Shown: positions 1 to 64,000 of the stretch, in pieces | How positions within the stretch are numbered: the stretch's first letter is position 1 | Layout of the letters: each line of letters opens with the position of its first letter | Assembly: GCA_001771185.1 (NCBI GenBank) | Contig: METB01000001.1 | Span: 503,200 to 567,199, forward strand | Origin: a candidate division Kazan bacterium RIFCSPHIGHO2_01_FULL_44_14 | GTDB taxonomy: Bacteria; Patescibacteriota; Kazan-3B-28 | DNA: 64,000 bases | Reading direction: 5' to 3' | Program-made: the position numbers and the translations under genes | Notes under the pieces: generated by a model | Databases searched by the model: none | The model's input: the letters and a program-made list of their open reading frames with translations, nothing else | Told to the model about the DNA's origin: nothing

Positions 1-116
1 GAACCGCTTTGCCCCGTTGGGCAAAAGCCCTCATCAAGTCATGAAAATCACCCAAAGTCCAGCTCCCCGAGGATTAGGGCGGATTAGTAGAAATATGTCT
101 CCAGAGCATAAAAATA

Positions 117-145
117 CTTGACTGGGAGCGACTTTTGTGGTAACA
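117..145 (+). promoter_or_regulatory. Candidate sigma70-like promoter (TTGACT - 17 bp - TAACAT) upstream of the DGR target gene
   Basis: ttgact at 117-122 and taacat at 140-145 with 17-bp spacing; ~110-nt leader before the ATG at 256. Confidence 0.3.
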
Positions 146-255
146 TCTGGGTGTTAGCGACTGTGCTGACCCAACACTGAGGAGGCGGTATAACCCGCAA
201 GTTCCGGACACCGGAAAGCCTCGCAGACAGTTGGTTACAATAAGGGAGACTTCAA

Positions 256-1158
256 ATGCAGAAGTCACTTACCGCAGGCCAGATCAAGCAGATCTTGGGC
301 TTTCTGCGTGACGTGCTGATCGTCATCGGTCTGGGTTTCTACCAGGCTCAGGCTTTCATCAACGACAAGACCCGAGTGGACAAGTTCAAGGAGGACTTCA
401 AGGCCCTTCTGAATGCGAGCCTCAAGGTCAACCCGTACATCAAAGAACGGGTCAAGCAGGCCTGGTTCTATCCAAAGAACTGGAAGGTCAAGAATGTCAC
501 CGAGCAACTCGCCAAGCTCACCGAACTCTTCCCGGGTATCGACCTGTCACAGGTCGAGGCTCTGGTTGCCAAGGTGACTTTGCAGAAGTGGCATGACGGC
601 ATCGCCGTTCTGCCCAAGCTCTCGTTTCTGGGACTGCTGTGGGGGATCGCTGATCCCTATGGCAAGGGCTACGGTCTCATCTGCGAGAAGCTGTTCGAGC
701 TGATCGCTGGAAGCCGTGCCTTCCATAACTACCGGGCTGGGCAGATGAACGATCAGTACATTCGCATCATGGAGCAAGTTCGCGAACAGCTGAAAAAGCT
801 GGAAGCGGAAACTCCTGGCGATGTTCTCGTTCTCGCCTTCGACTTCGGCAAGACCTATGCCGGATACAGTCCACGCAACGCTCGCCACGAAGCACTGAAC
901 AACAATCAGCTCCCGCTGATTACCGCTCAGGTGGCGTCCCTTCTGCTGACTATGCCCGACCGTCTCACTGCCTGGGAGCAACTCTTCATCGATTGCTCCG
1001 GCGACGAGTGGGATTGGGACGCTGTTGGCCGCTGGTTGTACTCCGTCTGTTTCCGCTTCGACGACGGCCGGTTGCGCTTCGACAGCGGGAATGCCGACGC
1101 TCCGAGCGACGACTATGGTTCGGTGGTTGCGTCCCTCGGGAGTGTCCCTGGGGTCTAG
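256..1158 (+). CDS. DGR target (variable) protein; its C-terminal ~45 aa are encoded by the variable repeat (VR)
   Basis: 300-aa ORF with RBS agggag upstream. The last 132 nt match the downstream TR except at TR-adenine positions. TR codons in the target frame are mostly AAC, the usual DGR codon. No recognisable N-terminal domain. Confidence 0.75.
   Translation: MQKSLTAGQIKQILGFLRDVLIVIGLGFYQAQAFINDKTRVDKFKEDFKALLNASLKVNPYIKERVKQAWFYPKNWKVKNVTEQLAKLTELFPGIDLSQVEALVAKVTLQKWHDGIAVLPKLSFLGLLWGIADPYGKGYGLICEKLFELIAGSRAFHNYRAGQMNDQYIRIMEQVREQLKKLEAETPGDVLVLAFDFGKTYAGYSPRNARHEALNNNQLPLITAQVASLLLTMPDRLTAWEQLFIDCSGDEWDWDAVGRWLYSVCFRFDDGRLRFDSGNADAPSDDYGSVVASLGSVPGV
1013..1144 (+). repeat. DGR variable repeat (VR)
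   Basis: 132 nt aligning 1:1 with 1479..1610. There are 16 mismatches and every one has A in TR against G/T/C in VR. The last ~38 nt (ctatggttcggtggttgcgtccctcgggagtg) are identical and GC-rich, as expected for an IMH-like 3' end. Confidence 0.85.
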
Positions 1159-1204
1159 ATCCCTTGTCCCTTTTGACCCCTGTGTCCTTGAGTTCGAGTT
1201 TTGT

Positions 1205-1225
1205 GGGGCAGACCTAGTCTGCCCC
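1205..1225 (+). promoter_or_regulatory. GC-rich hairpin (ggggcagac-cta-gtctgcccc) ~60 nt downstream of VR, followed by a T-run; DGR-associated stem-loop and/or terminator of the target gene
   Basis: perfect 9-bp stem with a 3-nt loop, then tttctttttg. Confidence 0.5.
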
Positions 1226-1478
1226 TTTCTTTTTGCCAATATTTAAGTAAGATACCCAAGAGAGTAGGTTTATGTCTTGGGGTTTACGGATCTCAAGCAC
1301 CGAAATTGTGTCTTTCGTGACCCAGTCCGAGTCGGGCATGACTCCGGTCTGCCCGAGAGCACTGACCGATTTTAGACACTCCTTGCCTCTCATAAGTTTG
1401 AGGGTTAGTCCCCACATAAAATACAGCGAAGGCTATCTGACACTTAGCTCGCAGTGACCTGGATAGTGAGGAGGCAAA

Positions 1479-1610
1479 ATTGGGACGCTGATGGCCACTG
1501 GTTGAACTCCGTCTATTTCAACTTCAACGACGGCCAGTTGAACTTCGACAACAGGAATGCCAACGATCCGAACGACAACTATGGTTCGGTGGTTGCGTCC
1601 CTCGGGAGTG
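1479..1610 (+). repeat. DGR template repeat (TR)
   Basis: same length as VR; all 16 differences are adenines in this copy; lies between target and RT in the same orientation as VR. Confidence 0.85.
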
Positions 1611-2117
1611 TTAACGATTAATGCTTCGCATCCAGCCTCCAAGCATTTTGCCTAGCTCCTGGAGGCTGGATTGCAGAGCTAAGTATTGTTTGTCGCTAAT
1701 AGCTTTCACTTCAAAACTCATTCTTACCAATATCTTAATAAGCTCCAGTTTGGAGTTAGCGTTATGCAGGAGTTGAGTTTTTTCAGTTCCAACTGGTAAC
1801 TTGCTGGCACCCAGCAACAACTCCAGCAACTCAAGGGTTTGATGCGTAACATTCTGACCCAAGGTGTGTTTGTCTGCCTTGGGAAATTTGACTAGAATTC
1901 TGTGAAATTGGAGGAAGAAATCATGAACATGCTGAACAATCGGGATTTGCTCAAAAAGTTGCGGGGGGGGGGGCGTTAAAAGGCTTCTTTTCCATAATGG
2001 GGTGTTTGACCAAATTATTTCGTTAGAAAACTTGCTTACGGCCTGGTACGAGTTTCGGAACGGGAAACGCAGTAAGCCAGATGTCCAAGAATTTGAATAT
2101 ACACTTGAGGATAACAT
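1611..2117 (-). CDS. avd: Avd-like accessory variability determinant (four-helix-bundle, 23S-IVS protein-like family); encoded antisense to target/TR/RT
   Basis: ORF residues ~58-168 (FPKADKHTLGQ...LELIKILVRMSFEVKAISDKQYLALQSSLQELGKMLGGWMRSINR) resemble Bordetella phage Avd and the PF05635 pattern, including the C-terminal LG(S/G)W motif. Its stop abuts the TR 3' end. The annotated N-terminal 50 aa overlap the RT start antisense, so the true start is uncertain. An ATG at 1993-1995 (minus strand) would come into frame if the poly-G tract were 10 nt instead of 11. Confidence 0.65.
   Translation of the reverse strand: MLSSSVYSNSWTSGLLRFPFRNSYQAVSKFSNEIIWSNTPLWKRSLLTPPPPQLFEQIPIVQHVHDFFLQFHRILVKFPKADKHTLGQNVTHQTLELLELLLGASKLPVGTEKTQLLHNANSKLELIKILVRMSFEVKAISDKQYLALQSSLQELGKMLGGWMRSINR
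1963..1973. repeat. Homopolymeric G11 tract (encodes PPPP of Avd) between the divergent avd 5' end and the RT start
   Basis: gcgggggggggggcg read directly from the sequence. Confidence 0.9.
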
Positions 2118-3015
2118 ATTCCAGCTACATCGAGAGCTGGTGGCGGGTACCTACCAGCATACGAGTTATCACCAGTTTCGGCTGAGTGATCCGAAGCCCA
2201 GAATCATCAGTAAGGCGACTGTTCGAGATCGGATTCTCCACAAGGCAATCTACCGAATTCTCTATCCGGCTTTTGACACTACCTTTATATATGACAGCTA
2301 TTCTTGCCGGGACTATAAGGGAACTCATGCGGCATTTCTAAGGACTAAACAGATTGCTCGTAAAGTCAGCCGGAACTACACCGGGCAGTGCTGGGCTCTT
2401 AAATGTGATGTTCGTAAATTCTTCGATAGCGTTGATCATGAAATATTGATGGGCTTACTCGAGGAGAGAATCCATGACGAAAAGATGATGGGTTTACTTG
2501 CGGGAATCATTAGAAGCTTTGAGTTTAAGCCTGGGCAGGGGATGCCGCTCGGTAATTTGACCTCTCAGCTCTTTGCTAATGTTTACCTTGACCCGTTAGA
2601 TAAGTTTGTTAAACACCAGCTCAAGATTAAGTACTATCTGCGGTATGCTGATGACTTCATTTTCTTTGCTGACAACCCAGATGAATTGATGGGTTATTTT
2701 ATAGAAGTGGCCAGGTTTCTAAGGACCGAGCTTAAGCTACAAGTCCATCCCAATAAGACCATACTTCGGAAACTCAAGTGGGGGATTGATTTTGTCGGAT
2801 ATATGGCTTTTGCTCATCATGATTTGCCCCGGAGAAAAACAGCAGATCGGATAGTTAGAGGTTTGGAGAGCTCAATCGCCCAAGAGGACGAGAACGTTGA
2901 AAGCCGGTATCAGTCGTATCTAGGGTATCTATCCCATGTCGATAGTTTCGGGCGAAAAAGCCAGTTAGCTAAGATGATGGGGTATGCCACGGATCCGGCT
3001 GAAGTCAAGAAATGA
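2002..3015 (+). CDS. DGR reverse transcriptase
   Basis: RT motifs including YADD (YLRYADDFIFFA) and the DGR-type motif LGNLTSQ in place of group II QGxxxSP. 337 aa with no endonuclease or large maturase domain. GTG start at 2002. Adjacent TR/VR pair. Confidence 0.85.
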   Translation: MFDQIISLENLLTAWYEFRNGKRSKPDVQEFEYTLEDNIFQLHRELVAGTYQHTSYHQFRLSDPKPRIISKATVRDRILHKAIYRILYPAFDTTFIYDSYSCRDYKGTHAAFLRTKQIARKVSRNYTGQCWALKCDVRKFFDSVDHEILMGLLEERIHDEKMMGLLAGIIRSFEFKPGQGMPLGNLTSQLFANVYLDPLDKFVKHQLKIKYYLRYADDFIFFADNPDELMGYFIEVARFLRTELKLQVHPNKTILRKLKWGIDFVGYMAFAHHDLPRRKTADRIVRGLESSIAQEDENVESRYQSYLGYLSHVDSFGRKSQLAKMMGYATDPAEVKK

Positions 3016-3260
3016 GACAGCAAAGCCTATAGCCCTGCCACTGTCTCATTTGTCTCATTTCCTCCTAAGGTTCTATAATTGACCGTGATGCCTCAACTGC
3101 TTCTCAAAAGATCCGAATTATCTCCTTAGGATTTGGTTCTGAACCGAGCTGTGGAGCCAACCAATGCGCGAGCAAAGCGACCCAGATGCGTCAGTTCAGT
3201 CCAGAAGCGGAAAACCTCTTCTTAGGGGGCTGTTTTGTGCTATGACGGGGTACATTATAT

Positions 3261-3295
3261 AGTGAATGGAATGCTATTTATAGTGTCCATTCACT
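3261..3295. promoter_or_regulatory. Inverted repeat agtgaatgga-N15-tccattcact 60 nt upstream of fic; possible operator
   Basis: perfect 10-bp arms. Confidence 0.3.
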
Positions 3296-3354
3296 AAAGA
3301 TTGACTTTTAGAGATAAATAGAATATACTGTCTCTATGAGCATTATTAAAACCT

Positions 3355-4251
3355 ATGGCTATAACAAAACCAATTAAAGGTCGTATTCAGGCTCTTAAAG
3401 CCCAGTATGATGTTCTCCGCAAAGGCAAGGACTCGCTTTTGGTTATGATCGATGAGGCGGAAGTACCGGAGAGTGTCTACAACTCCAACGCTATCGAGAA
3501 CTCGACCCTTACCCTCAAGGAAACTGAAAAAATTCTCTTAGATATGGAAGTTGCTCGAGGTGTTTCTTTGCGTGAAGTTTACGAGGCAAAAAATCTTGCT
3601 CGAGTCATCGACTACATTCGCACCAAATCAAAAGAGACGGAAGTAAACCGTGAGCTTATATTACTCCTGCACCAGATGCTTATCGGTGGTATTGATGATA
3701 AAATCGCTGGTCGCTTTCGTGGCCCAGGCGAATATGTCCGAGTTGGTACGCACATTGCTCCTGCTCCAGAACAAGTGGAGAAATTGATTGCATCTATCAT
3801 TACCGAATACACGAGTGATATGTCTGCTTACTTTTTGGACAAGATCTCCAAGTTCCATTTAGAGTTTGAAACTGTTCATCCGTTTAATGATGGCAACGGC
3901 CGTATCGGACGGGTACTTATCAACTATCAGCTCCAACGGCTTGGCTTCCCGAGTGTCATCGTTCGGGATCGGGAGAAAAAAGAATACTACAAGTCCTTTG
4001 GCGATTATCGTGACGACAAAAACACCAAGACTCTTGGAAAGGTAGTCTATCTTGGGTTGATGGAGTCACTTCATAAACGGATTACTTACCTCAAAGGAGA
4101 CAAAGTTATTCGACTTTCTGAATATACAAAAAGCCACGCCAAGTCTGCTTCGGCAATAACAAACGCCGCGCGTCGACAGAACATCCCTGCTTTCAGAGAG
4201 AAGGGTGTTTGGAAGATTCCGGAGAATTTTAAGTACGAAGCAAGCAAATAA
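3355..4251 (+). CDS. fic: Fic-domain protein (AMPylase family), class II with N-terminal inhibitory motif
   Basis: HPFNDGNGRIGR matches the Fic motif HxFx(D/E)GNGRxxR; N-terminal SNAIEN matches the inhibitory (S/T)xxxE(G/N) motif. Confidence 0.85.
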   Translation: MAITKPIKGRIQALKAQYDVLRKGKDSLLVMIDEAEVPESVYNSNAIENSTLTLKETEKILLDMEVARGVSLREVYEAKNLARVIDYIRTKSKETEVNRELILLLHQMLIGGIDDKIAGRFRGPGEYVRVGTHIAPAPEQVEKLIASIITEYTSDMSAYFLDKISKFHLEFETVHPFNDGNGRIGRVLINYQLQRLGFPSVIVRDREKKEYYKSFGDYRDDKNTKTLGKVVYLGLMESLHKRITYLKGDKVIRLSEYTKSHAKSASAITNAARRQNIPAFREKGVWKIPENFKYEASK

Positions 4252-4369
4252 AATTTATGTTAGAGGAAATCGCCACACAACAGAATCCAACCGAGACCGA
4301 GTTGTGGAGCCAGAGAATAATCAGCTATGGAAGCTGGTTATTTTTATACCCAAGTGATATGTTAGAACC

Positions 4370-4762
4370 ATGAAAGATAGAGATAGGGTTGCAGGTCTGA
4401 TTATCCAAGATGGCAAATTGTTGCTAGTCACTGGATACGACGCTGACTACTATTGGACGCCAGGAGGGAAGATGGATGGAGGCGAAGACCATGAACAAGC
4501 CCTAAGAAGGGAGATGAAGGAAGAGCTTGGTATTGATATCAGTAATCCCAGGTTCTTTACTCAGATGGAGTACTTCAATTCTCACAGCGAAAAACAACAG
4601 GTGAGCCATTACTACTTAGTGGATTACCGAGGAGAGATTAAGCCTGCTAAGGAGATAACGGGATATAGATTTTTTGGTGCAGAAGAACTCCCTAGGTTTA
4701 CTCATTTTGTAAATGACGACAACCTTCTGTCTAAGCTTTTGTCGGAGAAGCTAGTTCGATAG
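4370..4762 (+). CDS. NUDIX hydrolase
   Basis: Nudix box GGKMDGGEDHEQALRREMKEELGI. Confidence 0.8.
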   Translation: MKDRDRVAGLIIQDGKLLLVTGYDADYYWTPGGKMDGGEDHEQALRREMKEELGIDISNPRFFTQMEYFNSHSEKQQVSHYYLVDYRGEIKPAKEITGYRFFGAEELPRFTHFVNDDNLLSKLLSEKLVR

Positions 4763-4835
4763 TTCTGACTTCCTCCAGCCAACGGAGCCATTCGCCAAAC
4801 TCATGGTCTAGTGACCAAAAAGAAAGACGAATAAT

Positions 4836-5804
4836 ATGCCACAAGGATTTTGGAAAAAATTGAAGCGGCCGATTATGGCGCTGGCGCCGATGGCGGATGT
4901 GACTGACGCGGCTTTTCGTAGGTTAATTTCCAAACATGGCAAGCCGGATGTGATGTGGACGGAGTTTGTGTCGTGTGATGGATTGTGTTCAGACAAAGGC
5001 AGACCGATGTTGATGCGAGCATTAAAGTTTGATATATCGGAGCGACCAATTGTCGCCCAGATTTTTGGGAGTACTCCAGAGCATTTTTATACATGTGCCA
5101 AGCTTTTAAAAAAACTGAAATTTGACGGAATTGATATCAATATGGGCTGTCCTGATAAAAAAGTAGAGAAGCAGGGAGGCGGGGCTAAACTCATGCTAAA
5201 TCCAAAATTAGCGCAGGAAATTATTCGGCAAACTAAGCGGGGAGCGGGTGGCTTACCGGTCTCGGTCAAGACCCGGCTGGGTTACAGTCAGCGAAATATC
5301 CAGGAATGGGTAAAGGCGCTAATCGAAACTGAACCAGCGGTAATTATCGTTCATGCCAGAACCCGCAAAGAAATGTCAAAGGTGCCAGCGGATTGGAAGG
5401 CGATTAAAGAGGTTGTACAATTGGTGAAAAAGTCGGGTAAAGATATTTTGGTGATTGGAAATGGGGATGTAAAAAGTGTGGCGGAAGCCAGGCGTCTGGC
5501 TAAAATATCTGGTGCGGATGGGGTGATGGTGGGTAGAGGGGTGTTTGGCAACCCTTGGTTTTTTAACAAAACTAAAAATAAGGTATTACTAAAGGAAAAG
5601 TTGACCGTGATGGTCGAACATGCCAAGTTGTTTGAAAAACTGACTCCCAATCAAAGTTTTTCGATTATGAAAAAGCATTTTAAGGCCTATGTGGCCGGAT
5701 TTGATGGGGCAAATCAACTTCGGGCTAAGTTGATGACGACTAAAAACAGCGCGGAAGTGGCTAAATTGGTCAAAGCTTGGGATTTAGTCATTGTTCGGAA
5801 ATAA
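4836..5804 (+). CDS. dus: tRNA-dihydrouridine synthase (Dus family)
   Basis: N-terminal ALAPMADVTDAAFRRL with a TIM-barrel flavoenzyme pattern. Confidence 0.8.
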   Translation: MPQGFWKKLKRPIMALAPMADVTDAAFRRLISKHGKPDVMWTEFVSCDGLCSDKGRPMLMRALKFDISERPIVAQIFGSTPEHFYTCAKLLKKLKFDGIDINMGCPDKKVEKQGGGAKLMLNPKLAQEIIRQTKRGAGGLPVSVKTRLGYSQRNIQEWVKALIETEPAVIIVHARTRKEMSKVPADWKAIKEVVQLVKKSGKDILVIGNGDVKSVAEARRLAKISGADGVMVGRGVFGNPWFFNKTKNKVLLKEKLTVMVEHAKLFEKLTPNQSFSIMKKHFKAYVAGFDGANQLRAKLMTTKNSAEVAKLVKAWDLVIVRK

Positions 5805-6061
5805 TTTTGGCAGTTATCCCCATTCTCTTGTCTTTACTTTTGACGGGAAAGGCCAATAATTAACTTGATATCATTAATGTTTTTGGGGAGCTCCAAAATG
5901 GCAAAGAAAGCAAAGAAGAGGAAGTAAGGAATTTTCTGATTTCGTATTTTAAAGCGTCCCGATACATGTCGGGGCGCTTTTTGGTGTCAAACCTGGAGCA
6001 ATGGTAAAATAGAAGCAGGGTCGAAATCGGCATATCAAGTTTCATCGAGGTATCATAAATT

Positions 6062-6253
6062 ATGAAGTGGTTAATTTTTATCCTGGTGGTAGTCGGTGCG
6101 ATCAACTGGGGACTCTGGGGTTTCTTCAGTTTTGATTTAATAGCGACCCTGTTTGGCGACATGAGCACTCTAAGCCGGGTAATCTATGGCTTAGTTGGCT
6201 TGTCCGGTCTCTATATGCTGTTTACCTACGGCACATGGGTAGGTAAAAAGTAA
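6062..6253 (+). CDS. DUF378-family small membrane protein
   Basis: AINWGLWGFF motif, two TM helices, 63 aa. Confidence 0.6.
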   Translation: MKWLIFILVVVGAINWGLWGFFSFDLIATLFGDMSTLSRVIYGLVGLSGLYMLFTYGTWVGKK

Positions 6254-6279
6254 ATTGTTTGTTTGTTAGTTAATTGATG

Positions 6280-6348
6280 AGCGTCCCGCCAATTTAGGGT
6301 TAGTTAACGAGATTGCCTCGACGACGAACTTTAAATTGGCGGGACGCT
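6280..6348. terminator. Long hairpin (16-bp perfect stem agcgtcccgccaattt / aaattggcgggacgct)
   Basis: inverted repeat between the DUF378 gene and the pseudouridine synthase gene. Confidence 0.4.
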
Positions 6349-6393
6349 TAATTATTTTCTCGGTAATGGTTCGAGGTATACTACTTATCAGCA

Positions 6394-7086
6394 ATGGCAA
6401 AAGAACGACTACACAAATTTTTGGCTCGGGCGGGAGTGGCTAGCCGTCGTCAGGCGGAGGAGATGATTCGTCGAGGACTGATTCGAGTCAATGGAGAGAA
6501 ATCCAAGATCGGGGATTCGATTGATCCCAAGCAGGATAAGGTGTTCTATGCTGGTCGACCAGTGATGGTCAGGACAGCGATTATCTATGCTTTCAATAAA
6601 CCAGTTGGAGTTACTTCGACCCTTCGCGATCCGCATGCTGATAAAACGATTGGGGATTTTTTCCCAAAAGACAGACGCGTTTATCCGGTTGGACGATTAG
6701 ATAAATACAGCGGCGGATTAATTTTGGTGACCAACGATGGTGAGCTGGCCAATTTATTAATGCATCCTCGTTATAATCACGAAAAAGAATATGCGGTTGA
6801 ATTACGGGGAGAAAATGATAGTAATTTACAAAAGTTTACCGGCCGATACGAACTGGATGAGTTAAAGACCCAACCAATGCAATTAAAATCAATTCAGCGA
6901 TTGGCTACCAAACGATGGCGAATTCATTTAATTTTGAAGGAGGGTAAAAAACGGCAGATCCGTCGAATCGCACAAATGTTAGGTTATCAAGTCGAACGAC
7001 TAACCCGTCTGCGAGTTGGTAAATTGCGGTTGGATGACCTAAAGGCCGGCAAGTGGAGAATTGTGAAGCGGGAGGATATAATTTAG
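6394..7086 (+). CDS. rRNA pseudouridine synthase (RsuA/RluB family) with N-terminal S4 domain
   Basis: S4 motif LHKFLARAGVASRRQAEEMIRRGLIRVNG; catalytic region GRLDKYSGGLILVTNDGELANLLMHP. Confidence 0.8.
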   Translation: MAKERLHKFLARAGVASRRQAEEMIRRGLIRVNGEKSKIGDSIDPKQDKVFYAGRPVMVRTAIIYAFNKPVGVTSTLRDPHADKTIGDFFPKDRRVYPVGRLDKYSGGLILVTNDGELANLLMHPRYNHEKEYAVELRGENDSNLQKFTGRYELDELKTQPMQLKSIQRLATKRWRIHLILKEGKKRQIRRIAQMLGYQVERLTRLRVGKLRLDDLKAGKWRIVKREDII

Positions 7087-7118
7087 ACGGATTGATAGGT
7101 TCGTTGATTCTCTAGGGT

Positions 7119-7190
7119 GGGCTCGTAGCTCAGTGGTAGAGCAGTCCCCTCATAAGGGACTTGTCCTTGGTTCGATCCCAAGCGAGCCCA
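7119..7190 (+). tRNA. tRNA-Met (anticodon CAU), elongator type
   Basis: cloverleaf with acceptor gggctcg/cgagccc, anticodon loop ctcataa and T-loop ttcgatc; G1-C72 is paired; the acceptor stem is extended by a flanking inverted repeat (ctctagggtg...caccctagag). Confidence 0.8.
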
Positions 7191-7361
7191 CCCTAGAGAG
7201 TGAGCAACGCTATCATTATCCATTTCAAATCAAATCGCCCCGATAGTACGGGGACCCCGAAATAGTCTAACGCAGTGAATATTTTGGGGAGAAAGAGAAA
7301 CGATTGAGTTCTAAAAGCATCCTGGCTTGCCGGGATAGCGTAACGCGAAATTGTTTAGACG

Positions 7362-7436
<75 letters not shown>

Positions 7437-7472
7437 GGTAGATAGTAGCAACTGAAATAGATTTTGTCTACC

Positions 7473-7886
7473 CTAACCGAAGAAATAATCCCACCATTTT
7501 TCAGGATTTCCTGGCTGATGTCGGGTTTCTTCAATGGGCTGATCTTTGATATTGCCTTCTTGGAACCGAGCCGTATCATCCTCGGGAATAATTAACACAA
7601 TTTCGCCAGGTTTCTGATAATTTAATTTTGCTCTGGCCTCTTTGTCTTTGAAGGAATCGGTTTTGCGGTAGGCAATCAAATTCTGAAGATATTTATTTTG
7701 GAGTTTTAATTCAGCATTGTTTTCACGTAAATGTGCCAACTCTCTGTCTAAACTGTAGTTTTGCCAAAGTGCCTGGACAGTCGAAACCACCATGTAGACC
7801 GTAATTACAATTCCCACCGTCATAATTGCCCGGATGCGAAGCTCTCGGCCTTGGGGGAGCTGAATTATCGGTAGTTTTTTAGCCAT
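7473..7886 (-). CDS. Septum-formation initiator-like protein (FtsB/DivIC family)
   Basis: single N-terminal TM helix followed by a coiled coil (LAHLRENNAELKLQNKYLQNLI). Confidence 0.5.
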   Translation of the reverse strand: MAKKLPIIQLPQGRELRIRAIMTVGIVITVYMVVSTVQALWQNYSLDRELAHLRENNAELKLQNKYLQNLIAYRKTDSFKDKEARAKLNYQKPGEIVLIIPEDDTARFQEGNIKDQPIEETRHQPGNPEKWWDYFFG

Positions 7887-7922
7887 GGTATCCTAAGTGT
7901 AGCAAGAACTTAAATCAAATTT

Positions 7923-8180
7923 ATGAACCAAGAGAGACAATATTTTGGAGAGCTGGATGGTAGTAATTTGGAGAAGATGCGCAAAACCCCAGAAGAAGTA
8001 GCGGTCGATACAGCGCGAGAGTTATTTGATTTGATTGGGCCTGAAGGGATTAAATTATTATTGGAGCGGTTGTCACCGGTCCAAACTGGAAATAAACCAG
8101 AAGGATCCAAGAGATCATATCGGCGAGAAATGGATGTGGTTTTTGAAGAGTGGAGACGCCTGCTCAAAAAATTGGCATAA
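7923..8180 (+). CDS. hypothetical small protein
   Basis: 85-aa ORF only; a minus-strand ORF of the same size overlaps it, so the strand is uncertain. Confidence 0.25.
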   Translation: MNQERQYFGELDGSNLEKMRKTPEEVAVDTARELFDLIGPEGIKLLLERLSPVQTGNKPEGSKRSYRREMDVVFEEWRRLLKKLA

Positions 8181-8351
8181 TAACCTTCAAAGAACAGGAT
8201 AATTTTGGTGGTAATATTTTTGGTGCCAGCGACAGGACCCTCCTGTGTTTAATCTTATCGCAAGTAAATCACTTGTCTCTTGCGATATAGATATCACTAT
8301 GGAAGGACAGGTTCGCAGCCCAAGGATTACTTGTCCCGTTAAAAATTTTGG

Positions 8352-8423
8352 TGTCAGGGGCGGGATTCGAACCCGCGACCAGCGGCTTATGAGTCCGCTG
8401 CTCTACCACTGAGCTACCCTGAC
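8352..8423 (-). tRNA. tRNA with CAU anticodon, likely tRNA-Ile2 (lysidine-modified) given the adjacent tilS
   Basis: third CAU-anticodon tRNA in the window (acceptor gtcaggg/ccctgac, T-loop ttcgaat); assignment to Ile2 is inference. Confidence 0.65.
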
Positions 8424-8437
8424 AAAATTTTTAACCG

Positions 8438-8477
8438 GGATGAGTCCGCTGCTCTACTGCTGAGCTACGCTGGCGCA
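8438..8477 (-). pseudogene. Partial duplicate of the 5' half of the neighbouring tRNA (acceptor, D arm and anticodon stem up to CAT)
   Basis: gcgccagcgtagctcagcagtagagcagcggactcat aligns with the 5' half of the 8352..8423 tRNA, then diverges. Confidence 0.5.
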
Positions 8478-8523
8478 TTCTCACCTTGGATGGGTGTGTC
8501 TTTAGTATAGTAGAGATGAGCCA

Positions 8524-9507
8524 ATGAAAAAACAAGACCTATCATATCTGATGTATTTGGGGTTGGTTGGCGCAGGGGTGAAACAGGGGGATGTGCTTGT
8601 GCTGGCGATTTCGGGTGGGCCGGATTCAATGGCCTTATTAGACATCGTTAGACAATTACAGCCACAGGAAGGGTGGCGGTTAGTGGTAGCTCACATTGAT
8701 CATGGTTTGCGGACAGAATCAAAGCGGGAGGCCAAATTAGTTGAGAATTATTGTGAGCAATATAATTTGGATGGTGTGGTGCAAACCCTTAAATTACCTT
8801 TGTCAGTTAGACGGCAATTGACTCGAGTAGAAGAAACGGCTCGGGAATTACGCTACCAGGCCTTGCGTCAAATTGCCAGACGAGTCAAAGCGCAGTTTAT
8901 TGTTACTGCTCACAATGCTGACGATCAGGTGGAAACAATTATCTTAAATTTTCTGCGAGGAAGCGGGATTAAAGGACTGGGTGGGATGCGAAGCGTATCG
9001 GGTGATATTATCCGGCCTTGGCTGACGGTACCAAAAGCCGATTTGTTAAGTTATGTGAAACGTCACAAAATCTCTTTTGCGATAGATACGACCAATGCTT
9101 CAACCAAATTCACTCGTAATCGAGTACGCCATAAATTGTTGCCAATTTTGAGGGAGTATAATCCTAACCTGGATGAATTGTTGTTAAAAAATAGTCAGCT
9201 GTTTTTACAGGCCGACATGACTTTGCGTAATTTGGCCAGAGAACTATTGGGCTTGATGGGAACAGGCAAAAGTGGTAAGGTAAACCTCTCGATTTCAAGG
9301 TTGTCAGAACTGCTGCCATTAATGCAGGTTGAGGTGGTCAAGCAAGCAGTTGAGCAGGTAGCGGGGACGACTTATAACTGGAAGGGCTCTCATTTTATGG
9401 AGATTGCCAAGTTGATAACGAGTCGTAGTCCAAATAATCAAAAACGGCTTCCAGGCAAATTGTTGGTACGCAGGGCCTATGATACGATAACCATTAGTCA
9501 GGAGTAG
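8524..9507 (+). CDS. tilS: tRNA(Ile)-lysidine synthetase
   Basis: PP-loop SGGPDS. Confidence 0.8.
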   Translation: MKKQDLSYLMYLGLVGAGVKQGDVLVLAISGGPDSMALLDIVRQLQPQEGWRLVVAHIDHGLRTESKREAKLVENYCEQYNLDGVVQTLKLPLSVRRQLTRVEETARELRYQALRQIARRVKAQFIVTAHNADDQVETIILNFLRGSGIKGLGGMRSVSGDIIRPWLTVPKADLLSYVKRHKISFAIDTTNASTKFTRNRVRHKLLPILREYNPNLDELLLKNSQLFLQADMTLRNLARELLGLMGTGKSGKVNLSISRLSELLPLMQVEVVKQAVEQVAGTTYNWKGSHFMEIAKLITSRSPNNQKRLPGKLLVRRAYDTITISQE

Positions 9508-9643
9508 ATGGATTTATCCCGTTAGAAATCACCTAACGGCACCTCCATTAACTAATAACTAGTCAGACCGGTATTTACAATAAAAACATACACTTATATT
9601 GCTAAAATATTAGCGTGGAAACGCTAGGTGGATTTTTAACGGG

Positions 9644-11434
9644 ATGAAACTCAATTTAGGCAGAATAGTAGGGTATTTGTTGGCTGGGTTGGTGATAATC
9701 GCTCTGCTCTACAGTTTGTTTGGTTATAGCGATACGGCGTCACAGCGGATTCCGGTTTCTGATGTGGTGCGGTTGGTTGATGCTGGGAAAGTTGAAAAGA
9801 TCGAAGTAAAGTCCGATGAAATCACGGTAATTACCACTGATGGTAAACGATTTATCGCTCGCAAGGAAGCCGGGGTATCTTTGAAGGACAGCGGGATCGA
9901 TACTTCCAAAGTTGAAGTAGATGTGATGGATGCTCAAGCCGGAGCGTTGTGGATCGGATTTTTGTCGTCTTTCTTGCCGTTCTTACTTATCTTAGGTTTC
10001 TTGTGGTTTATGTTTAGACAAGCCCAAGGTTCTGGAAATCAGGCCTTGTCATTTGGCAAATCCAAAGCCCGGCTTCAGGTTGGGACCAAAAACCGGGTGA
10101 CATTCAAAGAAGTGGCGGGGTCACACGAGGCCAAGCAAGAGTTAATGGAAGTGGTTGAGTTTTTGAAATACCCCAGCAAATTTATTAATTTAGGCGCACG
10201 GATTCCAAAAGGCGTGTTACTGGTGGGTCCTCCCGGTACCGGTAAAACTTTAATGGCAAGAGCAGTCGCAGGTGAGGCCGGTGTGCCATTTTTCAATATT
10301 AGCGGGAGCGAATTTGTGGAAATGTTTGTGGGAGTTGGGGCGAGTCGAGTGCGGGATTTATTTACCAAAGCCAAGCGCAATGCGCCAGCAATTGTATTTA
10401 TTGATGAAATTGATGCAGTTGGTCGTCAACGCGGAGCGGGTCTGGGCGGTGGGCATGACGAACGTGAACAAACTCTAAATCAAATTTTAGTAGAGATGGA
10501 TGGGTTTGAGACCAATACTAATGTAATTGTAATCGCTGCGACTAACCGACCAGATGTGTTGGACCCGGCCCTGCTTCGGCCTGGACGGTTTGATCGGAGA
10601 GTGGCATTAGAGAGGCCCGATATTAAAGATCGGGAAGCAATCTTACAGGTTCATACCAAAAACAAGCCATTGGATTCGACGGTTGATTTGCATCAAGTGG
10701 CGGCCCATACGCCAGGATTTTCAGGTGCGGACTTGCAGAATCTAGTGAACGAAGGTGCGATTTTGGCGGCCAGACACAATCAAAAGGTAATTACCAAACA
10801 GGACTTAGACGAAGCAGTGGAAAAAGTTTTGCTTGGACCAGAACGCAAAAATAAGATTTTGTCTGAACAGGAAAAAGAGATTACGGCTTATCATGAAGCG
10901 GGACATGCAGTCGTGGCACATATTTTGCCTCATACTGACCCAGTGCACAAAGTGTCGATTGTGAGTCGCGGGATGGCATTGGGTTATACCTGGAGTATGC
11001 CAGACAGAGATAGGCATCTGCATACCAAGGCCCAATTCATTGATGAGTTGGCACATATTTTAGGTGGGAGGTCAGCCGAGAAATTGATTTTCAAAGAAGT
11101 AACGACTGGTGCATCTAATGATTTACAGCGAGCGACTGAATTGGCGCGTCAGATGGTAATGCGGTTTGGGATGAGTGAGCGATTGGGACCAATTACTTTT
11201 GGCAATAGTGATGAGATGATTTTCCTGGGTCGCGAAATTCACGAAGCCAAGAACTACAGCGATAAAGTTGCGGCAGTCATTGATGAAGAAGTGGCGGCGA
11301 TTATTGATACGGCCGATAAAAAAGCCGACAAAGTGCTTCGAGATTACACCAAAGAGTTGAAGGCGATTGCGACACAACTAATTAAGACAGAGAGCTTAAA
11401 CCGTGACGAATTTGAATCCTTCTTCGACAAGTAG
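9644..11434 (+). CDS. ftsH: ATP-dependent zinc metalloprotease FtsH
   Basis: N-terminal TM helices, Walker A GPPGTGKT, zinc site HEAGHA. Confidence 0.95.
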
Positions 11435-11437
11435 CGC

Positions 11438-13018
11438 ATGATTAAACATCTGATTACCCGAAAATCCAGTGTATTGGAGGCAACGGCCATTTTGGCAGTT
11501 GCCTCTTTGGTTAGCCGGTTGTTTGGAGTGATGCGGGACAGTGTGATTGCGGCTCGCTATGCGGGAGATATTTCCGATGCGTATCTGGCTGCGTTTGTCA
11601 TCCCAGATTTCATTTTTAATCTGTTGATTTTGGGAGCGTTATCAAGTGCATTTATCCCAATTTTTACCGAATATCTCCAAAAAACTGGCTCCGATAAAGA
11701 GGAGGCCTGGGGGATAGTCAATTCACTAGTTAATCTTGGAGTAATGCTGCTGGCGGTGATTTTGCTGGCGGTGGCAGTATTTGCACCGACTTTAGTTCAT
11801 TTAGTGGCGCCAGGATTTGTAACCGATAAAAAAGAAATGGTGGTTGTATTGATGCGAGTAATGCTGTTGTCACCATTGTTCTTTGGATTTAGTAATTTGG
11901 CCGGTGGGATTTTAAATTCATTCAAAAACTTTTTTGCTTATGCGATTGCCCCGATTTTATACAATTTGGGGATTATCGCTGGAGCAATTTATTTGGTTCC
12001 AAAGTTCGGGTATATCGGATTGGCCTATGGAGTAGTTGGCGGGGCTTGCTTGCATATGTTGGTGCAACTGCCGGGAGTGTTCGCATTTGGGTATCGGTAT
12101 CGGCTGCATATGAATCTGCGTCATCCGGCAATTCAGCGGATGGCGATGTTAATGATTCCAAGGACTATTGGGATAGGAGTAACTCAAATCAGCACGATTA
12201 TTAATACCGCGATTGCGTCGACCCTGGCTGGGGGGGCGGTCTCGGTCTTTAAATGGGCGGATAATTTGCAGAGTTTACCAATTGGGATTTTTGGAGTGTC
12301 ATTTGCGGTGGCGGTGTTTCCGACCTTGGCCGAAAAATATAGTTTAAAAAAAATTGATGAATTCAAAGAAGATGTGGTGCAGGTTCTGCGCCAGGTAATG
12401 TTTTTTATTGTGCCGTCGATGTTGTTGTATTGGTTACTGCGAGCCCAGATTGTTCGGTTAGTTTTTGGGTATGGATTGTTTGGTTGGGACTATACTCGGT
12501 TTACGGTTTCGGCTTTGGCCTTTTTTACTTTTGGGATGTTAGGGCAATCCATTATTCATCTGTTAGCTCGGTCTTTCTACGCTCTGCAGGATACTAAAAC
12601 CCCGCTACTGGTGAGCATAGGATCGTTAGGACTAAATGTGGGATTGGCGCTAATCTTAGTTCAATACTTAGATGTGGTAGGGCTGGCGGCGGCAATTTCA
12701 ATTTCGGCCACAGTTAATGCAGGATTGTTGTTGGTGATATTGGGGAGGCGGCTTGGCGGGTTGCCCTGGCGAGGATTGAGTGAATATTTAGTAAAAATTA
12801 TTTTTGCTGGTTTCATTATGACTGGGGCGGGTTATTTGATGCTTCGGGTAATGAACTTGATTGTAACAACTCATACGGTAATAGGATTATTTGCACAGAC
12901 AGTTGTGACTGCCGGAGTGGCCGTATTGGTATATTTGGCGATTACTAGGGTGCTAAAAATTCCCGAAGTAAGTCGGATACTTAGTCCATTTCGGCGGTTG
13001 GTGAGAGTTGGGAAATAA
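11438..13018 (+). CDS. murJ: Lipid II flippase MurJ
   Basis: 526-aa polytopic membrane protein with MurJ N-terminus RDSVIAARYAGDISDAYLAAFVIPDF. Confidence 0.85.
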   Translation: MIKHLITRKSSVLEATAILAVASLVSRLFGVMRDSVIAARYAGDISDAYLAAFVIPDFIFNLLILGALSSAFIPIFTEYLQKTGSDKEEAWGIVNSLVNLGVMLLAVILLAVAVFAPTLVHLVAPGFVTDKKEMVVVLMRVMLLSPLFFGFSNLAGGILNSFKNFFAYAIAPILYNLGIIAGAIYLVPKFGYIGLAYGVVGGACLHMLVQLPGVFAFGYRYRLHMNLRHPAIQRMAMLMIPRTIGIGVTQISTIINTAIASTLAGGAVSVFKWADNLQSLPIGIFGVSFAVAVFPTLAEKYSLKKIDEFKEDVVQVLRQVMFFIVPSMLLYWLLRAQIVRLVFGYGLFGWDYTRFTVSALAFFTFGMLGQSIIHLLARSFYALQDTKTPLLVSIGSLGLNVGLALILVQYLDVVGLAAAISISATVNAGLLLVILGRRLGGLPWRGLSEYLVKIIFAGFIMTGAGYLMLRVMNLIVTTHTVIGLFAQTVVTAGVAVLVYLAITRVLKIPEVSRILSPFRRLVRVGK

Positions 13019-13025
13019 AAAAATC

Positions 13026-13112
13026 CCGCTCCGTTTTCCTGTCTGTCATCCTGAACTTGATTCAGGATTTAGATGCTGAAATAAATTCAGCATGACAGGA
13101 AAACGGAGCGGG
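13026..13112. terminator. Composite palindromic element: 19-bp outer stem (cccgctccgttttcctgtc / gacaggaaaacggagcggg) enclosing two inner hairpins
   Basis: lies between convergent murJ and the 13127 gene; the inner motifs gtcatcctgaa...ttcaggat and gatgctgaa...ttcagcat recur at 38150-38192 and 53413-53440. Confidence 0.55.
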
Positions 13113-13126
13113 ATGGCGACGACTTC

Positions 13127-13465
13127 TTAAAACTCACGCCATTCTTGTAACATCCAATCTGTCAGAGAACCTCTCCATCCAAAGCGGGGGATTCTACTGA
13201 CGATTTCAATCGTTACGAGGGGCGCGACGAATAAGTGAGTGTAGGCGATTAATGCACCGAACGGCGAAAAGCGCGTATTAATGGTTAATCCGCACACCCA
13301 CATGAGGACAAGCTCGATCAATCCCAGTAGCAGGATGACAAAGCTAATTCTGGTAGCCCAAAATGTAATCTTGGAATAGGGGAACATCATGAATGTTACA
13401 CGGGCAACTATGAATGTAACTATTCCAAATACCACCACCGGCCACCACATATCAATCTGACTCAT
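13127..13465 (-). CDS. hypothetical membrane protein
   Basis: 3-4 TM helices, 112 aa. Confidence 0.5.
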   Translation of the reverse strand: MSQIDMWWPVVVFGIVTFIVARVTFMMFPYSKITFWATRISFVILLLGLIELVLMWVCGLTINTRFSPFGALIAYTHLFVAPLVTIEIVSRIPRFGWRGSLTDWMLQEWREF

Positions 13466-13679
13466 CGCTTTCTCCTAAAAAAGAATTTGGCGGCGATGAT
13501 TTTTACAAAATACAAATTGGTGTCTGGGGGCCTCCGTCTCTAGCGACTTGCGTCCTAAAGGGGAGGCCCGCAGATCCCCTGAAATATACTCCAAAAGGGG
13601 CCTATTGTCAAGTGGTTTATTGCTCTGGGAGCGAGAAAGAGTAAAATGAAGGTATCTTTGTACCAAGGAGGAATCTTGG

Positions 13680-13919
13680 ATGGCATACGGTGATTTTGAG
13701 CCCACTCTCCTCGTTTTTTTATGTCGGAGGGATGGCTGTCGGGCTCCGTTAGTCCAGACAGCAGGTGATGATGACGATGGCACTTCTACTTGGGAATGTG
13801 CCAAGGGTCACAAGAACCTAATCCAGTTGCATCGTTTCGGCGGACGGGTAGAGATTGTTGCACCCAAGAAATCAGAGTCGCAAGCGACCAATTGTCTCAC
13901 AGGGGCCGTAGCGACATGA
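13680..13919 (+). CDS. hypothetical small Cys-containing protein (possible zinc ribbon)
   Basis: RBS aaggagg 8 nt upstream of the ATG; CxxxxC...CxxxH spacing. Confidence 0.35.
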   Translation: MAYGDFEPTLLVFLCRRDGCRAPLVQTAGDDDDGTSTWECAKGHKNLIQLHRFGGRVEIVAPKKSESQATNCLTGAVAT

Positions 13920-13983
13920 TGCATGTACCTTAAAGGCGACCGAAGCAGCGGTCGCCTTCTCACTTATCCAGTAAGATGTATTT

Positions 13984-15885
13984 ATGACCAACATTAGAAA
14001 CTTTTGCATAATCGCGCATATTGATCATGGGAAGTCGACTTTGGCTGACCGGCTTTTAGAGTTGACTAATACAATCTCCAGTCGCGAAATGAGAGCGCAG
14101 TATTTGGATACAATGGATCTGGAGCGGGAGCGGGGGATTACGATTAAACTTCAGCCGGTGCGAATGCATTACGATTACCGTCATTCTGGCAAGGGCGCCG
14201 AAGGTGGCCGCGACCAGAATCTTATACGATCCTGGGCAATCCAGGATGACGAGATCAGTGATGGCTTCTATGAATTAAATCTGATAGATACACCAGGGCA
14301 TGTTGATTTTACTTACGAAGTGTCGCGGTCATTGGCGGCCGTAGAGGGGGCACTTCTGGTGGTGGATGCGAGTCAGGGAATTGAAGCCCAAACTTTGGCG
14401 AATCTACACTTGGCTCAAGAACATCATTTAACAATTATTCCAGTTGTAAACAAAATTGATTTGCCGGCAGCGGATCCGGATAGAGTTATTCGAGAGCTCC
14501 AATCGGTAATTGGGATTGAACCCGAAGATGTCATTTTGGTATCAGCTAAAACCGGGGAAGGAGTGGAAAAAATTCTGGATGCGATTGTCGAACGGGTGCC
14601 AGCACCCAAGGGGAATGCGGACGCACCACTTCGGGCGTTAGTATTTGATTCGTATTTTGATCAGTTTCGAGGAGTGGTGGCGTATGTGCGGATTGTTGAT
14701 GGTGAGGTTAAGGCCGGTGATAACATTGTGATGATGGCAAGTAGGGCCAAAGTCGAAGTAATGGAAGTTGGGTGTTTTGCTCCAAAACTAACCAAACAGT
14801 CAATTTTGGAAACGAGTGAGATTGGTTATATCGCAACTGGTTTAAAAGATGTAAGGTCAGTGCGAGTGGGAGACACAATAACTTTGGTGGAACCAAAGTT
14901 AAGTGAAAAGTTAAAAGTGAAAAGTGAAAAGTGGGAGGGAGTGAAGGCGTTGGAGGGGTATAAGCAGGTGATGCCGTTTGTGTATGCGGGAATATTTACT
15001 ATCGATAATGCTGATTTTCCGCAATTAAGGGATGCGTTGGACAAATTACAGCTGAATGACTCTTCGTTGATATTTGAGCCAGAGAGTTCACCGGCTTTGG
15101 GATTTGGTTTTAGATGTGGATTTTTAGGTCTACTTCATTTGGATATTGTCCAAGAACGATTAGAGCGGGAGTTTAATCTGAATTTAGTAACCACTACTCC
15201 GAGTGTAAGTTATGAGGTAACAATGCCAGGGGGTGACAAGAAGATTATTCATAATCCAACTGAATTGCCACCGGCTGGAACTTACAAGGAAATTGCCGAG
15301 CCGTGGATTCGGCTGGAGGTGGTGTGTCCGGCGGAATATGTCGGGAATGTGATGCAGTTGATTCAGGGGAAGCGGGGAGTACAAGTTGATGTGAAATATC
15401 TTGATCCGACTCGGTCAGTACTAATTTATGAAATTCCGTTGGCTTCCGTGGTAACTGAATTTTATGATCAACTTAAAAGTGTGACTTCTGGTTATGCTTC
15501 GATGGCATATGAGATGTTGGAATATCGGGTAGACAATTTGGTGAAGGTAGATATTTTGTTAAATACTAAACCAATTGATACTTTGTCAGTGATTATTCAT
15601 CGGAGCGAAGCCCAAAGAATCGGCCAGAAAATCGCTACCAAACTAAAAGAACTTTTGCCGCGACAGAATTTCAAGATTGTTATCCAGGCCGCGATTGGTG
15701 GGAAGGTAATTGCTCGCGAGGAGCTTTCGCCGTATCGGAAAGATGTGACGGCAAAATTGTATGGTGGAGATGTAACACGCAAGAATAAGCTGTTGGATAA
15801 ACAGAAAAAGGGTAAAAAGCGGATGAAGATGGTGGGAGATGTTGAGATTCCTCAATCAGTATTTCGGAGCATGGTGAGTAATTAA
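13984..15885 (+). CDS. lepA: Elongation factor 4 (LepA) with lineage-specific insertions
   Basis: G1 motif AHIDHGKST and DTPGHVDF; a ~30-aa insertion before DTPGH; an internal tandem DNA repeat at 14899..14935. Confidence 0.9.
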   Translation: MTNIRNFCIIAHIDHGKSTLADRLLELTNTISSREMRAQYLDTMDLERERGITIKLQPVRMHYDYRHSGKGAEGGRDQNLIRSWAIQDDEISDGFYELNLIDTPGHVDFTYEVSRSLAAVEGALLVVDASQGIEAQTLANLHLAQEHHLTIIPVVNKIDLPAADPDRVIRELQSVIGIEPEDVILVSAKTGEGVEKILDAIVERVPAPKGNADAPLRALVFDSYFDQFRGVVAYVRIVDGEVKAGDNIVMMASRAKVEVMEVGCFAPKLTKQSILETSEIGYIATGLKDVRSVRVGDTITLVEPKLSEKLKVKSEKWEGVKALEGYKQVMPFVYAGIFTIDNADFPQLRDALDKLQLNDSSLIFEPESSPALGFGFRCGFLGLLHLDIVQERLEREFNLNLVTTTPSVSYEVTMPGGDKKIIHNPTELPPAGTYKEIAEPWIRLEVVCPAEYVGNVMQLIQGKRGVQVDVKYLDPTRSVLIYEIPLASVVTEFYDQLKSVTSGYASMAYEMLEYRVDNLVKVDILLNTKPIDTLSVIIHRSEAQRIGQKIATKLKELLPRQNFKIVIQAAIGGKVIAREELSPYRKDVTAKLYGGDVTRKNKLLDKQKKGKKRMKMVGDVEIPQSVFRSMVSN

Positions 15886-15913
15886 TTTTGTTACCGACCT
15901 GCTGTCGATGCCT

Positions 15914-16115
15914 ACCAAACGCAAGCTGGCGTTTGATCCAGCGTCTCTTTTTGCTTGTCCAAAAAGAGACATGAAAAAAGACACCCAACTTACCAATTGC
16001 TATCTGAAATACAAAATTTTCTTTCTGGCTTTCGGCAAACTCGGAGCTAGCCGGCTCCTCAAACAGTGCCTTCGCTGCGAAAATTTTGCATACAGATAAC
16101 GCAATTGGCTCGATG
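15914..16115. repeat. Dispersed mosaic repeat, family B copy
   Basis: ccaaacgcaagctggcgtttgatccagcgtctctttttgcttgtccaaaaagagaca is near-identical to 63885..63950; ttttctttctggct, caaacagtgccttcgctgcgaaaatt and ttcgatggg segments recur at 32530-32730, 37990-38130 and 53530-53830. Confidence 0.7.
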
Positions 16116-16299
16116 GGATTAGGGATGGTGGTAGGGATTTTACTCAATTGATGACGTTTCTTCTTCTATGGCGGGGAGAACGGAATAAGAGACGAGATAA
16201 TCGAGTTCTGATAATCAAGATGATTTATTTTAGTAATACTTTGCTCTAAGAGAGAGTTTGTGGTAGGTTGAGAGCATCTTAGTACCTTAGGAGGAAGTA

Positions 16300-16734
16300 G
16301 TGATTAGCTGGCTCGCGATAGTTGGGCTGACGATAATCGTCGGCTTTATTGGTGGCATCCAGGGAGGGCGGAGACTGGCTGGTGACTGGAAGTCACCAGA
16401 GGAGCAGGTTTTCAACAGCCATCCGCTACTCGCTTGGATACACGCTCTGGCAGCTGTTGCTGGACTCGTGGCGATTGTCGAGGCGTGTCTGGCGAGTGGG
16501 TGGCAGCAGATTGCGCTTTGGTGCGTTGCTGCCTGGCTCTGTCCGGTACTGATGCTTTTGGTATATCGGATAACCTACAGCCAAATTTCCTACACGTCCT
16601 TCCCTCAGTGGCCAGATGTTCGGGGTTGGCTGGCATGGCCGGTGAAGATCGCTGCGGCTCTCCTAATGTGGATCTGCGCCTTGTGCTCGCGGGATGGGTG
16701 GGAGTTGATCCGTGATGAATTCAGCGACCGCTAA
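16300..16734 (+). CDS. hypothetical membrane protein
   Basis: GTG start 6 nt after aggagg; 4 TM helices. Confidence 0.5.
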   Translation: MISWLAIVGLTIIVGFIGGIQGGRRLAGDWKSPEEQVFNSHPLLAWIHALAAVAGLVAIVEACLASGWQQIALWCVAAWLCPVLMLLVYRITYSQISYTSFPQWPDVRGWLAWPVKIAAALLMWICALCSRDGWELIRDEFSDR

Positions 16735-16755
16735 CCATTTTTGTCCTGTTAATCA

Positions 16756-16782
16756 AGCCTCGTTGTAAAACGAGGCTTTTTA
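16756..16782 (+). terminator. Rho-independent terminator (aagcctcgtt-gtaaa-acgaggcttttt)
   Basis: hairpin followed by a T-run. Confidence 0.6.
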
Positions 16783-16808
16783 CTAGCAGTACTAGCACTC
16801 TATTGACA
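16782..16808. promoter_or_regulatory. CIRCE operator (HrcA binding site) upstream of hrcA-grpE-dnaK-dnaJ
   Basis: ctagcactc-tattgacaa-gagtgctag matches the CIRCE consensus TTAGCACTC-N9-GAGTGCTAA. Confidence 0.85.
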
Positions 16809-16879
16809 AGAGTGCTAGGGGGGTGTAGAGTGGACTTTGCTACCGCCAATGGCGGGGTTCCGCAGGATGCGGTGATAAT

Positions 16880-17602
16880 TTGACTTTTGGTGGTTTTGTA
16901 TTGAATACGACTGCAGACATGAAGTTAAATACCAGGCAAAAACAGGTCCTGAAGACGATTGTGGAGGAGTATGTGAAACATTCTCTTCCCGTCGGCTCTG
17001 CCCATGTGGTAGAGATGCTACCGTTTTCTGTCAGTTCGGCTACTATCCGAGGGGATATGGTCGAGTTAACCGAAAGTGGACATTTGGCACAGCCACATAC
17101 TTCAGCGGGACGGATTCCAACTGAAGCCGGGTTTAAGGACTATATTGAAACAATGTTGTATGAACACAAAGAATTGTCTTTGCGCCAACAAGAGGTTTTA
17201 TCGACACATTTTAAGCGGTTAAAAAATTTACAGGAAAGATTTAAAGAAGCAGCACGGATGTTATCGGAATTATCTGGGAGCGTGGGACTATTGATGGATG
17301 ATGCAAATCAGATATATATGTCAGGTCTATCCAAGTTGCCACAGTTGCCGGAGTTTCGGGATGAAGAATTTGGGGCGGACTTCATGGAACTACTCGAGAA
17401 TCCGGCCGAAAGTTTTAAGGCATTGATGAAACAAACCAGTAGCCAGCCACAAGTAGTGCTTGGTAAAACCAGCATGGTGGTAACTAAGTTTGGACCGGGT
17501 GGTAGACAGGTTATTTCAGTAATCGGACCAATGAGAATGAGTTATGGGAAAACTTTGCCCGCCGTCGAGTACATTGCAAAAATCCTTAATCAGGATTTTT
17601 AA
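16880..17602 (+). CDS. hrcA: Heat-inducible transcription repressor HrcA (short form)
   Basis: N-terminal wHTH LNTRQKQVLKTIVEEYVKHSLPVGS...SSATIRGDMVELTESGHLAQPHTSAGRIPTE; the real start is probably at 16919. Confidence 0.75.
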   Translation: MTFGGFVLNTTADMKLNTRQKQVLKTIVEEYVKHSLPVGSAHVVEMLPFSVSSATIRGDMVELTESGHLAQPHTSAGRIPTEAGFKDYIETMLYEHKELSLRQQEVLSTHFKRLKNLQERFKEAARMLSELSGSVGLLMDDANQIYMSGLSKLPQLPEFRDEEFGADFMELLENPAESFKALMKQTSSQPQVVLGKTSMVVTKFGPGGRQVISVIGPMRMSYGKTLPAVEYIAKILNQDF

Positions 17603-17629
17603 TATCCAATATCCAATACCCAATGACAA

Positions 17630-18097
17630 ATGAATAAGAAAGCGAAACAATCAGAAGGTAATGTGCCAAAAATCGACTGGGAAGTGAAAGCGAAGGAATA
17701 TGAAGCGGGTTGGAAGCGAGCATTGGCAGATTTAGATAATTATAAAAAAGACGCCGAGAAACGGCAGATGGAGATGGTCCAGTTTTTGAAAGCCAGTTCG
17801 CTGATTAAGTTTTTGGAGATTTATGATGATTTGAAACGAGCAGTTGAATTTGTAACAGATGAGCAGGCCAAGCAAGGATTGATTTCGGTACAGAATAAAT
17901 TCAAGGATTATTTGCATCAAGACGGCCTAGATGAAATTGAGTTTAAGACAGGGGATGAATTTAATCCAGAACTGGCCGAAGCGGTGAGTTATGAGGAAAA
18001 CGAAGTCGGCGAGGGGAAAGTGATTGAAACAATGGAAGTTGGTTTGAAATATAACGATAGAGTAATTAAGCCTGCGAAAGTTCGAGTCGGAAAGTAA
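17630..18097 (+). CDS. grpE: Nucleotide exchange factor GrpE
   Basis: GrpE-like coiled coil (NYKKDAEKRQME) and C-terminal beta region; position in the operon. Confidence 0.7.
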   Translation: MNKKAKQSEGNVPKIDWEVKAKEYEAGWKRALADLDNYKKDAEKRQMEMVQFLKASSLIKFLEIYDDLKRAVEFVTDEQAKQGLISVQNKFKDYLHQDGLDEIEFKTGDEFNPELAEAVSYEENEVGEGKVIETMEVGLKYNDRVIKPAKVRVGK

Positions 18098-18148
18098 TTC
18101 CGACGAGAATCCCACCATCACTTGTGTATGGCGGGATGAGAGAAAGAA

Positions 18149-18475
18149 ATGAATATAAGTAATAAAGTAAAAATCGTCGTATTTGTGCCAGCATCGCATA
18201 CCGACATTGTTCGCGAGGCTATGGGCAAGGCGGGAGCTGGAAAGATCGGCAACTACACAAATTGTAGTTTTTCTTCCAAAGGCATCGGACGATTTAAACC
18301 AGAAGCCGGTGCTAACCCCACGATTGGTGAGGTCGGCAAACTGGAATCCGTTGAGGAGGAGCGCATAGAGATGATGTGCCCAAAAGAAGTCCTGACAAAT
18401 GTAATTGCAGCCATCAAGAGAGTGCATCCGTATGAAGAAGTGGCGTTAGATATTTATCCGTTGGATATTGAATAA
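18149..18475 (+). CDS. small conserved protein, possibly of the Nif3/YqfO C-terminal (PII-like) family
   Basis: 108 aa ending HPYEEVALDIYPLD; inserted between grpE and dnaK. Confidence 0.35.
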   Translation: MNISNKVKIVVFVPASHTDIVREAMGKAGAGKIGNYTNCSFSSKGIGRFKPEAGANPTIGEVGKLESVEEERIEMMCPKEVLTNVIAAIKRVHPYEEVALDIYPLDIE

Positions 18476-18501
18476 TTAATTTTAAAAGCGAGGATGGAAA
18501 A

Positions 18502-19383
18502 GTGAGCAAAAAATTCCAAATTATTAATGGGTTTCAGGGGGAGGTAAAAGTATTTAACGCCCTGACTGATTTACCGATAGCCGATATAGCATCGGGTGTG
18601 CCTTTTGTGAATTCTCTGCAGGAGAGAAAACCCCAAGATTTGGATATTCTATTAACGCTAAAAAGATTTTCCATTCCCACGACTGACTTCAGGATGGAAA
18701 TCATTTTTGCTATTCAGGTTAAGAGTAGTACCGCCGGCTGGCTGATTGACACGGGATTTGACGAAATGACCAATTATCCTAAGAATAATAGGGATTATTT
18801 TTACATGACGCCTGAGCGATTCAGGGGCGCGTTTGACAGAGAAGGGTATGGCGAAGTTTTTTATTTAAAGCTCATTAGCGGCTTGTACGGGCGTACTCCG
18901 CTAATGCATACTGGTTGGCAATTATTTGAGGATGGTAAAGATGGCCAAGCGGGTGTCTTGAAAGATCGAACGGGACAGCGTGATGAGCCAATATATAGGG
19001 GGGCTATAAATGCCCTGGGTTTTGCCATCGAGAAATATCATACGACACTTAATGACTGCGGAGATGAAAAAAATGAGGAGGAATTCAATAGTATAAGGTG
19101 GATAATACCAGTTGTTGTCTTGGACGGAGCCCTGTATGGAAGGGATTTTAAAAAAGAAATCAAGGGCAATGAGATTGAGCCAGAGCCAATCGAGGATAAA
19201 TGGTTTGTGCGCTATATGTGGCTTTTAAAGAAGGGCAGTAACGAAAATTATAATTATGAAATGTCCCCCGTTTTCTATGTGAAATCTGAAGATGTAAAGG
19301 AATTCATAGAATACATTAAACAACAGGTTGAAAATTATAACGCGGATGAAACATTAACTGATTTCAAAAAACGAATTAATTAA
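18502..19383 (+). CDS. hypothetical protein inserted in the heat-shock operon; weak PD-(D/E)xK nuclease-like pattern
   Basis: 293 aa; D..EIIFAIQVK segment; AT-rich codon usage. Confidence 0.45.
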   Translation: MSKKFQIINGFQGEVKVFNALTDLPIADIASGVPFVNSLQERKPQDLDILLTLKRFSIPTTDFRMEIIFAIQVKSSTAGWLIDTGFDEMTNYPKNNRDYFYMTPERFRGAFDREGYGEVFYLKLISGLYGRTPLMHTGWQLFEDGKDGQAGVLKDRTGQRDEPIYRGAINALGFAIEKYHTTLNDCGDEKNEEEFNSIRWIIPVVVLDGALYGRDFKKEIKGNEIEPEPIEDKWFVRYMWLLKKGSNENYNYEMSPVFYVKSEDVKEFIEYIKQQVENYNADETLTDFKKRIN

Positions 19384-19392
19384 GGAGAATCT

Positions 19393-21414
19393 ATGAGCAA
19401 GATCATTGGAATTGATTTGGGGACAACAAACAGTGCGTCAGCAGTAATGCGTGGTGGGAAGCCGGAGATTATTCCATCATCCGAAGGTGGACGGACAGTG
19501 CCGTCGGTGGTAGCACAGAATAAAGCCGGTGAGATTTTGGTTGGGCAGGTGGCCAAGCGGCAGGCGGTGACGAATGCCGAAAATACGATTTATTCTGCCA
19601 AGCGGTTTATTGGCCGTCGGTTTTCTGATTCGTCAGTTCAGGCCGATATTAAATTAATGCCGTTTGCGGTAAAAGAGGGCAGTAATGGTGGGGTAGTGTT
19701 TGCGATGGGCCCCTCGGCGGACTCGGGACAGGTGAGAAATTGGCAACCAGCCGAAATTTCTGCAAAAGTTTTGCAGAAGATCAAGCGGGATGCCGAGGCC
19801 TTCTTGAGTGAACCAGTAACTGAAGCGGTGATTACGGTTCCGGCTTACTTTGATGACTCTCAACGCCAAGCTACTAAAGATGCCGGTAAGATCGCCGGGT
19901 TAGATGTAAAACGAATCATCAATGAACCAACCGCAGCCACATTGGCATATGGTTTGGGCGCCAAGAAGAACGAAAAAGTGGCCATCTATGACTTAGGCGG
20001 TGGAACTTTTGATATTTCCATTTTGGAAATCGGAGATAGCGATGGTGAGTCTGTCTTTGAAGTAAAAGCTACTAATGGTGATACGCATTTGGGTGGTGAT
20101 GATTTTGATCAAAAAATTATTGATTGGATTACCGAAGAGTTCAAGCGCGACCAGGGCGTTGATTTAAAAGAAGATAAATTGGCAATTCAGCGGTTGAAGG
20201 AAGCAGCCGAAAAAGCCAAACATGAATTGTCTAGTGCGGTTGAGACAGAAATTAATATTCCGTTTGTAACAGCCGATGCAACTGGTCCAAAACATTTGGC
20301 AATGAAATTAACTCGGGCCCAGTTAGAGCAACTAGTGGCCGATTTAATCGAACGGACGATGGAGCCGATGAAGAAAGCGCTATCTGATGCTGGCCTTGGT
20401 GTTTCTGACATCAACGAAGTAATTTTGGTCGGTGGGATGACCCGAATGCCGGCGGTGCAAGAATCGGTCAAGAATTTCTTTGGTAAAGAACCAAACCAAA
20501 GCGTGAACCCAGATGAAGCAGTAGCACTAGGGGCTGCCATTCAGGGTGGCGTATTGCAGGGTGATGTGAAAGATGTCCTGCTTCTAGATGTCACACCATT
20601 GTCACTGGGTTTGGAAACTTTGGGTGGAGTAGCGACTAAATTAATCGAACGCAACACGACTATTCCGACCAGCAAGTCACAAGTGTTTTCTACGGCGGCC
20701 GACAATCAACCAAGCGTGGAAATTCATGTAGTCCAGGGTGAGCGGGAAATGGCATCCGATAATAAATCATTAGGTAGATTTGTGCTGGATGGAATTGCGC
20801 CGTCTTCTCGTGGCGTTCCCCAAGTCGAAGTGACATTCGATATTGACGCTAACGGGATTCTGAATGTGAAAGCCACCGATAAAGGTACCGGCAAAGAACA
20901 GCACATTACCATCACCGGTTCTAGCGGTTTGTCCAAGGAAGAAGTTGAGCGGATGGCGAAAGAAGCCGAAGTCCATGCGGCCGAGGATAAACAAAAGAAA
21001 GAAAAGATTGAAGTTCGGAATCAGGCCGATAGTTTAGTTTACACCTCGGAAAAAGCCCTGAAAGATGCGGGAGATAAGGTGGATACGGCAACTAAAGGTC
21101 AAATTGAAGACAGAATTAAGGCGGTTAAAGAAGCACTAGAAAAAGACGATACGGATGCAATAAGAAAAGCGACCGAAGAATTATCAGCAGTGATTCAAAA
21201 GATTGGTCAAGCCATGTATGGACAATCTAACCAATCTCAGCAATCTGATCAATCTAACCAATCCGGACAGGCGGAGACCAAAGACGCTGATTTTACACAA
21301 GAATCTAGTTCAGACGAACCTTCATCTGACTCTGTCAAGGACACATCGGACGAGTCCGACTCCGCTGACACTCCGCCGGACACGCAAAACGATAATGATG
21401 AAAAAGCACTTTGA
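19393..21414 (+). CDS. dnaK: Chaperone DnaK (Hsp70) with a low-complexity Q/S/D-rich C-terminal tail
   Basis: [10 protein letters not shown] and DLGGGTFD motifs. Confidence 0.97.
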
Positions 21415-21477
21415 TAATCAATTGGTCTAAAATGACCAAAAAGAATGTGCTATGATTTAAAGGGTCAAGGGGAACCT

Positions 21478-22197
21478 ATGGGGAAATCAAAAACTGTCTT
21501 ATTGTTAGTTGGATTATTTACAGTGATAGCACTGGCAGGTGTTAGTTGTAGCCGTGGTTTACAGACAACCGATAATGCAGTTGACAATACGCTGGACAAC
21601 ACGGTAGCAGATAACGCAGTTGTTGACAACACGGCAGTAATCAACCCAACCAATCAAACCACCACGACAGTATCTAGTTCTGGTTTGCCAGACCCAGCCA
21701 GCGTTAAGGCCAGTTTGGCCACTGAAACATCTGGTGCAGAGACAGCAGTCAAAACATTGCAGGCAGATGCAGTATTGCAGTTGGTATCGATTAAGTTCAT
21801 CAATTCACTGTCTGACCAGACCGGGTTATCGACTAACTATTACATTTACGCGTCAGCTTCGAATCCTAACTTCTACTATTTGGTGAACATGCCAAGAAAC
21901 GGTGAGAAGTTGAAGCGGTTCTTAATGCCGGTTGAGGATTTGGATTTGCCGTTTGATTTGTTGCAGATTCCAGTTAAGTATTGGAAATTGTCTTACGCGG
22001 AGGCCCTACAAAGTGTTGAGCAACGAGGTGGCAGTGATTTTCGGGCTAAGCACAAAACCTTTGAAGTGTCGGCGATTCTGGCAATTCCAGCTGGCCAGTA
22101 CTTGAGTTGGTTTGTGACTTATCGGGCGACCGATGGAACCGGAGATGTGTTGAAAGCGTCGGTGGATGCAAATTCGGGTGCAGTCAGTTTGATTTGA
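21478..22197 (+). CDS. hypothetical secreted protein with N-terminal signal peptide and DN(A/T)-rich repeats
   Basis: MGKSKTVLLLVGLFTVIALAGVSC signal-like N-terminus; start taken at the internal ATG with RBS. Confidence 0.5.
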   Translation: MGKSKTVLLLVGLFTVIALAGVSCSRGLQTTDNAVDNTLDNTVADNAVVDNTAVINPTNQTTTTVSSSGLPDPASVKASLATETSGAETAVKTLQADAVLQLVSIKFINSLSDQTGLSTNYYIYASASNPNFYYLVNMPRNGEKLKRFLMPVEDLDLPFDLLQIPVKYWKLSYAEALQSVEQRGGSDFRAKHKTFEVSAILAIPAGQYLSWFVTYRATDGTGDVLKASVDANSGAVSLI

Positions 22198-22206
22198 CGA
22201 AAACGG

Positions 22207-22440
22207 ATGATTATTTTCGTTATTTCCGTGCCCGTCCGCAACGATTCGCCAGCCCGTAGTGGATACAACATTTCTGGCGGGCGTAGCGATTCTGGCAGGA
22301 AAACGGGAATCCAGAAAGAAACTGACGTCCTTGCGTCATCCTCGGGGCCACCGCTAGGTGGAGCCCGGGGAACCAGACATAAAAAGATTTTTATTTTCTT
22401 TTCTAAATCCCCGGGTCAAGCCCGAGGATGACTTAAAGGA
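22207..22440. repeat. Composite repeat: family A palindromic element (22231..22312) plus a gtcatcctcgggg...cccgaggatgac hairpin element (22336..22432)
   Basis: 22231..22312 is near-identical to 49186..49267; the 22336..22432 inverted repeat shares gtcatcctcggg / gagcccgggga / aaaaagatttt with 55845..56030. Confidence 0.75.
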
Positions 22441-22491
22441 CGCGCACGGGTGGTTTGAAGAATGTTCAGGGGTGACTTTTGAAATTTATTT

Positions 22492-23565
22492 ATGGCGAAA
22501 GATTACTACGACATTTTGGGCGTGGCAAAAGGTGCTACGCCTGATGAAATTAAAAAAGCTTATCGGAAGCTGGCTTTAAAGTACCATCCTGACAAAGGTG
22601 AAAATGGTAACGCGGAAAAATTCAAAGAAGTGAATGAGGCCTATCAGGTATTGGGAAGCGAAGAAAAGCGGCGGCAGTACGACCAGTTTGGTCATTCATT
22701 TGAAGGAGCCGGTTCTGCTGGACAGCATTATGATTTTAGCGGATTCAACACTCAAGGGTTTGGTGGGTTTGAAGATGTGTTCGATGCTTTTTTTGGCGGT
22801 CAAAGAACGGCTCGGCGCCAGAGCCCAGCCGATATTAAGCGAGGTGCCGATTTAGAAGTTGCCATTGAAATTCCTTTTGAAACCGCCGTATTTGGCGGTA
22901 AACAGACCATCCATTTATCTAAAGACACAGTTTGTGAAAGTTGTGGTGGGACTGGCTCAACGAATAAAAAAATGAAGGCCTGTGCCAAATGCCATGGTAC
23001 TGGTCAGATTGATCAAGTCAGACAAACATTGTTGGGAGCAATTCGTCAAAGTCGGGTTTGTTCGGAATGCAAGGGATTAGGAGAAATGCCGGAACAAACT
23101 TGTCGGTCATGTACTGGGGCAGGACGGACTAAACAACCAGGCGGAGTAAATATTACCATTCCTGATGGGATTGATGATGGACAGACCATTCGAGTGCCTC
23201 ATGAAGGATCAGCTGGCTTCCGAGGCGGTAAACCAGGCGATTTATATGTGACGGTTCATGTTACACCTAGCCGAGAATACAAACGGAAAGAATTTGATTT
23301 GTACAAAACCATTTCCATTCCATTTACAACTGCGGTATTGGGTGGGAGCGTGAAAGTTGAAACGCTAGACGGCAAAATTGATTTAAAAATCCCGTCAGCA
23401 ACGCAACGCGGAGAAACCTTAAAGGCCAGAGGGTTGGGAGTGCCGAAAATTAATTCAACTGGCAGGGGAGATTTGTATTTGACGATCGATATCACGGTTC
23501 CAAAACGATTGACTTTGAAACAACGCAAGTTACTACAGGAGTTAGACAGAGAGTGGAAGGAATAA
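22492..23565 (+). CDS. dnaJ: Chaperone DnaJ
   Basis: J-domain with HPD (KYHPDK), G/F region, four CxxCxGxG zinc-finger repeats. Confidence 0.95.
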
Positions 23566-23567
23566 AA

Positions 23568-23597
23568 ATGCCTCACGGTTAGGTGAGGCATAAAAAT
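23568..23597. terminator. Hairpin atgcctcac-ggttaggt-gaggcat flanked by A-runs (T-run on the minus strand); terminator for the convergent genes
   Basis: 9-bp stem. Confidence 0.55.
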
Positions 23598-23613
23598 GAG
23601 AAATTCGTCTAAG

Positions 23614-23940
23614 TCAAACGCAAGTGGGACATCTCGCGAAGTATTTGTCGAGGTACATTCGGGTGTCGATTGGTATGGTTTTGTTTCGATGAATTTTGCT
23701 AAGTTCAACAAAACATTCTTCGTTTAGACATCCTGCGGGTGTGGTCAGGTCAAAGGGAGGATATCCCAATAAACTTTCCCGATAATCCCCGCATAGTTCG
23801 CGAACCGCTGTTTGGATTGAATGCCAGTCGTTAACCGACTTGAGTTTGCCTAGCAGTATTTGCAGGCGATCGATGCAGCTCTTGGTGTCAATGGGATGAC
23901 ATTTGACGATTTTCTCCAGTTTAGACGGACCAGATGCCAT
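23614..23940 (-). CDS. hypothetical Cys-rich small protein
   Basis: seven Cys including a C-terminal CPTC; terminator hairpin downstream on the minus strand. Confidence 0.45.
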   Translation of the reverse strand: MASGPSKLEKIVKCHPIDTKSCIDRLQILLGKLKSVNDWHSIQTAVRELCGDYRESLLGYPPFDLTTPAGCLNEECFVELSKIHRNKTIPIDTRMYLDKYFARCPTCV

Positions 23941-24085
23941 GTGCGATACCTCCCGAAATGTTCAACAAGCGCTACTATATTGATATCTGTAGCGGTTTTT
24001 GTCAACTGAAAAATAACTTTACTTTTTCGTCAATTTTTGGCATGCTGGGAGCGACATTTTTTACAGTTAAAAATTAGTTCTACAG

Positions 24086-24601
24086 ATGGTTCCAACATGG
24101 GATTTAGTTTTGCTGGTATTTGGGGGCGCAAGTGTGGTCTATGGTTTAATGTTGCGTGAAAGGGTGGTGGTTACGCTCTTGGGGGCTTACGCTGCAATGA
24201 TAGTCGCTGACCGCTGGGGCGAGTCGATTTATCGGATGGTGACCGACCAAAGCGGAGCTGTCCTGAATGAGCAGTTCGTGAGTGGTAATATCTCGGTTTT
24301 CACGGTCCAGGTGGTGTTATTCGCAATTGTGCTTTTGATTGTGGCGCTGAAGGGTGGTATCTTGATTCATCCAGATTCGCTCGGAAGCGGGTTTATGTCT
24401 TACGGCGCATTGGCGATGTATGGGTTGCTGTCGGCAGTTTTGATTGCTTCGGCGGTGTTAAGTTTTCTGCCGGCCGACCAATTACAAGTGATTTATGACC
24501 ATTCCCGTTCAGCCAAGTATTTGGTGGATTATCAGACATGGATATTGATTGCGCCAATGGTGGTAATGTTGATTTCGGGTTGGGGACACAAGGCGGAATA
24601 G
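24086..24601 (+). CDS. hypothetical membrane protein
   Basis: multiple TM helices. Confidence 0.45.
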   Translation: MVPTWDLVLLVFGGASVVYGLMLRERVVVTLLGAYAAMIVADRWGESIYRMVTDQSGAVLNEQFVSGNISVFTVQVVLFAIVLLIVALKGGILIHPDSLGSGFMSYGALAMYGLLSAVLIASAVLSFLPADQLQVIYDHSRSAKYLVDYQTWILIAPMVVMLISGWGHKAE

Positions 24602-24716
24602 GGAAGAGTATCGAGTGATGGGTAACGCGCAATGGGCGAGGGGAAACGCTCGTAATTTCTAGGATGATATCCACTCTCGTAATTCACAACTTATTACTCA
24701 TAACTAGTGTGGGCAT

Positions 24717-25109
24717 ATGCAAATTAAGCTTCTGGGGTTAAATGGCGAGAATGTGCCGTGGTTGCAGTGGAGCCGATTTAAGCGACGGGAAGATAGTTTA
24801 TTCCTGTTTGTTTGGGCAGCAGTGCTACTGCATATTATCTTTTGGGTGTTGTGGCATTTCTTTATCGCGCCATACCCAATTGCGCTGACAATCCCATTAG
24901 CGGCTAACTTGGGTCAATTTAATTTTTTGTATGATTATTTTTGGCCATTGGCTAATACTTTGGTTTTGGTTTTAAATACTTGGTTGGCCTTTCGAATTTA
25001 TCGAAAAGATATTTTTGCCAGTTGGCTGCTAATCGGGGCCAATATCTTTTTGCAGATCGTGGTTTTGGCTATCACTCTGTTTCTTATATCATTTAGTCGA
25101 CCGGTTTAA
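24717..25109 (+). CDS. hypothetical membrane protein
   Basis: 4 TM helices; stop overlaps the next gene's start. Confidence 0.45.
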   Translation: MQIKLLGLNGENVPWLQWSRFKRREDSLFLFVWAAVLLHIIFWVLWHFFIAPYPIALTIPLAANLGQFNFLYDYFWPLANTLVLVLNTWLAFRIYRKDIFASWLLIGANIFLQIVVLAITLFLISFSRPV

Positions 25110-26764
25110 TGTTGACTCCTGCGGCTCGCCGTTTTTGGGAAATTTTACCTGGGGCTACTAGTTGGACGGTGCTGGTAGCGCCATTTATTTTATCGTTTAT
25201 TTGGCCAGAGGGGATTGCCTATTTTATCATCGTGTTCGATACCTACTGGCTGACCAAGGCATTGGTGATGGGCGGTCATCTGGTGTTTGGTTATTACCAT
25301 ATGCAACGGGCAATGCGAATCGACTGGCTGGAGCGAGTGAGGCAGACCGAGGATATGGAAGGTCTAAGTAATGATTTACTGCGCCGATTTCACTTGGCGC
25401 GCGGATTTGAAGCCAGACGGTTAAAGGAAGAATGGGAACAGGTCGAGGCAATGCGTCGAATGCCGGCCATCCAAAAGGACTGGCGACAAGTGAGGCATGC
25501 AGTGATTTATGCGATCTATAAAGAGAGTTTCGAGGTAGTTGAGGGAAGTTTGCGGGCTTGTTTTGAAAGCAACTATCCCAAAAATAAAATGATAATCGTC
25601 TTGGCGCTAGAAGAGCGAGCTGGAGCGCAGGCGGTGGCGGTGGCGGAAAAAATTAAAGAAGTGTTTGATGGAGTGTTCGCCGACATTTTAGTAACAATTC
25701 ATCCGGATGGAATTATAGGCGAATTGAAGGCCAAAGGAGCCAATGTTTATTATGCGGGGCAGGAACTCAAAAAATATGTGGATGCGAGAGGTTGGCAGTA
25801 CGATGATGTGATGGTGTCATGTTTTGATGCTGACACCCTGCCGTCCAGGCAGTATTTTGCCAATGTGACCTACAACTATATTTTAAATCCAGAGCGAACA
25901 TTCAGAAGTTATCAGCCGATTCCGTTGTTCAATAATAACATTTGGGACGTGCCAGTGATTAATCGACTAGTAGCGTTTGGGTCGTCTTACTGGCAGATGA
26001 TTGAATCAACCCGACCTCACCGATTGGTGAATTTTTCATCCCAAACCATGAGTTTGAAAACTTTAGTTGATATTGATTTTTGGGACAGAGCGGTGGTATC
26101 GGAGGATTCAAAACAATTTTATCGGGCGTTCTATCAATATCGCGGTAATCATCAAGCCATTCCGATTTTTACGCCGGTGTCGATGGATGCGGTATTGGGA
26201 CGGACTTATTGGGATACTTTGAAAGCCCAGTATATCCAGAAGCGGCGCTGGGCATGGGGGATTGAGAATTTTCCTTATGCGATGGAGAAGTTCTTTGCGA
26301 TGCAGGGGCTGATGACCTTAAAGGACCGAATTATCCATCCATTTCGAATGCTGGAAGGACATGTATCCTGGGCAACCTCTTCGCTACTAATTGCTTTGGG
26401 CGGATGGCTACCAATCCTTTTGAATATGGATTTCCGAAGTTCAATCTTAGCTTATCATTTGCCAGTGTTGGCCCGGGACTTGCTTAGTTTGACTTGGGTG
26501 GGAATTATTGTCTCGACGATTGTAGCATTCCAATTATTACCACCTCGGCCAGCCAAGTATGGCAAAATAAAAACTGTTGAAATGCTGTTAATGTGGGTAA
26601 TGGTGCCAATTTCCGGAATTATTTTTGGTTCCATCCCAGCGATTGATGCCGAGACAAGATTAATGCTGGGTAAGTATCTAGGTTTCCATGTCACCGAAAA
26701 AGAGCGCAAAACAACCTTTGCGCCATCGGTAGTGGACAAGACCGTGGTGTCCCGGGTAAGTTAA
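25109..26764 (+). CDS. Membrane-embedded family-2 glycosyltransferase (processive, cellulose/hyaluronan synthase-like)
   Basis: QKRRW matches the Q(Q/R)xRW motif; DAD motif (CFDADTLP); TM helices at both ends. Confidence 0.6.
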   Translation: MLTPAARRFWEILPGATSWTVLVAPFILSFIWPEGIAYFIIVFDTYWLTKALVMGGHLVFGYYHMQRAMRIDWLERVRQTEDMEGLSNDLLRRFHLARGFEARRLKEEWEQVEAMRRMPAIQKDWRQVRHAVIYAIYKESFEVVEGSLRACFESNYPKNKMIIVLALEERAGAQAVAVAEKIKEVFDGVFADILVTIHPDGIIGELKAKGANVYYAGQELKKYVDARGWQYDDVMVSCFDADTLPSRQYFANVTYNYILNPERTFRSYQPIPLFNNNIWDVPVINRLVAFGSSYWQMIESTRPHRLVNFSSQTMSLKTLVDIDFWDRAVVSEDSKQFYRAFYQYRGNHQAIPIFTPVSMDAVLGRTYWDTLKAQYIQKRRWAWGIENFPYAMEKFFAMQGLMTLKDRIIHPFRMLEGHVSWATSSLLIALGGWLPILLNMDFRSSILAYHLPVLARDLLSLTWVGIIVSTIVAFQLLPPRPAKYGKIKTVEMLLMWVMVPISGIIFGSIPAIDAETRLMLGKYLGFHVTEKERKTTFAPSVVDKTVVSRVS

Positions 26765-26765
26765 A

Positions 26766-27488
26766 TTACATATCCAGTCGATACTCGGCCCAAAACTTTT
26801 GGGTGGATTTGTGTTTGCGCAGTAAATTATAGATTTCCATTACTCCGGGCATTAACTGCCCGTTAGTTAATGGCAATTTAGCCCAGAAACATTTACCCAT
26901 AGTAGTTTGAGGCCGAAGGGCCCCTTTTAATCGGCTGGTAGTAAAAATATGACAAAGCATGTGAGCCAAAAGTTCGCCTTGGTCATTAATTACCAAATAA
27001 ACATCTCCGCGGTGAGTTAAATGTGCAACTAAGTCGGTTTTTTCGGTTAACTCACGAGTGGCGGCGGTAACTAAATTCTCGCCCAAGTGGGTCTTACCGT
27101 AAGGAAATCCGCACATCCCGTAAAACGGCTGATGGTGGCGCTTGTATAGTAAATATTCATTTTTATCATTTTTGCAAACGATCAGCGTAACGATTTTTGG
27201 CTGAACCCGGGGACGGAAATGTTTTAAGCTAAGTTTATCAACATACCGACGGCCATGCGGGGAGAGATCGTATAGATGTTCACCGGTCTTGGCAATCAAA
27301 TCGTTTTTAATTAATAAATTTAAATGATAGGTAAATAGATTACCTTCCATCTCGGTGGGCTTGATTTCGGAATAGCGAAGTCCGGGATGGAAAGTCAGCC
27401 GAGCCAGGATTTGCTTCTGGATGGTATGCATACCTCTATTGTGGCACAGGTAGGGGAGGGGGCGACAAGTCAAATTAATTTGACTCAA
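26766..27488 (-). CDS. Winged-helix plus NUDIX-domain protein, probably a regulator or inactive hydrolase
   Basis: C-terminal Nudix-like box GKTHLGENLVTAATRELTEKTDL with the second catalytic Glu replaced by Lys; N-terminal HTH-like region. Confidence 0.55.
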   Translation of the reverse strand: MSQINLTCRPLPYLCHNRGMHTIQKQILARLTFHPGLRYSEIKPTEMEGNLFTYHLNLLIKNDLIAKTGEHLYDLSPHGRRYVDKLSLKHFRPRVQPKIVTLIVCKNDKNEYLLYKRHHQPFYGMCGFPYGKTHLGENLVTAATRELTEKTDLVAHLTHRGDVYLVINDQGELLAHMLCHIFTTSRLKGALRPQTTMGKCFWAKLPLTNGQLMPGVMEIYNLLRKHKSTQKFWAEYRLDM

Positions 27489-27579
27489 AAACGCTTGTCT
27501 AGACGCTAGTTTTAGTGTGGTTCACGCTAAGTGGGGAAGATGCACCTTTCCAATCTAAGTTGTCCAGGAGGACAAAATA

Positions 27580-28218
27580 ATGCAGGTATCGAGTAAGAAT
27601 GTGGCGACTCGTTGGCAGGATTTTGAGCGTGACTTGGTTGAAATCAGCACCAAGTTAGAAGCGAAGCGGATTGAGGTGATACCAATTCAAACTGAATACA
27701 AACGACTTGCCGGAGAGTTAGAGTCGATTGAACAACAGTTTGAAAAGGTTAGAATCCTCATACAGGGATGGAAAGTACTTTTATTGATTGCCGAGTTGGC
27801 CGAGCAAGGTCTGGGATGGTGTAGCGAGTGTAAGCGGGTAGTTGAGAGCCAGAACTTTGTCTGGGTTGAGGTAATCTATCAAGTTGCTAACCATCATCAT
27901 GAAAGCTGGAGCGGAACCAGCGATGCTATGAGTTTGAAACATCTCTGTTTGTCTTGCCAGAAGAAATTACGAGAACAGTACAAGTACGGCAAGTTTTCTT
28001 TTTGTGCTGTCGAGGTGATTGACAATCGATGGGGAGTCCGTTGTGGCGCGACAAATATGTGGATATCAGCTCTCCAGGCCTGTGGTGGCAGGTTGTTCGG
28101 TTTGGATTGGGTTTGGAATGAGAGGGATTCTACTAGGCTCGATGGACAGATTTTCAATGATCTTTGGTGTGAGTACTGCTCGTCTTTGCTTGGCCTGGAC
28201 CAGCCAGTTGCGGATTAG
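27580..28218 (+). CDS. hypothetical Cys-rich protein (CxxC pairs)
   Basis: CSEC, CLSC and CEYC pairs. Confidence 0.45.
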   Translation: MQVSSKNVATRWQDFERDLVEISTKLEAKRIEVIPIQTEYKRLAGELESIEQQFEKVRILIQGWKVLLLIAELAEQGLGWCSECKRVVESQNFVWVEVIYQVANHHHESWSGTSDAMSLKHLCLSCQKKLREQYKYGKFSFCAVEVIDNRWGVRCGATNMWISALQACGGRLFGLDWVWNERDSTRLDGQIFNDLWCEYCSSLLGLDQPVAD

Positions 28219-28355
28219 CACCTTGTGTTTAAAGCCGTTTTTCTACTTAGGGAAACGGCTTTTGTATTTTTATTAACTTTACTTTTATCACCTTTAGAGA
28301 TATATTAAATCGTTCTTTTTGCGAACTTTGAAAAATCGCTTAGGAGGTGATTTAA

Positions 28356-29435
28356 GTGGAAGATAATTGGTGGGAGGGATTCTACAAACGCTCGTTACTA
28401 TGGGGCTTGGCTTGGATCCCGGTTTTAACGATGTGGCTGTCAGTGGCAATTTTCAAGCCAAGCATTCGAGTCGGTGGACTGGTGTTTACTTGGGATGAAG
28501 CCCGACGAATGACTGAGGCAGTCGGAGACATCGGGCAAAAAAAGTTTAGCATTGCCAATGTTGGGATGCATCTATGTTCTTTCGGCCCACAGTACTCAAT
28601 CCGGATGGAGGATGGATTTGGAGCGATCTTGAGTTCGTTCCAGGGAAACTTGATTGCAGGGCTTTTAGCGCTCCTGATCGGTTTGCTAATTATTGGGTTG
28701 GCCACAAAGGATAGTAAGGATTGTTTCTATGCGGTTGGTCCGTTCCTGGTTTATTCCCTGGCCGCTATTTTTTGGACAGTTGTCTGGATTGCGCCGCACA
28801 ATTCTAGCTATCTCACAAATGCTGACAGTATAATTGCCCAGGTTGTAATCTACTCGCTTTTGGCTGGATTTGTAGCCAAGATGCTGTTAATGTCGGCTCA
28901 CAATAGTGGATTGGTTGAACTCACAGAAGGAGCAGATTTTTCGTCTTTGTCTAACCGTCCGCGAGGAGTTTCCCGTGATGTAGCCCAACTAAGAATCGAT
29001 CATGTAGTGTTGCCGAATTCTTTAATCAGAAGCAAGTCATCAACGGTTCTGGCTGGTTCAGAATCCCAACCAGTACAACCATCTTCGTTTCATGAAGATG
29101 ACGCTGTCCCACTTACAACCATGGCGGAAGAAGTGCACCAAATTGTTAAGTCAGTAGTGGTGTCATTGGTGCTGATGGTTGCTTATTACTGTCCATTTTG
29201 TGGGGGAGCCATGAAACGATTCGCGCGCCCATTCGGTGTTAAACCCTGGATTTGTAGGAACAGGGTTTGCGGGTCGAACCTGGCTCCTTTCAAAGAATCA
29301 GAGGAGAAACTTTGCAGTAACTGCAAAGGGTGTCTATTGGATGCCTCTTCGGCAGTTTATTGCCACCATTGCGGGTGGAAGATCGGGAATGAACTTCCAA
29401 CTCTTCCTGGAGGTGGTCAGAATGTGGGGATTTGA
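28356..29435 (+). CDS. hypothetical membrane protein with C-terminal double zinc ribbon
   Basis: N-terminal TM helices; C-terminal CPFCGG...CRNRVCG...CSNCKGC...CHHCGWK. Confidence 0.5.
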   Translation: MEDNWWEGFYKRSLLWGLAWIPVLTMWLSVAIFKPSIRVGGLVFTWDEARRMTEAVGDIGQKKFSIANVGMHLCSFGPQYSIRMEDGFGAILSSFQGNLIAGLLALLIGLLIIGLATKDSKDCFYAVGPFLVYSLAAIFWTVVWIAPHNSSYLTNADSIIAQVVIYSLLAGFVAKMLLMSAHNSGLVELTEGADFSSLSNRPRGVSRDVAQLRIDHVVLPNSLIRSKSSTVLAGSESQPVQPSSFHEDDAVPLTTMAEEVHQIVKSVVVSLVLMVAYYCPFCGGAMKRFARPFGVKPWICRNRVCGSNLAPFKESEEKLCSNCKGCLLDASSAVYCHHCGWKIGNELPTLPGGGQNVGI

Positions 29436-29502
29436 ACCTGGAACTAAGCCGTTCTGCTGTTACAGCAGAACGGCTTTTTCGTGCCTGGATTGTTCTCCTT
29501 GA

Positions 29503-29615
29503 CCCCGTTAGAAATCCGGCGCCACTTTAGTCGGTACCAAAGGAGATAGTTTGGCGAACGGCGCAACCGCTCTGATACCCAACACTCACTACTGGCCGGG
29601 CAATTTCTAACGGGG
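29503..29615. promoter_or_regulatory. 13-bp inverted repeat ccccgttagaaat / atttctaacgggg bracketing 87 bp immediately upstream of the 16S promoter
   Basis: the same arms (atcccgttagaaat / atttttaacgggat) bracket the ftsH 5' region at 9516..9645. Confidence 0.4.
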
Positions 29616-29644
29616 TTGACATACCTGTTAGAGGTAGGTATCCT
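29616..29644 (+). promoter_or_regulatory. Candidate rRNA promoter (TTGACA - 17 bp - TATCCT)
   Basis: consensus -35 with a 4/6 -10 element, ~270 nt upstream of the 16S 5' end. Confidence 0.4.
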
Positions 29645-30312
29645 GGTTCTGGTATACCAGTAATCTTTTAAAAGGAGTTTAGATAAAGGGTTTCTAGCCC
29701 CGACTTGTCGGGGTGATAGAGTTCCCCCGGTTCCTGGATGTCAGGAGCTGATTTTTATTTGTTCTCCTTTTTGTAAGATTGTCTGGATGTACTTTTCCAA
29801 CCAGTGAGTACTCAGAGAGCTTTAGTTTTGTTTTTCATCTTGTACCGCAAGGTGCAAGTTATTTACCGTTTTGAAATTTGTTTGTTGCAAAACAAATAAC
29901 TTTTCAGAACTTTTTTGAGAGTTTGATCCTGGCTCAGGATTAACGCTGGCGGCATGCCTAACACATGCAAGTCGAATGCCCAGTGCGTAGCACTGGGAAT
30001 GTCAAATGAAAAATGAAAAATGAAAAATGTTGGTGTCTCTGGCTTCGCCAGGATTCCGGCATTTGTAATTTGTAATTTGTAATTTGGTGTTTCCAATGCT
30101 TCGCATTGGTAGCATGGCAGACGGCTGAGTAACGCGTGGGAACTTACCTCTAAGTTGGGTATAACCTGCCGAAAGGCGGGATAATCCCCAATGTGTTCGC
30201 AAGAACAAAGATTTATCGCTTAGAGAGAGGCCTGCGTCCGATTAGCTTGTTGGTGGGGTAATGGCCTACCAAGGCACTGATCGGTAGGGGGCTTGAGAGG
30301 GTGACCCCCCAG

Positions 30313-30357
<45 letters not shown>

Positions 30358-30749
30358 AGGGATTTTCCGCAATGGACGAAAGTCTGACGGAGCAATGCCG
30401 CGTGAAGGAAGAAGGTCTTCGGATTGTAAACTTCTTTTGCTTGGGAAGATTATGACGGTACCAAGCGAATAAGACGCTGCTAACTACGTGCCAGCAGCAG
30501 CGGTAATACGTAGGCGTCGAGCGTTATCCGGATTTACTGGGCGTAAAGCGTCCGCAGGTGGGTTGACAAGTCCGATATTAAATATCCCGGCTCAACCGGG
30601 AAAAAGTGTTGGAAACTGTCGATCTTGAGATTGGGAGAGGCTGATGGAACTTATGGAGTAGGGTTGAAATCCGTAGATACCATAAGGAACACCAAAGGCG
30701 AAGGCAGTCAGCTGGCCCAATTCTGACACTCATGGACGAAAGCGTGGGT

Positions 30750-30783
<34 letters not shown>

Positions 30784-30880
30784 CCTAAACGATGGATACT
30801 AGGCATTGGTGGCATCGACCCCCTCAGTGCCGAAGCTAACGCGTTAAGTATCCCGCCTGGGGAGTACGGTCGCAAGACTA

Positions 30881-30940
<60 letters not shown>

Positions 30941-31445
30941 GTAAGCGGAGCACCTCACCAAGATTTGACATCCTGTTGAAAGCGACTGGAAACAGACGCC
31001 TCCTTTTAGGCAACAGTGACAGGTGCTGCACGGTTGTCGTCAGCTCGTGTCGTGAGATGTACGGTTAAGTCCGATAACGAGCGCAACCCCTATGTTGTGT
31101 TGTATTTTTCACAACAGACTGCCGTGGTTAACACGGAGGAAGGTGGGGATGACGTCAAATCAGCGTGGCCTTTATATCTTGGGCGACACACGTGCTACAA
31201 TGGGTAGGTCACAATGGGTTGCGATGCCGTAAGGCGGAGCTAATCCCACCAAAACTACCCCAAGTTCGGATTGAGGGCTGCAACTCGCCCTCATGAAGCT
31301 GGAATCGCTAGTAACCGCAAATCAGCCATGTTGCGGTGAATACGTTCTCGGGTCTTGTACACACCGCCCGTCACACCAAGAAAGTGAGAAACATCCGAAA
31401 TCCTCTTTTAGAGGCCTAAGGTGGAGCTCATGATCGGGGTGAAGT

Positions 31446-32211
31446 TTAACGGCTTCCCATGCAAGTAATTGCATGGTAAAATCTAACTATATCGGTGAAC
31501 TCCAAAGTAATTTGGACAACGCCGAGGGAAGTTGGGCTAGAAGCTGGGAATGTCCCAAACAAAGCAAGGAAATCTTATCCGACAGAGTCCGTTGACATCT
31601 CAAGAAGTTGAGGTGATTCAAGGGTGTTTACTCGGAGATGGAACACTTTCCAAGTCAGGAAAGAACTATCGTCTGCGAGTTGAACATAAGTCATCACATT
31701 GGGAGTATGTTGAGTGGAAATTTGCCCTTTTAAGGCGGATTTGCATGAACGAACCTAACTATGTGCCGACGCACGCATCATTGCGTTTTGGCTCAATCGG
31801 ACATCCAGAGATTACTGAGATGAGAAGACAATGGTATCGTCCGTATAAACAGATACCGTCAGGATTAGTGCTGACACCGCTAATGTTAGCGGTTTGGTTT
31901 ATGGATGATGGCACCAAGCATCGAGATACAGTTGATGTATCGGTGCAAAGTTTTTCTAGAGAAAACTTGCAGAGTTTAAGAGATCAGTTGTTGACAATGG
32001 GAGTGCAAACTACCATCAACAGTGATTCTAAGGGCAATCGACTATACTTTATTAAAAGTAGTTACCCAGTATTCAAAAAACTTGTTAAACCATACATTGT
32101 GGAATGTATGGCATATAAGTTGCCTTAACCCCGTAGAGACTATACGTTGGCTCCGTCGAAAGACGGATGAAGACATAGTCCGGCACTCTCGGTAACGAGA
32201 GGTAACAGTCG
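31446..32211 (+). mobile_element. Intron inserted in 16S between GGGGTGAAGT and CGTAACAAGG (E. coli ~1495), carrying a homing endonuclease ORF
   Basis: the exon sequence is interrupted exactly within this conserved 3' stretch; contains the LAGLIDADG ORF. Confidence 0.8.
31550..32128 (+). CDS. LAGLIDADG homing endonuclease, intron-encoded
   Basis: two LAGLIDADG-like motifs, IQGCLLGDGTL and LMLAVWFMDDGTK. Confidence 0.85.
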   Translation: MSQTKQGNLIRQSPLTSQEVEVIQGCLLGDGTLSKSGKNYRLRVEHKSSHWEYVEWKFALLRRICMNEPNYVPTHASLRFGSIGHPEITEMRRQWYRPYKQIPSGLVLTPLMLAVWFMDDGTKHRDTVDVSVQSFSRENLQSLRDQLLTMGVQTTINSDSKGNRLYFIKSSYPVFKKLVKPYIVECMAYKLP

Positions 32212-32400
32212 CGTAACAAGGTATCCGTATCGGAAGGTGCGGATGGAACACCTCCTTTCTAGGGAGAAAAATTTAATGTTTGGCAATCTTGAATAAAGAA
32301 AGTTGAATATTCAAATTCTTCCCGAGAAGAATCGGTCGATTCTGCTATTTCTATAGCGGAATACATAGTTCTCTGGGTACTCATTGGTTAGAAAAATAAC

Positions 32401-32431
32401 GAGCACCGCCGAAAGGCGGTGCTCGTTATTT
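32401..32431 (+). terminator. Hairpin gagcaccgcc-gaaa-ggcggtgctc followed by a T-rich run, downstream of 16S
   Basis: 10-bp stem with a GNRA loop. Confidence 0.5.
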
Positions 32432-32439
32432 AAGCGTTC

Positions 32440-32880
32440 ACGCCCCGCTTGACTGGGCGGTTCTTTTACCACCCCATTTGCTTGCCTGCCTGCCGGTAGG
32501 TAGGTCCAAATGGGGTGGTGCCCCAAAAGACACCCCACTCACAAATTATTAGCCAAACAGAAAAATTTTCTTTCTGGCTTCCCGCCCGCACCGCATACGC
32601 GGAGCGTTTCGGGCAGGTCGGCGAGCTCTCTCCCTTCGGTCGTTCAAACAACGCCTTCGCTGCGAAAATTTCTCTATTGGCTGACATAATTTGTTCGATG
32701 GGTCCCAACAGAAATAGATAACTTCGTCCTAGGGCCATTTAAAAGAAGCTCAATTCAGCCTGCCTGCCGGTAGGCATACTCCGATATTCGATTAAGAAAA
32801 AATAATTTCTCGGTTAGCACGGGACCTCGCTGCTCATTTTTTCCACATTTATAATAACAAAACAGAGCCGTTAGGCGATT
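32440..32880. repeat. Repeat-rich spacer (family B mosaic copy plus gcctgcctgccggtagg motifs)
   Basis: segments shared with 15990-16115, 37990-38130, 53530-53830 and 63950-64000; the ataacaaaacagagcc motif also occurs at 49006. Confidence 0.6.
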
Positions 32881-32964
32881 TTTTGATGTCTGGGAGTAAC
32901 TTGTCAGATAGGGGAAGGTCTGGTACACTCCGGCCATCTGTCCCTGATGGGATGTTCTTTTCTA

Positions 32965-33971
32965 AGGAGGTTATGGTTATGGAAAATCCTGTGGCCACTC
33001 AATGTCGCAGTATACCGAGCCAGGAAGAGGTACGGAACGAGATTCGGCTGATGGCCAACGAACTGGGTGTAGAGGATAAAGATGTTGGCCAGTTGCTGAA
33101 TTTTTATGCCGGGGACCGCGGGAAACTATTCGGCAACATCACCGTTCAGCGCGGTGAAGAACTGTTGGCGCATGGCGTTCTTGGTTTAATCTGGCTATTG
33201 ACTCACTTTCCGCTTCAAAATCAGCGTACTGTGGTGTTACGCAACAATATCGCCCAGGCCTTTGTAGCACATCCGGCTACATCTGAGGACGATCTTAAAC
33301 TTGGTGTGGGCGATTATCGGCGGGCGTTATTGGCTCTGGAGGGCGGATGTTGTCCGCGAGTTTGTCGCTGGCTATTGCGCTATGGTGGCGGTTTTGGGGC
33401 CAATGAACAACAGATAGCCAACGAATCTGCTACTAGATTAATTCAGCACGTCCAGTATGCCGATGATCTACTATTAATCATCGGACATAGTTATGTCAGC
33501 CAGGAGTTGCAGATACAGGCAATGACGATGTTGAGTCAAAGAGCCGGCCAATTTCACATTGTCAGCGATCAGTACCTGGTTAACATGATGCGCAAAGTGA
33601 TTGGTAGACCGGCTTTGTATGCAGATGCCTGTCGAGTATTGCTGGAATTGCCGGTACATCTTGAGGAAAAGCGAGAGGCCATCTACCAATCAATCAAGTC
33701 CTGGGAAAAAACGCGCTATCTCGGCGATGATGGTGAACCCATATCGGGAGTGACTAGTGATACTCATTATGTCAGTCCAGAGGTGGCGAACTCGGCATAT
33801 CAGGTCTTATTCTCACTCGGGCTGACTGCCCGCGGAGTGCAATGGCTATATCAAGCAGGTCACGGAACGCGACTCCTGCCGATATTATGGGCTAGACGTA
33901 ACGAGTGTGAAAGTGTCTTGGCCAGATTAGAAATTTTAAGCTGGGCTTGTCGATGCCATTGGGACTATTGA
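32965..33971 (+). CDS. hypothetical protein, noticeably more GC-rich than its surroundings
   Basis: start chosen at the ATG after aaggagg (the ORF extends to 32883); no recognisable motifs; lies between 16S and tRNA-Ala. Confidence 0.5.
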
Positions 33972-34160
33972 TGTACTTTTTTATTGCGACTAAAGCGCCG
34001 TTACTTGGACGGCGCTTTTTATTATTTATGGTGGACCTGTCTGCCGACAGGCAGGCCCGGGCGGACTTCCCTGCTGGCTACGGGGGCCCTGCGCTCGCTA
34101 CAACAAGGAAGACAACAATTCATATAAGCAGCATCGTGAGCGAACCGCCACTATCTTTAT

Positions 34161-34237
34161 TGGTGGAGATGGGGAGATTCGAACTCCCGACCTCCTGCTT
34201 GCAAAGCAGGCGCTCTAACCAACTGAGCTACATCCCC
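34161..34237 (-). tRNA. tRNA-Ala (anticodon UGC)
   Basis: cloverleaf; anticodon loop tttgcaa; G3:U70 pair; encoded CCA. Confidence 0.85.
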
Positions 34238-34351
34238 AATTTATAAATGCAGTGTTCTACCAGATGCCTGTCCACCAAAGTGATATCTATGTTCCAAGTG
34301 GCTAATGACCTATTTGTGATGAGATTGAACGACGGTGGAAACTACGGGCCC

Positions 34352-34573
34352 CTAAACCCCAAAAAATCCTAATGTGATGCGGTCAAATCCTATCAGAAAA
34401 CCCATAGCGATGGCAATTAGTCCGAATAAAATATAGGCCGTATAAGTGCCACCGGCTCCTAGATAGCGTTCTGCCCAGCCAATCTTGTATCCAATCAAGG
34501 TAGCTAACTTTTTATGATAGATAACAAGTAGAGTTCCCCCGAACACCCCCAAAATAAAGAAGAAAAATCGCAT
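34352..34573 (-). CDS. hypothetical small membrane protein
   Basis: two TM helices, 73 aa. Confidence 0.4.
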   Translation of the reverse strand: MRFFFFILGVFGGTLLVIYHKKLATLIGYKIGWAERYLGAGGTYTAYILFGLIAIAMGFLIGFDRITLGFFGV

Positions 34574-34766
34574 GCTGTTATTATACCAATTTCATTGATA
34601 CAGACCGATTTTTTTGGTACTCTGGCAGGTGTTGGTGCCTAAATTCTCCATCCAAATCCGTGAACTAGGCCGTAGGCCGTTTACAGATTTGAGAGGAGCA
34701 ACACCGAGCGCCAAGAGCCGAGCGAGCATGCCGAGCTCGTGCGTACCTCGAGGTTGTTGTGACGAG

Positions 34767-34843
34767 GGGCGTGTAGCTCAGTTGGTTAGAGCGCTGTCCT
34801 GATAAGACAGAGGTCCCTGGTTCGAATCCAGGCACGCCCACCA
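34767..34843 (+). tRNA. tRNA-Ile (anticodon GAU)
   Basis: cloverleaf; anticodon loop ctgataa; encoded CCA. Confidence 0.85.
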
Positions 34844-34941
34844 GTCTTCGCTACCTTCAGTAGCTACGCCTGGCTCCGCCAGCGAACTCGAAGACTGCCC
34901 TGCGTAGCTCGTTAGAGCGAAGCATGGGCTAATATTAAAAA

Positions 34942-34965
34942 AGCAGGGTGCCATTGGCACCCTAT
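34942..34965 (-). terminator. Rho-independent terminator (hairpin cagggtgcc-attg-gcaccctg with a T-run on the minus strand)
   Basis: follows the stop of the 34962..35264 minus-strand ORF. Confidence 0.5.
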
Positions 34966-35264
34966 TGATGTACTGCTAGCGATTTGTCCTTGCGGACGTT
35001 TTCTGCAACAGCCCTTTTGAGTGCGACGGAAAGGTCGATGGCTGATTGTCTCATCTTGGGAGAACGTTCTTGCTGTTCGCGTTCGAGTGTCGCAAGGCAC
35101 TTCGTGCAAGTTTGGGTCGCTCGAGAATCAAGCAACGGTTTGTGGCATCGCCAACAGTTCGGTGAAAAAGTTCTAGACAAAGGAACACCTCCTAAAGGAC
35201 AAATAACACTTTGATTATACTTTAAAACAGCCGATATTATTATTGGTTGACCGCAGTCAAACAC
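34962..35264 (-). CDS. hypothetical small Cys-rich protein
   Basis: CxxC pairs (CWRCH, CTKC); terminator immediately downstream. Confidence 0.35.
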   Translation of the reverse strand: MFDCGQPIIISAVLKYNQSVICPLGGVPLSRTFSPNCWRCHKPLLDSRATQTCTKCLATLEREQQERSPKMRQSAIDLSVALKRAVAENVRKDKSLAVHQ

Positions 35265-35319
35265 AATGCTATCCTATAGACGATTTTTAGTACCTTAACA
35301 TCACAGGGGGTGATGTGCT

Positions 35320-36297
35320 TTGAGAAAGTTTGTTTTATTGTGTGTTGTAATGCTGTTGTTGGGATGCCAGGGTAGCGCCCCTTGTGTCAAAAGTAATATC
35401 CACCACAATGACGCACTAACCAGTAATCCGTACTATGTGTTGGTGTCTAAGTTTTGGGAGGAAAGAGCGCGACTAACCTCCAAGCCGTCTTTTGGGGGAG
35501 ATGTAGCAGTAGGCGACTTGCATCATATTCTTGAGCCTCTTGGTCCCAATAGTATAGGGATTTCTGCGCTACCTCCAGAAAGATACAGTTTGGTCTGGTC
35601 GTATCGCAATGTCGGTGATTACGATTGGGACGGAGAAGTGTCTGTTGCTGATATTACTCAGGTTGCCGACTTTTTTGGCTATACAGCACCTGATGGTCAA
35701 ACTCCCTCGTACAAACTAAAGGCTGACGGTGACGGGAACGGCGAAGTGGGAGTATCGGACATTACTCCGATTGCTTACAATTATCTATCTGCAGTTAGCG
35801 GGTATATCATCCAGGGTTCGCAACTGGATGGTGAATTTACCGACATTGTTCAAATTGACGACGAAGCTTTAGGGGTGCAGATATTCCACGGTTGGCACAA
35901 GACGATTTCATGGGATTGTACTGGTCAAGAGTATGACTTGTTTAGGGTTGTCCCGGTGGACCTCAATGGTCAACGGAGTTCTCCCTCCAACATTGCTGGA
36001 TCGGTCTGGATTCAACCGAACATTCTCTCTGTTTCTCCAACGTGGGTTTGGTCGGGGGGTGGTGAGCCAAGCTATGTAGGACAAGAAATCACATTTTCTG
36101 TCGAACTATCCGAAGAGTCGGTTCCTCCGTTTGCTTATGATTGGGACTTTGGCGGGGCGTCTGCTCCTAACACATCAACGGAACAACAAGTGATGGTAAA
36201 TATGACGGAAATTGGAGAGTTTTGGATTCACATCTCAGTTTCAAACCAATGGGGAACAGATAGCTGGTCATTTCCAGTTGTTGTTAATCCGGTTTAA
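35320..36297 (+). CDS. Lipoprotein with dockerin-like repeats and a PKD-like domain
   Basis: lipobox LLGC; two dockerin-type Ca-binding repeats (DYDWDGEVSVADITQVADFF and DGDGNGEVGVSDITPIAYNY); PKD motif YDWDFGG. Confidence 0.6.
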   Translation: MRKFVLLCVVMLLLGCQGSAPCVKSNIHHNDALTSNPYYVLVSKFWEERARLTSKPSFGGDVAVGDLHHILEPLGPNSIGISALPPERYSLVWSYRNVGDYDWDGEVSVADITQVADFFGYTAPDGQTPSYKLKADGDGNGEVGVSDITPIAYNYLSAVSGYIIQGSQLDGEFTDIVQIDDEALGVQIFHGWHKTISWDCTGQEYDLFRVVPVDLNGQRSSPSNIAGSVWIQPNILSVSPTWVWSGGGEPSYVGQEITFSVELSEESVPPFAYDWDFGGASAPNTSTEQQVMVNMTEIGEFWIHISVSNQWGTDSWSFPVVVNPV

Positions 36298-36357
36298 AAG
36301 TAGTTCTTTTGGGCGCTCACGATAAGTGAGCGCCTTTTATTTCTTATGTGAATTGGA

Positions 36358-36981
36358 CTACTTCTCCCAATACTTTTCTTCGATATTTCCAGCAAAGTAT
36401 TCGTAGCGTTCAAGGGTAAAAAGTAAATCCGACAACCGATTGGAAAACTTGCGGATGACTGGGTCAACTTCTTCGGTTTCAGCTAACGAGACAATCATTC
36501 GTTCGGTTCGGCGACAAGTAGTTCTGGCAACTGACAAAAATGCCCCGGCTTTGTTTTGCCCTGGGACAATAAAAGTGGTGATAGGAAGCAAATCGGTATT
36601 GAAATAATCAATGCATTTTTCTAGTCCGGTCACTTCTAGTTCAGTGATGATTGGTAACCGAGCTGGCCCGCCTGCAGCGCTATGCCAGCCCGCAGTAGTT
36701 ACAGCGTTTCTGGCGGGCGTAGCATTGCGGGCAGGGTCAGTATTGTTTAGTGGGCTAGCCAAAATTGAAGCACTATTCATTAATTTATGCTGAATCCGCT
36801 CCAGCAGTTTTTTAATATCAGGCACATTGCTAAAAATTTTGGCCACACCGATGGCGGTATTTAATTCATCAATCGTTCCGTAGGTCTGCACTCTTAAAGA
36901 GGCCTTACTAATCCTGGGGCCGTTAAACAGGCCAGTAGTACCGTCATCGCCTTTGCGGGTATAAATCTTGGGGAGTTCCAT
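36358..36981 (-). CDS. PduO-type ATP:cob(I)alamin adenosyltransferase carrying an in-frame insertion of a family A repeat
   Basis: N-terminus MELPKIYTRKGDDGTTGLFNGPRISK...; ~30 extra residues (NNTDPARNATPARNAVTTAGWHSAAGGPARLP) are encoded by the repeat copy at 36667..36735. Confidence 0.8.
   Translation of the reverse strand: MELPKIYTRKGDDGTTGLFNGPRISKASLRVQTYGTIDELNTAIGVAKIFSNVPDIKKLLERIQHKLMNSASILASPLNNTDPARNATPARNAVTTAGWHSAAGGPARLPIITELEVTGLEKCIDYFNTDLLPITTFIVPGQNKAGAFLSVARTTCRRTERMIVSLAETEEVDPVIRKFSNRLSDLLFTLERYEYFAGNIEEKYWEK
36667..36735. repeat. Family A palindromic repeat copy inside the adenosyltransferase coding sequence
   Basis: cccgcctgcagcgctatgccagcccgcagtagttacagcgtttctggcgggcgtagcattgcgggcagg is near-identical to 53982..54051 and related to 22231..22312 and 49186..49267. 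Confidence 0.8.
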
Positions 36982-37163
36982 CCCTCGGTACCTCGGGATT
37001 ACATCTATAACAAGTTATCTTATCAGACCTCTGATAGAATGGAAATACTAAGTCCAAAGCACGAAATCTTGAACAAGCACCGAATCGCAATTGTTATAAA
37101 TAATGTTTGGGATTTAGAATTTGGAATTTGTTTAGTATTTAGATATTAGGATTTAGAATTTAA

Positions 37164-37919
37164 TTGTTTATGGCTACCATTAAGACATCGGGGATTATTA
37201 TCAGGAAGTTGAATCTGGGCGAAGCAGATAAGATTTTAACTGTGTTAACGCGTGACCGAGGGAAAATTCGAGTGCTGGCCAAAGGAGTCAGACGACCCAA
37301 AGCCAAGTTGTCTGGATTCTCGGATATTTTTCATTACAACGATTTTATTTTGGCCGAAGGACGCAATTGGGACATTGTAACCTCGGCTGTAACAATAGAA
37401 CGATTTTTGCGGGATGATACGGCTTTGGAGCAAATCGGTTTGATGTATTATGTTTGCGAATTGACGGATAAATTGATTGAAGAGACCCAGACCGTTCTGG
37501 GTAGTTTTGAATTATTGCGAGAGACATTAGCGTATATGAAAAATCATCCTGGCTCTACCATTGCCAGAAGTTATTTCGAAATGAAATTATTAACTTTACT
37601 GGGTTTTGCGCCCCAGTTAAATCGATGTGTGGTAGGTGGTCAACTATTTAAAGACGACGAACAATTGCGTTTCAGTTGTATTTTGGGCGGGGTGGTATCC
37701 AAAGCTCACAGTACGGCCGATGAATTGGCTCGGCCAATTTCGGTTAATGCCTTGAAATGGTTGCGGTTACTTCAGCGATATCCCTTGGAGGGGATTGATA
37801 AAATAAAAGTTGATGATGACACAATCAAGCAAGCGACTAGCGTGTTGTCGGATTTTGTGGAGTATGCAACAGAAGTAAAGACCAAGTCATTGTTGGTAAT
37901 GGGGCAATTGGAGGATTAG
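37164..37919 (+). CDS. recO: DNA repair protein RecO
   Basis: N-terminal OB-fold (GIIIRKLNLGEADKILTVLTRDRGKIRVLAKG) and C-terminal zinc-binding region. Confidence 0.8.
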   Translation: MFMATIKTSGIIIRKLNLGEADKILTVLTRDRGKIRVLAKGVRRPKAKLSGFSDIFHYNDFILAEGRNWDIVTSAVTIERFLRDDTALEQIGLMYYVCELTDKLIEETQTVLGSFELLRETLAYMKNHPGSTIARSYFEMKLLTLLGFAPQLNRCVVGGQLFKDDEQLRFSCILGGVVSKAHSTADELARPISVNALKWLRLLQRYPLEGIDKIKVDDDTIKQATSVLSDFVEYATEVKTKSLLVMGQLED

Positions 37920-37929
37920 TTGATGAGCG

Positions 37930-38200
37930 TTAGGCGACGCTCAACCCGTCGGCACTTTGTCTTGGCAAAGTGCCCAAACCGCCCCGCCAGTCGTCGGGCT
38001 TGTTCGCCGAATAAAATTAGCTTTCTTCGCTTTCGGCAAACTCGCCTACGGCTCAAACAGTGCCTTCGCCTGTGCTAATTTTATTGGTTCAAGACAGCCC
38101 TCCTCCAATGGCGGACGAAGAGGAATAGAGAATCAACTTTGCTGGATGTGGATTTCAGGATCTAGATGCTGAAATAAATTCAGCATGACGGAGTTAGCGA
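37930..38200. repeat. Repeat cluster: family B mosaic segments plus the ttcaggatctagatgctgaaataaattcagcatgac hairpin motif
   Basis: ggcactttgtcttggcaaagtgcccaaaccgc is shared with 53610-53640; the hairpin motif is shared with 13062-13096. Confidence 0.65.
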
Positions 38201-38308
38201 CGGCGTTTGTTATGAAAAGCTTGATGCACCCCGGTACCAAATAAACCGGAAATTATTGCCGTAATTTCAGCGGTATGTTGGTACGGGGCAGGCTTCTTGA
38301 GCGTGTGG

Positions 38309-39250
38309 CTATCTCTGTCGTTTGTTATGAAACGCTGAATGAACTTCTCGGAGTTGTTTGTTGGTAATGTGGGTGTAGACCTGGGTGGTGGTAATCGAAG
38401 CGTGGCCGAGTAGGGCTTGGACCGAACGAATGTCGGCACCATTAATTAACAAATCAGTCGCATAGGAGTGACGCAGAGTATGTGGCGTCACTTTTTTTAC
38501 AATTCCGGCTTTGGTGGCGTACTTTTGAATAATTCGTTGAACTGAGCGGGGGGTCAGGTTTTCAGCGTTGGTATTTAACGCGTGTGCAATAAATACAAAT
38601 TCGTTGTTGTCTTTCCGTTTGTCTAGATAACGATGTAAAGATGCTTTGGCATCACCGGATAAAAAGACCACTCGCGGTTTATCGCCTTTTCCGCGGACCA
38701 TAAATTCACCGCGTTGAAGATTAATTTTATCGCGGGTGAGGGAGGTTAGTTCCGAGACCCGTAAACCGGTAGAAAATAATGTCTCGAGAATAGCTGTATC
38801 GCGCAAATTTTGTAAGTGATTATTTTGTGGTACGGCTTCTAAAATATCTTCGACTTCGTTTGCCTCCAAGAACTCAACCGTGCGTTCGGGAATTTTACTT
38901 AATTCAATTTTTTCGGCTGACAGGGTTTTAACATCTTGTTTGGATAAAAATTTCAGAAAAGCTCTAAGGGCAATAATGTGGTAGTTTTGAGTAATTAATT
39001 TAAGTGGTCGGTCACTATTATCAGTGGTCCGATTTAAATGTTGGCGATATTTGCGAACTAACGGCAAAGTAATGTGGGCAGGGGATAGGTTCTGTTGTCC
39101 AGCAGAATTAGCAAATTCTACAAATCGCTTCAGATAATGATCGTAATTCTGCAGGGTTTTTGGACTCCGGTTTTTTTCGATCTCTAAATAATCGAGAAAG
39201 TCCTGAATGTAGTTTTTTAGGTTACTGCTCATGTTAATATTGTACGACAT
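38309..39250 (-). CDS. Tyrosine site-specific recombinase (XerC/XerD family)
   Basis: C-terminal catalytic region (R...HxxR...Y: LRHSYATDLLINGADIRSVQALLGHASITTTQVYTHI); N-terminal core-binding domain. Confidence 0.85.
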   Translation of the reverse strand: MSYNINMSSNLKNYIQDFLDYLEIEKNRSPKTLQNYDHYLKRFVEFANSAGQQNLSPAHITLPLVRKYRQHLNRTTDNSDRPLKLITQNYHIIALRAFLKFLSKQDVKTLSAEKIELSKIPERTVEFLEANEVEDILEAVPQNNHLQNLRDTAILETLFSTGLRVSELTSLTRDKINLQRGEFMVRGKGDKPRVVFLSGDAKASLHRYLDKRKDNNEFVFIAHALNTNAENLTPRSVQRIIQKYATKAGIVKKVTPHTLRHSYATDLLINGADIRSVQALLGHASITTTQVYTHITNKQLREVHSAFHNKRQR

Positions 39251-39329
39251 TATTGGTCAAAAAGGTTTGACTAGAATTGAATTTTTATTCGACTGACAAT
39301 GAAGATGGTTTTGTACTTTAACAAGGAGA

Positions 39330-40019
39330 GTGATTCAGGTGAAAGGAAAGGTGAAGAGACGGTCGATTGCGGAATTGATTGGGATAACTTCGGCGGGTGA
39401 TGCCGAGATCCAATTCGATACCGAAAGAGTCACGCCTAAACGAGAAGGTAAGGTGATTACTTTGCCACTTGCAAATCCTCGGTGTGAGGAATTTTATCCG
39501 CTGGTTGGGGGGAGACAGTTTTTGTACCACAGCAGTAGCGGACAGTTGTGGTTCGGGGGGACGGAAGAAAAACCGTTTCTGGTCGAATTGAATCCGACGG
39601 CGTCTCTGGACTATCTAGGGAGTTATCTCGCGGACGGTGAGGAAGGGTTTTTTGACTTGTTGAGACCTCGGTTTCTTAAGCGGATAGAGTCGGATCTAGG
39701 GATAACTGCCAAACGCCAAGGCGATATTTTTGCGCTCCGGTTGACGGGGGGTTGGGCTGATTCTGAACTGAAGTTCTTTATGCGAGCATTTGAAATGAGT
39801 GTGGGTTCTCCCAAACCACAGGCGGGAAATCATTTCGTGTTCGAGACGCGACACAAACTTCAGGGCGAATATATTCTTATCAAGCTCGGCCAGGGCACTG
39901 ATATCGCTCTGGGGGCTGGAGTGTTGATGAATCCTGACCATACGACGATGCGGCTTGAGGATGGGATTTATTTAATGCAACAGACCGCTGGCTTGATGAA
40001 TCCCAAACAGGCCGATTAG
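39330..40019 (+). CDS. hypothetical protein
   Basis: 229-aa ORF with no recognisable motifs. Confidence 0.45.
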   Translation: MIQVKGKVKRRSIAELIGITSAGDAEIQFDTERVTPKREGKVITLPLANPRCEEFYPLVGGRQFLYHSSSGQLWFGGTEEKPFLVELNPTASLDYLGSYLADGEEGFFDLLRPRFLKRIESDLGITAKRQGDIFALRLTGGWADSELKFFMRAFEMSVGSPKPQAGNHFVFETRHKLQGEYILIKLGQGTDIALGAGVLMNPDHTTMRLEDGIYLMQQTAGLMNPKQAD

Positions 40020-40248
40020 GTTGTACCTTGCGCACCTTAATACCGCTATCCAATTTTGGATAGCGGTATTTTTAAATATCCTTTGGCCCTACCTACCGGC
40101 AATCCCAATTGGTTCGATGGGTCTCGAGAATATCGACATCACATCTCGGGTAGGGTGGAGTGGGGAGCAGAGCCACTTGCCCTTTAGGGTCGGCTTTTGC
40201 CGATGGCTCGATGAGGGGAGAACACACCTCGTGCTCACCTCATAGTGT

Positions 40249-41505
40249 TTACTTCGGCAAATAACTTAACGGGTTCAGAGGCGTTCCATTGTAACGAATT
40301 TCAAAGTGAAGATGAGGACCAGTTGACCGGCCGGTTGAACCCATGATGGCAATCAGTTGTCCTTGTTGGACATAATCACCTGATTTAACTTTGAATTGAC
40401 TCAAATGGCCATAACGGGTAATCCAGCCATTGCCATGATTGATATCAATGTAGTTGCCATAACCGCCCCGAACTGAATAGGTCCGGATAATCCCAGCGGC
40501 GGAAGCATAGATACCCCAGCCATTGAGGCGGTTGAGGTCAAGTGCTCGGTGATAGGTCCGATATCCTTGCGAGATAAAATGGGTCGGCGAAGTGGTTGGC
40601 CAAACAAATTGTCCGGCTGAAGCCGATGGATTGAAGCCGGGCAAACCCTGGATGTTACCAGATGGAACATATTGGCTACCGCTGGATGATTTGGGAGCGA
40701 CCATACCAGGGACCAATAGTTCTTGACCAGAAAAGATTGGAGCGCTGGTGTCTAGGCCATTGTATTTGACGATATCGTCGACATTGACTTTGTAGCGCTT
40801 CGCGATGGTGCTTAAAGTATCATTTTTGTTAACGGTGACATAAATACCGTCAATCGGCGGGATTTTTAACTTTTGTCCAGTCGAAAGTGCATTGCCAGTC
40901 AGTTTGTTGGCGTACTGCAAAGTATCAGGGCTAAGACCAAAATCCCTAGCCACAGACGAGACCGATTCGCCCGGTTTGACTTCGTACATAATAGTTTCGC
41001 GTCTAGCATTGCGGGAAATGATGGTTTCAGTAGCACCAGTTTTGAAGATATAGTCATTGCTGTCACCGACGGTGGTGATAACTTCGTCGTAGACCACATC
41101 TTCGTTGAAATATTCAGTTGAGGCCAATTCGGCAACTGTCCGATAACGGACTTGATTTTGATTGGTCTCACCACCGACCGCAATCATGGCTTGGCGGGGA
41201 GTGAGGCCGGACAAGATTACGGTGATAGCCAGTAAAACGATTGCCCAATGACTGCCGAAACTATTCAACGATCGGTAGATTGGTTTAATGGATAAAGCAG
41301 GGAGAGAGACCCGTTTGATGGCATCGAAACTCAAGCCACGAAGTGACCGACGGGGTTTATGACGAACTTCAACTGGCTTTTTTGAACCAGTTTCCGGACG
41401 CTTAATTGGGTCTCGTCCTATCTTTAACCGTTCCGACAACCGAGTAAAACGAGATGGCTTACCAGTGTTAATGGCTGATGTCTTTAGTGATATAACGGGG
41501 GTCAA
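40249..41505 (-). CDS. LysM-domain M23 family peptidoglycan endopeptidase
   Basis: two LysM repeats; M23 motifs HRALD and GPHLHFEI. Confidence 0.85.
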   Translation of the reverse strand: MTPVISLKTSAINTGKPSRFTRLSERLKIGRDPIKRPETGSKKPVEVRHKPRRSLRGLSFDAIKRVSLPALSIKPIYRSLNSFGSHWAIVLLAITVILSGLTPRQAMIAVGGETNQNQVRYRTVAELASTEYFNEDVVYDEVITTVGDSNDYIFKTGATETIISRNARRETIMYEVKPGESVSSVARDFGLSPDTLQYANKLTGNALSTGQKLKIPPIDGIYVTVNKNDTLSTIAKRYKVNVDDIVKYNGLDTSAPIFSGQELLVPGMVAPKSSSGSQYVPSGNIQGLPGFNPSASAGQFVWPTTSPTHFISQGYRTYHRALDLNRLNGWGIYASAAGIIRTYSVRGGYGNYIDINHGNGWITRYGHLSQFKVKSGDYVQQGQLIAIMGSTGRSTGPHLHFEIRYNGTPLNPLSYLPK

Positions 41506-41636
41506 AAGACCAACCCGAACATAACGAAAAGAGCTACCTTAACAAGTGCTCTAAGACACTTATCACTCTACCATTTTTGGGGCGATTTAGCAAGTCAGAA
41601 AATCACAAAATCACCATATCGCTAAATTGCTATTTT

Positions 41637-42677
41637 CTATCTTGAAATTACCGTTAATCGGACAATCTGATCGAAACGGCTAGTGTTGCCGGCTTGATCA
41701 GTTAGAACTAACGAGATGGAATAAGCGCCTGGTTGGTTGGGAGCAAGCAATGTGCCGGTAAAAATACTTGATTGATTGTGATCGAACAATTCATAAGTTT
41801 TGCCTTCAAATTCGGCAATGACTTTGGTGGTGTTGAGAGAAGCTGGCACAAACAATCCAAAGCTGCTCCCAGCCACTGCTCGGTTGGGGCTGATTCGGAT
41901 ATTACTAGTATCTAGTTTGACTGGCTCGGTTTTGACTGTTACGGTAACGAGATTGCTAATCGGGCTATTAATCCCTAGGTCACTAACTGCTGTGGCTGAC
42001 AATGTGTGTTGGCCATTGTAAAGCGGTTCGGTTAAATGAACCCGGAATTGGCCGTTAGTATCAGTGGTGGTCGTGGTGTTAACCGCGCCGTTATCAGTGA
42101 TGATGATTTTGGTATTCGGCAGACCAGTCCCCGACAGTTCGGGCTTGGGTGTGTCGATGGCACTACCATCGGGCGGGGAAATAATAATTGGTGTAGCGGG
42201 AATAGTAGCGACTGCCAAAGTGATTTTGACAGTTTGTTCTAGGGCTCCGGCTTTAACTAAGATTATTACTTCGCCGGGATTGGTGCCGGCGGTATAGGTA
42301 AATTGATAGGGATTTTCGGTGGTGGGAGTGCGTTGAATCTGACCGTCACCCTGAATGATACTAGCAGTAACGGTTTGGCGGAGATGGATCAGAGTAGCAG
42401 TAATTGTGGTCTGGCTTTGCCCATCAGCCGGCAAGGTGGTCCGATCAACTTTGACCAGCAAGTTAAATCCGAATAACCGAGTGGTAAATTGACTGATTCG
42501 GTAAAACATCTGGCGACCATTGACTCCGCTTTGATTTAATCCCCAAATTGATCCGCCGATAATAATGATTACCGCTAGACCAATAGCAGAATAAAGTAGA
42601 AAACCAAATTGTGGGCGGGGCGGTTTGGCTGTAGACATAACGCTCATATTGTAGCGGTATTGGTTGGATTGAAGCAA
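41637..42677 (-). CDS. hypothetical membrane-anchored protein with Ig-like beta-rich domains
   Basis: N-terminal TM helix; T/V-rich repetitive beta-strand pattern. Confidence 0.45.
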   Translation of the reverse strand: MLQSNQYRYNMSVMSTAKPPRPQFGFLLYSAIGLAVIIIIGGSIWGLNQSGVNGRQMFYRISQFTTRLFGFNLLVKVDRTTLPADGQSQTTITATLIHLRQTVTASIIQGDGQIQRTPTTENPYQFTYTAGTNPGEVIILVKAGALEQTVKITLAVATIPATPIIISPPDGSAIDTPKPELSGTGLPNTKIIITDNGAVNTTTTTDTNGQFRVHLTEPLYNGQHTLSATAVSDLGINSPISNLVTVTVKTEPVKLDTSNIRISPNRAVAGSSFGLFVPASLNTTKVIAEFEGKTYELFDHNQSSIFTGTLLAPNQPGAYSISLVLTDQAGNTSRFDQIVRLTVISR

Positions 42678-42714
42678 TTTATGTTGGCCTAATCTGTTTT
42701 GTGCTATATTAGGA

Positions 42715-44169
42715 ATGCATATAACAGGTCTTAATTATTTTTTGAATATGGTCAGGATTAAAGATGAGTCATCAGGTCGTCCGGTTAAAGTAACTAAGCG
42801 TGAACCAATCCGGCGTGAGTCGGTTGAGTCGGAAGTACCGGCCGGGGCTAGTCGGTTGAGACGGTCCCACCGCGGTCGGGGTGCCCGTCGGGCAATTTTT
42901 ACTACTGTGTTGGTAGTTCTGTTGTTGGGAGTAGGTTGGTTTACGGCTCGGGCAGCCATTGTTGGCTTAGGATTAGACACTAGTAACAGTTTCTTAGCGA
43001 GTTTGTTTAATATTAAGACCGCTAAGTTAATCGGCGAAGAAGATGGCCAGGTTAACTTTATGCTGTTTGGTAATCCGGGTGGGACTGATAATGATGGCCC
43101 AGATTTGACCGACACGATTATGTTGGCCAGTTATAATACGACCACACAGTATCTGCATCTCTTTTCCTTACCGCGTGATTTGTATGTCAATTTAGACGGT
43201 TATGGCATGACTAAAGCCAATGCGGTGTTTGAATTAGGTGATTCCAAATTTAGTGATGGTCCAGGTACGGCGATGAAGACCTTCGGTGATTTGTTGGGAG
43301 TAACAGTACCGTATTATGTGAAGATTGATTTCGACGGTTTCAAGCAGGTGGTGGATGAGTTGGGCGGAGTGACGGTGGAGGTGAAGAAAGACCTGTTCGA
43401 TACTCAATATCCAGACGGGAATAAAGGATATGCGACAGTTGATATCAAAGTCGGGACTTACACGATGGATGGCGAAATGGCGCTGAAATATGCGCGGTCG
43501 CGTCAAAGCACATCCGACTTTGATCGGGCTCGTCGTCAACAGCAGATCTTGGTGGCGTTGCGAGACAAGGCCAAAGATTTGGATTTGTTATCGTCACCGA
43601 CCAAACTCTTGGACATTGCCGAAATCGTTAAAGATCATTTCTCGAGCAACTTAACCAGTTCAGAAATGAGTCGGTTGCTTCAACTGTTGTCTGACTTTGA
43701 TAGTACTAAGATCACTAACAAAGTATTTGACGACAGCGCTACTGGTGGTTTGTATGCCACCAAAGTTGATGGAGCGTTTGTATTGAAACCAGTGGATGAT
43801 GACTACACCAAATTGCAAAATACGGTGGAGACAATTTTGAACCAAGCTGCGCCGAGCAATGATCAGCCGGTGGAAGATGCCGTCACCACGCCATTAAAAG
43901 TGGAAGTATTGAATGGTACTAATGTGACTGGTTTAGCGGGTAAGACGGCCGAAAAAGTTAAGACCGGTGGATTTAATGTGGTTAAGACCGGCAACAATGT
44001 CACTAAGGGTTTTGCTGATTCGGTGATTTATGACGGCACCGGGGGAACACGACCTAATGCAATTCGGCAACTAATCGAGCTGACCGGTGCAACTTTGAGC
44101 ACCGAAACGGTCACGCTGTCTTCGGGGGCTGAAGTGCGATTGGTCGTGGGCGAGTCAGCCAACAAGTAA
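42715..44169 (+). CDS. LytR-CpsA-Psr (LCP) family protein
   Basis: N-terminal TM helix; LCP core (NFMLFG...DTIMLASYN...LFSLPRDLYV); C-terminal LytR_C-like region. Confidence 0.8.
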   Translation: MHITGLNYFLNMVRIKDESSGRPVKVTKREPIRRESVESEVPAGASRLRRSHRGRGARRAIFTTVLVVLLLGVGWFTARAAIVGLGLDTSNSFLASLFNIKTAKLIGEEDGQVNFMLFGNPGGTDNDGPDLTDTIMLASYNTTTQYLHLFSLPRDLYVNLDGYGMTKANAVFELGDSKFSDGPGTAMKTFGDLLGVTVPYYVKIDFDGFKQVVDELGGVTVEVKKDLFDTQYPDGNKGYATVDIKVGTYTMDGEMALKYARSRQSTSDFDRARRQQQILVALRDKAKDLDLLSSPTKLLDIAEIVKDHFSSNLTSSEMSRLLQLLSDFDSTKITNKVFDDSATGGLYATKVDGAFVLKPVDDDYTKLQNTVETILNQAAPSNDQPVEDAVTTPLKVEVLNGTNVTGLAGKTAEKVKTGGFNVVKTGNNVTKGFADSVIYDGTGGTRPNAIRQLIELTGATLSTETVTLSSGAEVRLVVGESANK

Positions 44170-44177
44170 TTGTCCCC

Positions 44178-44963
44178 ATGCAAAAAATCGGTCCCTGGTT
44201 TTGGAATAATCGTAAAAGTTTAATTACCACGGCGCTCTTCGGGGCGCTGTTGGAATTGTTGTTTATTTTTCCGACCTATTTGGTTTGGTGGGTGGTGGGA
44301 CTGGCAATTATTTTGACAATGGGAGTGTGGTGGTTAGCAGGTTTTGGCCGTGACATCCAGAAATGGTGGTGGCTATGGGCGGAAAGTATTTGGGTCACGG
44401 CTGGTGGGATTGGTTTGGTGATTTTCAGTTTGTTGAATATTTGGCAGTTTCAAATCGTGACGTTGCTAATCTTGCTGGTGATGTTCGGAATCTTTAAATT
44501 TTATAATCAGTATTTTCAGGACAATACCTGGCCAGTTCGGTCATTTTCGTTGTTAAGCTTTCTGAACCTAGTCGCTTTTTTTGCGACTGGCGCTAGTTGG
44601 CTGATGGCAGCCGAGTTTTATAACTTGGATTCTGGCTGGTTGATGTTGGGATATTTAGCCCAAGTAGTTTTGGCAATCAATTTGCGGTTCTGGCGAGAAG
44701 GGGTAATGAGTGTCAGACGGTGGTTTTATATTCTAGTAACTGCCCTGGTATTAGAAGAAGCCCTGTGGGTAATTAGTTCCTGGCACAGGGGAGTGTATCT
44801 GAAGGCCTTTTTACTGGCGATGATTTTTTATGTGTTTATGGATTTCATTCTTCACTACAGTCGAGGGACGCTGACAGTTAAGGTGGTGGTGGAATATGCT
44901 AGTTTGATCGCTTTTCTGTTGGTAACCATCTTTGTGTTTGACTGGCTGTTAATTCTGCAGTAA
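44178..44963 (+). CDS. hypothetical polytopic membrane protein
   Basis: 7-8 TM helices, W-rich. Confidence 0.45.
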   Translation: MQKIGPWFWNNRKSLITTALFGALLELLFIFPTYLVWWVVGLAIILTMGVWWLAGFGRDIQKWWWLWAESIWVTAGGIGLVIFSLLNIWQFQIVTLLILLVMFGIFKFYNQYFQDNTWPVRSFSLLSFLNLVAFFATGASWLMAAEFYNLDSGWLMLGYLAQVVLAINLRFWREGVMSVRRWFYILVTALVLEEALWVISSWHRGVYLKAFLLAMIFYVFMDFILHYSRGTLTVKVVVEYASLIAFLLVTIFVFDWLLILQ

Positions 44964-45047
44964 TAAATAGGGCAGGATGTACGGAGTAGAAGGTGGTCCC
45001 TCGGTTCCTCGGGATAAAATTAATAAATTAATTTATAGAGGGAGGTT

Positions 45048-46184
45048 ATGAAGCAGATTAATTGGAAGCAATTGGGTCTATTAACAATTGCCGGGGCAAT
45101 TGGCGGGGGATTAACCTTATCAGGATGGCTTTGGTTGGGTCCTAAGACGGTTGGCCAATCAGGAGGGCCGGTTACCTCCGACAGCACAGTTCAGCCGGGA
45201 GATAATGGTGGGACGCTGACTCAAACTTCTTCGACGGTAGAAAGTGCAGTTAAGAAAGTTTTGCCTTCGGTGGTGTCGATTACAAGCCAGGATAAAGTTC
45301 AGGGCTTCTTTGGTGGAACTTATAATCAGACCGGTGGTGGTTCAGGATTTGTAGTGCGTAAAGACGGTTTGATTGTGACTAATAAACATGTAGTTAGTAG
45401 TACAACTGCAACTTATACTGTGACAATTTCGACTGGTAAAACCTATTCGGCTCAAGTTGTATCGCGTGATCCAGCGGCGGACTTGGCGCTAGTGAAAATT
45501 AATGTCAGCAATTTAATCGTCGTGACTCTGGGTGATTCTAGTAAATTATCGTTAGGTCAAAATGTAGTAGCAATTGGAAATACTTTGGGTGAGTATCAAA
45601 ATACGGTTACGACTGGAGTAATTAGCGGTTTAAACCGAACCATTACGGCGGGTGATGGTTATGGTTCTAGTGAAACGCTAAGTAATGTGATTCAGACCGA
45701 TGCGGCGATTAACCCGGGTAATTCAGGTGGCCCATTGATCAACCTAAACGGCGAAGTAGTCGGAATTAATACTGCAGTTGACTCCCAAGGGCAGTCGGTT
45801 GGGTTCGCGATTCCAATTAATAGCGTTAAAAGTCAAATTCAAGTAGTAGCGGCGGGCGGAACTATCTCTCGCCCGCAGTTGGGGGTGCGGTATGTACCAG
45901 TAACAGCTGATATGGCTAAAGAAAATAAGTTGAGCGCTAGCGAAGGAGCGTTGGTAACCCACGGGAGTGGGATTAGTGATGTGGCGGTTACGGTGGGTGG
46001 GCCGGCGGATTTAGCCGGGGTTAGAGAAGGGGATATTATTATTTCGGTTAATGGTGAAAAAGTAACAGAAACAAATGATTTAGGTGGGATTGTGCAAAAG
46101 TTTCAGCCGGGTGATTCGATTACAGTTAGATTGAATCGGCAAGGACAAGTTAAAACCGTGACGGTTAGGTTAGGGAAGATGTAG
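45048..46184 (+). CDS. htrA: HtrA/DegP-family serine protease with PDZ domain
   Basis: GNSGGPLIN catalytic serine motif; trypsin-like His (TNKHVV); C-terminal PDZ. Confidence 0.9.
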   Translation: MKQINWKQLGLLTIAGAIGGGLTLSGWLWLGPKTVGQSGGPVTSDSTVQPGDNGGTLTQTSSTVESAVKKVLPSVVSITSQDKVQGFFGGTYNQTGGGSGFVVRKDGLIVTNKHVVSSTTATYTVTISTGKTYSAQVVSRDPAADLALVKINVSNLIVVTLGDSSKLSLGQNVVAIGNTLGEYQNTVTTGVISGLNRTITAGDGYGSSETLSNVIQTDAAINPGNSGGPLINLNGEVVGINTAVDSQGQSVGFAIPINSVKSQIQVVAAGGTISRPQLGVRYVPVTADMAKENKLSASEGALVTHGSGISDVAVTVGGPADLAGVREGDIIISVNGEKVTETNDLGGIVQKFQPGDSITVRLNRQGQVKTVTVRLGKM

Positions 46185-46259
46185 TTTTTTTGGTGTTGAT
46201 TTCTTATCACCCCGAGGGACAAGCATCGTCCCGACGAACGGAGGGGAGGGTTTTTTTAT

Positions 46260-46520
46260 ATGTCTTAATTTGTTTTCCCGAATCCGCCAGCTGGCGGACT
46301 GAGGGAATACACTTTTCTTATCCGTCATTCTGGCTCCCGCCTGCAACGATGTAGCATCTTCGGGTAGGTGACCAGAATCTTTTTCTTTCCAAGGGTCTAC
46401 GCCACCCTTGATGGGCGGTTACTTTCGTCTTGGCGAAAGTAACCAAAGCCGTGGCCCGCTCACCAATTCAGTTGCCACAAACCAAAATCACCCTTTCTGG
46501 ATTTAACCGCAAACTTGCTA
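46260..46520. repeat. Cluster of small palindromic repeats (ccgccagctggcgga palindrome, a cgtcattctggct hairpin element, a partial family A copy, and a family B tail)
   Basis: motifs are shared with 52885-52960, 62758-62810, 53445-53520 and 63950-64000. Confidence 0.65.
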
Positions 46521-46608
46521 CGCTCAAACATGCTTATCCAGACCGGGCGATTTTGCTACTGGCAATCTGAATTGCTTCGAAGGGCCAATAAAAAGAGGCA
46601 GAGAAAAA

Positions 46609-46627
46609 GACCCCCGGAGGGGGTCTT
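46609..46627 (-). terminator. Rho-independent terminator hairpin agacccccggagggggtct with a T-run on the minus strand
   Basis: immediately downstream of the minus-strand gene ending at 46647. Confidence 0.6.
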
Positions 46628-46646
46628 TAATGTATCGTTCCGCCAG

Positions 46647-47030
46647 TTATATCCGGGTGAGACTACAGGCGGTGTCCATGATCTCCCCGGTCGATACCAG
46701 AGTCCACTTACCTAACCATTGCCAGCCATCTTTGGCGGCGGGGCTGTCGGTTGGGGTAGGAGAATACTCGTAGAGGTACCCACCCTCGTCAAAAGACGTT
46801 GCGTCAAGGCACAGACGTCCGACTAGGGGAACTTCTTTGTATCCTTTTTTGAAATGGAGATGATCGTCCATGAGTATTCCCTTGATGGCACCAGACCCAT
46901 AACGATCCGTTACTGTTCCCTGGAAGTTACCCTCTTCGTCCGTTTCGATTTCCCCTTCAAACCTACTGCCACCTAGACAGTCGGCATAGATACCGGTAAC
47001 CCGATATTTCATTACAACTACCTCCTTCAA
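46647..47030 (-). CDS. hypothetical protein
   Basis: 127-aa ORF followed by a terminator. Confidence 0.45.
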   Translation of the reverse strand: MKEVVVMKYRVTGIYADCLGGSRFEGEIETDEEGNFQGTVTDRYGSGAIKGILMDDHLHFKKGYKEVPLVGRLCLDATSFDEGGYLYEYSPTPTDSPAAKDGWQWLGKWTLVSTGEIMDTACSLTRI

Positions 47031-47089
47031 AGTTCAATTGGACGCTTCAATGTACATCTAAAATCTTTGGTTGTCTAGCGACTATCTTT

Positions 47090-47230
47090 TTCGTCATTCC
47101 CGCGGAGGCGGGAATCTAGAAAGGATAATAAAAAATCTTTTTCTGTTCTTGGTGGACAGGATGGATCCCCGATGTCGGAGTGCTAATGCTTCCGACTCGA
47201 GGGTGACCATTCAACTGTATTCATGGTCAT
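47090..47230. repeat. cgtcattcccgcggaggcgggaatc hairpin element plus a flanking segment
   Basis: member of the gtcatYc-hairpin repeat family. Confidence 0.55.
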
Positions 47231-47281
47231 CTAAAACCCTCCGTCAGCTGACGGAGGGTTTTAGTAATAATCAAATTGAGA

Positions 47282-47977
47282 TTATCGCTTGTGGCCGACT
47301 TCTTTGCGAAGATCGTCCAAAGTTTCAGAGGCAGCTTTCTGTCCACCCAGCCCAAAGGCAAGACCGCCAGCCAACGCAATCATAAAGAAGAGCGCGGTAA
47401 TAAGCCGGTCGATGATGGAAGCAGCAATCCCCAACTGATTTAAGGCGACCAAAATAGTGAAGATGTAAATCGTCCACTTGGTCATTGCGCCCAAGAAATG
47501 AGCGGCCTTAACCCGAGCGGCACCAATAGTACCGCGAACCACGCCTGCGAAGAAGTGAGCGGAAAGCGTACCAATCAGCAGGATGGCGATAGCCACGAAG
47601 ACATTCGGGACATACATCAAGATCTGATTCAAGAAATCAGTTACCTTAGACAGACCCAAAATGTCGGAAGCGGCCAAGAAAGCAATCAACAAAATAGTCC
47701 AACGGACTAAGTTGCCGACTACTTCTGACACATCCAAATCAACGCCTGACTTATCAAAGAAGGTCTTAGCGCCGATTTTATTCAGAGCACCGTCAATTTT
47801 CAGTTGCTTAAGAATTTGAGTAACCAACCGATCCAATCCAGCTGCTACAATCCATCCTACAATCAAGATGATGGCTGCACCAACTAAAGCAGGCAGAAAC
47901 AGCAAAAAGCGTCCCCAAATATCCTGCAAAGGATTGAGAACTGCGTTACCCCAAACAGTAAAAAGATTATCCGTCAT
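47282..47977 (-). CDS. Membrane protein with conserved TM-helix repeats (MscS-associated family?)
   Basis: six TM helices and a repeated AxxxG-rich helix pattern; functional call is tentative. Confidence 0.45.
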   Translation of the reverse strand: MTDNLFTVWGNAVLNPLQDIWGRFLLFLPALVGAAIILIVGWIVAAGLDRLVTQILKQLKIDGALNKIGAKTFFDKSGVDLDVSEVVGNLVRWTILLIAFLAASDILGLSKVTDFLNQILMYVPNVFVAIAILLIGTLSAHFFAGVVRGTIGAARVKAAHFLGAMTKWTIYIFTILVALNQLGIAASIIDRLITALFFMIALAGGLAFGLGGQKAASETLDDLRKEVGHKR

Positions 47978-48201
47978 TACAATTCCCTTTGTTTAGTTTA
48001 TATATACGCGTATAGATAAATCCTATTTGTTTTTCGACCCTATTATCAAAGGACTGCCGTCGCTTTGATACTCGCATTATAACCAAAAAGTCCCCAAATC
48101 GCTAGTCCGCAAAGCTACCCAGCCCGCATGTTGTAGCACTATGGGCGGACGATTAGCGTTGCTGGCGGGCTAGTGAGCCATTTGGAGATGGATAAGAAAA
48201 A

Positions 48202-48232
48202 AGCCCTGATGTTTTAAATCAGGGCTTTTTTG
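48202..48232. terminator. Bidirectional terminator aagccctgat-gttttaa-atcagggctt flanked by A-runs and T-runs
   Basis: 10-bp stem. Confidence 0.6.
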
Positions 48233-48236
48233 GTGG

Positions 48237-48758
48237 TTAAACACTGGCGACCAAACATACCGACGACTGTAGGTTTTTGTTTTCATATTTGTCCAGAGTG
48301 AGGCACTTAGGTCCTTTTATGAGATCCTCATAGACAATCACGAAACTACGATTTTTTGCTGTGGTGATTTTGACAGTATCTCCCAGGTGAATAATTACAA
48401 GGCTGTCTTCTCCGTTGCTTGGGTCGCTCGTCGACACAAGGCACTCGGGAACGCCCTTGCCCGCCACGACCCTCCCTGGTGTACCCATTCCACCTGCGTG
48501 GATGCGCACTAAGATGCGCTTGTCTTGTCTAGGCCCGGGATTCTGAAGAATCCAGTATGTTTTCGGACCAGTCGAAAAAGATGTTGGGCAGGCGCCGTAG
48601 ACGATTGATCCATCCCTGAATGTGTCAGGGGGGTTGTTTCGGCAGAGTTTCACTCTGCTACTACCGTTGCCAAGCCGTATAACTTGTCCTAGATCTTTGT
48701 CGGCGGAGATGGCAATCCCTCTGTTCAAGACACCAAGAATAAAAGTGAAACACAACAT
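48237..48758 (-). CDS. hypothetical secreted protein
   Basis: N-terminal signal peptide MLCFTFILGVLNRGIAISA. Confidence 0.45.
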   Translation of the reverse strand: MLCFTFILGVLNRGIAISADKDLGQVIRLGNGSSRVKLCRNNPPDTFRDGSIVYGACPTSFSTGPKTYWILQNPGPRQDKRILVRIHAGGMGTPGRVVAGKGVPECLVSTSDPSNGEDSLVIIHLGDTVKITTAKNRSFVIVYEDLIKGPKCLTLDKYENKNLQSSVCLVASV

Positions 48759-49078
48759 GATATTCCCCCTTGTTCTGCTAAGGGCTTAAATTTATCAGGT
48801 GTCAAACTCCTGATAGGCCCCGGACAGTACATCTGTCAAAGAACGCCCCTATCCTACCTGATTTACGGGTGGTTGTCAAGTAATAATGGGCTCTGGGAGC
48901 CACTTATATCTGGTGCCCTAGGAGAGACTTCCACCGTCGTTCAATTCTGCTGTACAGCAGAATATCACTTATGAGCGGACCTTGCTTCTCGTCCTTTCAT
49001 ATCTACAATAACAAAACAGAGCCAAATGGCTCAGTTTCGTTATGGTGGGCCAGCCCGCATTGCTACGCAAAGCGTTGC

Positions 49079-49163
49079 TGGTGGGCGCGAGAGGACTCGA
49101 ACCTCCACGGATTGCTCCACTAGCTCCTAAAGCTAGCGTGTATACCAATTTCACCACGCGCCC
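49079..49163 (-). tRNA. tRNA-Leu (anticodon UAG) with a long variable arm
   Basis: cloverleaf; acceptor gggcgcg; anticodon loop tttagga; ~13-nt variable arm; encoded CCA. Confidence 0.8.
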
Positions 49164-49169
49164 TCGTCG

Positions 49170-49335
49170 CAACGTCATTCCCGCACCCGTCCGCAACGAT
49201 TCGCCAGCCCGTAGTGGATACAACATTTCTGGCGGGCGTAGCGATTCGGGCAGGAAGGCGGGAATCCAGAAAGAAAAATAAAAAACTTTTTCCTGTTTCT
49301 GTCTGGATCCCGGCCTTCGCCGGGATGACAAGATA
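49170..49335. repeat. Family A repeat (49186..49267, near-identical to 22231..22312) flanked by gtcattcccgc...gcgggaatcc and gtcatcccggcgaaggccgggatcc hairpin elements, directly upstream of tRNA-Leu
   Basis: a short family A relative (ccagcccgcattgctacgcaaagcgttgctggtggg, 49049..49084) also lies on the other side of the tRNA. Confidence 0.75.
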
Positions 49336-49344
49336 AAATTATTT

Positions 49345-50085
49345 TCAAACAGTCACTAAATCTTTCAACTGTCCAAAGATACTGTCGCCAATTCCTGGCA
49401 CATCCATCAAACCATCAATACTCTTAAATGGTCCTGAAAGCAAGCGATAGTCAATAATTCGTTGAGCCAGTACCGGTCCAATCCCGGGTAATAATTCCAA
49501 CTCGCTACTTTCAGCTGAGTTGATATTTATTTTAGTACCACTTTCTGAAGTGATATTGGTGGCTGGAACATTGGAGTTGCTGGGTGGTACATAACTTTCG
49601 CCGATTTTAGGAATATAAATTTTACCATGGTTGGTCAGTTCTTGGGCGCGATTAATTGAATGGGCAATTGCGTCTAAATCGGCTCGACGACTGAATCCGC
49701 CGGCCGAGTTGATGGCGTCTTCGACAATTTTTCCAGCGTCCAACCAATAGACGCCAGGTTTAATTACGGCTCCAGCAATATCAACTACCAGTTTGCCGTT
49801 GGTGGGGTTGGCGGTTTCTGAATTGGCAATCGACTCTATCTCGCCAGCAGTTTTAATATCTGGTCCTGCTAAAGTACTTCTGGGTGGCGTTAGCATTAAA
49901 TACACACCCAAACTCAATATCAACAGTAAACCGCCGAAAATGTAGTAGCGGTATTTTTCAAAGAAATCTGATTCTGGGGGATCAGGCGTGAGTGTAAAAG
50001 GTGAGAGCGGTGTCTCCATAGCGTTTATTGTTCCAAATCCGAAGATTTGGATTCTGGGGCGGTTCTTTATCACTACTGTGTTCAA
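49345..50085 (-). CDS. comEA: ComEA-like DNA-binding protein (helix-hairpin-helix)
   Basis: C-terminal tandem HhH (LELLPGIGPVLAQRII...LMDVPGIGDSIFGQL); N-terminal TM helix. The annotated start overlaps rsmD, so the true start is probably downstream. Confidence 0.7.
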   Translation of the reverse strand: MNTVVIKNRPRIQIFGFGTINAMETPLSPFTLTPDPPESDFFEKYRYYIFGGLLLILSLGVYLMLTPPRSTLAGPDIKTAGEIESIANSETANPTNGKLVVDIAGAVIKPGVYWLDAGKIVEDAINSAGGFSRRADLDAIAHSINRAQELTNHGKIYIPKIGESYVPPSNSNVPATNITSESGTKININSAESSELELLPGIGPVLAQRIIDYRLLSGPFKSIDGLMDVPGIGDSIFGQLKDLVTV

Positions 50086-50506
50086 TAACCAAAATCCCGT
50101 TTTCGGTTAACAAATTTTCCCAGCCAGTAATATCTAGGATATCTTCGTACCAGGGGTCGGCAAAGACAATATTGTAGGGGGACTGGTTCGCAGTCAAAAA
50201 ATCTTCCACCAACATCATCCGTACGGTTCCGCGGTCAGTCATCCCTAATTTATTTAAATTTTGTTTAATCAGGTTGTAATGATTACGATCTTTTTCAACA
50301 AACAATACTTGGGTTGCTCCACGGCTAATAGCTTCAATCCCAATCGCACCACTGCCAGCAAACAGTTCTAAAAAGTTAGCGCCAACTACTTTATCGTTTA
50401 ATACATCAAACACGGCTTTGCGGACCAGTTCCATGGCTGGTCGTAAAGTTGGCAGGGTATTAATTAAATTACCTTTAAATTTTCCAGCAGTAATTCTTAG
50501 TTGCAT
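49982..50506 (-). CDS. rsmD: 16S rRNA (guanine966-N2)-methyltransferase RsmD
   Basis: SAM-binding LELFAGSGAIGIEAISRGA and the DPPY-type motif DPWY. Confidence 0.75.
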   Translation of the reverse strand: MQLRITAGKFKGNLINTLPTLRPAMELVRKAVFDVLNDKVVGANFLELFAGSGAIGIEAISRGATQVLFVEKDRNHYNLIKQNLNKLGMTDRGTVRMMLVEDFLTANQSPYNIVFADPWYEDILDITGWENLLTENGILVIEHSSDKEPPQNPNLRIWNNKRYGDTALTFYTHA

Positions 50507-50627
50507 CCAATTAAATTCTAAGCGCTAAATCCGAAATTCTAAACAAATCCTAAATCTTAATGTTCCAAATAATTTGTGATTTTGGGTTTGGAATTTGTTT
50601 AGATTTTAGTGTTTCGGATTTCGTATT

Positions 50628-52661
50628 TTATTCACTATGAGCCGTAATGGCTTCTAGATTAATTCGTTTAGCCAACTCGGGATATTTTTCTAAAGTGATA
50701 TCCTCGTCCAATATAGCATTAGCCGCGTCTTGAGCCCGTTTGATGGCTCGGGTATCAGTCCAGTTGGCTAACCGATAATTGAGAAATCCGGATTGAGCAT
50801 GGCCAAAGATTGCTCCCGGACCGCGCAACTGCAAATCAAGTTCGGCCAATTTAAATCCGTCGAGGGTTTTGGCGAATAGCCCTAACCGCTCCGTAATTTC
50901 TGGGGTATGGTCGGTTGGAATCACAAAACAATATGATTGCAGTTCACTTCGGCCCACTCGACCGCGCAGTTGATGAAGTTGGCTCATCCCAAATCGTTCG
51001 GCGCCTTCAATTAACATGACGGTCGCATTGGGAATATCAATTCCGACCTCAATCACGGTGGTAGCCACTAAAATATTTAGTTTGCCGGTTTTAAAGTCCG
51101 TCATTACATCGGTTTTTTGGTCAGAAGTTAACCGGCCGTGCAACAAGCCAACTTTGGCATGCGGGAAAATCCTTTGAATATTTTTATATTCGGCTTCGGC
51201 CGATTTAGCGGAAAGTTTGGTACTGATTTCAATCAGAGGAGTAATCACGAATACTTGATGGCCATTTTCGATCTCGTTTAGCATCCGTTTGTAGGCCACC
51301 TGACGGTGGTTGGATTCTAGAGCTTGGGTGATAATTGGTTTTCGATTTAGGGGTTTGTGCGGAATGACCGAAATGTCTAAATCGCCGAATACAGTTAAAG
51401 CGAGTGAGCGGGGAATCGGAGTGGCAGTTAGTGAAATAAAATGGGGAGTTGTTCCATTGTTCATTTTGTTTTTCAGGGCTTCGCGCTGTTTAACTCCAAA
51501 CCGGTGTTGTTCATCAACGATTACCAAGTTTAAATTATTAAAATGCATACTGGTCTGGATTAACGCATGGGTACCAATAAAAACGCTGGCATTGTCTGGA
51601 CCAGCTTGATAGGCCTGGGTACGCAGGGCGCAATTCACTCCGAATTCTTTTAATAAGGGAGCAATTGAAAAGTAATGCTGACGGGCCAACACTTCAGTTG
51701 GCACCATTAAGGCCGATTGAAAGTTTTGTTTGGCGGCTAGGGTCATTAAGATGGCAACTAAAATTGTTTTGCCCGAGCCAACATCGCCTTGCAGCAAACG
51801 GTTGGTGGGTTTGCCGTCGGCTAAATCCTGCAAGATTTCCCAGAGAGCGCGTTTTTGGCCATTGGTTAATTGATAAGGCAATTTGGCCAAAATTTGTTTG
51901 ATCAATTCAATATCGGTGGCAATTGGTTCGGCTGATGCTTGTTTCAAAAATCTTTTGACACTCTGTACGGCCAATTGGGTGAGTAGTAGTTCATCAAATC
52001 CCAATCGATCTTTGGCGATTTGCAATATTTCCAAGTTTGCCGGAAAGTGAATCCCTTCTAGGGCAATGGAGAGATCGGTCAATTGATATTGTTGCCGAAT
52101 AATTGTTGGCAGGTAGTCGGGGAGTTGGCGGATAGTTGGAAGCAGGGTTTTGATTAGTCGGCGAAAGATTTTGGTAGTGATTCCTAAACTTTCTGGATAA
52201 ACTGGAACGATTCGACCGCTATGTAGGGGAGTGCGTTCTTCGCCGGCGGTTTGAGTGGGCTCTAAACTAGGACTCATTAAAATTAGTCCTTTAGCATTTC
52301 GTTCAACTTTGCCGGTCAAATAATATTCAGTTCCTTTTTTGAGGGTAGTTTTAAGGTAGGGTTGGTTAAACCAAACGACAGGGATAGAGCCGGTTTCATC
52401 GCTCAAAATCCCTTGGGTTAGCATCATCCGCCGGCGAGGAGTACGAAAGGCGGAGAAGGTGGTTAAATGTGCTCTAACCGTGGATTTGGAGCCGTCCGCC
52501 TGAAGTTCAGCGATGGGGGTTAGGTGAGTGAGGTCTTCCCAGGCCCGGGGGAGGTGGTAGAGCAGGTCAGAAACGGTTTCTAGGCCCAAAAACCCCAGTT
52601 TTTGGGCAATGGCCGGACCGATACCGGGGATTTTGGTTAGGGATGAGGTAGGGGAGAGCAT
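50628..52661 (-). CDS. recG: ATP-dependent DNA helicase RecG
   Basis: wedge domain plus SF2 helicase motifs (GDVGSGKT, DEQHRFG, QLRGRVGR). Confidence 0.9.
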   Translation of the reverse strand: MLSPTSSLTKIPGIGPAIAQKLGFLGLETVSDLLYHLPRAWEDLTHLTPIAELQADGSKSTVRAHLTTFSAFRTPRRRMMLTQGILSDETGSIPVVWFNQPYLKTTLKKGTEYYLTGKVERNAKGLILMSPSLEPTQTAGEERTPLHSGRIVPVYPESLGITTKIFRRLIKTLLPTIRQLPDYLPTIIRQQYQLTDLSIALEGIHFPANLEILQIAKDRLGFDELLLTQLAVQSVKRFLKQASAEPIATDIELIKQILAKLPYQLTNGQKRALWEILQDLADGKPTNRLLQGDVGSGKTILVAILMTLAAKQNFQSALMVPTEVLARQHYFSIAPLLKEFGVNCALRTQAYQAGPDNASVFIGTHALIQTSMHFNNLNLVIVDEQHRFGVKQREALKNKMNNGTTPHFISLTATPIPRSLALTVFGDLDISVIPHKPLNRKPIITQALESNHRQVAYKRMLNEIENGHQVFVITPLIEISTKLSAKSAEAEYKNIQRIFPHAKVGLLHGRLTSDQKTDVMTDFKTGKLNILVATTVIEVGIDIPNATVMLIEGAERFGMSQLHQLRGRVGRSELQSYCFVIPTDHTPEITERLGLFAKTLDGFKLAELDLQLRGPGAIFGHAQSGFLNYRLANWTDTRAIKRAQDAANAILDEDITLEKYPELAKRINLEAITAHSE

Positions 52662-54112
52662 AGGGGCAATTAAAAATTACAAATTAAAAATGACAAATGG
52701 GGGATAGGGATAAGTTAAAGGTGAAAAGTCCTCCTCCGTTCTGCTGTACAGCAGAACTACGGAAGGATCTGCGATGAAAAGTTAGGGAAGGGATAATGAC
52801 AAATTAAAAATTAAAAATGGAGGATAAGGGGAGAGTGTATCTTCAATTTAACCAATTTATCCAATCTGTACCAATCTAACCAAAGCATTGTCATCCCGAG
52901 CGTAGTCGAGGGATCTAGTGGCTAGATTTCTTCATCCCGCCAGCTGGCGGAAGTCGGGATGACGCCCATATCTGGTGAGTGTCCAATAATTGGCTCTGGG
53001 AGCGATAAAACTCTTGACTGACCCTGATAAATAGAGTATACTTAAAGGATAACAGAAGAGCGGTCCCTCGGGGGACTCGGGAACAGCGAGGGACAGCCAA
53101 AGGAGGGTGGTTATAGCAAATTAACAAACCACCGAAGAATGCAAAAATCGCAAAAAATCATCGATTTTTCCGGAATGCAGTTTGATGCCAATCGGCGTCC
53201 CAGCTGGCGTTTGCGTCAGAAATCTAGAACCATGCGGTCTCGTAATCATGTTGCTCGTAATGTTCGTACCATTGTTCAAAATATATTCGGAATGTAAGTT
53301 GGCTCTGACTCGTTCAAGCGTGTGGGTTAAAGATCGGTTTGAAAGTTTAGTGGTAGTGATGGAATCATTTACTGCGGGATTAGGACTGTAGTTTTTTTAT
53401 TTTTTCCCGTCATCCTGAACTTGTTTCAGGATCTATTTTTCTTATCCGTCATTCTGGCTTGCGTAGCCCTTCGTAGCTCGGAGAGCGTAGTAGGGTCCAG
53501 AATCTTTTTTATTTTCTTTTTCGAGCGTAGAATGACGCTCGACCCATTGGCACTTTTTGCTTGTCCAATATGCTTTTGCAACGCCTGTGTCGCGTTGCAT
53601 CGACAGCCACTTTGTCTTGGCAAAGTGGCTCAAACCGCTGGCCAACGTCCTCGGACTTATTCACTGACTAAATCTCTGGGTGTTCCCGCCGAACTCCTCC
53701 TCATTTCATTCGTCGTCAAACATGCGGCTTCACCCACCGAGATTTAGTTCAGTTCAGAACAGTCCTCGTCCTAGGGCCAATTAAGAAGAAAACAGAAGAC
53801 ACAGTTTGTTCGATGGGTCTTGGATGAAATTGGCCCTTCAGTGAAGGGTTGTTCTGAATTGAGCTAAATCCTCGTTACAGGGAGATGTTTGAGTCCTGCT
53901 GTCCAGCAGGACGAGTTTCGACCATTAGCAGAAAGAGGATTTAGCCAATGAATAGACCCGGAACTGTCCGGGCCACGGCTTCCCGCCTGCAACGCTATGC
54001 CAGCCCGTAGTAGATACAACGTTTCTGGTGGGAGTAGGCATTGCGGGCAGGTTGTTACTTTCCTTTGGGACGGAAAGTAACGGCGGGTTGAGCGTCGCCT
54101 TGCGCTCAAAAA
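52662..54112. repeat. 1.45-kb non-coding, repeat-dense region (family A copy 53982..54051, family B mosaic 53530..53830, and gtcatYc hairpins at 52885..52960 and 53410..53540)
   Basis: no ORF with protein-like composition; multiple segments match repeats elsewhere in the window. Confidence 0.7.
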
Positions 54113-55303
54113 CTATTTCAACTGCAAAAATTTTCTCTTCCCAACTTGAATGATGGTGCCTTTTTTGGGAATCACTTCAAAGTTAGCATCTGAAATTACC
54201 TGGTGGTCAACTTTGACACCGCGTTGTTCAATTAATCGTTTAGCATCGGATTTAGAACTGGCCAAGTTGCTCTCGACTAACAGGTCAGCCAATCCCCTAG
54301 CTTTTTTTAAATTATACGATTCCATTTCGTCTGGCTCACCTTTGGTTCTAAAGACCCGAACGAAGTTTTCTTCGGCTTTTTTAGCTAACATCTCACCGTG
54401 ATACATCGAAGCGATAGCAAAGGCCAGTCGCATTTTAATATCGCGAGGGTTGGTCTTGGTAGATTTCAGCAACTTTTTGATTGCACTTAATTCATTGGCC
54501 GAGATATTGGTTGCCATTTCAAAATATGTGGCGATGCATGAATCCGGCAAAGACATAATTTTACCGTACTGGCTATTAGCATCTTCAGTAATCCCGATAT
54601 CATTGCCCAAACTCTGGCTCATTTTTTGTTTGCCGTCTAAACCAACTAATAATGGGACGGCAATAATTGCTTGCGGGGCCTGGCCGAAATCAACTTGCAA
54701 ATCTCGACCACGCATTTCATTAAAGATTTGGTCAGTACCAATTACTGTGGCATCACTTTCAATCGCGACAGAATCGTAGCCCTGCAACATCGGATAGATT
54801 GGTTCATGGAAACCAATTTCAAGTCCTGCCTTCATTCGTTTTTGGAACATGTCTCGCTCAATCATTTGAGCATAAGTAAAATGTCCCATTAGTCGGATTA
54901 AATCTTCGGCCGACATTTTGTCTAACCATTCACCGTTGTAGCGGATTTCGGTCTTTTTCGGGTCTAAAATCGTTAAGGCCTGGCGAATGTAATGTTCGCT
55001 CATTTTTTTAACTTCTCGGGCGTCGCGTAAAGTGCGGGTTTTTTCTTTGCCAGTCGGGTCACCGAATCTGGCGGTAAAATCACCAATCACATAGGCCACA
55101 GTGTGGCCGAGTTCCTGGAACTCGCGGAGTTTGTGATAGACAACCGAGTAACCCAAATGTAAATCGGGTGTGGTTGGGTCCACGCCATGTTTAATCCGCA
55201 GTTTCCGACCAGAGCCAAGTTTGGCTCGAAGTTCTTTCTCGCCGATGATTTTATCAACTCGACGAGTCAGCAGTTCTTTTAATTGAGATTGACTGGGTTT
55301 CAT
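54113..55303 (-). CDS. tyrS: Tyrosyl-tRNA synthetase
   Basis: HIGH-region variant TPDLHLGY; KMSKS variant KMSQS; C-terminal S4-like domain. Confidence 0.85.
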   Translation of the reverse strand: MKPSQSQLKELLTRRVDKIIGEKELRAKLGSGRKLRIKHGVDPTTPDLHLGYSVVYHKLREFQELGHTVAYVIGDFTARFGDPTGKEKTRTLRDAREVKKMSEHYIRQALTILDPKKTEIRYNGEWLDKMSAEDLIRLMGHFTYAQMIERDMFQKRMKAGLEIGFHEPIYPMLQGYDSVAIESDATVIGTDQIFNEMRGRDLQVDFGQAPQAIIAVPLLVGLDGKQKMSQSLGNDIGITEDANSQYGKIMSLPDSCIATYFEMATNISANELSAIKKLLKSTKTNPRDIKMRLAFAIASMYHGEMLAKKAEENFVRVFRTKGEPDEMESYNLKKARGLADLLVESNLASSKSDAKRLIEQRGVKVDHQVISDANFEVIPKKGTIIQVGKRKFLQLK

Positions 55304-55315
55304 GAATTTATCGTA

Positions 55316-55801
55316 TCAATTGCGAGGCGGGAAAATATATTCATCAATCTTGGTATCAGTATTGTTGATATAGTTTTCGATGGTGTGGCTAATCCTGGTA
55401 CCTAAATTTAATTGCAATGCTTCTTCGGGGGTGAACCAGGCCAATTCAGTGATTTCTGTAAGATCGGCTTGAGTATCTGAATTGGTTGCTTCACAGAGGA
55501 AGTGAAAAAATACTAATTGGGTTGCTCGATGAAAGTCAGGGTCATCGACAAGATTACCCATATTGATACATCTAATCACTTTAGTGTCGAGGCCGGTTTC
55601 TTCTTTCACTTCGCGTACGGCAGCATCGGCTAACGATTCGCGATAGTCAACATGGCCACCAGGGATAAGCCAGGTGTTATTCCATTTAGGTGAGCGGATA
55701 AGCAAAACCTTACCTTCGGAATTTACCACGAGGCCAGAAGCGACTACTTCAACTTGTCCTGGAAGCCGTTCATTCACCCTGATATTGTAGCAGAACGCCA
55801 A
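55316..55801 (-). CDS. NUDIX hydrolase
   Basis: Nudix box GGHVDYRESLADAAVREVKEETGL. Confidence 0.8.
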   Translation of the reverse strand: MAFCYNIRVNERLPGQVEVVASGLVVNSEGKVLLIRSPKWNNTWLIPGGHVDYRESLADAAVREVKEETGLDTKVIRCINMGNLVDDPDFHRATQLVFFHFLCEATNSDTQADLTEITELAWFTPEEALQLNLGTRISHTIENYINNTDTKIDEYIFPPRN

Positions 55802-55837
55802 ATTGATCGGATGATATTGTAGCGGTAGATTATTCCT

Positions 55838-56030
55838 TATCCGTCATCCTCGGGCTTGCGTCAGCCCTCCGTAGCTCGGAGAGCGAAGGATGGGAGCCCG
55901 GGGATCCCCGCCCGAATGTACCATTCAGTACGGGCGGGCAGACCAAAAAAGATTTTTTTGGCTTCGTCAGCTGACGAATGACCGATATAGGGTCGTATCC
56001 CCATCTGGGGCGGACCCCCCTTCGCTCAAA
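55838..56030. repeat. gtcatcctcgggc... hairpin repeat element (related to 22336..22432)
   Basis: shared gtcatcctcggg, gagcccgggga and aaaaagattttt segments. Confidence 0.6.
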
Positions 56031-56157
56031 AGCTACGGATGGGCAGGGTGCTATAATGTAAGCCGTTACTGGTTTAATATCCAAATTCCAAATTTCAAAC
56101 TCCAAAGGAGATGTCCCTATTTGGTTATTGTGATTTGATGATTGATTATTACGAGCA

Positions 56158-58698
56158 ATGAGCGAGTTAATGCCTTTTGGGCCAAATTACGACAAAATCA
56201 GGCAAAAAATGATTGGTCGGCGAGTGATTCGTAAGACCAAGAAGAAATTGTTTGCCTGGCTGACACCGCTAGGGATTTACAATCCTCCCCGGCTGATTTT
56301 GGCGATTGGAATTGCATTGTTATTTATTTTTAGTTTCTTTACGGCAATTTTCTCGATCGGGCTCCCCAATCCGGCACGATTAACGATTTATGCAGCGACC
56401 GAATCAACCAAAGTATTTGATCGTAATGGAGTGGTGCTGTACGACATCTTCAATGAGAAAAAACGCACTACAGTCCCCTTTGATCAAATTCCAGAAATAG
56501 CCAAACAAGCCACAATCGCAATTGAAGATAAAGATTTTTATCATCACAAAGGTTTTGATATCAAAGGTTTACTGCGCGGATTAATCCTCAAACCATTAAC
56601 CGGCAGTGGATTTCAAGGTGGTTCAACCATTACCCAGCAGTTTGTTAAAAATGCGTTGCTTAGTTCTAGCCGGACAATCACACGTAAGACCCGGGAATTA
56701 ATTTTAGCGTTTGAAATTGAACAAATGTATTCCAAGGACAAAATTTTGGAATTGTATTTGAACGAAATCCCGTATGGTAATGCGGCTTACGGACTGCAAG
56801 CTGCCGCGCAAACTTATTTTGGTAAGGATGTGAAAGATATTACTTTGCCAGAAGCAGCGCTGTTAGCTGCCTTGCCTCAAGCTCCGAGTCGATACTCCCC
56901 TTACGGTCAAAATCCGGATTTGCTGATGGCGAGGAAGGATTTAGTGTTGAGCCAGATGCTTAAGCAGGGCTATATTACCGCCAAAGAAATGGATGAGGCC
57001 AAGACGGCGGAGATTGTAATCCAGCCACGCAAGGACTCGATTCGGGCACCGCATTTCGTAATGTATGTTAAGGAACTGTTGGCGGATAAATACGGTGAAA
57101 AAGCAGTTGAGGAAGGCGGTTGGAAAATTACTACCACTTTGGATTGGGACAAACAAAAAGCTGCCGAGGATGCGATTACGACTTACGGTGAATCGAATAT
57201 GACTAGGTATAAGGCCAGTAATGAATCGTTGGTTTCGATTGATCCAAATACGGGTGAAATTTTAGCGATGGTGGGAAGCCGAGATTATTTGAATATGGAA
57301 ATTGATGGTCAGTTGAATGTAGCATTAAGACCGCGACAGCCCGGTTCAGCAATTAAACCAATTGTCTATGCCACGGCCTTCAAGAAAAATTATGGGCCAG
57401 CCACAATGTTAACGGATGTGTCGACTAATTTTGGTCAGGGCTATCAGCCGCGAAATTATGACGGAACTTTTCAGGGTCCGTTGCCGATTCGGGAAGCGTT
57501 GGCAAATTCAATCAATATTCCAGCGGTTAAGACATTGGCTTATGCCGGAATTCAAGATGTGATTGATACGGCTCATGATATGGGGATTACAACTTTAAAT
57601 GACGGACCAGACCGATATGGTTTGTCGTTAACTCTGGGGGGTGGGGAAGTGACCTTGCTAGACCTGACTTCGGCGTATGGTGTATTTGCAACTGGCGGGA
57701 TGTATTCCAAGCCGATGGCAATTTTGAAAGTGGAAGATAAAAATGGCCGGGTACTGGATAAATTTGAACCGGATAAGCCCAAGCGCGTATTGGATGCGCA
57801 GGTGGCTTATCTAATCAACAACATTCTATCAGATGACAGTGCTCGGGCGCGGATTTTCGGAATGGGTGGTCCGTTAACTTTATCGGGCAGAACGGTAGCG
57901 GCGAAAACAGGGACAACTAATGAATATAAAGATGGTTGGACAATTGGTTATACGCCTGATTTAGTGGCCGGGGTGTGGGCCGGAAACAATCGGGGCGAAT
58001 CAATGACGGCGGCCTCGGGACTAGTAGCCGCACCGACTTGGAATAAATATATGCGGACGGCGTTAGCGGGAGTTGGGAATAAATCATTCCCGCGTCCTGA
58101 CGGGATTCGGGAAGTGGAAGTAGATTCGTTATCGGGCAAATTGCCAACTGACGCATCACTAACTAAAAAGACCGAAGTGTTTTCTAGCTGGGGTGTACCA
58201 ACCGAAAGTGACGATATTCATGTCAAAGTCAAAGTGATGGCGTCTGATCCAACTAAGTTGGCACCTTCGGACGCGCCAACTGATTTAGTAATTGATAAAA
58301 TCTTTACGGTGATTCATTCGGAACGGCCAGATAATTCCAATTGGGAAAATCCAGTAATCGCCTGGGCCAAGGGACACGATATGAATAATGTTCCAACCGA
58401 GACCTATTCTGGTTCGTATGATGGGATGTTGGGTGGTGGAATTGGTCTGGTCTCCCCTACCGCCAATCAAAAAATTACTGGCGATTTTGCGGTGGCAGCT
58501 ACCGTTGGTGATGCTAGTGATGCTAAGCGGGTGGACTTTTTATATGACGATGTATTGATGGGCCAGGTTAATTCGCCCGGACCGTACACTTACACAATTG
58601 AGCCACCGAAGTTGGATGGGAAAATCCATACGGTGAAAGTACGATTGGTCAGAAGTGATTCAACAACTGCGGAAGCAAGTGTGTCGGTAACAAGTTAG
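56158..58698 (+). CDS. Class A penicillin-binding protein (transglycosylase plus transpeptidase) with a C-terminal extension
   Basis: GT51 motif EDKDFYHHKGFD; transpeptidase SAIK / SIN / KTGT motifs. Confidence 0.9.
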   Translation: MSELMPFGPNYDKIRQKMIGRRVIRKTKKKLFAWLTPLGIYNPPRLILAIGIALLFIFSFFTAIFSIGLPNPARLTIYAATESTKVFDRNGVVLYDIFNEKKRTTVPFDQIPEIAKQATIAIEDKDFYHHKGFDIKGLLRGLILKPLTGSGFQGGSTITQQFVKNALLSSSRTITRKTRELILAFEIEQMYSKDKILELYLNEIPYGNAAYGLQAAAQTYFGKDVKDITLPEAALLAALPQAPSRYSPYGQNPDLLMARKDLVLSQMLKQGYITAKEMDEAKTAEIVIQPRKDSIRAPHFVMYVKELLADKYGEKAVEEGGWKITTTLDWDKQKAAEDAITTYGESNMTRYKASNESLVSIDPNTGEILAMVGSRDYLNMEIDGQLNVALRPRQPGSAIKPIVYATAFKKNYGPATMLTDVSTNFGQGYQPRNYDGTFQGPLPIREALANSINIPAVKTLAYAGIQDVIDTAHDMGITTLNDGPDRYGLSLTLGGGEVTLLDLTSAYGVFATGGMYSKPMAILKVEDKNGRVLDKFEPDKPKRVLDAQVAYLINNILSDDSARARIFGMGGPLTLSGRTVAAKTGTTNEYKDGWTIGYTPDLVAGVWAGNNRGESMTAASGLVAAPTWNKYMRTALAGVGNKSFPRPDGIREVEVDSLSGKLPTDASLTKKTEVFSSWGVPTESDDIHVKVKVMASDPTKLAPSDAPTDLVIDKIFTVIHSERPDNSNWENPVIAWAKGHDMNNVPTETYSGSYDGMLGGGIGLVSPTANQKITGDFAVAATVGDASDAKRVDFLYDDVLMGQVNSPGPYTYTIEPPKLDGKIHTVKVRLVRSDSTTAEASVSVTS

Positions 58699-58883
58699 TG
58701 GATAAGAATATACTTAAATGTCATTGCGAGGAGTCCCGGTAAACCGGGACGACGTGGCAATCTATTTTTCTTATCCGTCATTCTAAGTTTGTCGAAGAAT
58801 CTAATCCCGGCAGGCCGGGATGTTATATTCCTTAACTTTTAACTTACATCAGACACCGGATGTCTGATGTAATTTTATTATGC

Positions 58884-58908
58884 AAAAGGCGGCCGAAAGG
58901 CCGCCTTT
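58884..58908. terminator. Bidirectional terminator aaaggcggcc-gaaa-ggccgccttt
   Basis: 10-bp GC stem with a GNRA loop. Confidence 0.6.
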
Positions 58909-58958
58909 GAAGTTGACACAAAAAGTGCAGATAACTAATCCTAGTTTTTATTTTAAAT

Positions 58959-59624
58959 CTAATTTTCTGACGGGGGACTATTATATGCCTGCATAATCCC
59001 AGTGTGAAAATCGACTTGGCGGTTAGGTGGGATTTTAAAAACGCGGATGAGGGTTTCAGTTTGAGTCCATTGGAGCAAACGCTCTGGCGGAGTTGGTATT
59101 GGATAACAATCGGTTGGCACATCTTGCAGTTCAAAACAATGCTGAGTGATGACTAAGATGTTATTCGGAGCCGGAATCCAAAACCCACTTGGGTAATGAG
59201 ACGACCGACCAAATGTCATCGGAAAGTACGTGGTTCCGTCTCTGAATACTCGCATTAACCTTAGAATCACTTGCCCCAATGTTTCTTGCTCGGAAAATAC
59301 GACCGAGTTCCATGGCTGGATTCCACCCTGGATACAAAATATCGATTGGCCCCAGAGTCGCAATCTAATCGCCTGATGCCCCGCAGCGGCTTTGTCTGGG
59401 TCGAACTTTGATGGATGCGACAGATAAGTGTTGTTATATGAAGCAAACAATATTGGGCATCCACTTGTTACTACCACCTTTGTGTCATCTTCCAAGATTG
59501 AGATGGGCTCGTTAAAATCCTGCTCTTGTCGATGTTGGGCGACGGCGTTTGTTCGATGCTGGATGTTCTTAAAAAACGGGAACTCTTTTAACAACGATTT
59601 CAAAGTACTCTCGTCCTTGCTCAT
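58959..59624 (-). CDS. hypothetical protein
   Basis: 221-aa ORF with no recognisable motifs. Confidence 0.45.
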   Translation of the reverse strand: MSKDESTLKSLLKEFPFFKNIQHRTNAVAQHRQEQDFNEPISILEDDTKVVVTSGCPILFASYNNTYLSHPSKFDPDKAAAGHQAIRLRLWGQSIFCIQGGIQPWNSVVFSEQETLGQVILRLMRVFRDGTTYFPMTFGRSSHYPSGFWIPAPNNILVITQHCFELQDVPTDCYPIPTPPERLLQWTQTETLIRVFKIPPNRQVDFHTGIMQAYNSPPSEN

Positions 59625-59853
59625 GTTAGGAATCTCCCTTCAATGACACTCCGAACTTCGGAGGAGCTTGTCATCTAGTCAGTTTGGTAAGGTGCTGACA
59701 ACCTGGATTCTTTAGCATACACCCGTCTTGGGGCATCCCGTAATCAATAAGGTTGCTATATCTGGTGGGGCATGGTAAGGTGTGTGCACGCAATCCTGCT
59801 GGACGGCAGGATTGGGAATAGTTGTTATATTAGGTTAAGTAGGGAGATTTCAT

Positions 59854-60039
59854 ATGAACGACGAAATGAATACGACTCCGGCTGACGATCAAGCTACTCC
59901 GGCCGTGTCGGCTGATGCCGAGATGGAGGCCGAGGTGACGGCAGAGGAAGCTGAAGCCGAGGCCGAGACCCCAGTGGCCGAGGCAGTTGAGGCCGAAGAG
60001 GTTTCGGAAGAAGGTTCCGACGAAGTAGCAACAGCTTAA
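59854..60039 (+). CDS. hypothetical highly acidic small protein (E/A-rich)
   Basis: RBS ggagat before the ATG; hairpin downstream at 60048..60084. Confidence 0.35.
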   Translation: MNDEMNTTPADDQATPAVSADAEMEAEVTAEEAEAEAETPVAEAVEAEEVSEEGSDEVATA

Positions 60040-60152
60040 GTAGTTATCTCTCGAGAGGGACCCAGTGGGTTCCCTCTCGACGACCGTTGGCTAAGCCAAG
60101 TTTCGCTTTGCTCAACCAAGCGGTCTGCTCTCCCTCCCTTTTGGGACGAAGA

Positions 60153-60190
60153 GAAAAAACCGTTCTGCCATATGGCAGAACGGTTTTTTT
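60153..60190. terminator. Bidirectional terminator aaaaaaccgttctgccatatggcagaacggttttttt
   Basis: 11-bp stem flanked by A6 and T7. Confidence 0.65.
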
Positions 60191-60340
60191 GGTTGGACTT
60201 GACGGTGGGCAAATTCAACCATATCTTGGGTTAGCGGACAGAGGGTTCCTGTTCGTTGTACCTCCTATCCCTCGGCGCTAACAAGCGTCGAGGGTGTTTT
60301 TAATGTGCTACAATAATTCGTCGAGTTGTAATTTACCAAT

Positions 60341-60616
60341 TTGCAGGAGGAAATGGGCATGAATTTTGCTCAAGTTGAGATGCAGACCAAGTTGGCCAAG
60401 ACCCCTGAAGAACTTTTGGCTTTGCTGACGGAAGTGACGGCTCCGATTTCCTGGTTGGGTTTCAAACAGTCGGGCGAAGCATCGAAAGTGCTTAAACTGA
60501 TCGAGAATCGCAATCGTCAAGTCGCCGAAGCGAGAACACAGGCAATCGAGATTGCCAGGCAAGAGGTACAGAACAAGATTGGTCACATTCGAAAGTTCCC
60601 GAATGCTTACAGCTAA
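60341..60616 (+). CDS. hypothetical protein
   Basis: 91-aa ORF preceded by caggaggaaatgg. Confidence 0.45.
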   Translation: MQEEMGMNFAQVEMQTKLAKTPEELLALLTEVTAPISWLGFKQSGEASKVLKLIENRNRQVAEARTQAIEIARQEVQNKIGHIRKFPNAYS

Positions 60617-60780
60617 ATGGACGAGGGGACTTTTCTGTCACGTTGGGGTCGTGATATAGTGAGACCGTAGTTTGGTTTATCTCCCTTTCCCTGCATTTTG
60701 CACCTACATCCACGCCCCGTTGACCTCGCCGTAATCTTCTTATGGCGGGGTCTTCTTCTGGCTCTGGAAGCGGATAATGC

Positions 60781-60808
60781 TTGACAGAGGCGGGGATAGG
60801 TGTATAAT
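60781..60808 (+). promoter_or_regulatory. Consensus sigma70 promoter (TTGACA - 16 bp - TATAAT)
   Basis: perfect -35 and -10 hexamers read directly from the sequence. Confidence 0.6.
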
Positions 60809-60814
60809 GGGGGT

Positions 60815-61215
60815 ACTTTATTGTTCCTTAAGGAGGCAAAGGTGATGAGAAGAATACGAACGTGTGAGTCGGCAACCGCCGGCACACAAAATGGTTACAG
60901 CATCAGGACCTAACGATCGGTCCGCGACGGGTAGCAACTAACTAACGGCCACACCGAGTATCGGATGCAAACTTTATCGCGCCACTCGGTCGGATCATGA
61001 TAGGCTACCCACAGTTTCTGATTTTTCACATTAGTTTCTGATTTTTCACATTTTTCGACTTTCGTTCTTCGTACAATTCTTTTCTTTTGGAGGTCACGTA
61101 CATCATGCGTAGAATCTTCAAGTTTCCTGTCTAAAGCGGGATGCCACCCGCGAAGAAAATGGCAAATTGGTTTGATTGAACATGACCCGCTGGCAATCGT
61201 CAGCGGGTTTTTTCT
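60815..61215 (+). ncRNA. Candidate ~400-nt non-coding RNA or long regulatory leader
   Basis: spans from just after the consensus promoter to the intrinsic terminator acccgctg-gcaatcgtc-agcgggttttttc at 61185..61215; contains a 22-codon ORF (60845..60913) with RBS aaggagg and a 2 x 20-bp tandem repeat agtttctgatttttcacatt (61003..61042). Confidence 0.4.
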
Positions 61216-61229
61216 TGTATGATTAATTT

Positions 61230-61550
61230 ATGAATCCAAAACTTTTATGGATAGTGGGAGGAGTTGTAATTGTTGGTGTGGGAATTTGGTTTGTGGTTAG
61301 GACCAATCGGTCGGAAGCGGAGAATCCGCCAAAAGACGATATTGCAACCGAGCAGGATGCATCGCCGTCAACTAATTCGACGCCAACCTCATCTAACAAT
61401 GCTCAACCGACTAACACGGCTAAATCCACGACTACTTATTTGCCAAGTCAAACGCCGTGGGCGCAAGGGCCAAGTGACCAAACCATTCCGTCATCGAACG
61501 GAGGAACCATTCCACAACAAACTCCATGGTCGCAAGGGCCAAGTGATTAA
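61230..61550 (+). CDS. hypothetical membrane-anchored low-complexity protein with QTPW(A/S)QGPSD repeats
   Basis: N-terminal TM helix; S/T/P/Q-rich tail. Confidence 0.45.
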   Translation: MNPKLLWIVGGVVIVGVGIWFVVRTNRSEAENPPKDDIATEQDASPSTNSTPTSSNNAQPTNTAKSTTTYLPSQTPWAQGPSDQTIPSSNGGTIPQQTPWSQGPSD

Positions 61551-61676
61551 TAGTTCCAGGGTTGGTTATTGTGGTTGGACTTTTTCAGGTGAAGGAGTTA
61601 GTCATGGGATAGAGGTAAAATTAGGACGATGCAAGATAAATCTTGGGGATTGACAATATAGCAATTTTGTTATATT

Positions 61677-61982
61677 ATGAAAATAGAGCTGAAAATCATA
61701 GAATACGTTGCGGACTTTTTGAATGACTTGCCAGCGGAGTTGTACGCTAGGTGTGTGAAAAAGTTAAAACTTTTTGAAGAATATGGTTTTTTCCTGACGA
61801 ATACGGATCTTAAGAAGATTAATAAAAATCTCTGGGAGTTGCGAACGAAAAATACTCGGATTTTAATGGGCAAAACGGGAGATACCATCTGGGCAGTACA
61901 CGCTTTTTATAAAAAGACCAATAAAACTCCCAAGAAGGAAATAGATTTAGCTGGGAAACGTTTAGAGAAGTTAAAAAAATGA
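61677..61982 (+). CDS. Type II toxin, Gp49-like / HigB-RelE superfamily
   Basis: WELR...ILMGKTGDTIWAVHAFYKKTNKTPKKEI resembles phage Gp49-like killer proteins (PF05973 pattern); the stop overlaps the next gene's start. Confidence 0.65.
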   Translation: MKIELKIIEYVADFLNDLPAELYARCVKKLKLFEEYGFFLTNTDLKKINKNLWELRTKNTRILMGKTGDTIWAVHAFYKKTNKTPKKEIDLAGKRLEKLKK

Positions 61983-62278
61983 GCAAGGAAAAATTTTACA
62001 CGGTTAGTGAACTCGAAAAGAAAGGGATGAAAAATCCTAAGTTTCGACGGGCCTATGAGGCATTAGAGCCGGAGTATCAAATTGCTAGAGCGGTGATAGC
62101 CGCTCGTCTTAAAAAGGGAATGACGCAGGGAGAACTAGCTCGGAAAGCGGGGACTAAGCAACCGGTTATTGCGCGGTTGGAAAATATGAAGAGTGCCCCT
62201 TCCTCTAGGAGCATGGGGCGGATTGCCAATGCACTAGATCTCCGGTGGAATTTGAAGTTAGTACCGAAGACGAGATAA
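61979..62278 (+). CDS. HTH (XRE-family) antitoxin
   Basis: HTH KGMTQGELARKAGTKQPVIARLE; 4-nt overlap with the toxin gene. Confidence 0.65.
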   Translation: MSKEKFYTVSELEKKGMKNPKFRRAYEALEPEYQIARAVIAARLKKGMTQGELARKAGTKQPVIARLENMKSAPSSRSMGRIANALDLRWNLKLVPKTR

Positions 62279-62374
62279 TTTTGCAGTCATGACAATACGA
62301 TGCAATGTCTTATTGGACTGGTTTGTGATATGATATATATGTCATATGGTGCGAATGGACGTTGGAAAAGAGAT

Positions 62375-62641
62375 ATGAATAAAACATTTATCACTAAAAT
62401 CAGACAAGATAAGGAATTCCAACGACTTTATGATATCGAGAAAAAGAAGCTTGATATTGCCATTGCTTTGGCGAAAGCGCGCCAGAAAAAAGGGATGACG
62501 CAGGGACAGGTTGCCAAGAAGGCAGGGGTAAGTTGGGAGACAGTGTCTCGGATTGAAAATGGGAGAGTAAATTCTAGCGTGGAGGTATTGAGTCGGTTGT
62601 TTGCCGCGGTAGGAAAACGGTTGGATTTTGAGATTTCTTGA
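62375..62641 (+). CDS. second HTH (XRE-family) DNA-binding protein
   Basis: HTH KGMTQGQVAKKAGVSWETVSRIE; start taken at the internal ATG (the ORF extends to 62300). Confidence 0.55.
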   Translation: MNKTFITKIRQDKEFQRLYDIEKKKLDIAIALAKARQKKGMTQGQVAKKAGVSWETVSRIENGRVNSSVEVLSRLFAAVGKRLDFEIS

Positions 62642-62875
62642 ATCCGCCTACCAATTCACCCCAAAGGGGCCCCGTTGGGGCTAAATCACTATTTCACTAA
62701 ATCACTTTTTCACCCTTTAGGACAAGCCAAACAGTATTGTCACCCTGAACTGACCGGCCTACGGTCATCCCGAGTCCGCCAGCTGGCGGATCGAGGGATC
62801 TATCTTGTTTCAGGGTCTATTTGTGTATAGGATGGGGGCTGGGGGATATATGAGTAACCCCGAGGAGAAACAAAG

Positions 62876-63784
62876 ATGGAATTATTATGGAGTTTGGGCT
62901 GGTTGGTGTTGGTAGTTATATTGGTATCAATCAAGCAGATTAACCAATATCAAAAAGGGGTGAAGTTTACGCTGGGGAGATACTCGGGAATTATGCAACC
63001 GGGGTGGCGGTTAATTTTTCCAATTTTCCAATCGTATCGGAAAATAGACATTCGAGTAAAAGCGGTAGATGTGCCAACTCAAGAGGCCATCACTAAAGAT
63101 AATGTCTCGGTGAGTGTGAATGCAGTAATTTATTATCGGATTAAACAAGCCGACAAAGCGGTGTTGGAAGTCGAGAATTTTTTCTATGCGATGTCGCAAT
63201 TGGCGCAAACCACCATGCGGAATGCAGTTGGCCAAGTCAGTTTGGATGATTTATTGTCGGAACGCGATCGAGTGTCGGATCAAATCAGAAATATTGTGGA
63301 GAAGGCCTCTGACCCATGGGGAATCGAAGTAATGAATGTCGAGTTGAAAGACATCACTTTGCCAGAGGAAATGAAACGAGTAATTGGCAAACAAGCCGAA
63401 GCCGAGCGCGAGAAGCGAGCGGTAATTATTAAAGCCGAAGGTGAAGTGGCGGCATCGGAAAATATGGCGAAAGCCGCTCGGATGTTATCGGGTGCTGATG
63501 GGGCTTTGCATCTACGGACATTGCAATCGATTAATGATATTAGTTCAGATCAGTCCAATACCATCGTGTTTATGGTGCCAATGGAAGCATTGAGGGCGTT
63601 GGAGGGGTTGGCTAAAAAAATGAATATACCTACTCTTGATGGAGGGACGAAGGGTGTTCCTCCCTCAACGGATAGTGGGCAAAAGCCCAGTTCCGGCAGG
63701 CCGGAACCAAGCTATCCTGCTCCCACCTCCACTTTAGGGACAGCAGACAAGTCGAAAGAGCCGGCGCAAGAGCCACTAGTTTGA
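62876..63784 (+). CDS. SPFH/band-7 (stomatin/prohibitin-like) membrane protein
   Basis: N-terminal TM helix; SPFH core (YQKGVKFTLGRYSGIMQPGWRLIFP...); coiled-coil region. Confidence 0.8.
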   Translation: MELLWSLGWLVLVVILVSIKQINQYQKGVKFTLGRYSGIMQPGWRLIFPIFQSYRKIDIRVKAVDVPTQEAITKDNVSVSVNAVIYYRIKQADKAVLEVENFFYAMSQLAQTTMRNAVGQVSLDDLLSERDRVSDQIRNIVEKASDPWGIEVMNVELKDITLPEEMKRVIGKQAEAEREKRAVIIKAEGEVAASENMAKAARMLSGADGALHLRTLQSINDISSDQSNTIVFMVPMEALRALEGLAKKMNIPTLDGGTKGVPPSTDSGQKPSSGRPEPSYPAPTSTLGTADKSKEPAQEPLV

Positions 63785-63884
63785 TCTTATTGCCTGAGCT
63801 TGTCGAAGGCCTACCTATTCGTCATCCCGGACCTGATCCGGGATCCATTCTCCAAGCGCCTGCGCGGCGCTTGACCCGCGGGAA

Positions 63885-64000
63885 CCAAACGCAAGCTGGC
63901 GTTTGATCCAGCGTCTCTTTTTGCTTGTCCAAAAAGAGACATAAAAAGGACACCCAATTCACAAATTTCTAGCCAAAATAGAAAATCACCCTTTCTGGAC
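63885..64000. repeat. Family B repeat copy (near-identical to 15914..15990) running to the window end
   Basis: ccaaacgcaagctggcgtttgatccagcgtctctttttgcttgtccaaaaagagaca. Confidence 0.7.

Follow-up and report, generated by a model that had tools for sequence, protein, structure and literature searches.

Two superfamilies of REP elements have been described, both defined by a constant unpaired tag and a variable stem (PMC3733652). Members of the CGTC superfamily carry the tag, an 8-bp stem starting with an A-T and a T-A pair, a loop of 4-5 nt and a CCA or CTA tail (PMC3733652). The NTS and SRM motifs, studied in Neisseria and Wolbachia, are bound and cut on single-stranded DNA by the small GIY-YIG nuclease SsnA (PMC11893778). 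SsnA has about 95-100 aa (cd10448) and binds the hairpin together with a 3' C. Cleavage requires 3 nt upstream of the palindrome and binding requires the C after it; the enzyme cuts a single strand a few nt 5' of the tag and is inactive on dsDNA and RNA (PMC11893778). The ssn gene is typically located between two units with their tags outward. The loop was dispensable in split-NTS assays (PMC11893778) and therefore variants with long or nested loops are still plausible substrates.

The 64 kb of DNA analysed here (the window) belong to a CPR bacterium of candidate division Kazan, from the Rifle aquifer. The window holds ∼25 hairpin units and, judging by their sequence, these GTCATYC hairpins are very probably CGTC-tagged REP elements like Neisseria dRS3/NTS, Rickettsia RPE-4/6 and SRM. 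This is an already described kind of repeat, here in a candidate-phylum bacterium.

Results

We searched for all perfect hairpins with a stem of at least 7 and a span of at most 120, ignoring the tag. GTC|AT was the most frequent 5-mer of flank and stem start: it was observed in 13 hairpins compared to 0.87 expected (maximum 3; 30 Markov simulations), a 15-fold excess, and the runner-up 5-mers reached at most 6 hairpins each. The motif GTCATYC occurs 35 times in the window (15.1 ± 3.9 expected) and none of 100 shuffles attained this number. The family described in the first-pass annotation is therefore real. All of its listed examples exist, although the coordinates were off by 0-18 nt; the G of GTCAT lies at 13045, 22335, 55843, 47093, 49174, 46324, 53448, 58777, 52890, 62764 and 63821. 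The concentration it had seen towards 46-64 kb was also confirmed, with ∼17 of the ∼25 units in that part and further clusters at 13.0-14.3 kb, 22.2-22.4 kb and 38.2 kb. Units are arranged singly or as tags-outward (HH) dimers, and the singletons are found on the + strand in nine cases and on the - strand in one. The strict published SRM search pattern matches two of the ∼25 units (49304-49330 and 63820-63847; 0.19 expected) and does not cover the ATCCTGAA, ATGCTGAA and ATTCTGG stems.

The units consist of an unpaired 5' YGTC tag, a stem of ∼8 bp, a loop and a 3' tail with C first (CCA, CTA or CTT), and stem pairs 1-2 are A-T and T-A in every unit. We show that the single-stranded DNA form is a hairpin of about 8 bp. 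For the covariation analysis we aligned 16 units chosen by the GTCAT tag. Positions G2 T3 C4 A5 T6 C8 / G22 A24 T25 are invariant, for the tag partly by construction since it was used to pick the units, whereas the C8-G22 pair and C26, which is kept in 15 of the 16 units, lie outside the selection criterion. Overall 99.2% of the stem cells are paired (slid controls: 19-54%) and compensatory, two-sided changes were detected at five of the eight stem pairs across the 16 units (0/500 shuffles). As the tag is invariant and the stem covaries, the copies are a genuine family and not unrelated hairpins sharing a hexamer. Tag, stem start, stem, 4-5 nt loop and tail agree with the definition of CGTC REPs at every point. 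The initial description of the elements as unlike classic REP/BIME is not supported, since a constant unpaired tag with a variable stem defines both REP superfamilies. Roughly half of the units have loops of 24-73 nt holding other palindromes, and the stem sub-families ATCCTGAA, ATGCTGAA, ATTCTGG, ATTCCCGC, ATCCCGGN and ATCCCGAG coexist within the 64 kb.

Before 46 kb, the hairpin census and the fold identify a tags-outward dimer on both strands at 13044-13097 (+ arm TGTC ATCCTGAA cttga TTCAGGAT TTA, - arm TGTC ATGCTGAA tttat TTCAGCAT CTA). Its DNA folds with -39.9 kcal/mol (z = -13), and the dimer lies in the loop of a larger palindrome of 18-20 bp (13024-13117) that separates the convergent murJ and a 112-aa ORF. 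The single canonical unit at 38163-38190 (- strand; CGTC ATGCTGAA tttat TTCAGCAT CTA) shares 97% identity with 13061-13096 and lies where recO and a xerC/D-like gene converge. The dimer at 14179-14251, again with tags outward, lies in frame in lepA and encodes RHSGKGAEGGRDQNLIRSWAIQDDE; its + arm is CGTC ATTCTGG..24 nt..CCAGAAT CTT and its - arm CGTC ATCCTGG attgc CCAGGAT CGT. A degenerate composite unit at 22218-22321 (+) duplicates 49173-49276 with 93% identity; its tag has decayed to CGTT and a 70-nt D1 element is the loop content. Another tags-outward dimer on both strands, at 22334-22433, has an A/T mini-palindrome as spacer between an imperfect + arm (CGTC ATCCTCGGGGC..GCCCGGGGAA) and the - arm AGTC ATCCTCGGG cttga CCCGGGGAT TTA.

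Beyond 46 kb, the canonical unit at 47092-47119 (+; CGTCATTCCCGCGGAGGCGGGAATCTAG; fold z = -3.8) is identical to the Neisseria NTS consensus CGTCATTCCCGCGMAVGCGGGAATCYRG at 27 of 28 positions, with one mismatch, and has a degenerate inverted partner at about 47162-47208. Its stem is shared with the long-loop unit at 49173-49268 (+; ATTCCCGC/GCGGGAAT), whose 73-nt loop encloses a D1 element (49185-49254) and whose tags-outward partner is the canonical unit at 49304-49330 (-; TGTC ATCCCGGC gaag GCCGGGAT CCA). Further long-loop units on the + strand are located at 46323-46381 (CGTC ATTCTGG ..38 nt.. CCAGAAT CTT; the loop contains a CCCGCCTGCAACG-type palindrome), 53447-53506 (CGTC ATTCTGG ..39 nt.. 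CCAGAAT CTT) and 55842-55908 (CGTC ATCCTCGGGC ..GCCCGGGGAT CCC), the last two having loops that are 87% identical. A recurrent linker, TTTTCTTATC (D15), joins the 53447 unit to the canonical unit at 53408-53435 (+; CGTC ATCCTGAA cttgt TTCAGGAT CTA), which has an identical counterpart in the sister strain (L006:578). The decayed unit at 46272-46309 (+; TCCCGAAT CCGCCAGCTGGCGG ACTGAGGGAAT) has lost its tag; together with 62763-62802 it constitutes one sub-family (D13) with the 14-bp palindrome CCGCCAGCTGGCGG as loop. The latter (GGTC ATCCCGAG..TCGAGGGAT CTA; loop at 62776-62789) is the inner unit of a doubly nested element at 62738-62819 (+), the outer one being TGTC ACCCTGAA..TTCAGGGT CTA. We also found a tags-outward dimer on both strands at 52889-52964 (+ arm TGTC ATCCCGAGCgtagtCGAGGGAT CTA, - arm CGTC ATCCCG..CCGCCAGCTGG..CGGGAT), an atypical tagged CAGCTG palindrome at 55962-55983 (-; GGTC ATTCGTCAGCTGACGAAG) and a canonical unit at 63820-63847 (+; CGTC ATCCCGGA cctga TCCGGGAT CCA). 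The cluster at 58719-58830 (+) has three elements: TGTC ATTGC ..29 nt.. GCAAT CTA followed by a linker, CGTC ATTCT..AGAAT CTA and an untagged ATCCCGGCAGGCCGGGAT.

CCGCCAGCTGGCGG, TTCTGCTGTACAGCAGAA, the 70-nt D1 and the AT-rich elements are separate co-resident families in a mosaic like the NIMEs of Neisseria. CCGCCAGCTGGCGG is present in exactly three copies (46284, 52937 and 62776; 0 expected). Of the recurrences claimed for the untagged palindrome TTCTGCTGTACAGCAGAA, those at 48945-48962 and 52739-52756 are exact, but the copy near 29457 is only a variant, TTCTGCTGTTACAGCAGAA (29453-29471), which has one additional loop base and looks like a terminator; another variant lies at 53894-53911. 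Contigs of other assemblies end at the TTCTGCTGTACAGCAGAA palindrome site. D1 itself (53981-54050, +; CCCGCCTGCAACG..CCAGCCCGTAGT..CTGGYGGG..GCGGGCAGG) has further copies at 22230 and 49185, both within loops of CGTC units, and a fourth at 36666, in frame in a PduO-type adenosyltransferase gene.

The nested mosaics arose because copies landed preferentially in the loops of other hairpins; one copy landed inside lepA, in frame. An 88%-identical relative lacks both the dimer in lepA and that at 13044 and has other elements in the two places; in the 88%-identical lepA ortholog, the corresponding codon carries another palindrome, which is AT-rich. The sister strain L006 has identical units at other loci. 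In a sister strain there is also a rearrangement breakpoint at 53817, within the repeat mosaic and adjoining an IS110-family transposase gene. Neither the 10 kb that follow the window nor the prophage-like block that precedes it contained units. No target-site duplication was visible, a result that is uninformative and not counted in support.

Discussion

CGTC REPs with Ssn-type recognition and spread are probably the best explanation of the whole. The Ssn-family genes that we retrieved have the catalytic residue spacing of SsnA (Y6/Y17/E64), and those at L031, L032 and L033 are flanked by TGTC/CGTC ATTCCCNN-4nt-NNGGGAAT CCA units whose tags point outward, an arrangement identical to that of the window dimers. 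A GIY-YIG/Ssn gene was found neither in the window nor in ∼100 kb of non-redundant sequence of the organism (regex, tblastn and Pfam tables), a search that covered at most ∼15% of the genome, whose largest contig has 699,981 bp, and thus the link to the nuclease rests on analogy here. On this analogy we lean slightly towards units recognised by an Ssn-type nuclease encoded in the Kazan genome. Recognition of the Kazan units would then follow the SsnA-like protein-DNA contacts, and the tags-outward dimers may be gene-less miniatures of an SRM-ssn-SRM unit, dispersed across the genome by a mechanism that acts on single strands and leaves no target duplication. We know of no organism in which Ssn transposition has been demonstrated. 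A likely consequence would be Ssn-dependent cutting of motif-bearing ssDNA, e.g. in natural transformation. The trans-acting recognition of the tag suggested by the first-pass annotation is retained for a nuclease, which acts on the same motif experimentally in Neisseria and Wolbachia (PMC11893778); it is not supported for an IS200/IS605-type transposase, as none is encoded in the ∼100 kb examined.

It is rather unlikely that the units are orphan relics, i.e. CGTC REPs that were inherited, or amplified in the past, and now sit immobile in a genome without Ssn, persisting as neutral DNA, recombination substrates or targets of other enzymes (IS110-family recombinases; cf. dRS3-PivNM in Neisseria). 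The failure to find ssn in the ∼100 kb would fit, but that search spanned little of the genome. Decayed units, with tag lost or stem mismatched, are present at 22218, 46272 and 47162-47208. Many others, however, are perfect: their stems have changed in a compensatory way while tag and tail are strictly conserved, and this favours selection that is still acting or copying in the recent past. A published survey found ssn absent from 19% of SRM-rich genomes, in the view of Di Nocera et al. CGTC families may be on the way to extinction, and the breakpoint at 53817 lies beside an IS110-family gene; the turnover between relatives at 88% protein identity speaks against immobility.

It is improbable that the hairpins work mainly in RNA, by terminating transcription or stabilising mRNAs from the 3' end, and that the tag is incidental. 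Most units do lie near 3' ends, between convergent or co-directional genes, and T-rich runs follow a few of them (53412-53432, 46378 and 53503), but most have no T-run, the 55842-55983 cluster lies between divergent genes and one dimer is inside lepA. Orientation is also independent of the flanking genes: the singletons are predominantly on the + strand, whereas the - strand carries most of the genes at 46-56 kb. Many REPs are transcribed according to Di Nocera et al.; however, an RNA terminator does not need the invariant unpaired GTC and 3' C, the Rfam search gave no match and SsnA does not bind RNA (PMC11893778), so that the earlier suggestion of structured RNA motifs found no positive support.

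Classic GTAG-type REPs or REPINs mobilised by a RAYT (an IS200/IS605-like Y1 transposase, which the first-pass annotation proposed to look for) share the architecture of tagged hairpins, inverted dimers and mosaics but are very improbable here, as the tag is YGTC, the organism's gene tables have no Y1_Tnp (PF01797) gene, no IS200/IS605-type transposase is encoded in the ∼100 kb examined, and the literature links none to CGTC REPs, whose units never flank tyrosine transposase genes. That unrelated hairpins merely coincide by chance with a common hexamer can be dismissed: GTCAT occurs 126 times in the window and ∼100 of these pentamers do lie within genes without an adjoining hairpin, but the census excess, the stem covariation, the common tail C and the identical units at unlinked loci refute it.

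Under the preferred reading of CGTC REPs, the closest counterparts are CGTC-1 and CGTC-2 (Di Nocera, De Gregorio & Rocco 2013, PMC3733652), which likewise have an unpaired CGTC/TGTC tag, an 8-bp A-T/T-A stem, a 4- or 5-nt loop and a 3-nt tail (CCA/CTA), form mostly HH dimers, are largely intergenic with occasional in-frame intragenic dimers of 20-30 aa, and have no transposase gene next to the units. The Kazan elements differ in their CPR host (the paper's five phyla are Proteobacteria, Chlorobi, Bacteroidetes, Spirochaetes and Thermotogae), in their often much longer loops and in the number of stem sub-families side by side. With NTS/dRS3 and SRM (Chenal et al. 2025, PMC11893778) they share the near-identical unit at 47092, the conserved GTC, C and stem that are the cleavage and binding determinants of SsnA, the dimer geometry and the clustering in mosaic intergenic regions; however, most miss the strict SRM pattern and no cognate ssn was found in the ∼100 kb. 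Rickettsia RPE-4/RPE-6 are CGTC-type units in frame in essential genes of a small genome, comparable to the lepA dimer, whereas the window has only one intragenic CGTC dimer and one intragenic D1 and the Kazan host is not an intracellular alphaproteobacterium. Since the same family occurs in Rickettsia and Wolbachia (PMC3733652, PMC11893778), calling the repeats unusual for a reduced genome was an overstatement. As in the NIMEs of Neisseria and the BIMEs of E. coli, tagged hairpins alternate with other short repeats in intergenic mosaics that extend over several hundred bp, but the partners here are CAGCTG-centred palindromes, CTGTACAG palindromes, D1 and AT-rich palindromes, and BIMEs use GTAG REPs and RAYT. 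The REPIN/RAYT system resembles the Kazan elements in its probable mobile unit, an inverted pair of tagged hairpins, and, on the mechanism proposed here, in ssDNA recognition and the absence of target duplication; it differs in its tag and in its HUH Y1 transposase, in place of which the candidate enzyme and putative mobiliser here would be a GIY-YIG nuclease.

Abundance of the tagged hairpins

The heptamer GTCATYC occurs 35 times in the window, compared to an expected 15. The organism is a small-genome member of the candidate phyla radiation; the G+C content of the window is 45.7% and its + strand is G-rich throughout. We also took a census of all perfect hairpins with a stem of at least 7 bp and a span of at most 120 nt, in which the tag was not used as a criterion, and tabulated the three bases preceding each stem together with its first two bases. 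The top 5-mer was GTC followed by AT, which was found in 13 hairpins, and no other 5-mer exceeded six. In Markov simulations such hairpins numbered 0.87 on average and never more than 3, so the repeated tag-plus-hairpin family reported in the first-pass annotation is real. All of the examples listed there are present, with some coordinates wrong by up to 18 nt. A looser scan combined with inspection brings the total to about 25 units in the 64 kb.

The same annotation had singled out a 14-bp palindrome, CCGCCAGCTGGCGG, and its three copies are confirmed (46284, 52937 and 62776; 0 expected). As it forms the loop of one unit sub-family (family D13), it is not a separate observation. The palindrome TTCTGCTGTACAGCAGAA has two exact copies (48945 and 52739) and near variants at 29453 and 53894.

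Anatomy of a unit

The canonical unit consists of a YGTC tag, a stem arm of AT plus 6 variable bp, a loop of 4-5 nt, the complementary 6 bp plus AT, and the tail C(C/T)A. The unit at 47092, for example, reads CGTC ATTCCCGC ggag GCGGGAAT CTA. Across ~23 units the tag is CGTC in ~13 cases, TGTC in ~6 and GGTC or AGTC in 3; the 3' tails are CCA, CTA, CTT or CGT. Canonical units have 8-bp stems and the ATTCTGG/ATCCTGG units 7-bp stems. The loop measures 4-5 nt in eight canonical units (13044, 13097, 14251, 38190, 47092, 49330, 53408 and 63820). Long loops occur in about half of all units, and in at least nine units the loop spans 11-73 nt and holds other palindromes.

We aligned 16 units, eight from the window, two from the sister strain and six from around unrelated ssn genes. 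Positions G2, T3, C4, A5, T6 and C8 as well as G22, A24 and T25 are invariant, and the first two stem pairs (A5-T25 and T6-A24) are found in all 16 units. The first base 3' of the stem, position 26, is a C in 15 of the 16 aligned units and in 11 of the 13 units from the untargeted census. The invariance of GTC is partly built in by the way units were selected, whereas the C8-G22 pair, the tail C and the covariation were unselected. Pairing holds in 99.2% of the stem cells and five of the eight pairs have changed on both sides. None of 500 shuffles matched the observed covariation, and when the partner was slid 19-54% of the cells were paired. When folded as DNA, the units formed the expected hairpins (z-scores -2.6 to -13).

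Dimers, nesting and mosaic architecture

Some units stand alone and others form inverted pairs whose tags face outward; we found no tags-inward dimers. Five tags-outward dimers are clear (13044-13097, 14179-14251, 22334-22433, 49173-49330 and 52889-52964) and two pairs are degenerate or atypical (47092-47208 and 55842-55983). The dimer spacers often hold an A/T mini-palindrome, and the linker TTTTCTTATC (D15) recurs between consecutive units.

Nesting runs in both directions, with units inside the loops of other palindromes and other palindromes inside unit loops. Convergent genes flank an 18-20 bp palindrome whose loop holds the 13044 dimer. The loop at 49173-49268 is filled by D1, a 70-nt element, while the stem is the same as that of the 'empty' unit 47092; this composite has a duplicate at 22218-22321. 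Folding the D1 consensus gave no convincing single hairpin, and we treat D1 as a co-resident repeat. At 62738-62819 a unit lies within the loop of another unit, and the loop of the inner unit is in turn CCGCCAGCTGGCGG.

A separate 104-nt repeat, 90% identical between 15914-16017 and 63884-63986, contains AAGCTGG- and GTCTCTTTTTG..CAAAAAGAGAC palindromes. Parts of it recur at 32525-32580, 38013-38082 and 53533-53568, so mosaic modules larger than the CGTC units exist.

Genomic context and strain comparison

Units were found between convergent genes (13044, 38163, 46323 and 58719), between co-directional genes (22334, 47092, 49173, 52889-53506 and 62738) and in one case between divergent genes (55842). 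A comEA-like gene adjoins one dimer. No units were detected in the 10 kb upstream of the window, which are prophage-like, or in the 10 kb downstream. The upstream block (L010:1-9745), in which there are no CGTC units, resembles a prophage or island and encodes terminase-like proteins (small and large) together with a ParB-N6/N4 methyltransferase and DUF4238.

One dimer is inserted in frame in lepA, where it lengthens a GTPase-domain loop by ~24 residues (RHSGKGAEGGRDQNLIRSWAIQDDE). At the same codon, the 88%-identical LepA of a related population has an AT-rich palindromic insert of another kind, and the murJ-lepA spacer of that population lacks the 13044 dimer. Turnover of the elements is thus rapid in evolutionary terms. 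The insert of the relative (L030:2880-2990) is of the same kind as the AT-rich TTTGGGATTTAGAATTTGGAATTTGTTTAG-type repeats upstream of recO and recG (37043-37165 and 50513-50632), which are 72% identical over 123 nt. A D1 copy at 36666-36735 is likewise in frame, within the gene for a PduO-type cob(I)alamin adenosyltransferase (36358-36981, - strand), of whose product 188 residues match the 170-position Pfam profile; this is a second repeat tolerated in coding sequence.

All assemblies compared over the window are 100% identical except for the sister-strain sequence L006, and a 93-kb Rifle aquifer metagenome contig (JGI 3300025323 Ga0209542_10000518) includes a stretch identical to the window. 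L006 (1-4563) is 99.5% identical up to window position 53817 and then enters a different gene neighbourhood (HIT, an IS110-family transposase PF02371, S21, YqeY and YbeY). The differences all fall in the last 170 nt, within one repeat module at the breakpoint, and thus the rearrangement appears to pass through the mosaic. Contigs of two other assemblies end exactly at the TTCTGCTGTACAGCAGAA palindrome (48945-48962), and at the same site a third scaffold (L002:13700-13910) has another palindrome, ATCACAAG..CTTGTGAT, together with a stretch of Ns. The pattern points to heterogeneity in the population or to collapse of this module during assembly. Such mosaics break metagenome assemblies, as in the contig ends at 48962, and create spurious ORFs. 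The unannotated ORFs beside the repeat clusters had no match in Pfam, NCBIfam or PHROGs. A very basic ORF of ~52 aa (MQKSQKIIDFSGMQFDANRRPSWRLRQKSRTMRSRNHVARNVRTIVQNIFGM) at 53140-53298 (+), with a Shine-Dalgarno-like AAAGGAGG upstream, lies in the middle of a 1.45-kb 'non-coding' mosaic and is conserved in L006.

Other features of the window

What looks like a diversity-generating retroelement occupies 256-3015. It comprises a target gene (256-1158) with a variable repeat (1013-1145), a template repeat (1479-1611; 88% identical), a bAvd gene (~1611-1862, -) and a reverse transcriptase (2002-3015, +). The 16S rRNA gene (29911-31492) is followed by no 23S gene within the window, and tRNA-Ala (-) and tRNA-Ile (+) lie ~3 kb downstream on opposite strands (34161-34843), so the rRNA operon appears to be unlinked. 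Three tRNA-Met genes fall within 1.3 kb (7118+, 7362- and 8349-). A 33-nt partial duplicate of a tRNA-Met half (8440-8472, 91% identical to 8389-8421) may be an integration-site remnant.

Search for an Ssn nuclease

SsnA is a small single-domain GIY-YIG nuclease (cd10448) that acts on ssDNA only and on the tagged strand only (Chenal 2025, PMC11893778). No ssn gene was found by a GIY..YIG regular expression run on the six frames of the window, in ~100 kb of non-redundant sequence of the organism searched by tblastn with 40 Ssn-family proteins, or in the Pfam tables for the organism, which take in the window ±10 kb. The best tblastn match (E = 0.03) fell in a phage terminase-like gene and was ruled out by Pfam. 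The linker-plus-tag pattern TTTTCTTATCCGTCATTCT had five chance-level matches to unrelated genomes in a genome-contig collection from which the Kazan genome is absent, and 12 matches in metagenome contigs, one of them from the Kazan organism. Units in a genome that lacks Ssn would be orphan relics, an explanation that we regard as unlikely. By extrapolation from the window's density (~25 units in 64 kb), a genome of 0.7 Mb or more would hold more than 200 units, a class in which most genomes have the nuclease: Ssn is encoded in 81% of the genomes with more than 200 motifs (PMC11893778).

The motif usually flanks ssn genes (PMC11893778). An Ssn-like consensus served as query and retrieved a very large GIY-YIG family of ~95-100 aa (PF01541), in which two Tyr and a Glu are spaced as Y6/Y17/E64 of SsnA. 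Two of the retrieved proteins were located in DNA. Around the first gene (contig L031) there are ~20 units of the form CGTC/TGTC ATTCCCNN-4nt-NNGGGAAT CCA. The second gene (contigs L032 and L033) has a unit 15 nt upstream and an inverted unit 27 nt downstream, with the tags outward. In L032:2402-3439, L033 and L035, which are unrelated metagenome and NCBI contigs, this unit, the 99-aa GIY-YIG gene and the inverted unit are flanked by a DUF1016_N fragment of 202 aa and an ORF of 52 aa. The block appears to split, and to have inserted into, a DUF1016 gene beside a type III restriction-like helicase.

Mobility and alternative explanations

The tags-outward CGTC dimers could be currently active non-autonomous mobile elements that are driven in trans by an Ssn-type GIY-YIG nuclease, insert preferentially in hairpin loops and are biased to the lagging-strand template, although we consider this reading of the dimers improbable. 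Mobilisation of this kind would resemble a REPIN system built on a different enzyme fold. Insertion would favour the single-stranded loops of existing hairpins, a preference that would account for the hairpin-in-hairpin nesting. Singletons number nine on the + strand (G-rich) and one on the - strand. With the + strand presumed to be the lagging-strand template, the 9:1 bias is suggestive only; a bias of units to that template would form part of the mechanism. If the dimers are mobile in this way, they would provide the first evidence for how CGTC REPs spread. The nesting and the in-frame lepA insertion are natural data on where elements land.

Individual copies could also have an RNA-level role as terminators or stabilisers. 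Of the units, the terminator scan listed only 53412-53432 and 58804-58821. Such a role leaves the conserved unpaired tag and tail as well as the divergent-promoter and intragenic copies unexplained, and T-runs are lacking from most units. Intrinsic terminators, for which the criterion was a G+C-rich stem leading straight into a T-run and placed 3' of a gene on its own strand, were rejected for most units, which have no T-run or are wrongly oriented relative to the gene. The structured-RNA motifs considered by the first-pass annotation found no counterpart: Rfam matched none of the repeats at gathering score or at E≤1, returning only the 16S rRNA and tRNAs at gathering score and nothing credible at E≤1 in 46-64 kb. 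GTAG REPs mobilised by RAYT (REPIN) were rejected on the YGTC tag and, as with the IS200/IS605-type transposase also envisaged there, no PF01797 (Y1) gene occurs in the gene tables examined for the organism. We observed no consistent target-site duplications around units or dimers.

Comparison with CGTC-tagged REPs and the Neisseria motif

A second REP superfamily is defined by an unpaired CGTC (or TGTC) tag and includes Neisseria dRS3 and Rickettsia RPE-4/6 (Di Nocera 2013, PMC3733652). Its members have a CGTC (or TGTC/CCTC) tag at one palindrome end, an 8-9 bp stem that opens with the pairs A-T and T-A, a 4-5 nt loop and a short unpaired 3' tail with the consensus CCA; they are multi-copy and mainly intergenic, and tags-outside dimers predominate (PMC3733652). 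The Kazan units share the tag, stem start, tail, copy number, intergenic setting and dimer orientation. The short loop is shared by the eight canonical units, whereas at least nine others have longer loops. By analogy, the L006 breakpoint beside an IS110-family gene is reminiscent of Neisseria, where IS110-type recombinases make use of dRS3.

SsnA binds and cuts the NTS, an oriented 28-nt form CGTCATTCCCGCGMAVGCGGGAATCYRG of which SRM is the generalised version; the C directly 3' of the palindrome matters most for binding, and cleavage depends on the three upstream bases (PMC11893778). These determinants are exactly the conserved positions of our alignment, where GTC was partly selected and the tail C was not. 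The unit at 47092-47119 is one base off the NTS consensus. The strict SRM pattern had two matches in the window compared to 0.19 expected, and the remaining units fall outside it by inner-stem composition or loop length. As it is too narrow for the Kazan stem sub-families, we used a structural descriptor. A split NTS, with the stem re-formed from two molecules, is still cut (PMC11893778), so cleavage can do without the loop, and units with long loops are plausible as substrates. The first-pass annotation, which held the family to be unlike classic REP/BIME elements, had rightly sensed an enzyme acting in trans insofar as the analogy with SsnA, which reads such motifs (PMC11893778), extends to the Kazan units.

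In N. meningitidis the motif/nuclease pair reduces transformation by motif-bearing DNA (PMC11893778). As the Neisseria pair limits transformation by such ssDNA, gene flow in populations of the candidate phyla radiation could likewise be affected by this pair. Bacteria of this radiation are thought to be dependent on DNA uptake.

The Kazan units are very probably CGTC-tagged REP / NTS-SRM elements, a kind already described, and they extend this family to a candidate-phyla-radiation lineage. The novelty is modest and lies in the high unit density in such a genome, the extensive hairpin-in-loop nesting, the in-frame lepA insertion and one unit nearly identical to the Neisseria NTS. The last of these may point to a protein-DNA recognition module conserved across very distant bacteria. 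The Kazan dimers have the same geometry as the unit-ssn-unit blocks of L032 and L033, minus the gene.

Follow-up and report, generated by a model that had tools for sequence, protein, structure and literature searches.

The 64,000-nucleotide stretch of DNA analysed here (the window), from a groundwater Kazan bacterium, carries, ahead of an orphan gene for a protein of 106 amino acids, a consensus sigma-70 promoter and a strong intrinsic terminator, and the question is what the unit between them might be for. A preliminary description, made by eye, had considered a standalone small RNA, a dual-function RNA, and a leader-peptide or attenuator-type leader of the downstream gene. From the arrangement of the elements in Table 1, we tentatively propose that 60781-61216 would specify a leader, or terminated RNA, which gates transcription into the 106-amino acid gene; we hold this reading to be possible rather than probable. 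The sequence elements, the polymorphisms, the mosaic structure and the lack of homologues are shown by the data; transcription, termination and the gating role we infer from the sequence.

The promoter was found where it had first been placed, about 400 nucleotides upstream of the terminator. Neither strand of the 64 kb has another perfect TTGACA-N16-18-TATAAT; 0.06 such sites were expected, and 6 of 100 shuffled sequences had one. Transcription is predicted to start at about A60815. An allele on contig L012 has an intact TATAAT and intact spacing, with TTTACA as its -35 hexamer, and its spacer and both flanks have diverged; since the -10 hexamer is perfectly kept inside a diverged patch, we argue that the promoter is probably functional. 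In the allele of contig L004 there are two SNPs, both in the spacer. A plus-strand transcript appears plausible, because variant alleles keep the promoter hexamers while spacer and flanks diverge, and because the plus strand folds better than the minus strand.

At the other end, the terminator (-20 kcal/mol) consists of a stem followed by TTTTTTCTT up to 61216. It would serve the plus strand only, since no U-run follows the stem on the complementary strand. The next ATG, at 61230, confirms that the terminator ends 15 bp before the start of the following gene. A terminator-like hairpin that closes the upstream gene is kept in all variant contigs and marks the left boundary of the unit. The proposed sigma-70 transcription unit would start at about 60815 and end at about 61213-61216, and its product would be a non-coding RNA of approximately 400 nt, or approximately 380 nt in strains with one copy of the 20-mer.

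Table 1. Features of the unit and its surroundings, with the intergenic repeats of the window (positions are those of the window)
Feature	Position	Strand	Description
Terminator-like hairpin closing the upstream 85-aa orphan gene (60359-60616)	60722..60752	+	13 pairs, 7 of them G-C; T/C-rich tail
Sigma-70 promoter TTGACA-16-TATAAT	60781..60808	+	12/12 match; TTGACA 60781-60786, 16-nt spacer, TATAAT 60803-60808; G-rich discriminator GGGGGT
AAGGAGG (60830-60836) and 22-codon ORF (ATG 60845, stop 60911-60913)	60830..60913	+	product MRRIRTCESATAGTQNGYSIRT
10-bp interrupted inverted repeat/hairpin	60863..60888	+	UGUG-A-GUCGGC / AACC loop / GCCGGC-A-CACA; overlooked in the preliminary description
Stably folded domain (predicted)	60905..61012	+	5-bp hairpin and ~85-nt branched hairpin closed by GGGUAGC/GCUACCC; overlooked in the preliminary description
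Tandem 20-mer AGTTTCTGATTTTTCACATT x 2.0	61013..61052	+	100% identical copies; predicted to be largely unstructured
GGAGG (61090-61094) and putative 9-codon ORF MRRIFKFPV (ATG 61106, TAA 61133-61135)	61090..61135	+	overlooked in the preliminary description
Intrinsic terminator	61184..61216	+	11-bp stem 61184-61209 (7 G-C), tetraloop, U6CUU
Orphan 106-aa protein gene	61230..61550	+	N-terminal membrane helix, S/T/P/Q-rich tail, internal QTPW[AS]QGPSD repeat
Promoter and palindromic operator of the Gp49/HTH toxin-antitoxin pair	61645..61680	+	first rightward DNA conserved in related genomes
Intergenic repeat family 1	22218-22321, 49173-49276, 36667-36735, 53982-54051		
Intergenic repeat family 2	15914-16017 / 63884-63986		
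Intergenic repeat family 3	53431-53455, 55833-55888, 58760-58784		

The 106-amino acid protein, named hypothetical protein at NCBI, has no homologue but itself among 5.8 billion proteins, and its only matches to families were sub-threshold, low-complexity ones. Its gene has neither a Shine-Dalgarno sequence nor a promoter of its own. No promoter-like site was found on the plus strand between 60809 and 61230, so that transcription of the gene must come from upstream, past the terminator. Since the downstream gene lacks its own promoter, a leader is the best of the three options first put forward; the attenuator pairing that one of them implies proved no better than chance, as set out below. We propose that the unit would be the only route of RNA polymerase to the gene and that the strong terminator would stop most transcripts just short of it. 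The terminated leader RNA would then be the abundant product, and the gene would be reached by a trickle of read-through transcripts only. We take the gating to be constitutive, because nothing points to a ligand- or translation-controlled switch.

This arrangement resembles that of other terminator-ended 5' leaders, in which a promoter is followed by a structured untranslated region of several hundred nucleotides, a strong terminator no more than 15 nt from the start codon, and a gene without a promoter of its own. Unlike attenuator and riboswitch leaders, the unit has no recognisable sensor domain (the Rfam search was negative), no statistically supported antiterminator and no conservation; moreover, the gene that follows is an orphan, it lacks a Shine-Dalgarno sequence, and the leader is a recent mosaic. 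The missing Shine-Dalgarno sequence also counts against the leader reading itself, as the gene may be poorly expressed or not at all, which would weaken the idea that it is controlled.

Folding of 60815-61215 gave -120.3 kcal/mol for the plus strand (z = -2.7, with none of 100 shuffles as good) and z = -0.95 for the minus strand. The main source of this signal is the domain at 60905-61012, with -36.8 kcal/mol against -26.3 +/- 3.1 for shuffles (z = -3.3), and this domain is invariant in all contigs. The repeat and the pyrimidine-rich stretch at 61013-61100 gave z = 0.0. In the minimum-energy fold, purine-rich and pyrimidine-rich low-complexity sequences also form a long-range helix (60847-60860 with 61066-61084); it joins two evolutionary segments and is regarded as fortuitous. 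A mere spacer would not need to fold as well as 60905-61012 is predicted to do, which weighs against the leader reading; because of this domain, a genuinely new RNA retains a small probability.

Known families do not account for the RNA body. At gathering scores, Rfam 15 gave no match in 60600-61400, neither to a riboswitch nor to a housekeeping RNA. At E<=10, the same interval gave two chance-level matches (E = 1.7 and 2.5; 14-16 bits where the thresholds are 49.5 and 70), one of which merely matches the terminator. ARAGORN detected no tmRNA in the window, permuted forms included, and no tRNA in the unit, the 3' end of which is an intrinsic terminator and not a T arm. With both programs negative, the first impression that tmRNA, RNase P, SRP and 6S hallmarks are missing has stood. 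The RNA segment had no match by blastn among 50,697 phage and 72,556 plasmid records, none in a 24-mer scan of IMG/VR, and no homologue in related Kazan genomes. A literature search on RNAs of Kazan and other candidate-phyla-radiation bacteria returned nothing relevant. Judged by these searches, the unit does not represent a conserved RNA family but is an orphan example of an ordinary kind of element.

Perhaps the approximately 400-nt terminated transcript is itself functional, as a standalone trans-acting small RNA to which the 106-amino acid gene is a mere neighbour. We consider this unlikely but worth entertaining. Promoter and terminator bracket the transcript, the strong terminator would end most transcripts there, and the folding is strand-specific. 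Such an RNA would combine the structured 5' domain with a pyrimidine-rich, single-stranded segment (61053-61089) that could pair with purine-rich ribosome-binding sites. However, promoter and body do not go together (L012 has only the promoter, and contig L008 only the body), no homologues were found in related Kazan genomes or elsewhere searched, and no target can be proposed. In addition, the pyrimidine tract is predicted to pair with 60847-60860, which lies in the non-conserved left segment.

The unit contains two short open reading frames with possible translation signals. AAGGAGG lies 8 nt 5' of the ATG of the 22-codon ORF, and it is a canonical Shine-Dalgarno sequence here because it is matched by the 3' end of the 16S rRNA, which carries CACCTCCTT at 32246-32259 and terminates in CACCUCCUU. 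The ORF and its well-placed ribosome-binding site are therefore real as sequence elements. A functional role for them could not be upheld, since the ORF spans a recombination joint at about 60873-60876 and, in L008, a tRNA-Met stands in place of its 5' part, ribosome-binding site and start included. The ORF is probably what is left of a translation start that became fused to foreign DNA. That a 22-residue peptide is encoded, alone or within a dual-function RNA, seems highly improbable. The canonical signal directly after a strong promoter, with its match to the anti-Shine-Dalgarno of the 16S rRNA, would favour a peptide, but the ORF crosses the joint, L008 lacks its start codon, and all window-type copies are identical; the peptide itself is hydrophilic, without a recognisable motif or a family match.

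The second, 9-codon ORF has a spacing of 11 nt between Shine-Dalgarno and AUG, and a local hairpin is predicted to enclose both. In a fold computed without the terminator's 3' arm, the region 61128-61141, which includes the stop codon of this ORF, pairs with 9 of the 11 bases of the 5' arm. The unit might on this ground be a leader-peptide attenuator, in which translation of the 9-codon ORF (61106-61135) chooses between the terminator and an antiterminator (61128-61141 with 61186-61195) and thereby controls the 106-amino acid gene. The pairing near the stop codon and the GGAGG upstream of the ORF are consistent with this, but 27.5% of shuffled upstream sequences sequester the 5' arm equally well, the ORF lacks a series of regulatory codons, and the gene that follows is not a biosynthetic one. 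We consider the attenuator quite improbable. Because of the result with shuffled sequences, and because the signals of the ORF are buried in a hairpin, attenuation control is not claimed.

On the minus strand, a stop-free frame of 105 codons has no start codon before 61029. Six-frame translated pieces of the region, this frame included, gave no Pfam match above noise, and a degraded protein gene was rejected on that result and on a 20-nt indel that breaks the frame. A JGI gene call of 493 nt with a 21-residue product runs across the RNA segment (L003:905-1397 and L010:2-359; window 60704-61196, minus strand) and is probably an annotation artefact.

The 2 x 20-bp tandem repeat of the preliminary description is present at 61013-61052, and the 20-mer does not recur elsewhere in the window, even with 3 mismatches. 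It loses its standing as a special feature on comparison of strains: at least 10 contigs have two copies, and five independent contigs have one (L004, L008, L027, L036 and L037, the last also with a SNP). Because the copy number is polymorphic, the pair would be a recent slippage-type duplication and not a fixed functional array. The 20-nt indel is not a multiple of 3, and 61013-61052 is therefore taken to be non-coding on both strands.

A tandem repeat between promoter and terminator invites comparison with type III toxin-antitoxin loci. In ToxIN, CptIN and TenpIN, a constitutive promoter, tandem direct repeats and a terminator are directly followed by a gene (PMC3401426), and the order of elements here is the same as in ToxIN loci. 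The repeats would be the RNA antitoxin, the terminator would set the ratio of antitoxin to toxin, and the downstream protein would be the toxin. We regard this as extremely improbable. The antitoxin repeats of the known families measure 31 to 62 nt, in at least 1.9 copies (PMC3401426); the repeat here has 20 nt and a variable number of one or two copies, with 131 nt between repeats and terminator. The downstream product is no endoribonuclease-type toxin but a membrane-anchored low-complexity orphan, which gave no Pfam or PADLOC match to a toxin of the ToxN, CptN or TenpN type.

Identical contigs originate from Rifle-type groundwater metagenomes, and population variants are the main evidence on the history of the unit. 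Among strains with 1-5% difference from the window on both flanks, no base is substituted in 60795-61969; in L004 and L027 this extends to 62472. The only variation there is in the number of 20-mer copies and in one position within the repeat of L037. On this pattern, the substitution-free block is the signature of a recent exchange between strains. Several contigs break off here, at 60764, 60815 (twice), 60838 and 60848, which is what a branch point in the assembly graph would produce. L014 diverges just 5' of the promoter, and L012 keeps a left segment with a recognisable promoter and then continues into different downstream sequence; the promoter is part of the left segment. The right segment and the 106-amino acid gene were found together in every contig.

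In L004 (L004:3585-4043, compared with window 62642-62876), a TspO/MBR gene comes straight after the second HTH gene, at the place where the window has a Band_7 gene. The two diverge right after the HTH stop codon, with dense SNPs in the last 150 nt of the HTH gene, and the switch is another recombination boundary of the same variable block.

The left edge of the right segment was located with L008, a contig of 2.9 kb and the only one known with this arrangement. In place of the DNA that precedes 60876, L008 has the body of an ordinary elongator-type tRNA-Met(CAU) gene. The right arm of the inverted repeat, CCGCCGGCACAC (60876-60887), matches without a difference the 3' acceptor end of this tRNA and the bases that follow it, and CA at 60873-60874 is likewise common to the window and the tRNA end. 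In the window, the breakpoint falls within the AACC loop of the inverted repeat. Because of this joint, the promoter, the Shine-Dalgarno sequence and the first ten or so codons of the 22-codon ORF do not belong to the same evolutionary unit as the rest. The unit is a young mosaic: these three elements are part of the left segment, and the right segment runs from 60876 rightwards, always with the 106-amino acid gene and in one variant joined to the tRNA-Met 3' end. We propose that the two were assembled by recombination of recent date, at an att-like joint in the loop of the inverted repeat, with the 22-codon ORF as a by-product of the fusion and the pair of 20-mers as a recent slippage duplication.

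The T arm and acceptor end of the L008 tRNA occur in tRNA-Met genes of several phyla. A scan of genomes with the tRNA-Met 3' end returned seven loci, none from Kazan bacteria and none followed by sequence resembling the RNA segment. A 21-mer taken from the joint had no match in a metagenome scan, and as JGI contigs carry it, the scanned collection evidently lacks these samples. Beyond the shared core, on its left side, the window and the L008 tRNA are not significantly similar. A decayed tRNA-Met between promoter and joint was rejected, because local and anchored global alignments were no better than those of shuffles or random genomic windows (p = 0.24-0.96). The window itself has three tRNA genes with a CAU anticodon within 1.3 kb (7118-8423), at 7118 (+), 7362 (-) and 8349 (-). 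None of them matches the tRNA-Met of L008, which would therefore be a fourth CAU tRNA or a foreign gene.

By its structure, the junction at 60876 looks like an att-like recombination joint. As at att sites in the 3' ends of tRNA genes, the breakpoint lies exactly at a core of 12-15 nt identical to the tRNA 3' end, dyad symmetry is found at the breakpoint with direct repeats close by, and the gene content varies among strains and includes a toxin-antitoxin pair. Unlike at such sites, no integrase gene and no second att copy accompany the core, and the tRNA-linked form is known from the one contig; these points also weigh against the mosaic and att part of our proposal. Proteins encoded between 58959 and 63784 contain no integrase or recombinase domain. 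Matches to a second copy of the core within the 64 kb are at chance level, and the best of them lies inside a coding gene.

A distinctly unlikely alternative is that the region acts at the level of DNA, as the scar or attachment region of an integrative element which targets the tRNA-Met 3' end, with the promoter-terminator bracket a coincidence. The core site would then be the inverted repeat at 60863-60888, and the 20-mers would be arm-type binding sites for a recombinase. The tRNA identity at the breakpoint in the loop, the direct repeats 125 nt from the core, the variable hot spot with its recently exchanged, substitution-free block, and the several contigs that end at 60764-60848 would all suit such a region. 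Against it stand the lack of a recombinase domain in any flanking protein (the 221-amino acid neighbour matches no solved structure), the lack of a second core copy in the window, repeats present in only one or two copies and in variable number, and a tRNA joint found in one contig only.

Returning to the leader reading, the unit and its gene lie in a part of the chromosome that is not shared with relatives. Related Kazan genomes have the gene order TyrRS - PBP1A - Gp49 - HTH, with Gp49-type toxin homologues of 70-87% identity, and PBP1A and Gp49 are separated by 32 nt in L028 and by 343 unrelated nt in L032; the Gp49/HTH pair of a third relative occurs in a different context. Upstream of Gp49, only the toxin-antitoxin promoter/operator, from about 61645, is common to the relatives and the window. 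We therefore describe 58699-61644 as a lineage-specific insert of about 2.95 kb; on this comparison, the 61645 region is its right edge. The insert sits between PBP1A and the conserved Gp49/HTH pair, is missing from related Kazan genomes, and comprises a 221-amino acid gene on the minus strand, genes of 61 and 85 amino acids, the RNA unit and the 106-amino acid gene. No domain was found in any of its proteins. The 221-amino acid protein is a near-orphan with only three distant homologues. No target-site duplication was found around the insert, and a search of IMG/VR for relatives of Gp49 returned none.

The promoter of the Gp49/HTH pair (TTGACA-17-TATTAT) overlaps the palindrome CAATATAGCAATTTTGTTATATTA, which is presumably an autoregulatory operator, and has 93-97% identity in all related genomes examined. 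A partial copy of this promoter/palindrome motif occurs upstream of the 61-amino acid gene (59746-59838).

The right segment (60876-61215), which includes the stable domain at 60905-61012, could also be a new structured RNA that travels as a cassette with the membrane-protein gene, by way of a recombination site mimicking the tRNA-Met 3' end. It would be an RNA-based addiction or defence module beside the Gp49/HTH pair and would control or neutralise that protein. We find this very doubtful.

The window has several other features. A complete diversity-generating retroelement occupies 256-3015, with a target ORF at 256-1158 that contains the variable repeat (1013-1145), a template repeat at 1479-1611 (133 nt, with 16 mismatches, all at template adenines), a bAvd-like gene at 1611-2117 (-) and a reverse transcriptase gene at 2002-3015; a Fic-domain gene follows at 3355-4251. 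The RNA segment was rejected as a template of this kind. The mark of such a template is a stretch of approximately 100-150 nt that recurs in a target gene and differs there at adenines; no second copy of the RNA segment occurs in the window, and the real TR/VR pair of the window is the one just given.

The 16S rRNA gene extends from 29911 to about 32259. Its Rfam match stops at 31492 and its true 3' end (GTAACAAGGTATCC...GGAACACCTCCTTTCT) lies at about 32210-32259, which indicates an insertion of approximately 700 nt near the 3' end. Two blocks of heptamer repeats are located near the 5' end (30004-30029 and 30061-30086). No 23S rRNA was found in the window. The three families of short intergenic repeats in Table 1 (70-104 nt, 79-93% identical, partly palindromic) are unrelated to the RNA unit; one copy adjoins a tRNA-Leu gene and another comes directly after the PBP1A stop codon. 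Two of the families have copies in 52662-54112, a 1.45-kb interval that separates recG from the tyrosyl-tRNA synthetase gene and has no convincing ORF; Rfam gave no match there even at E<=1.

If the leader reading is true, the unit would be one more lineage-specific terminated leader or small RNA, situated in a candidate-phyla-radiation genome at a variable hot spot that is flanked by toxin-antitoxin genes. The locus also carries a caution, in that recent recombination can bring together promoter, ribosome-binding site and terminator signals of textbook perfection, and population variants from metagenome assemblies can reveal which of such signals are incidental. The tRNA-Met-like joint could help to map the movement of gene cassettes in uncultivated, reduced genomes.
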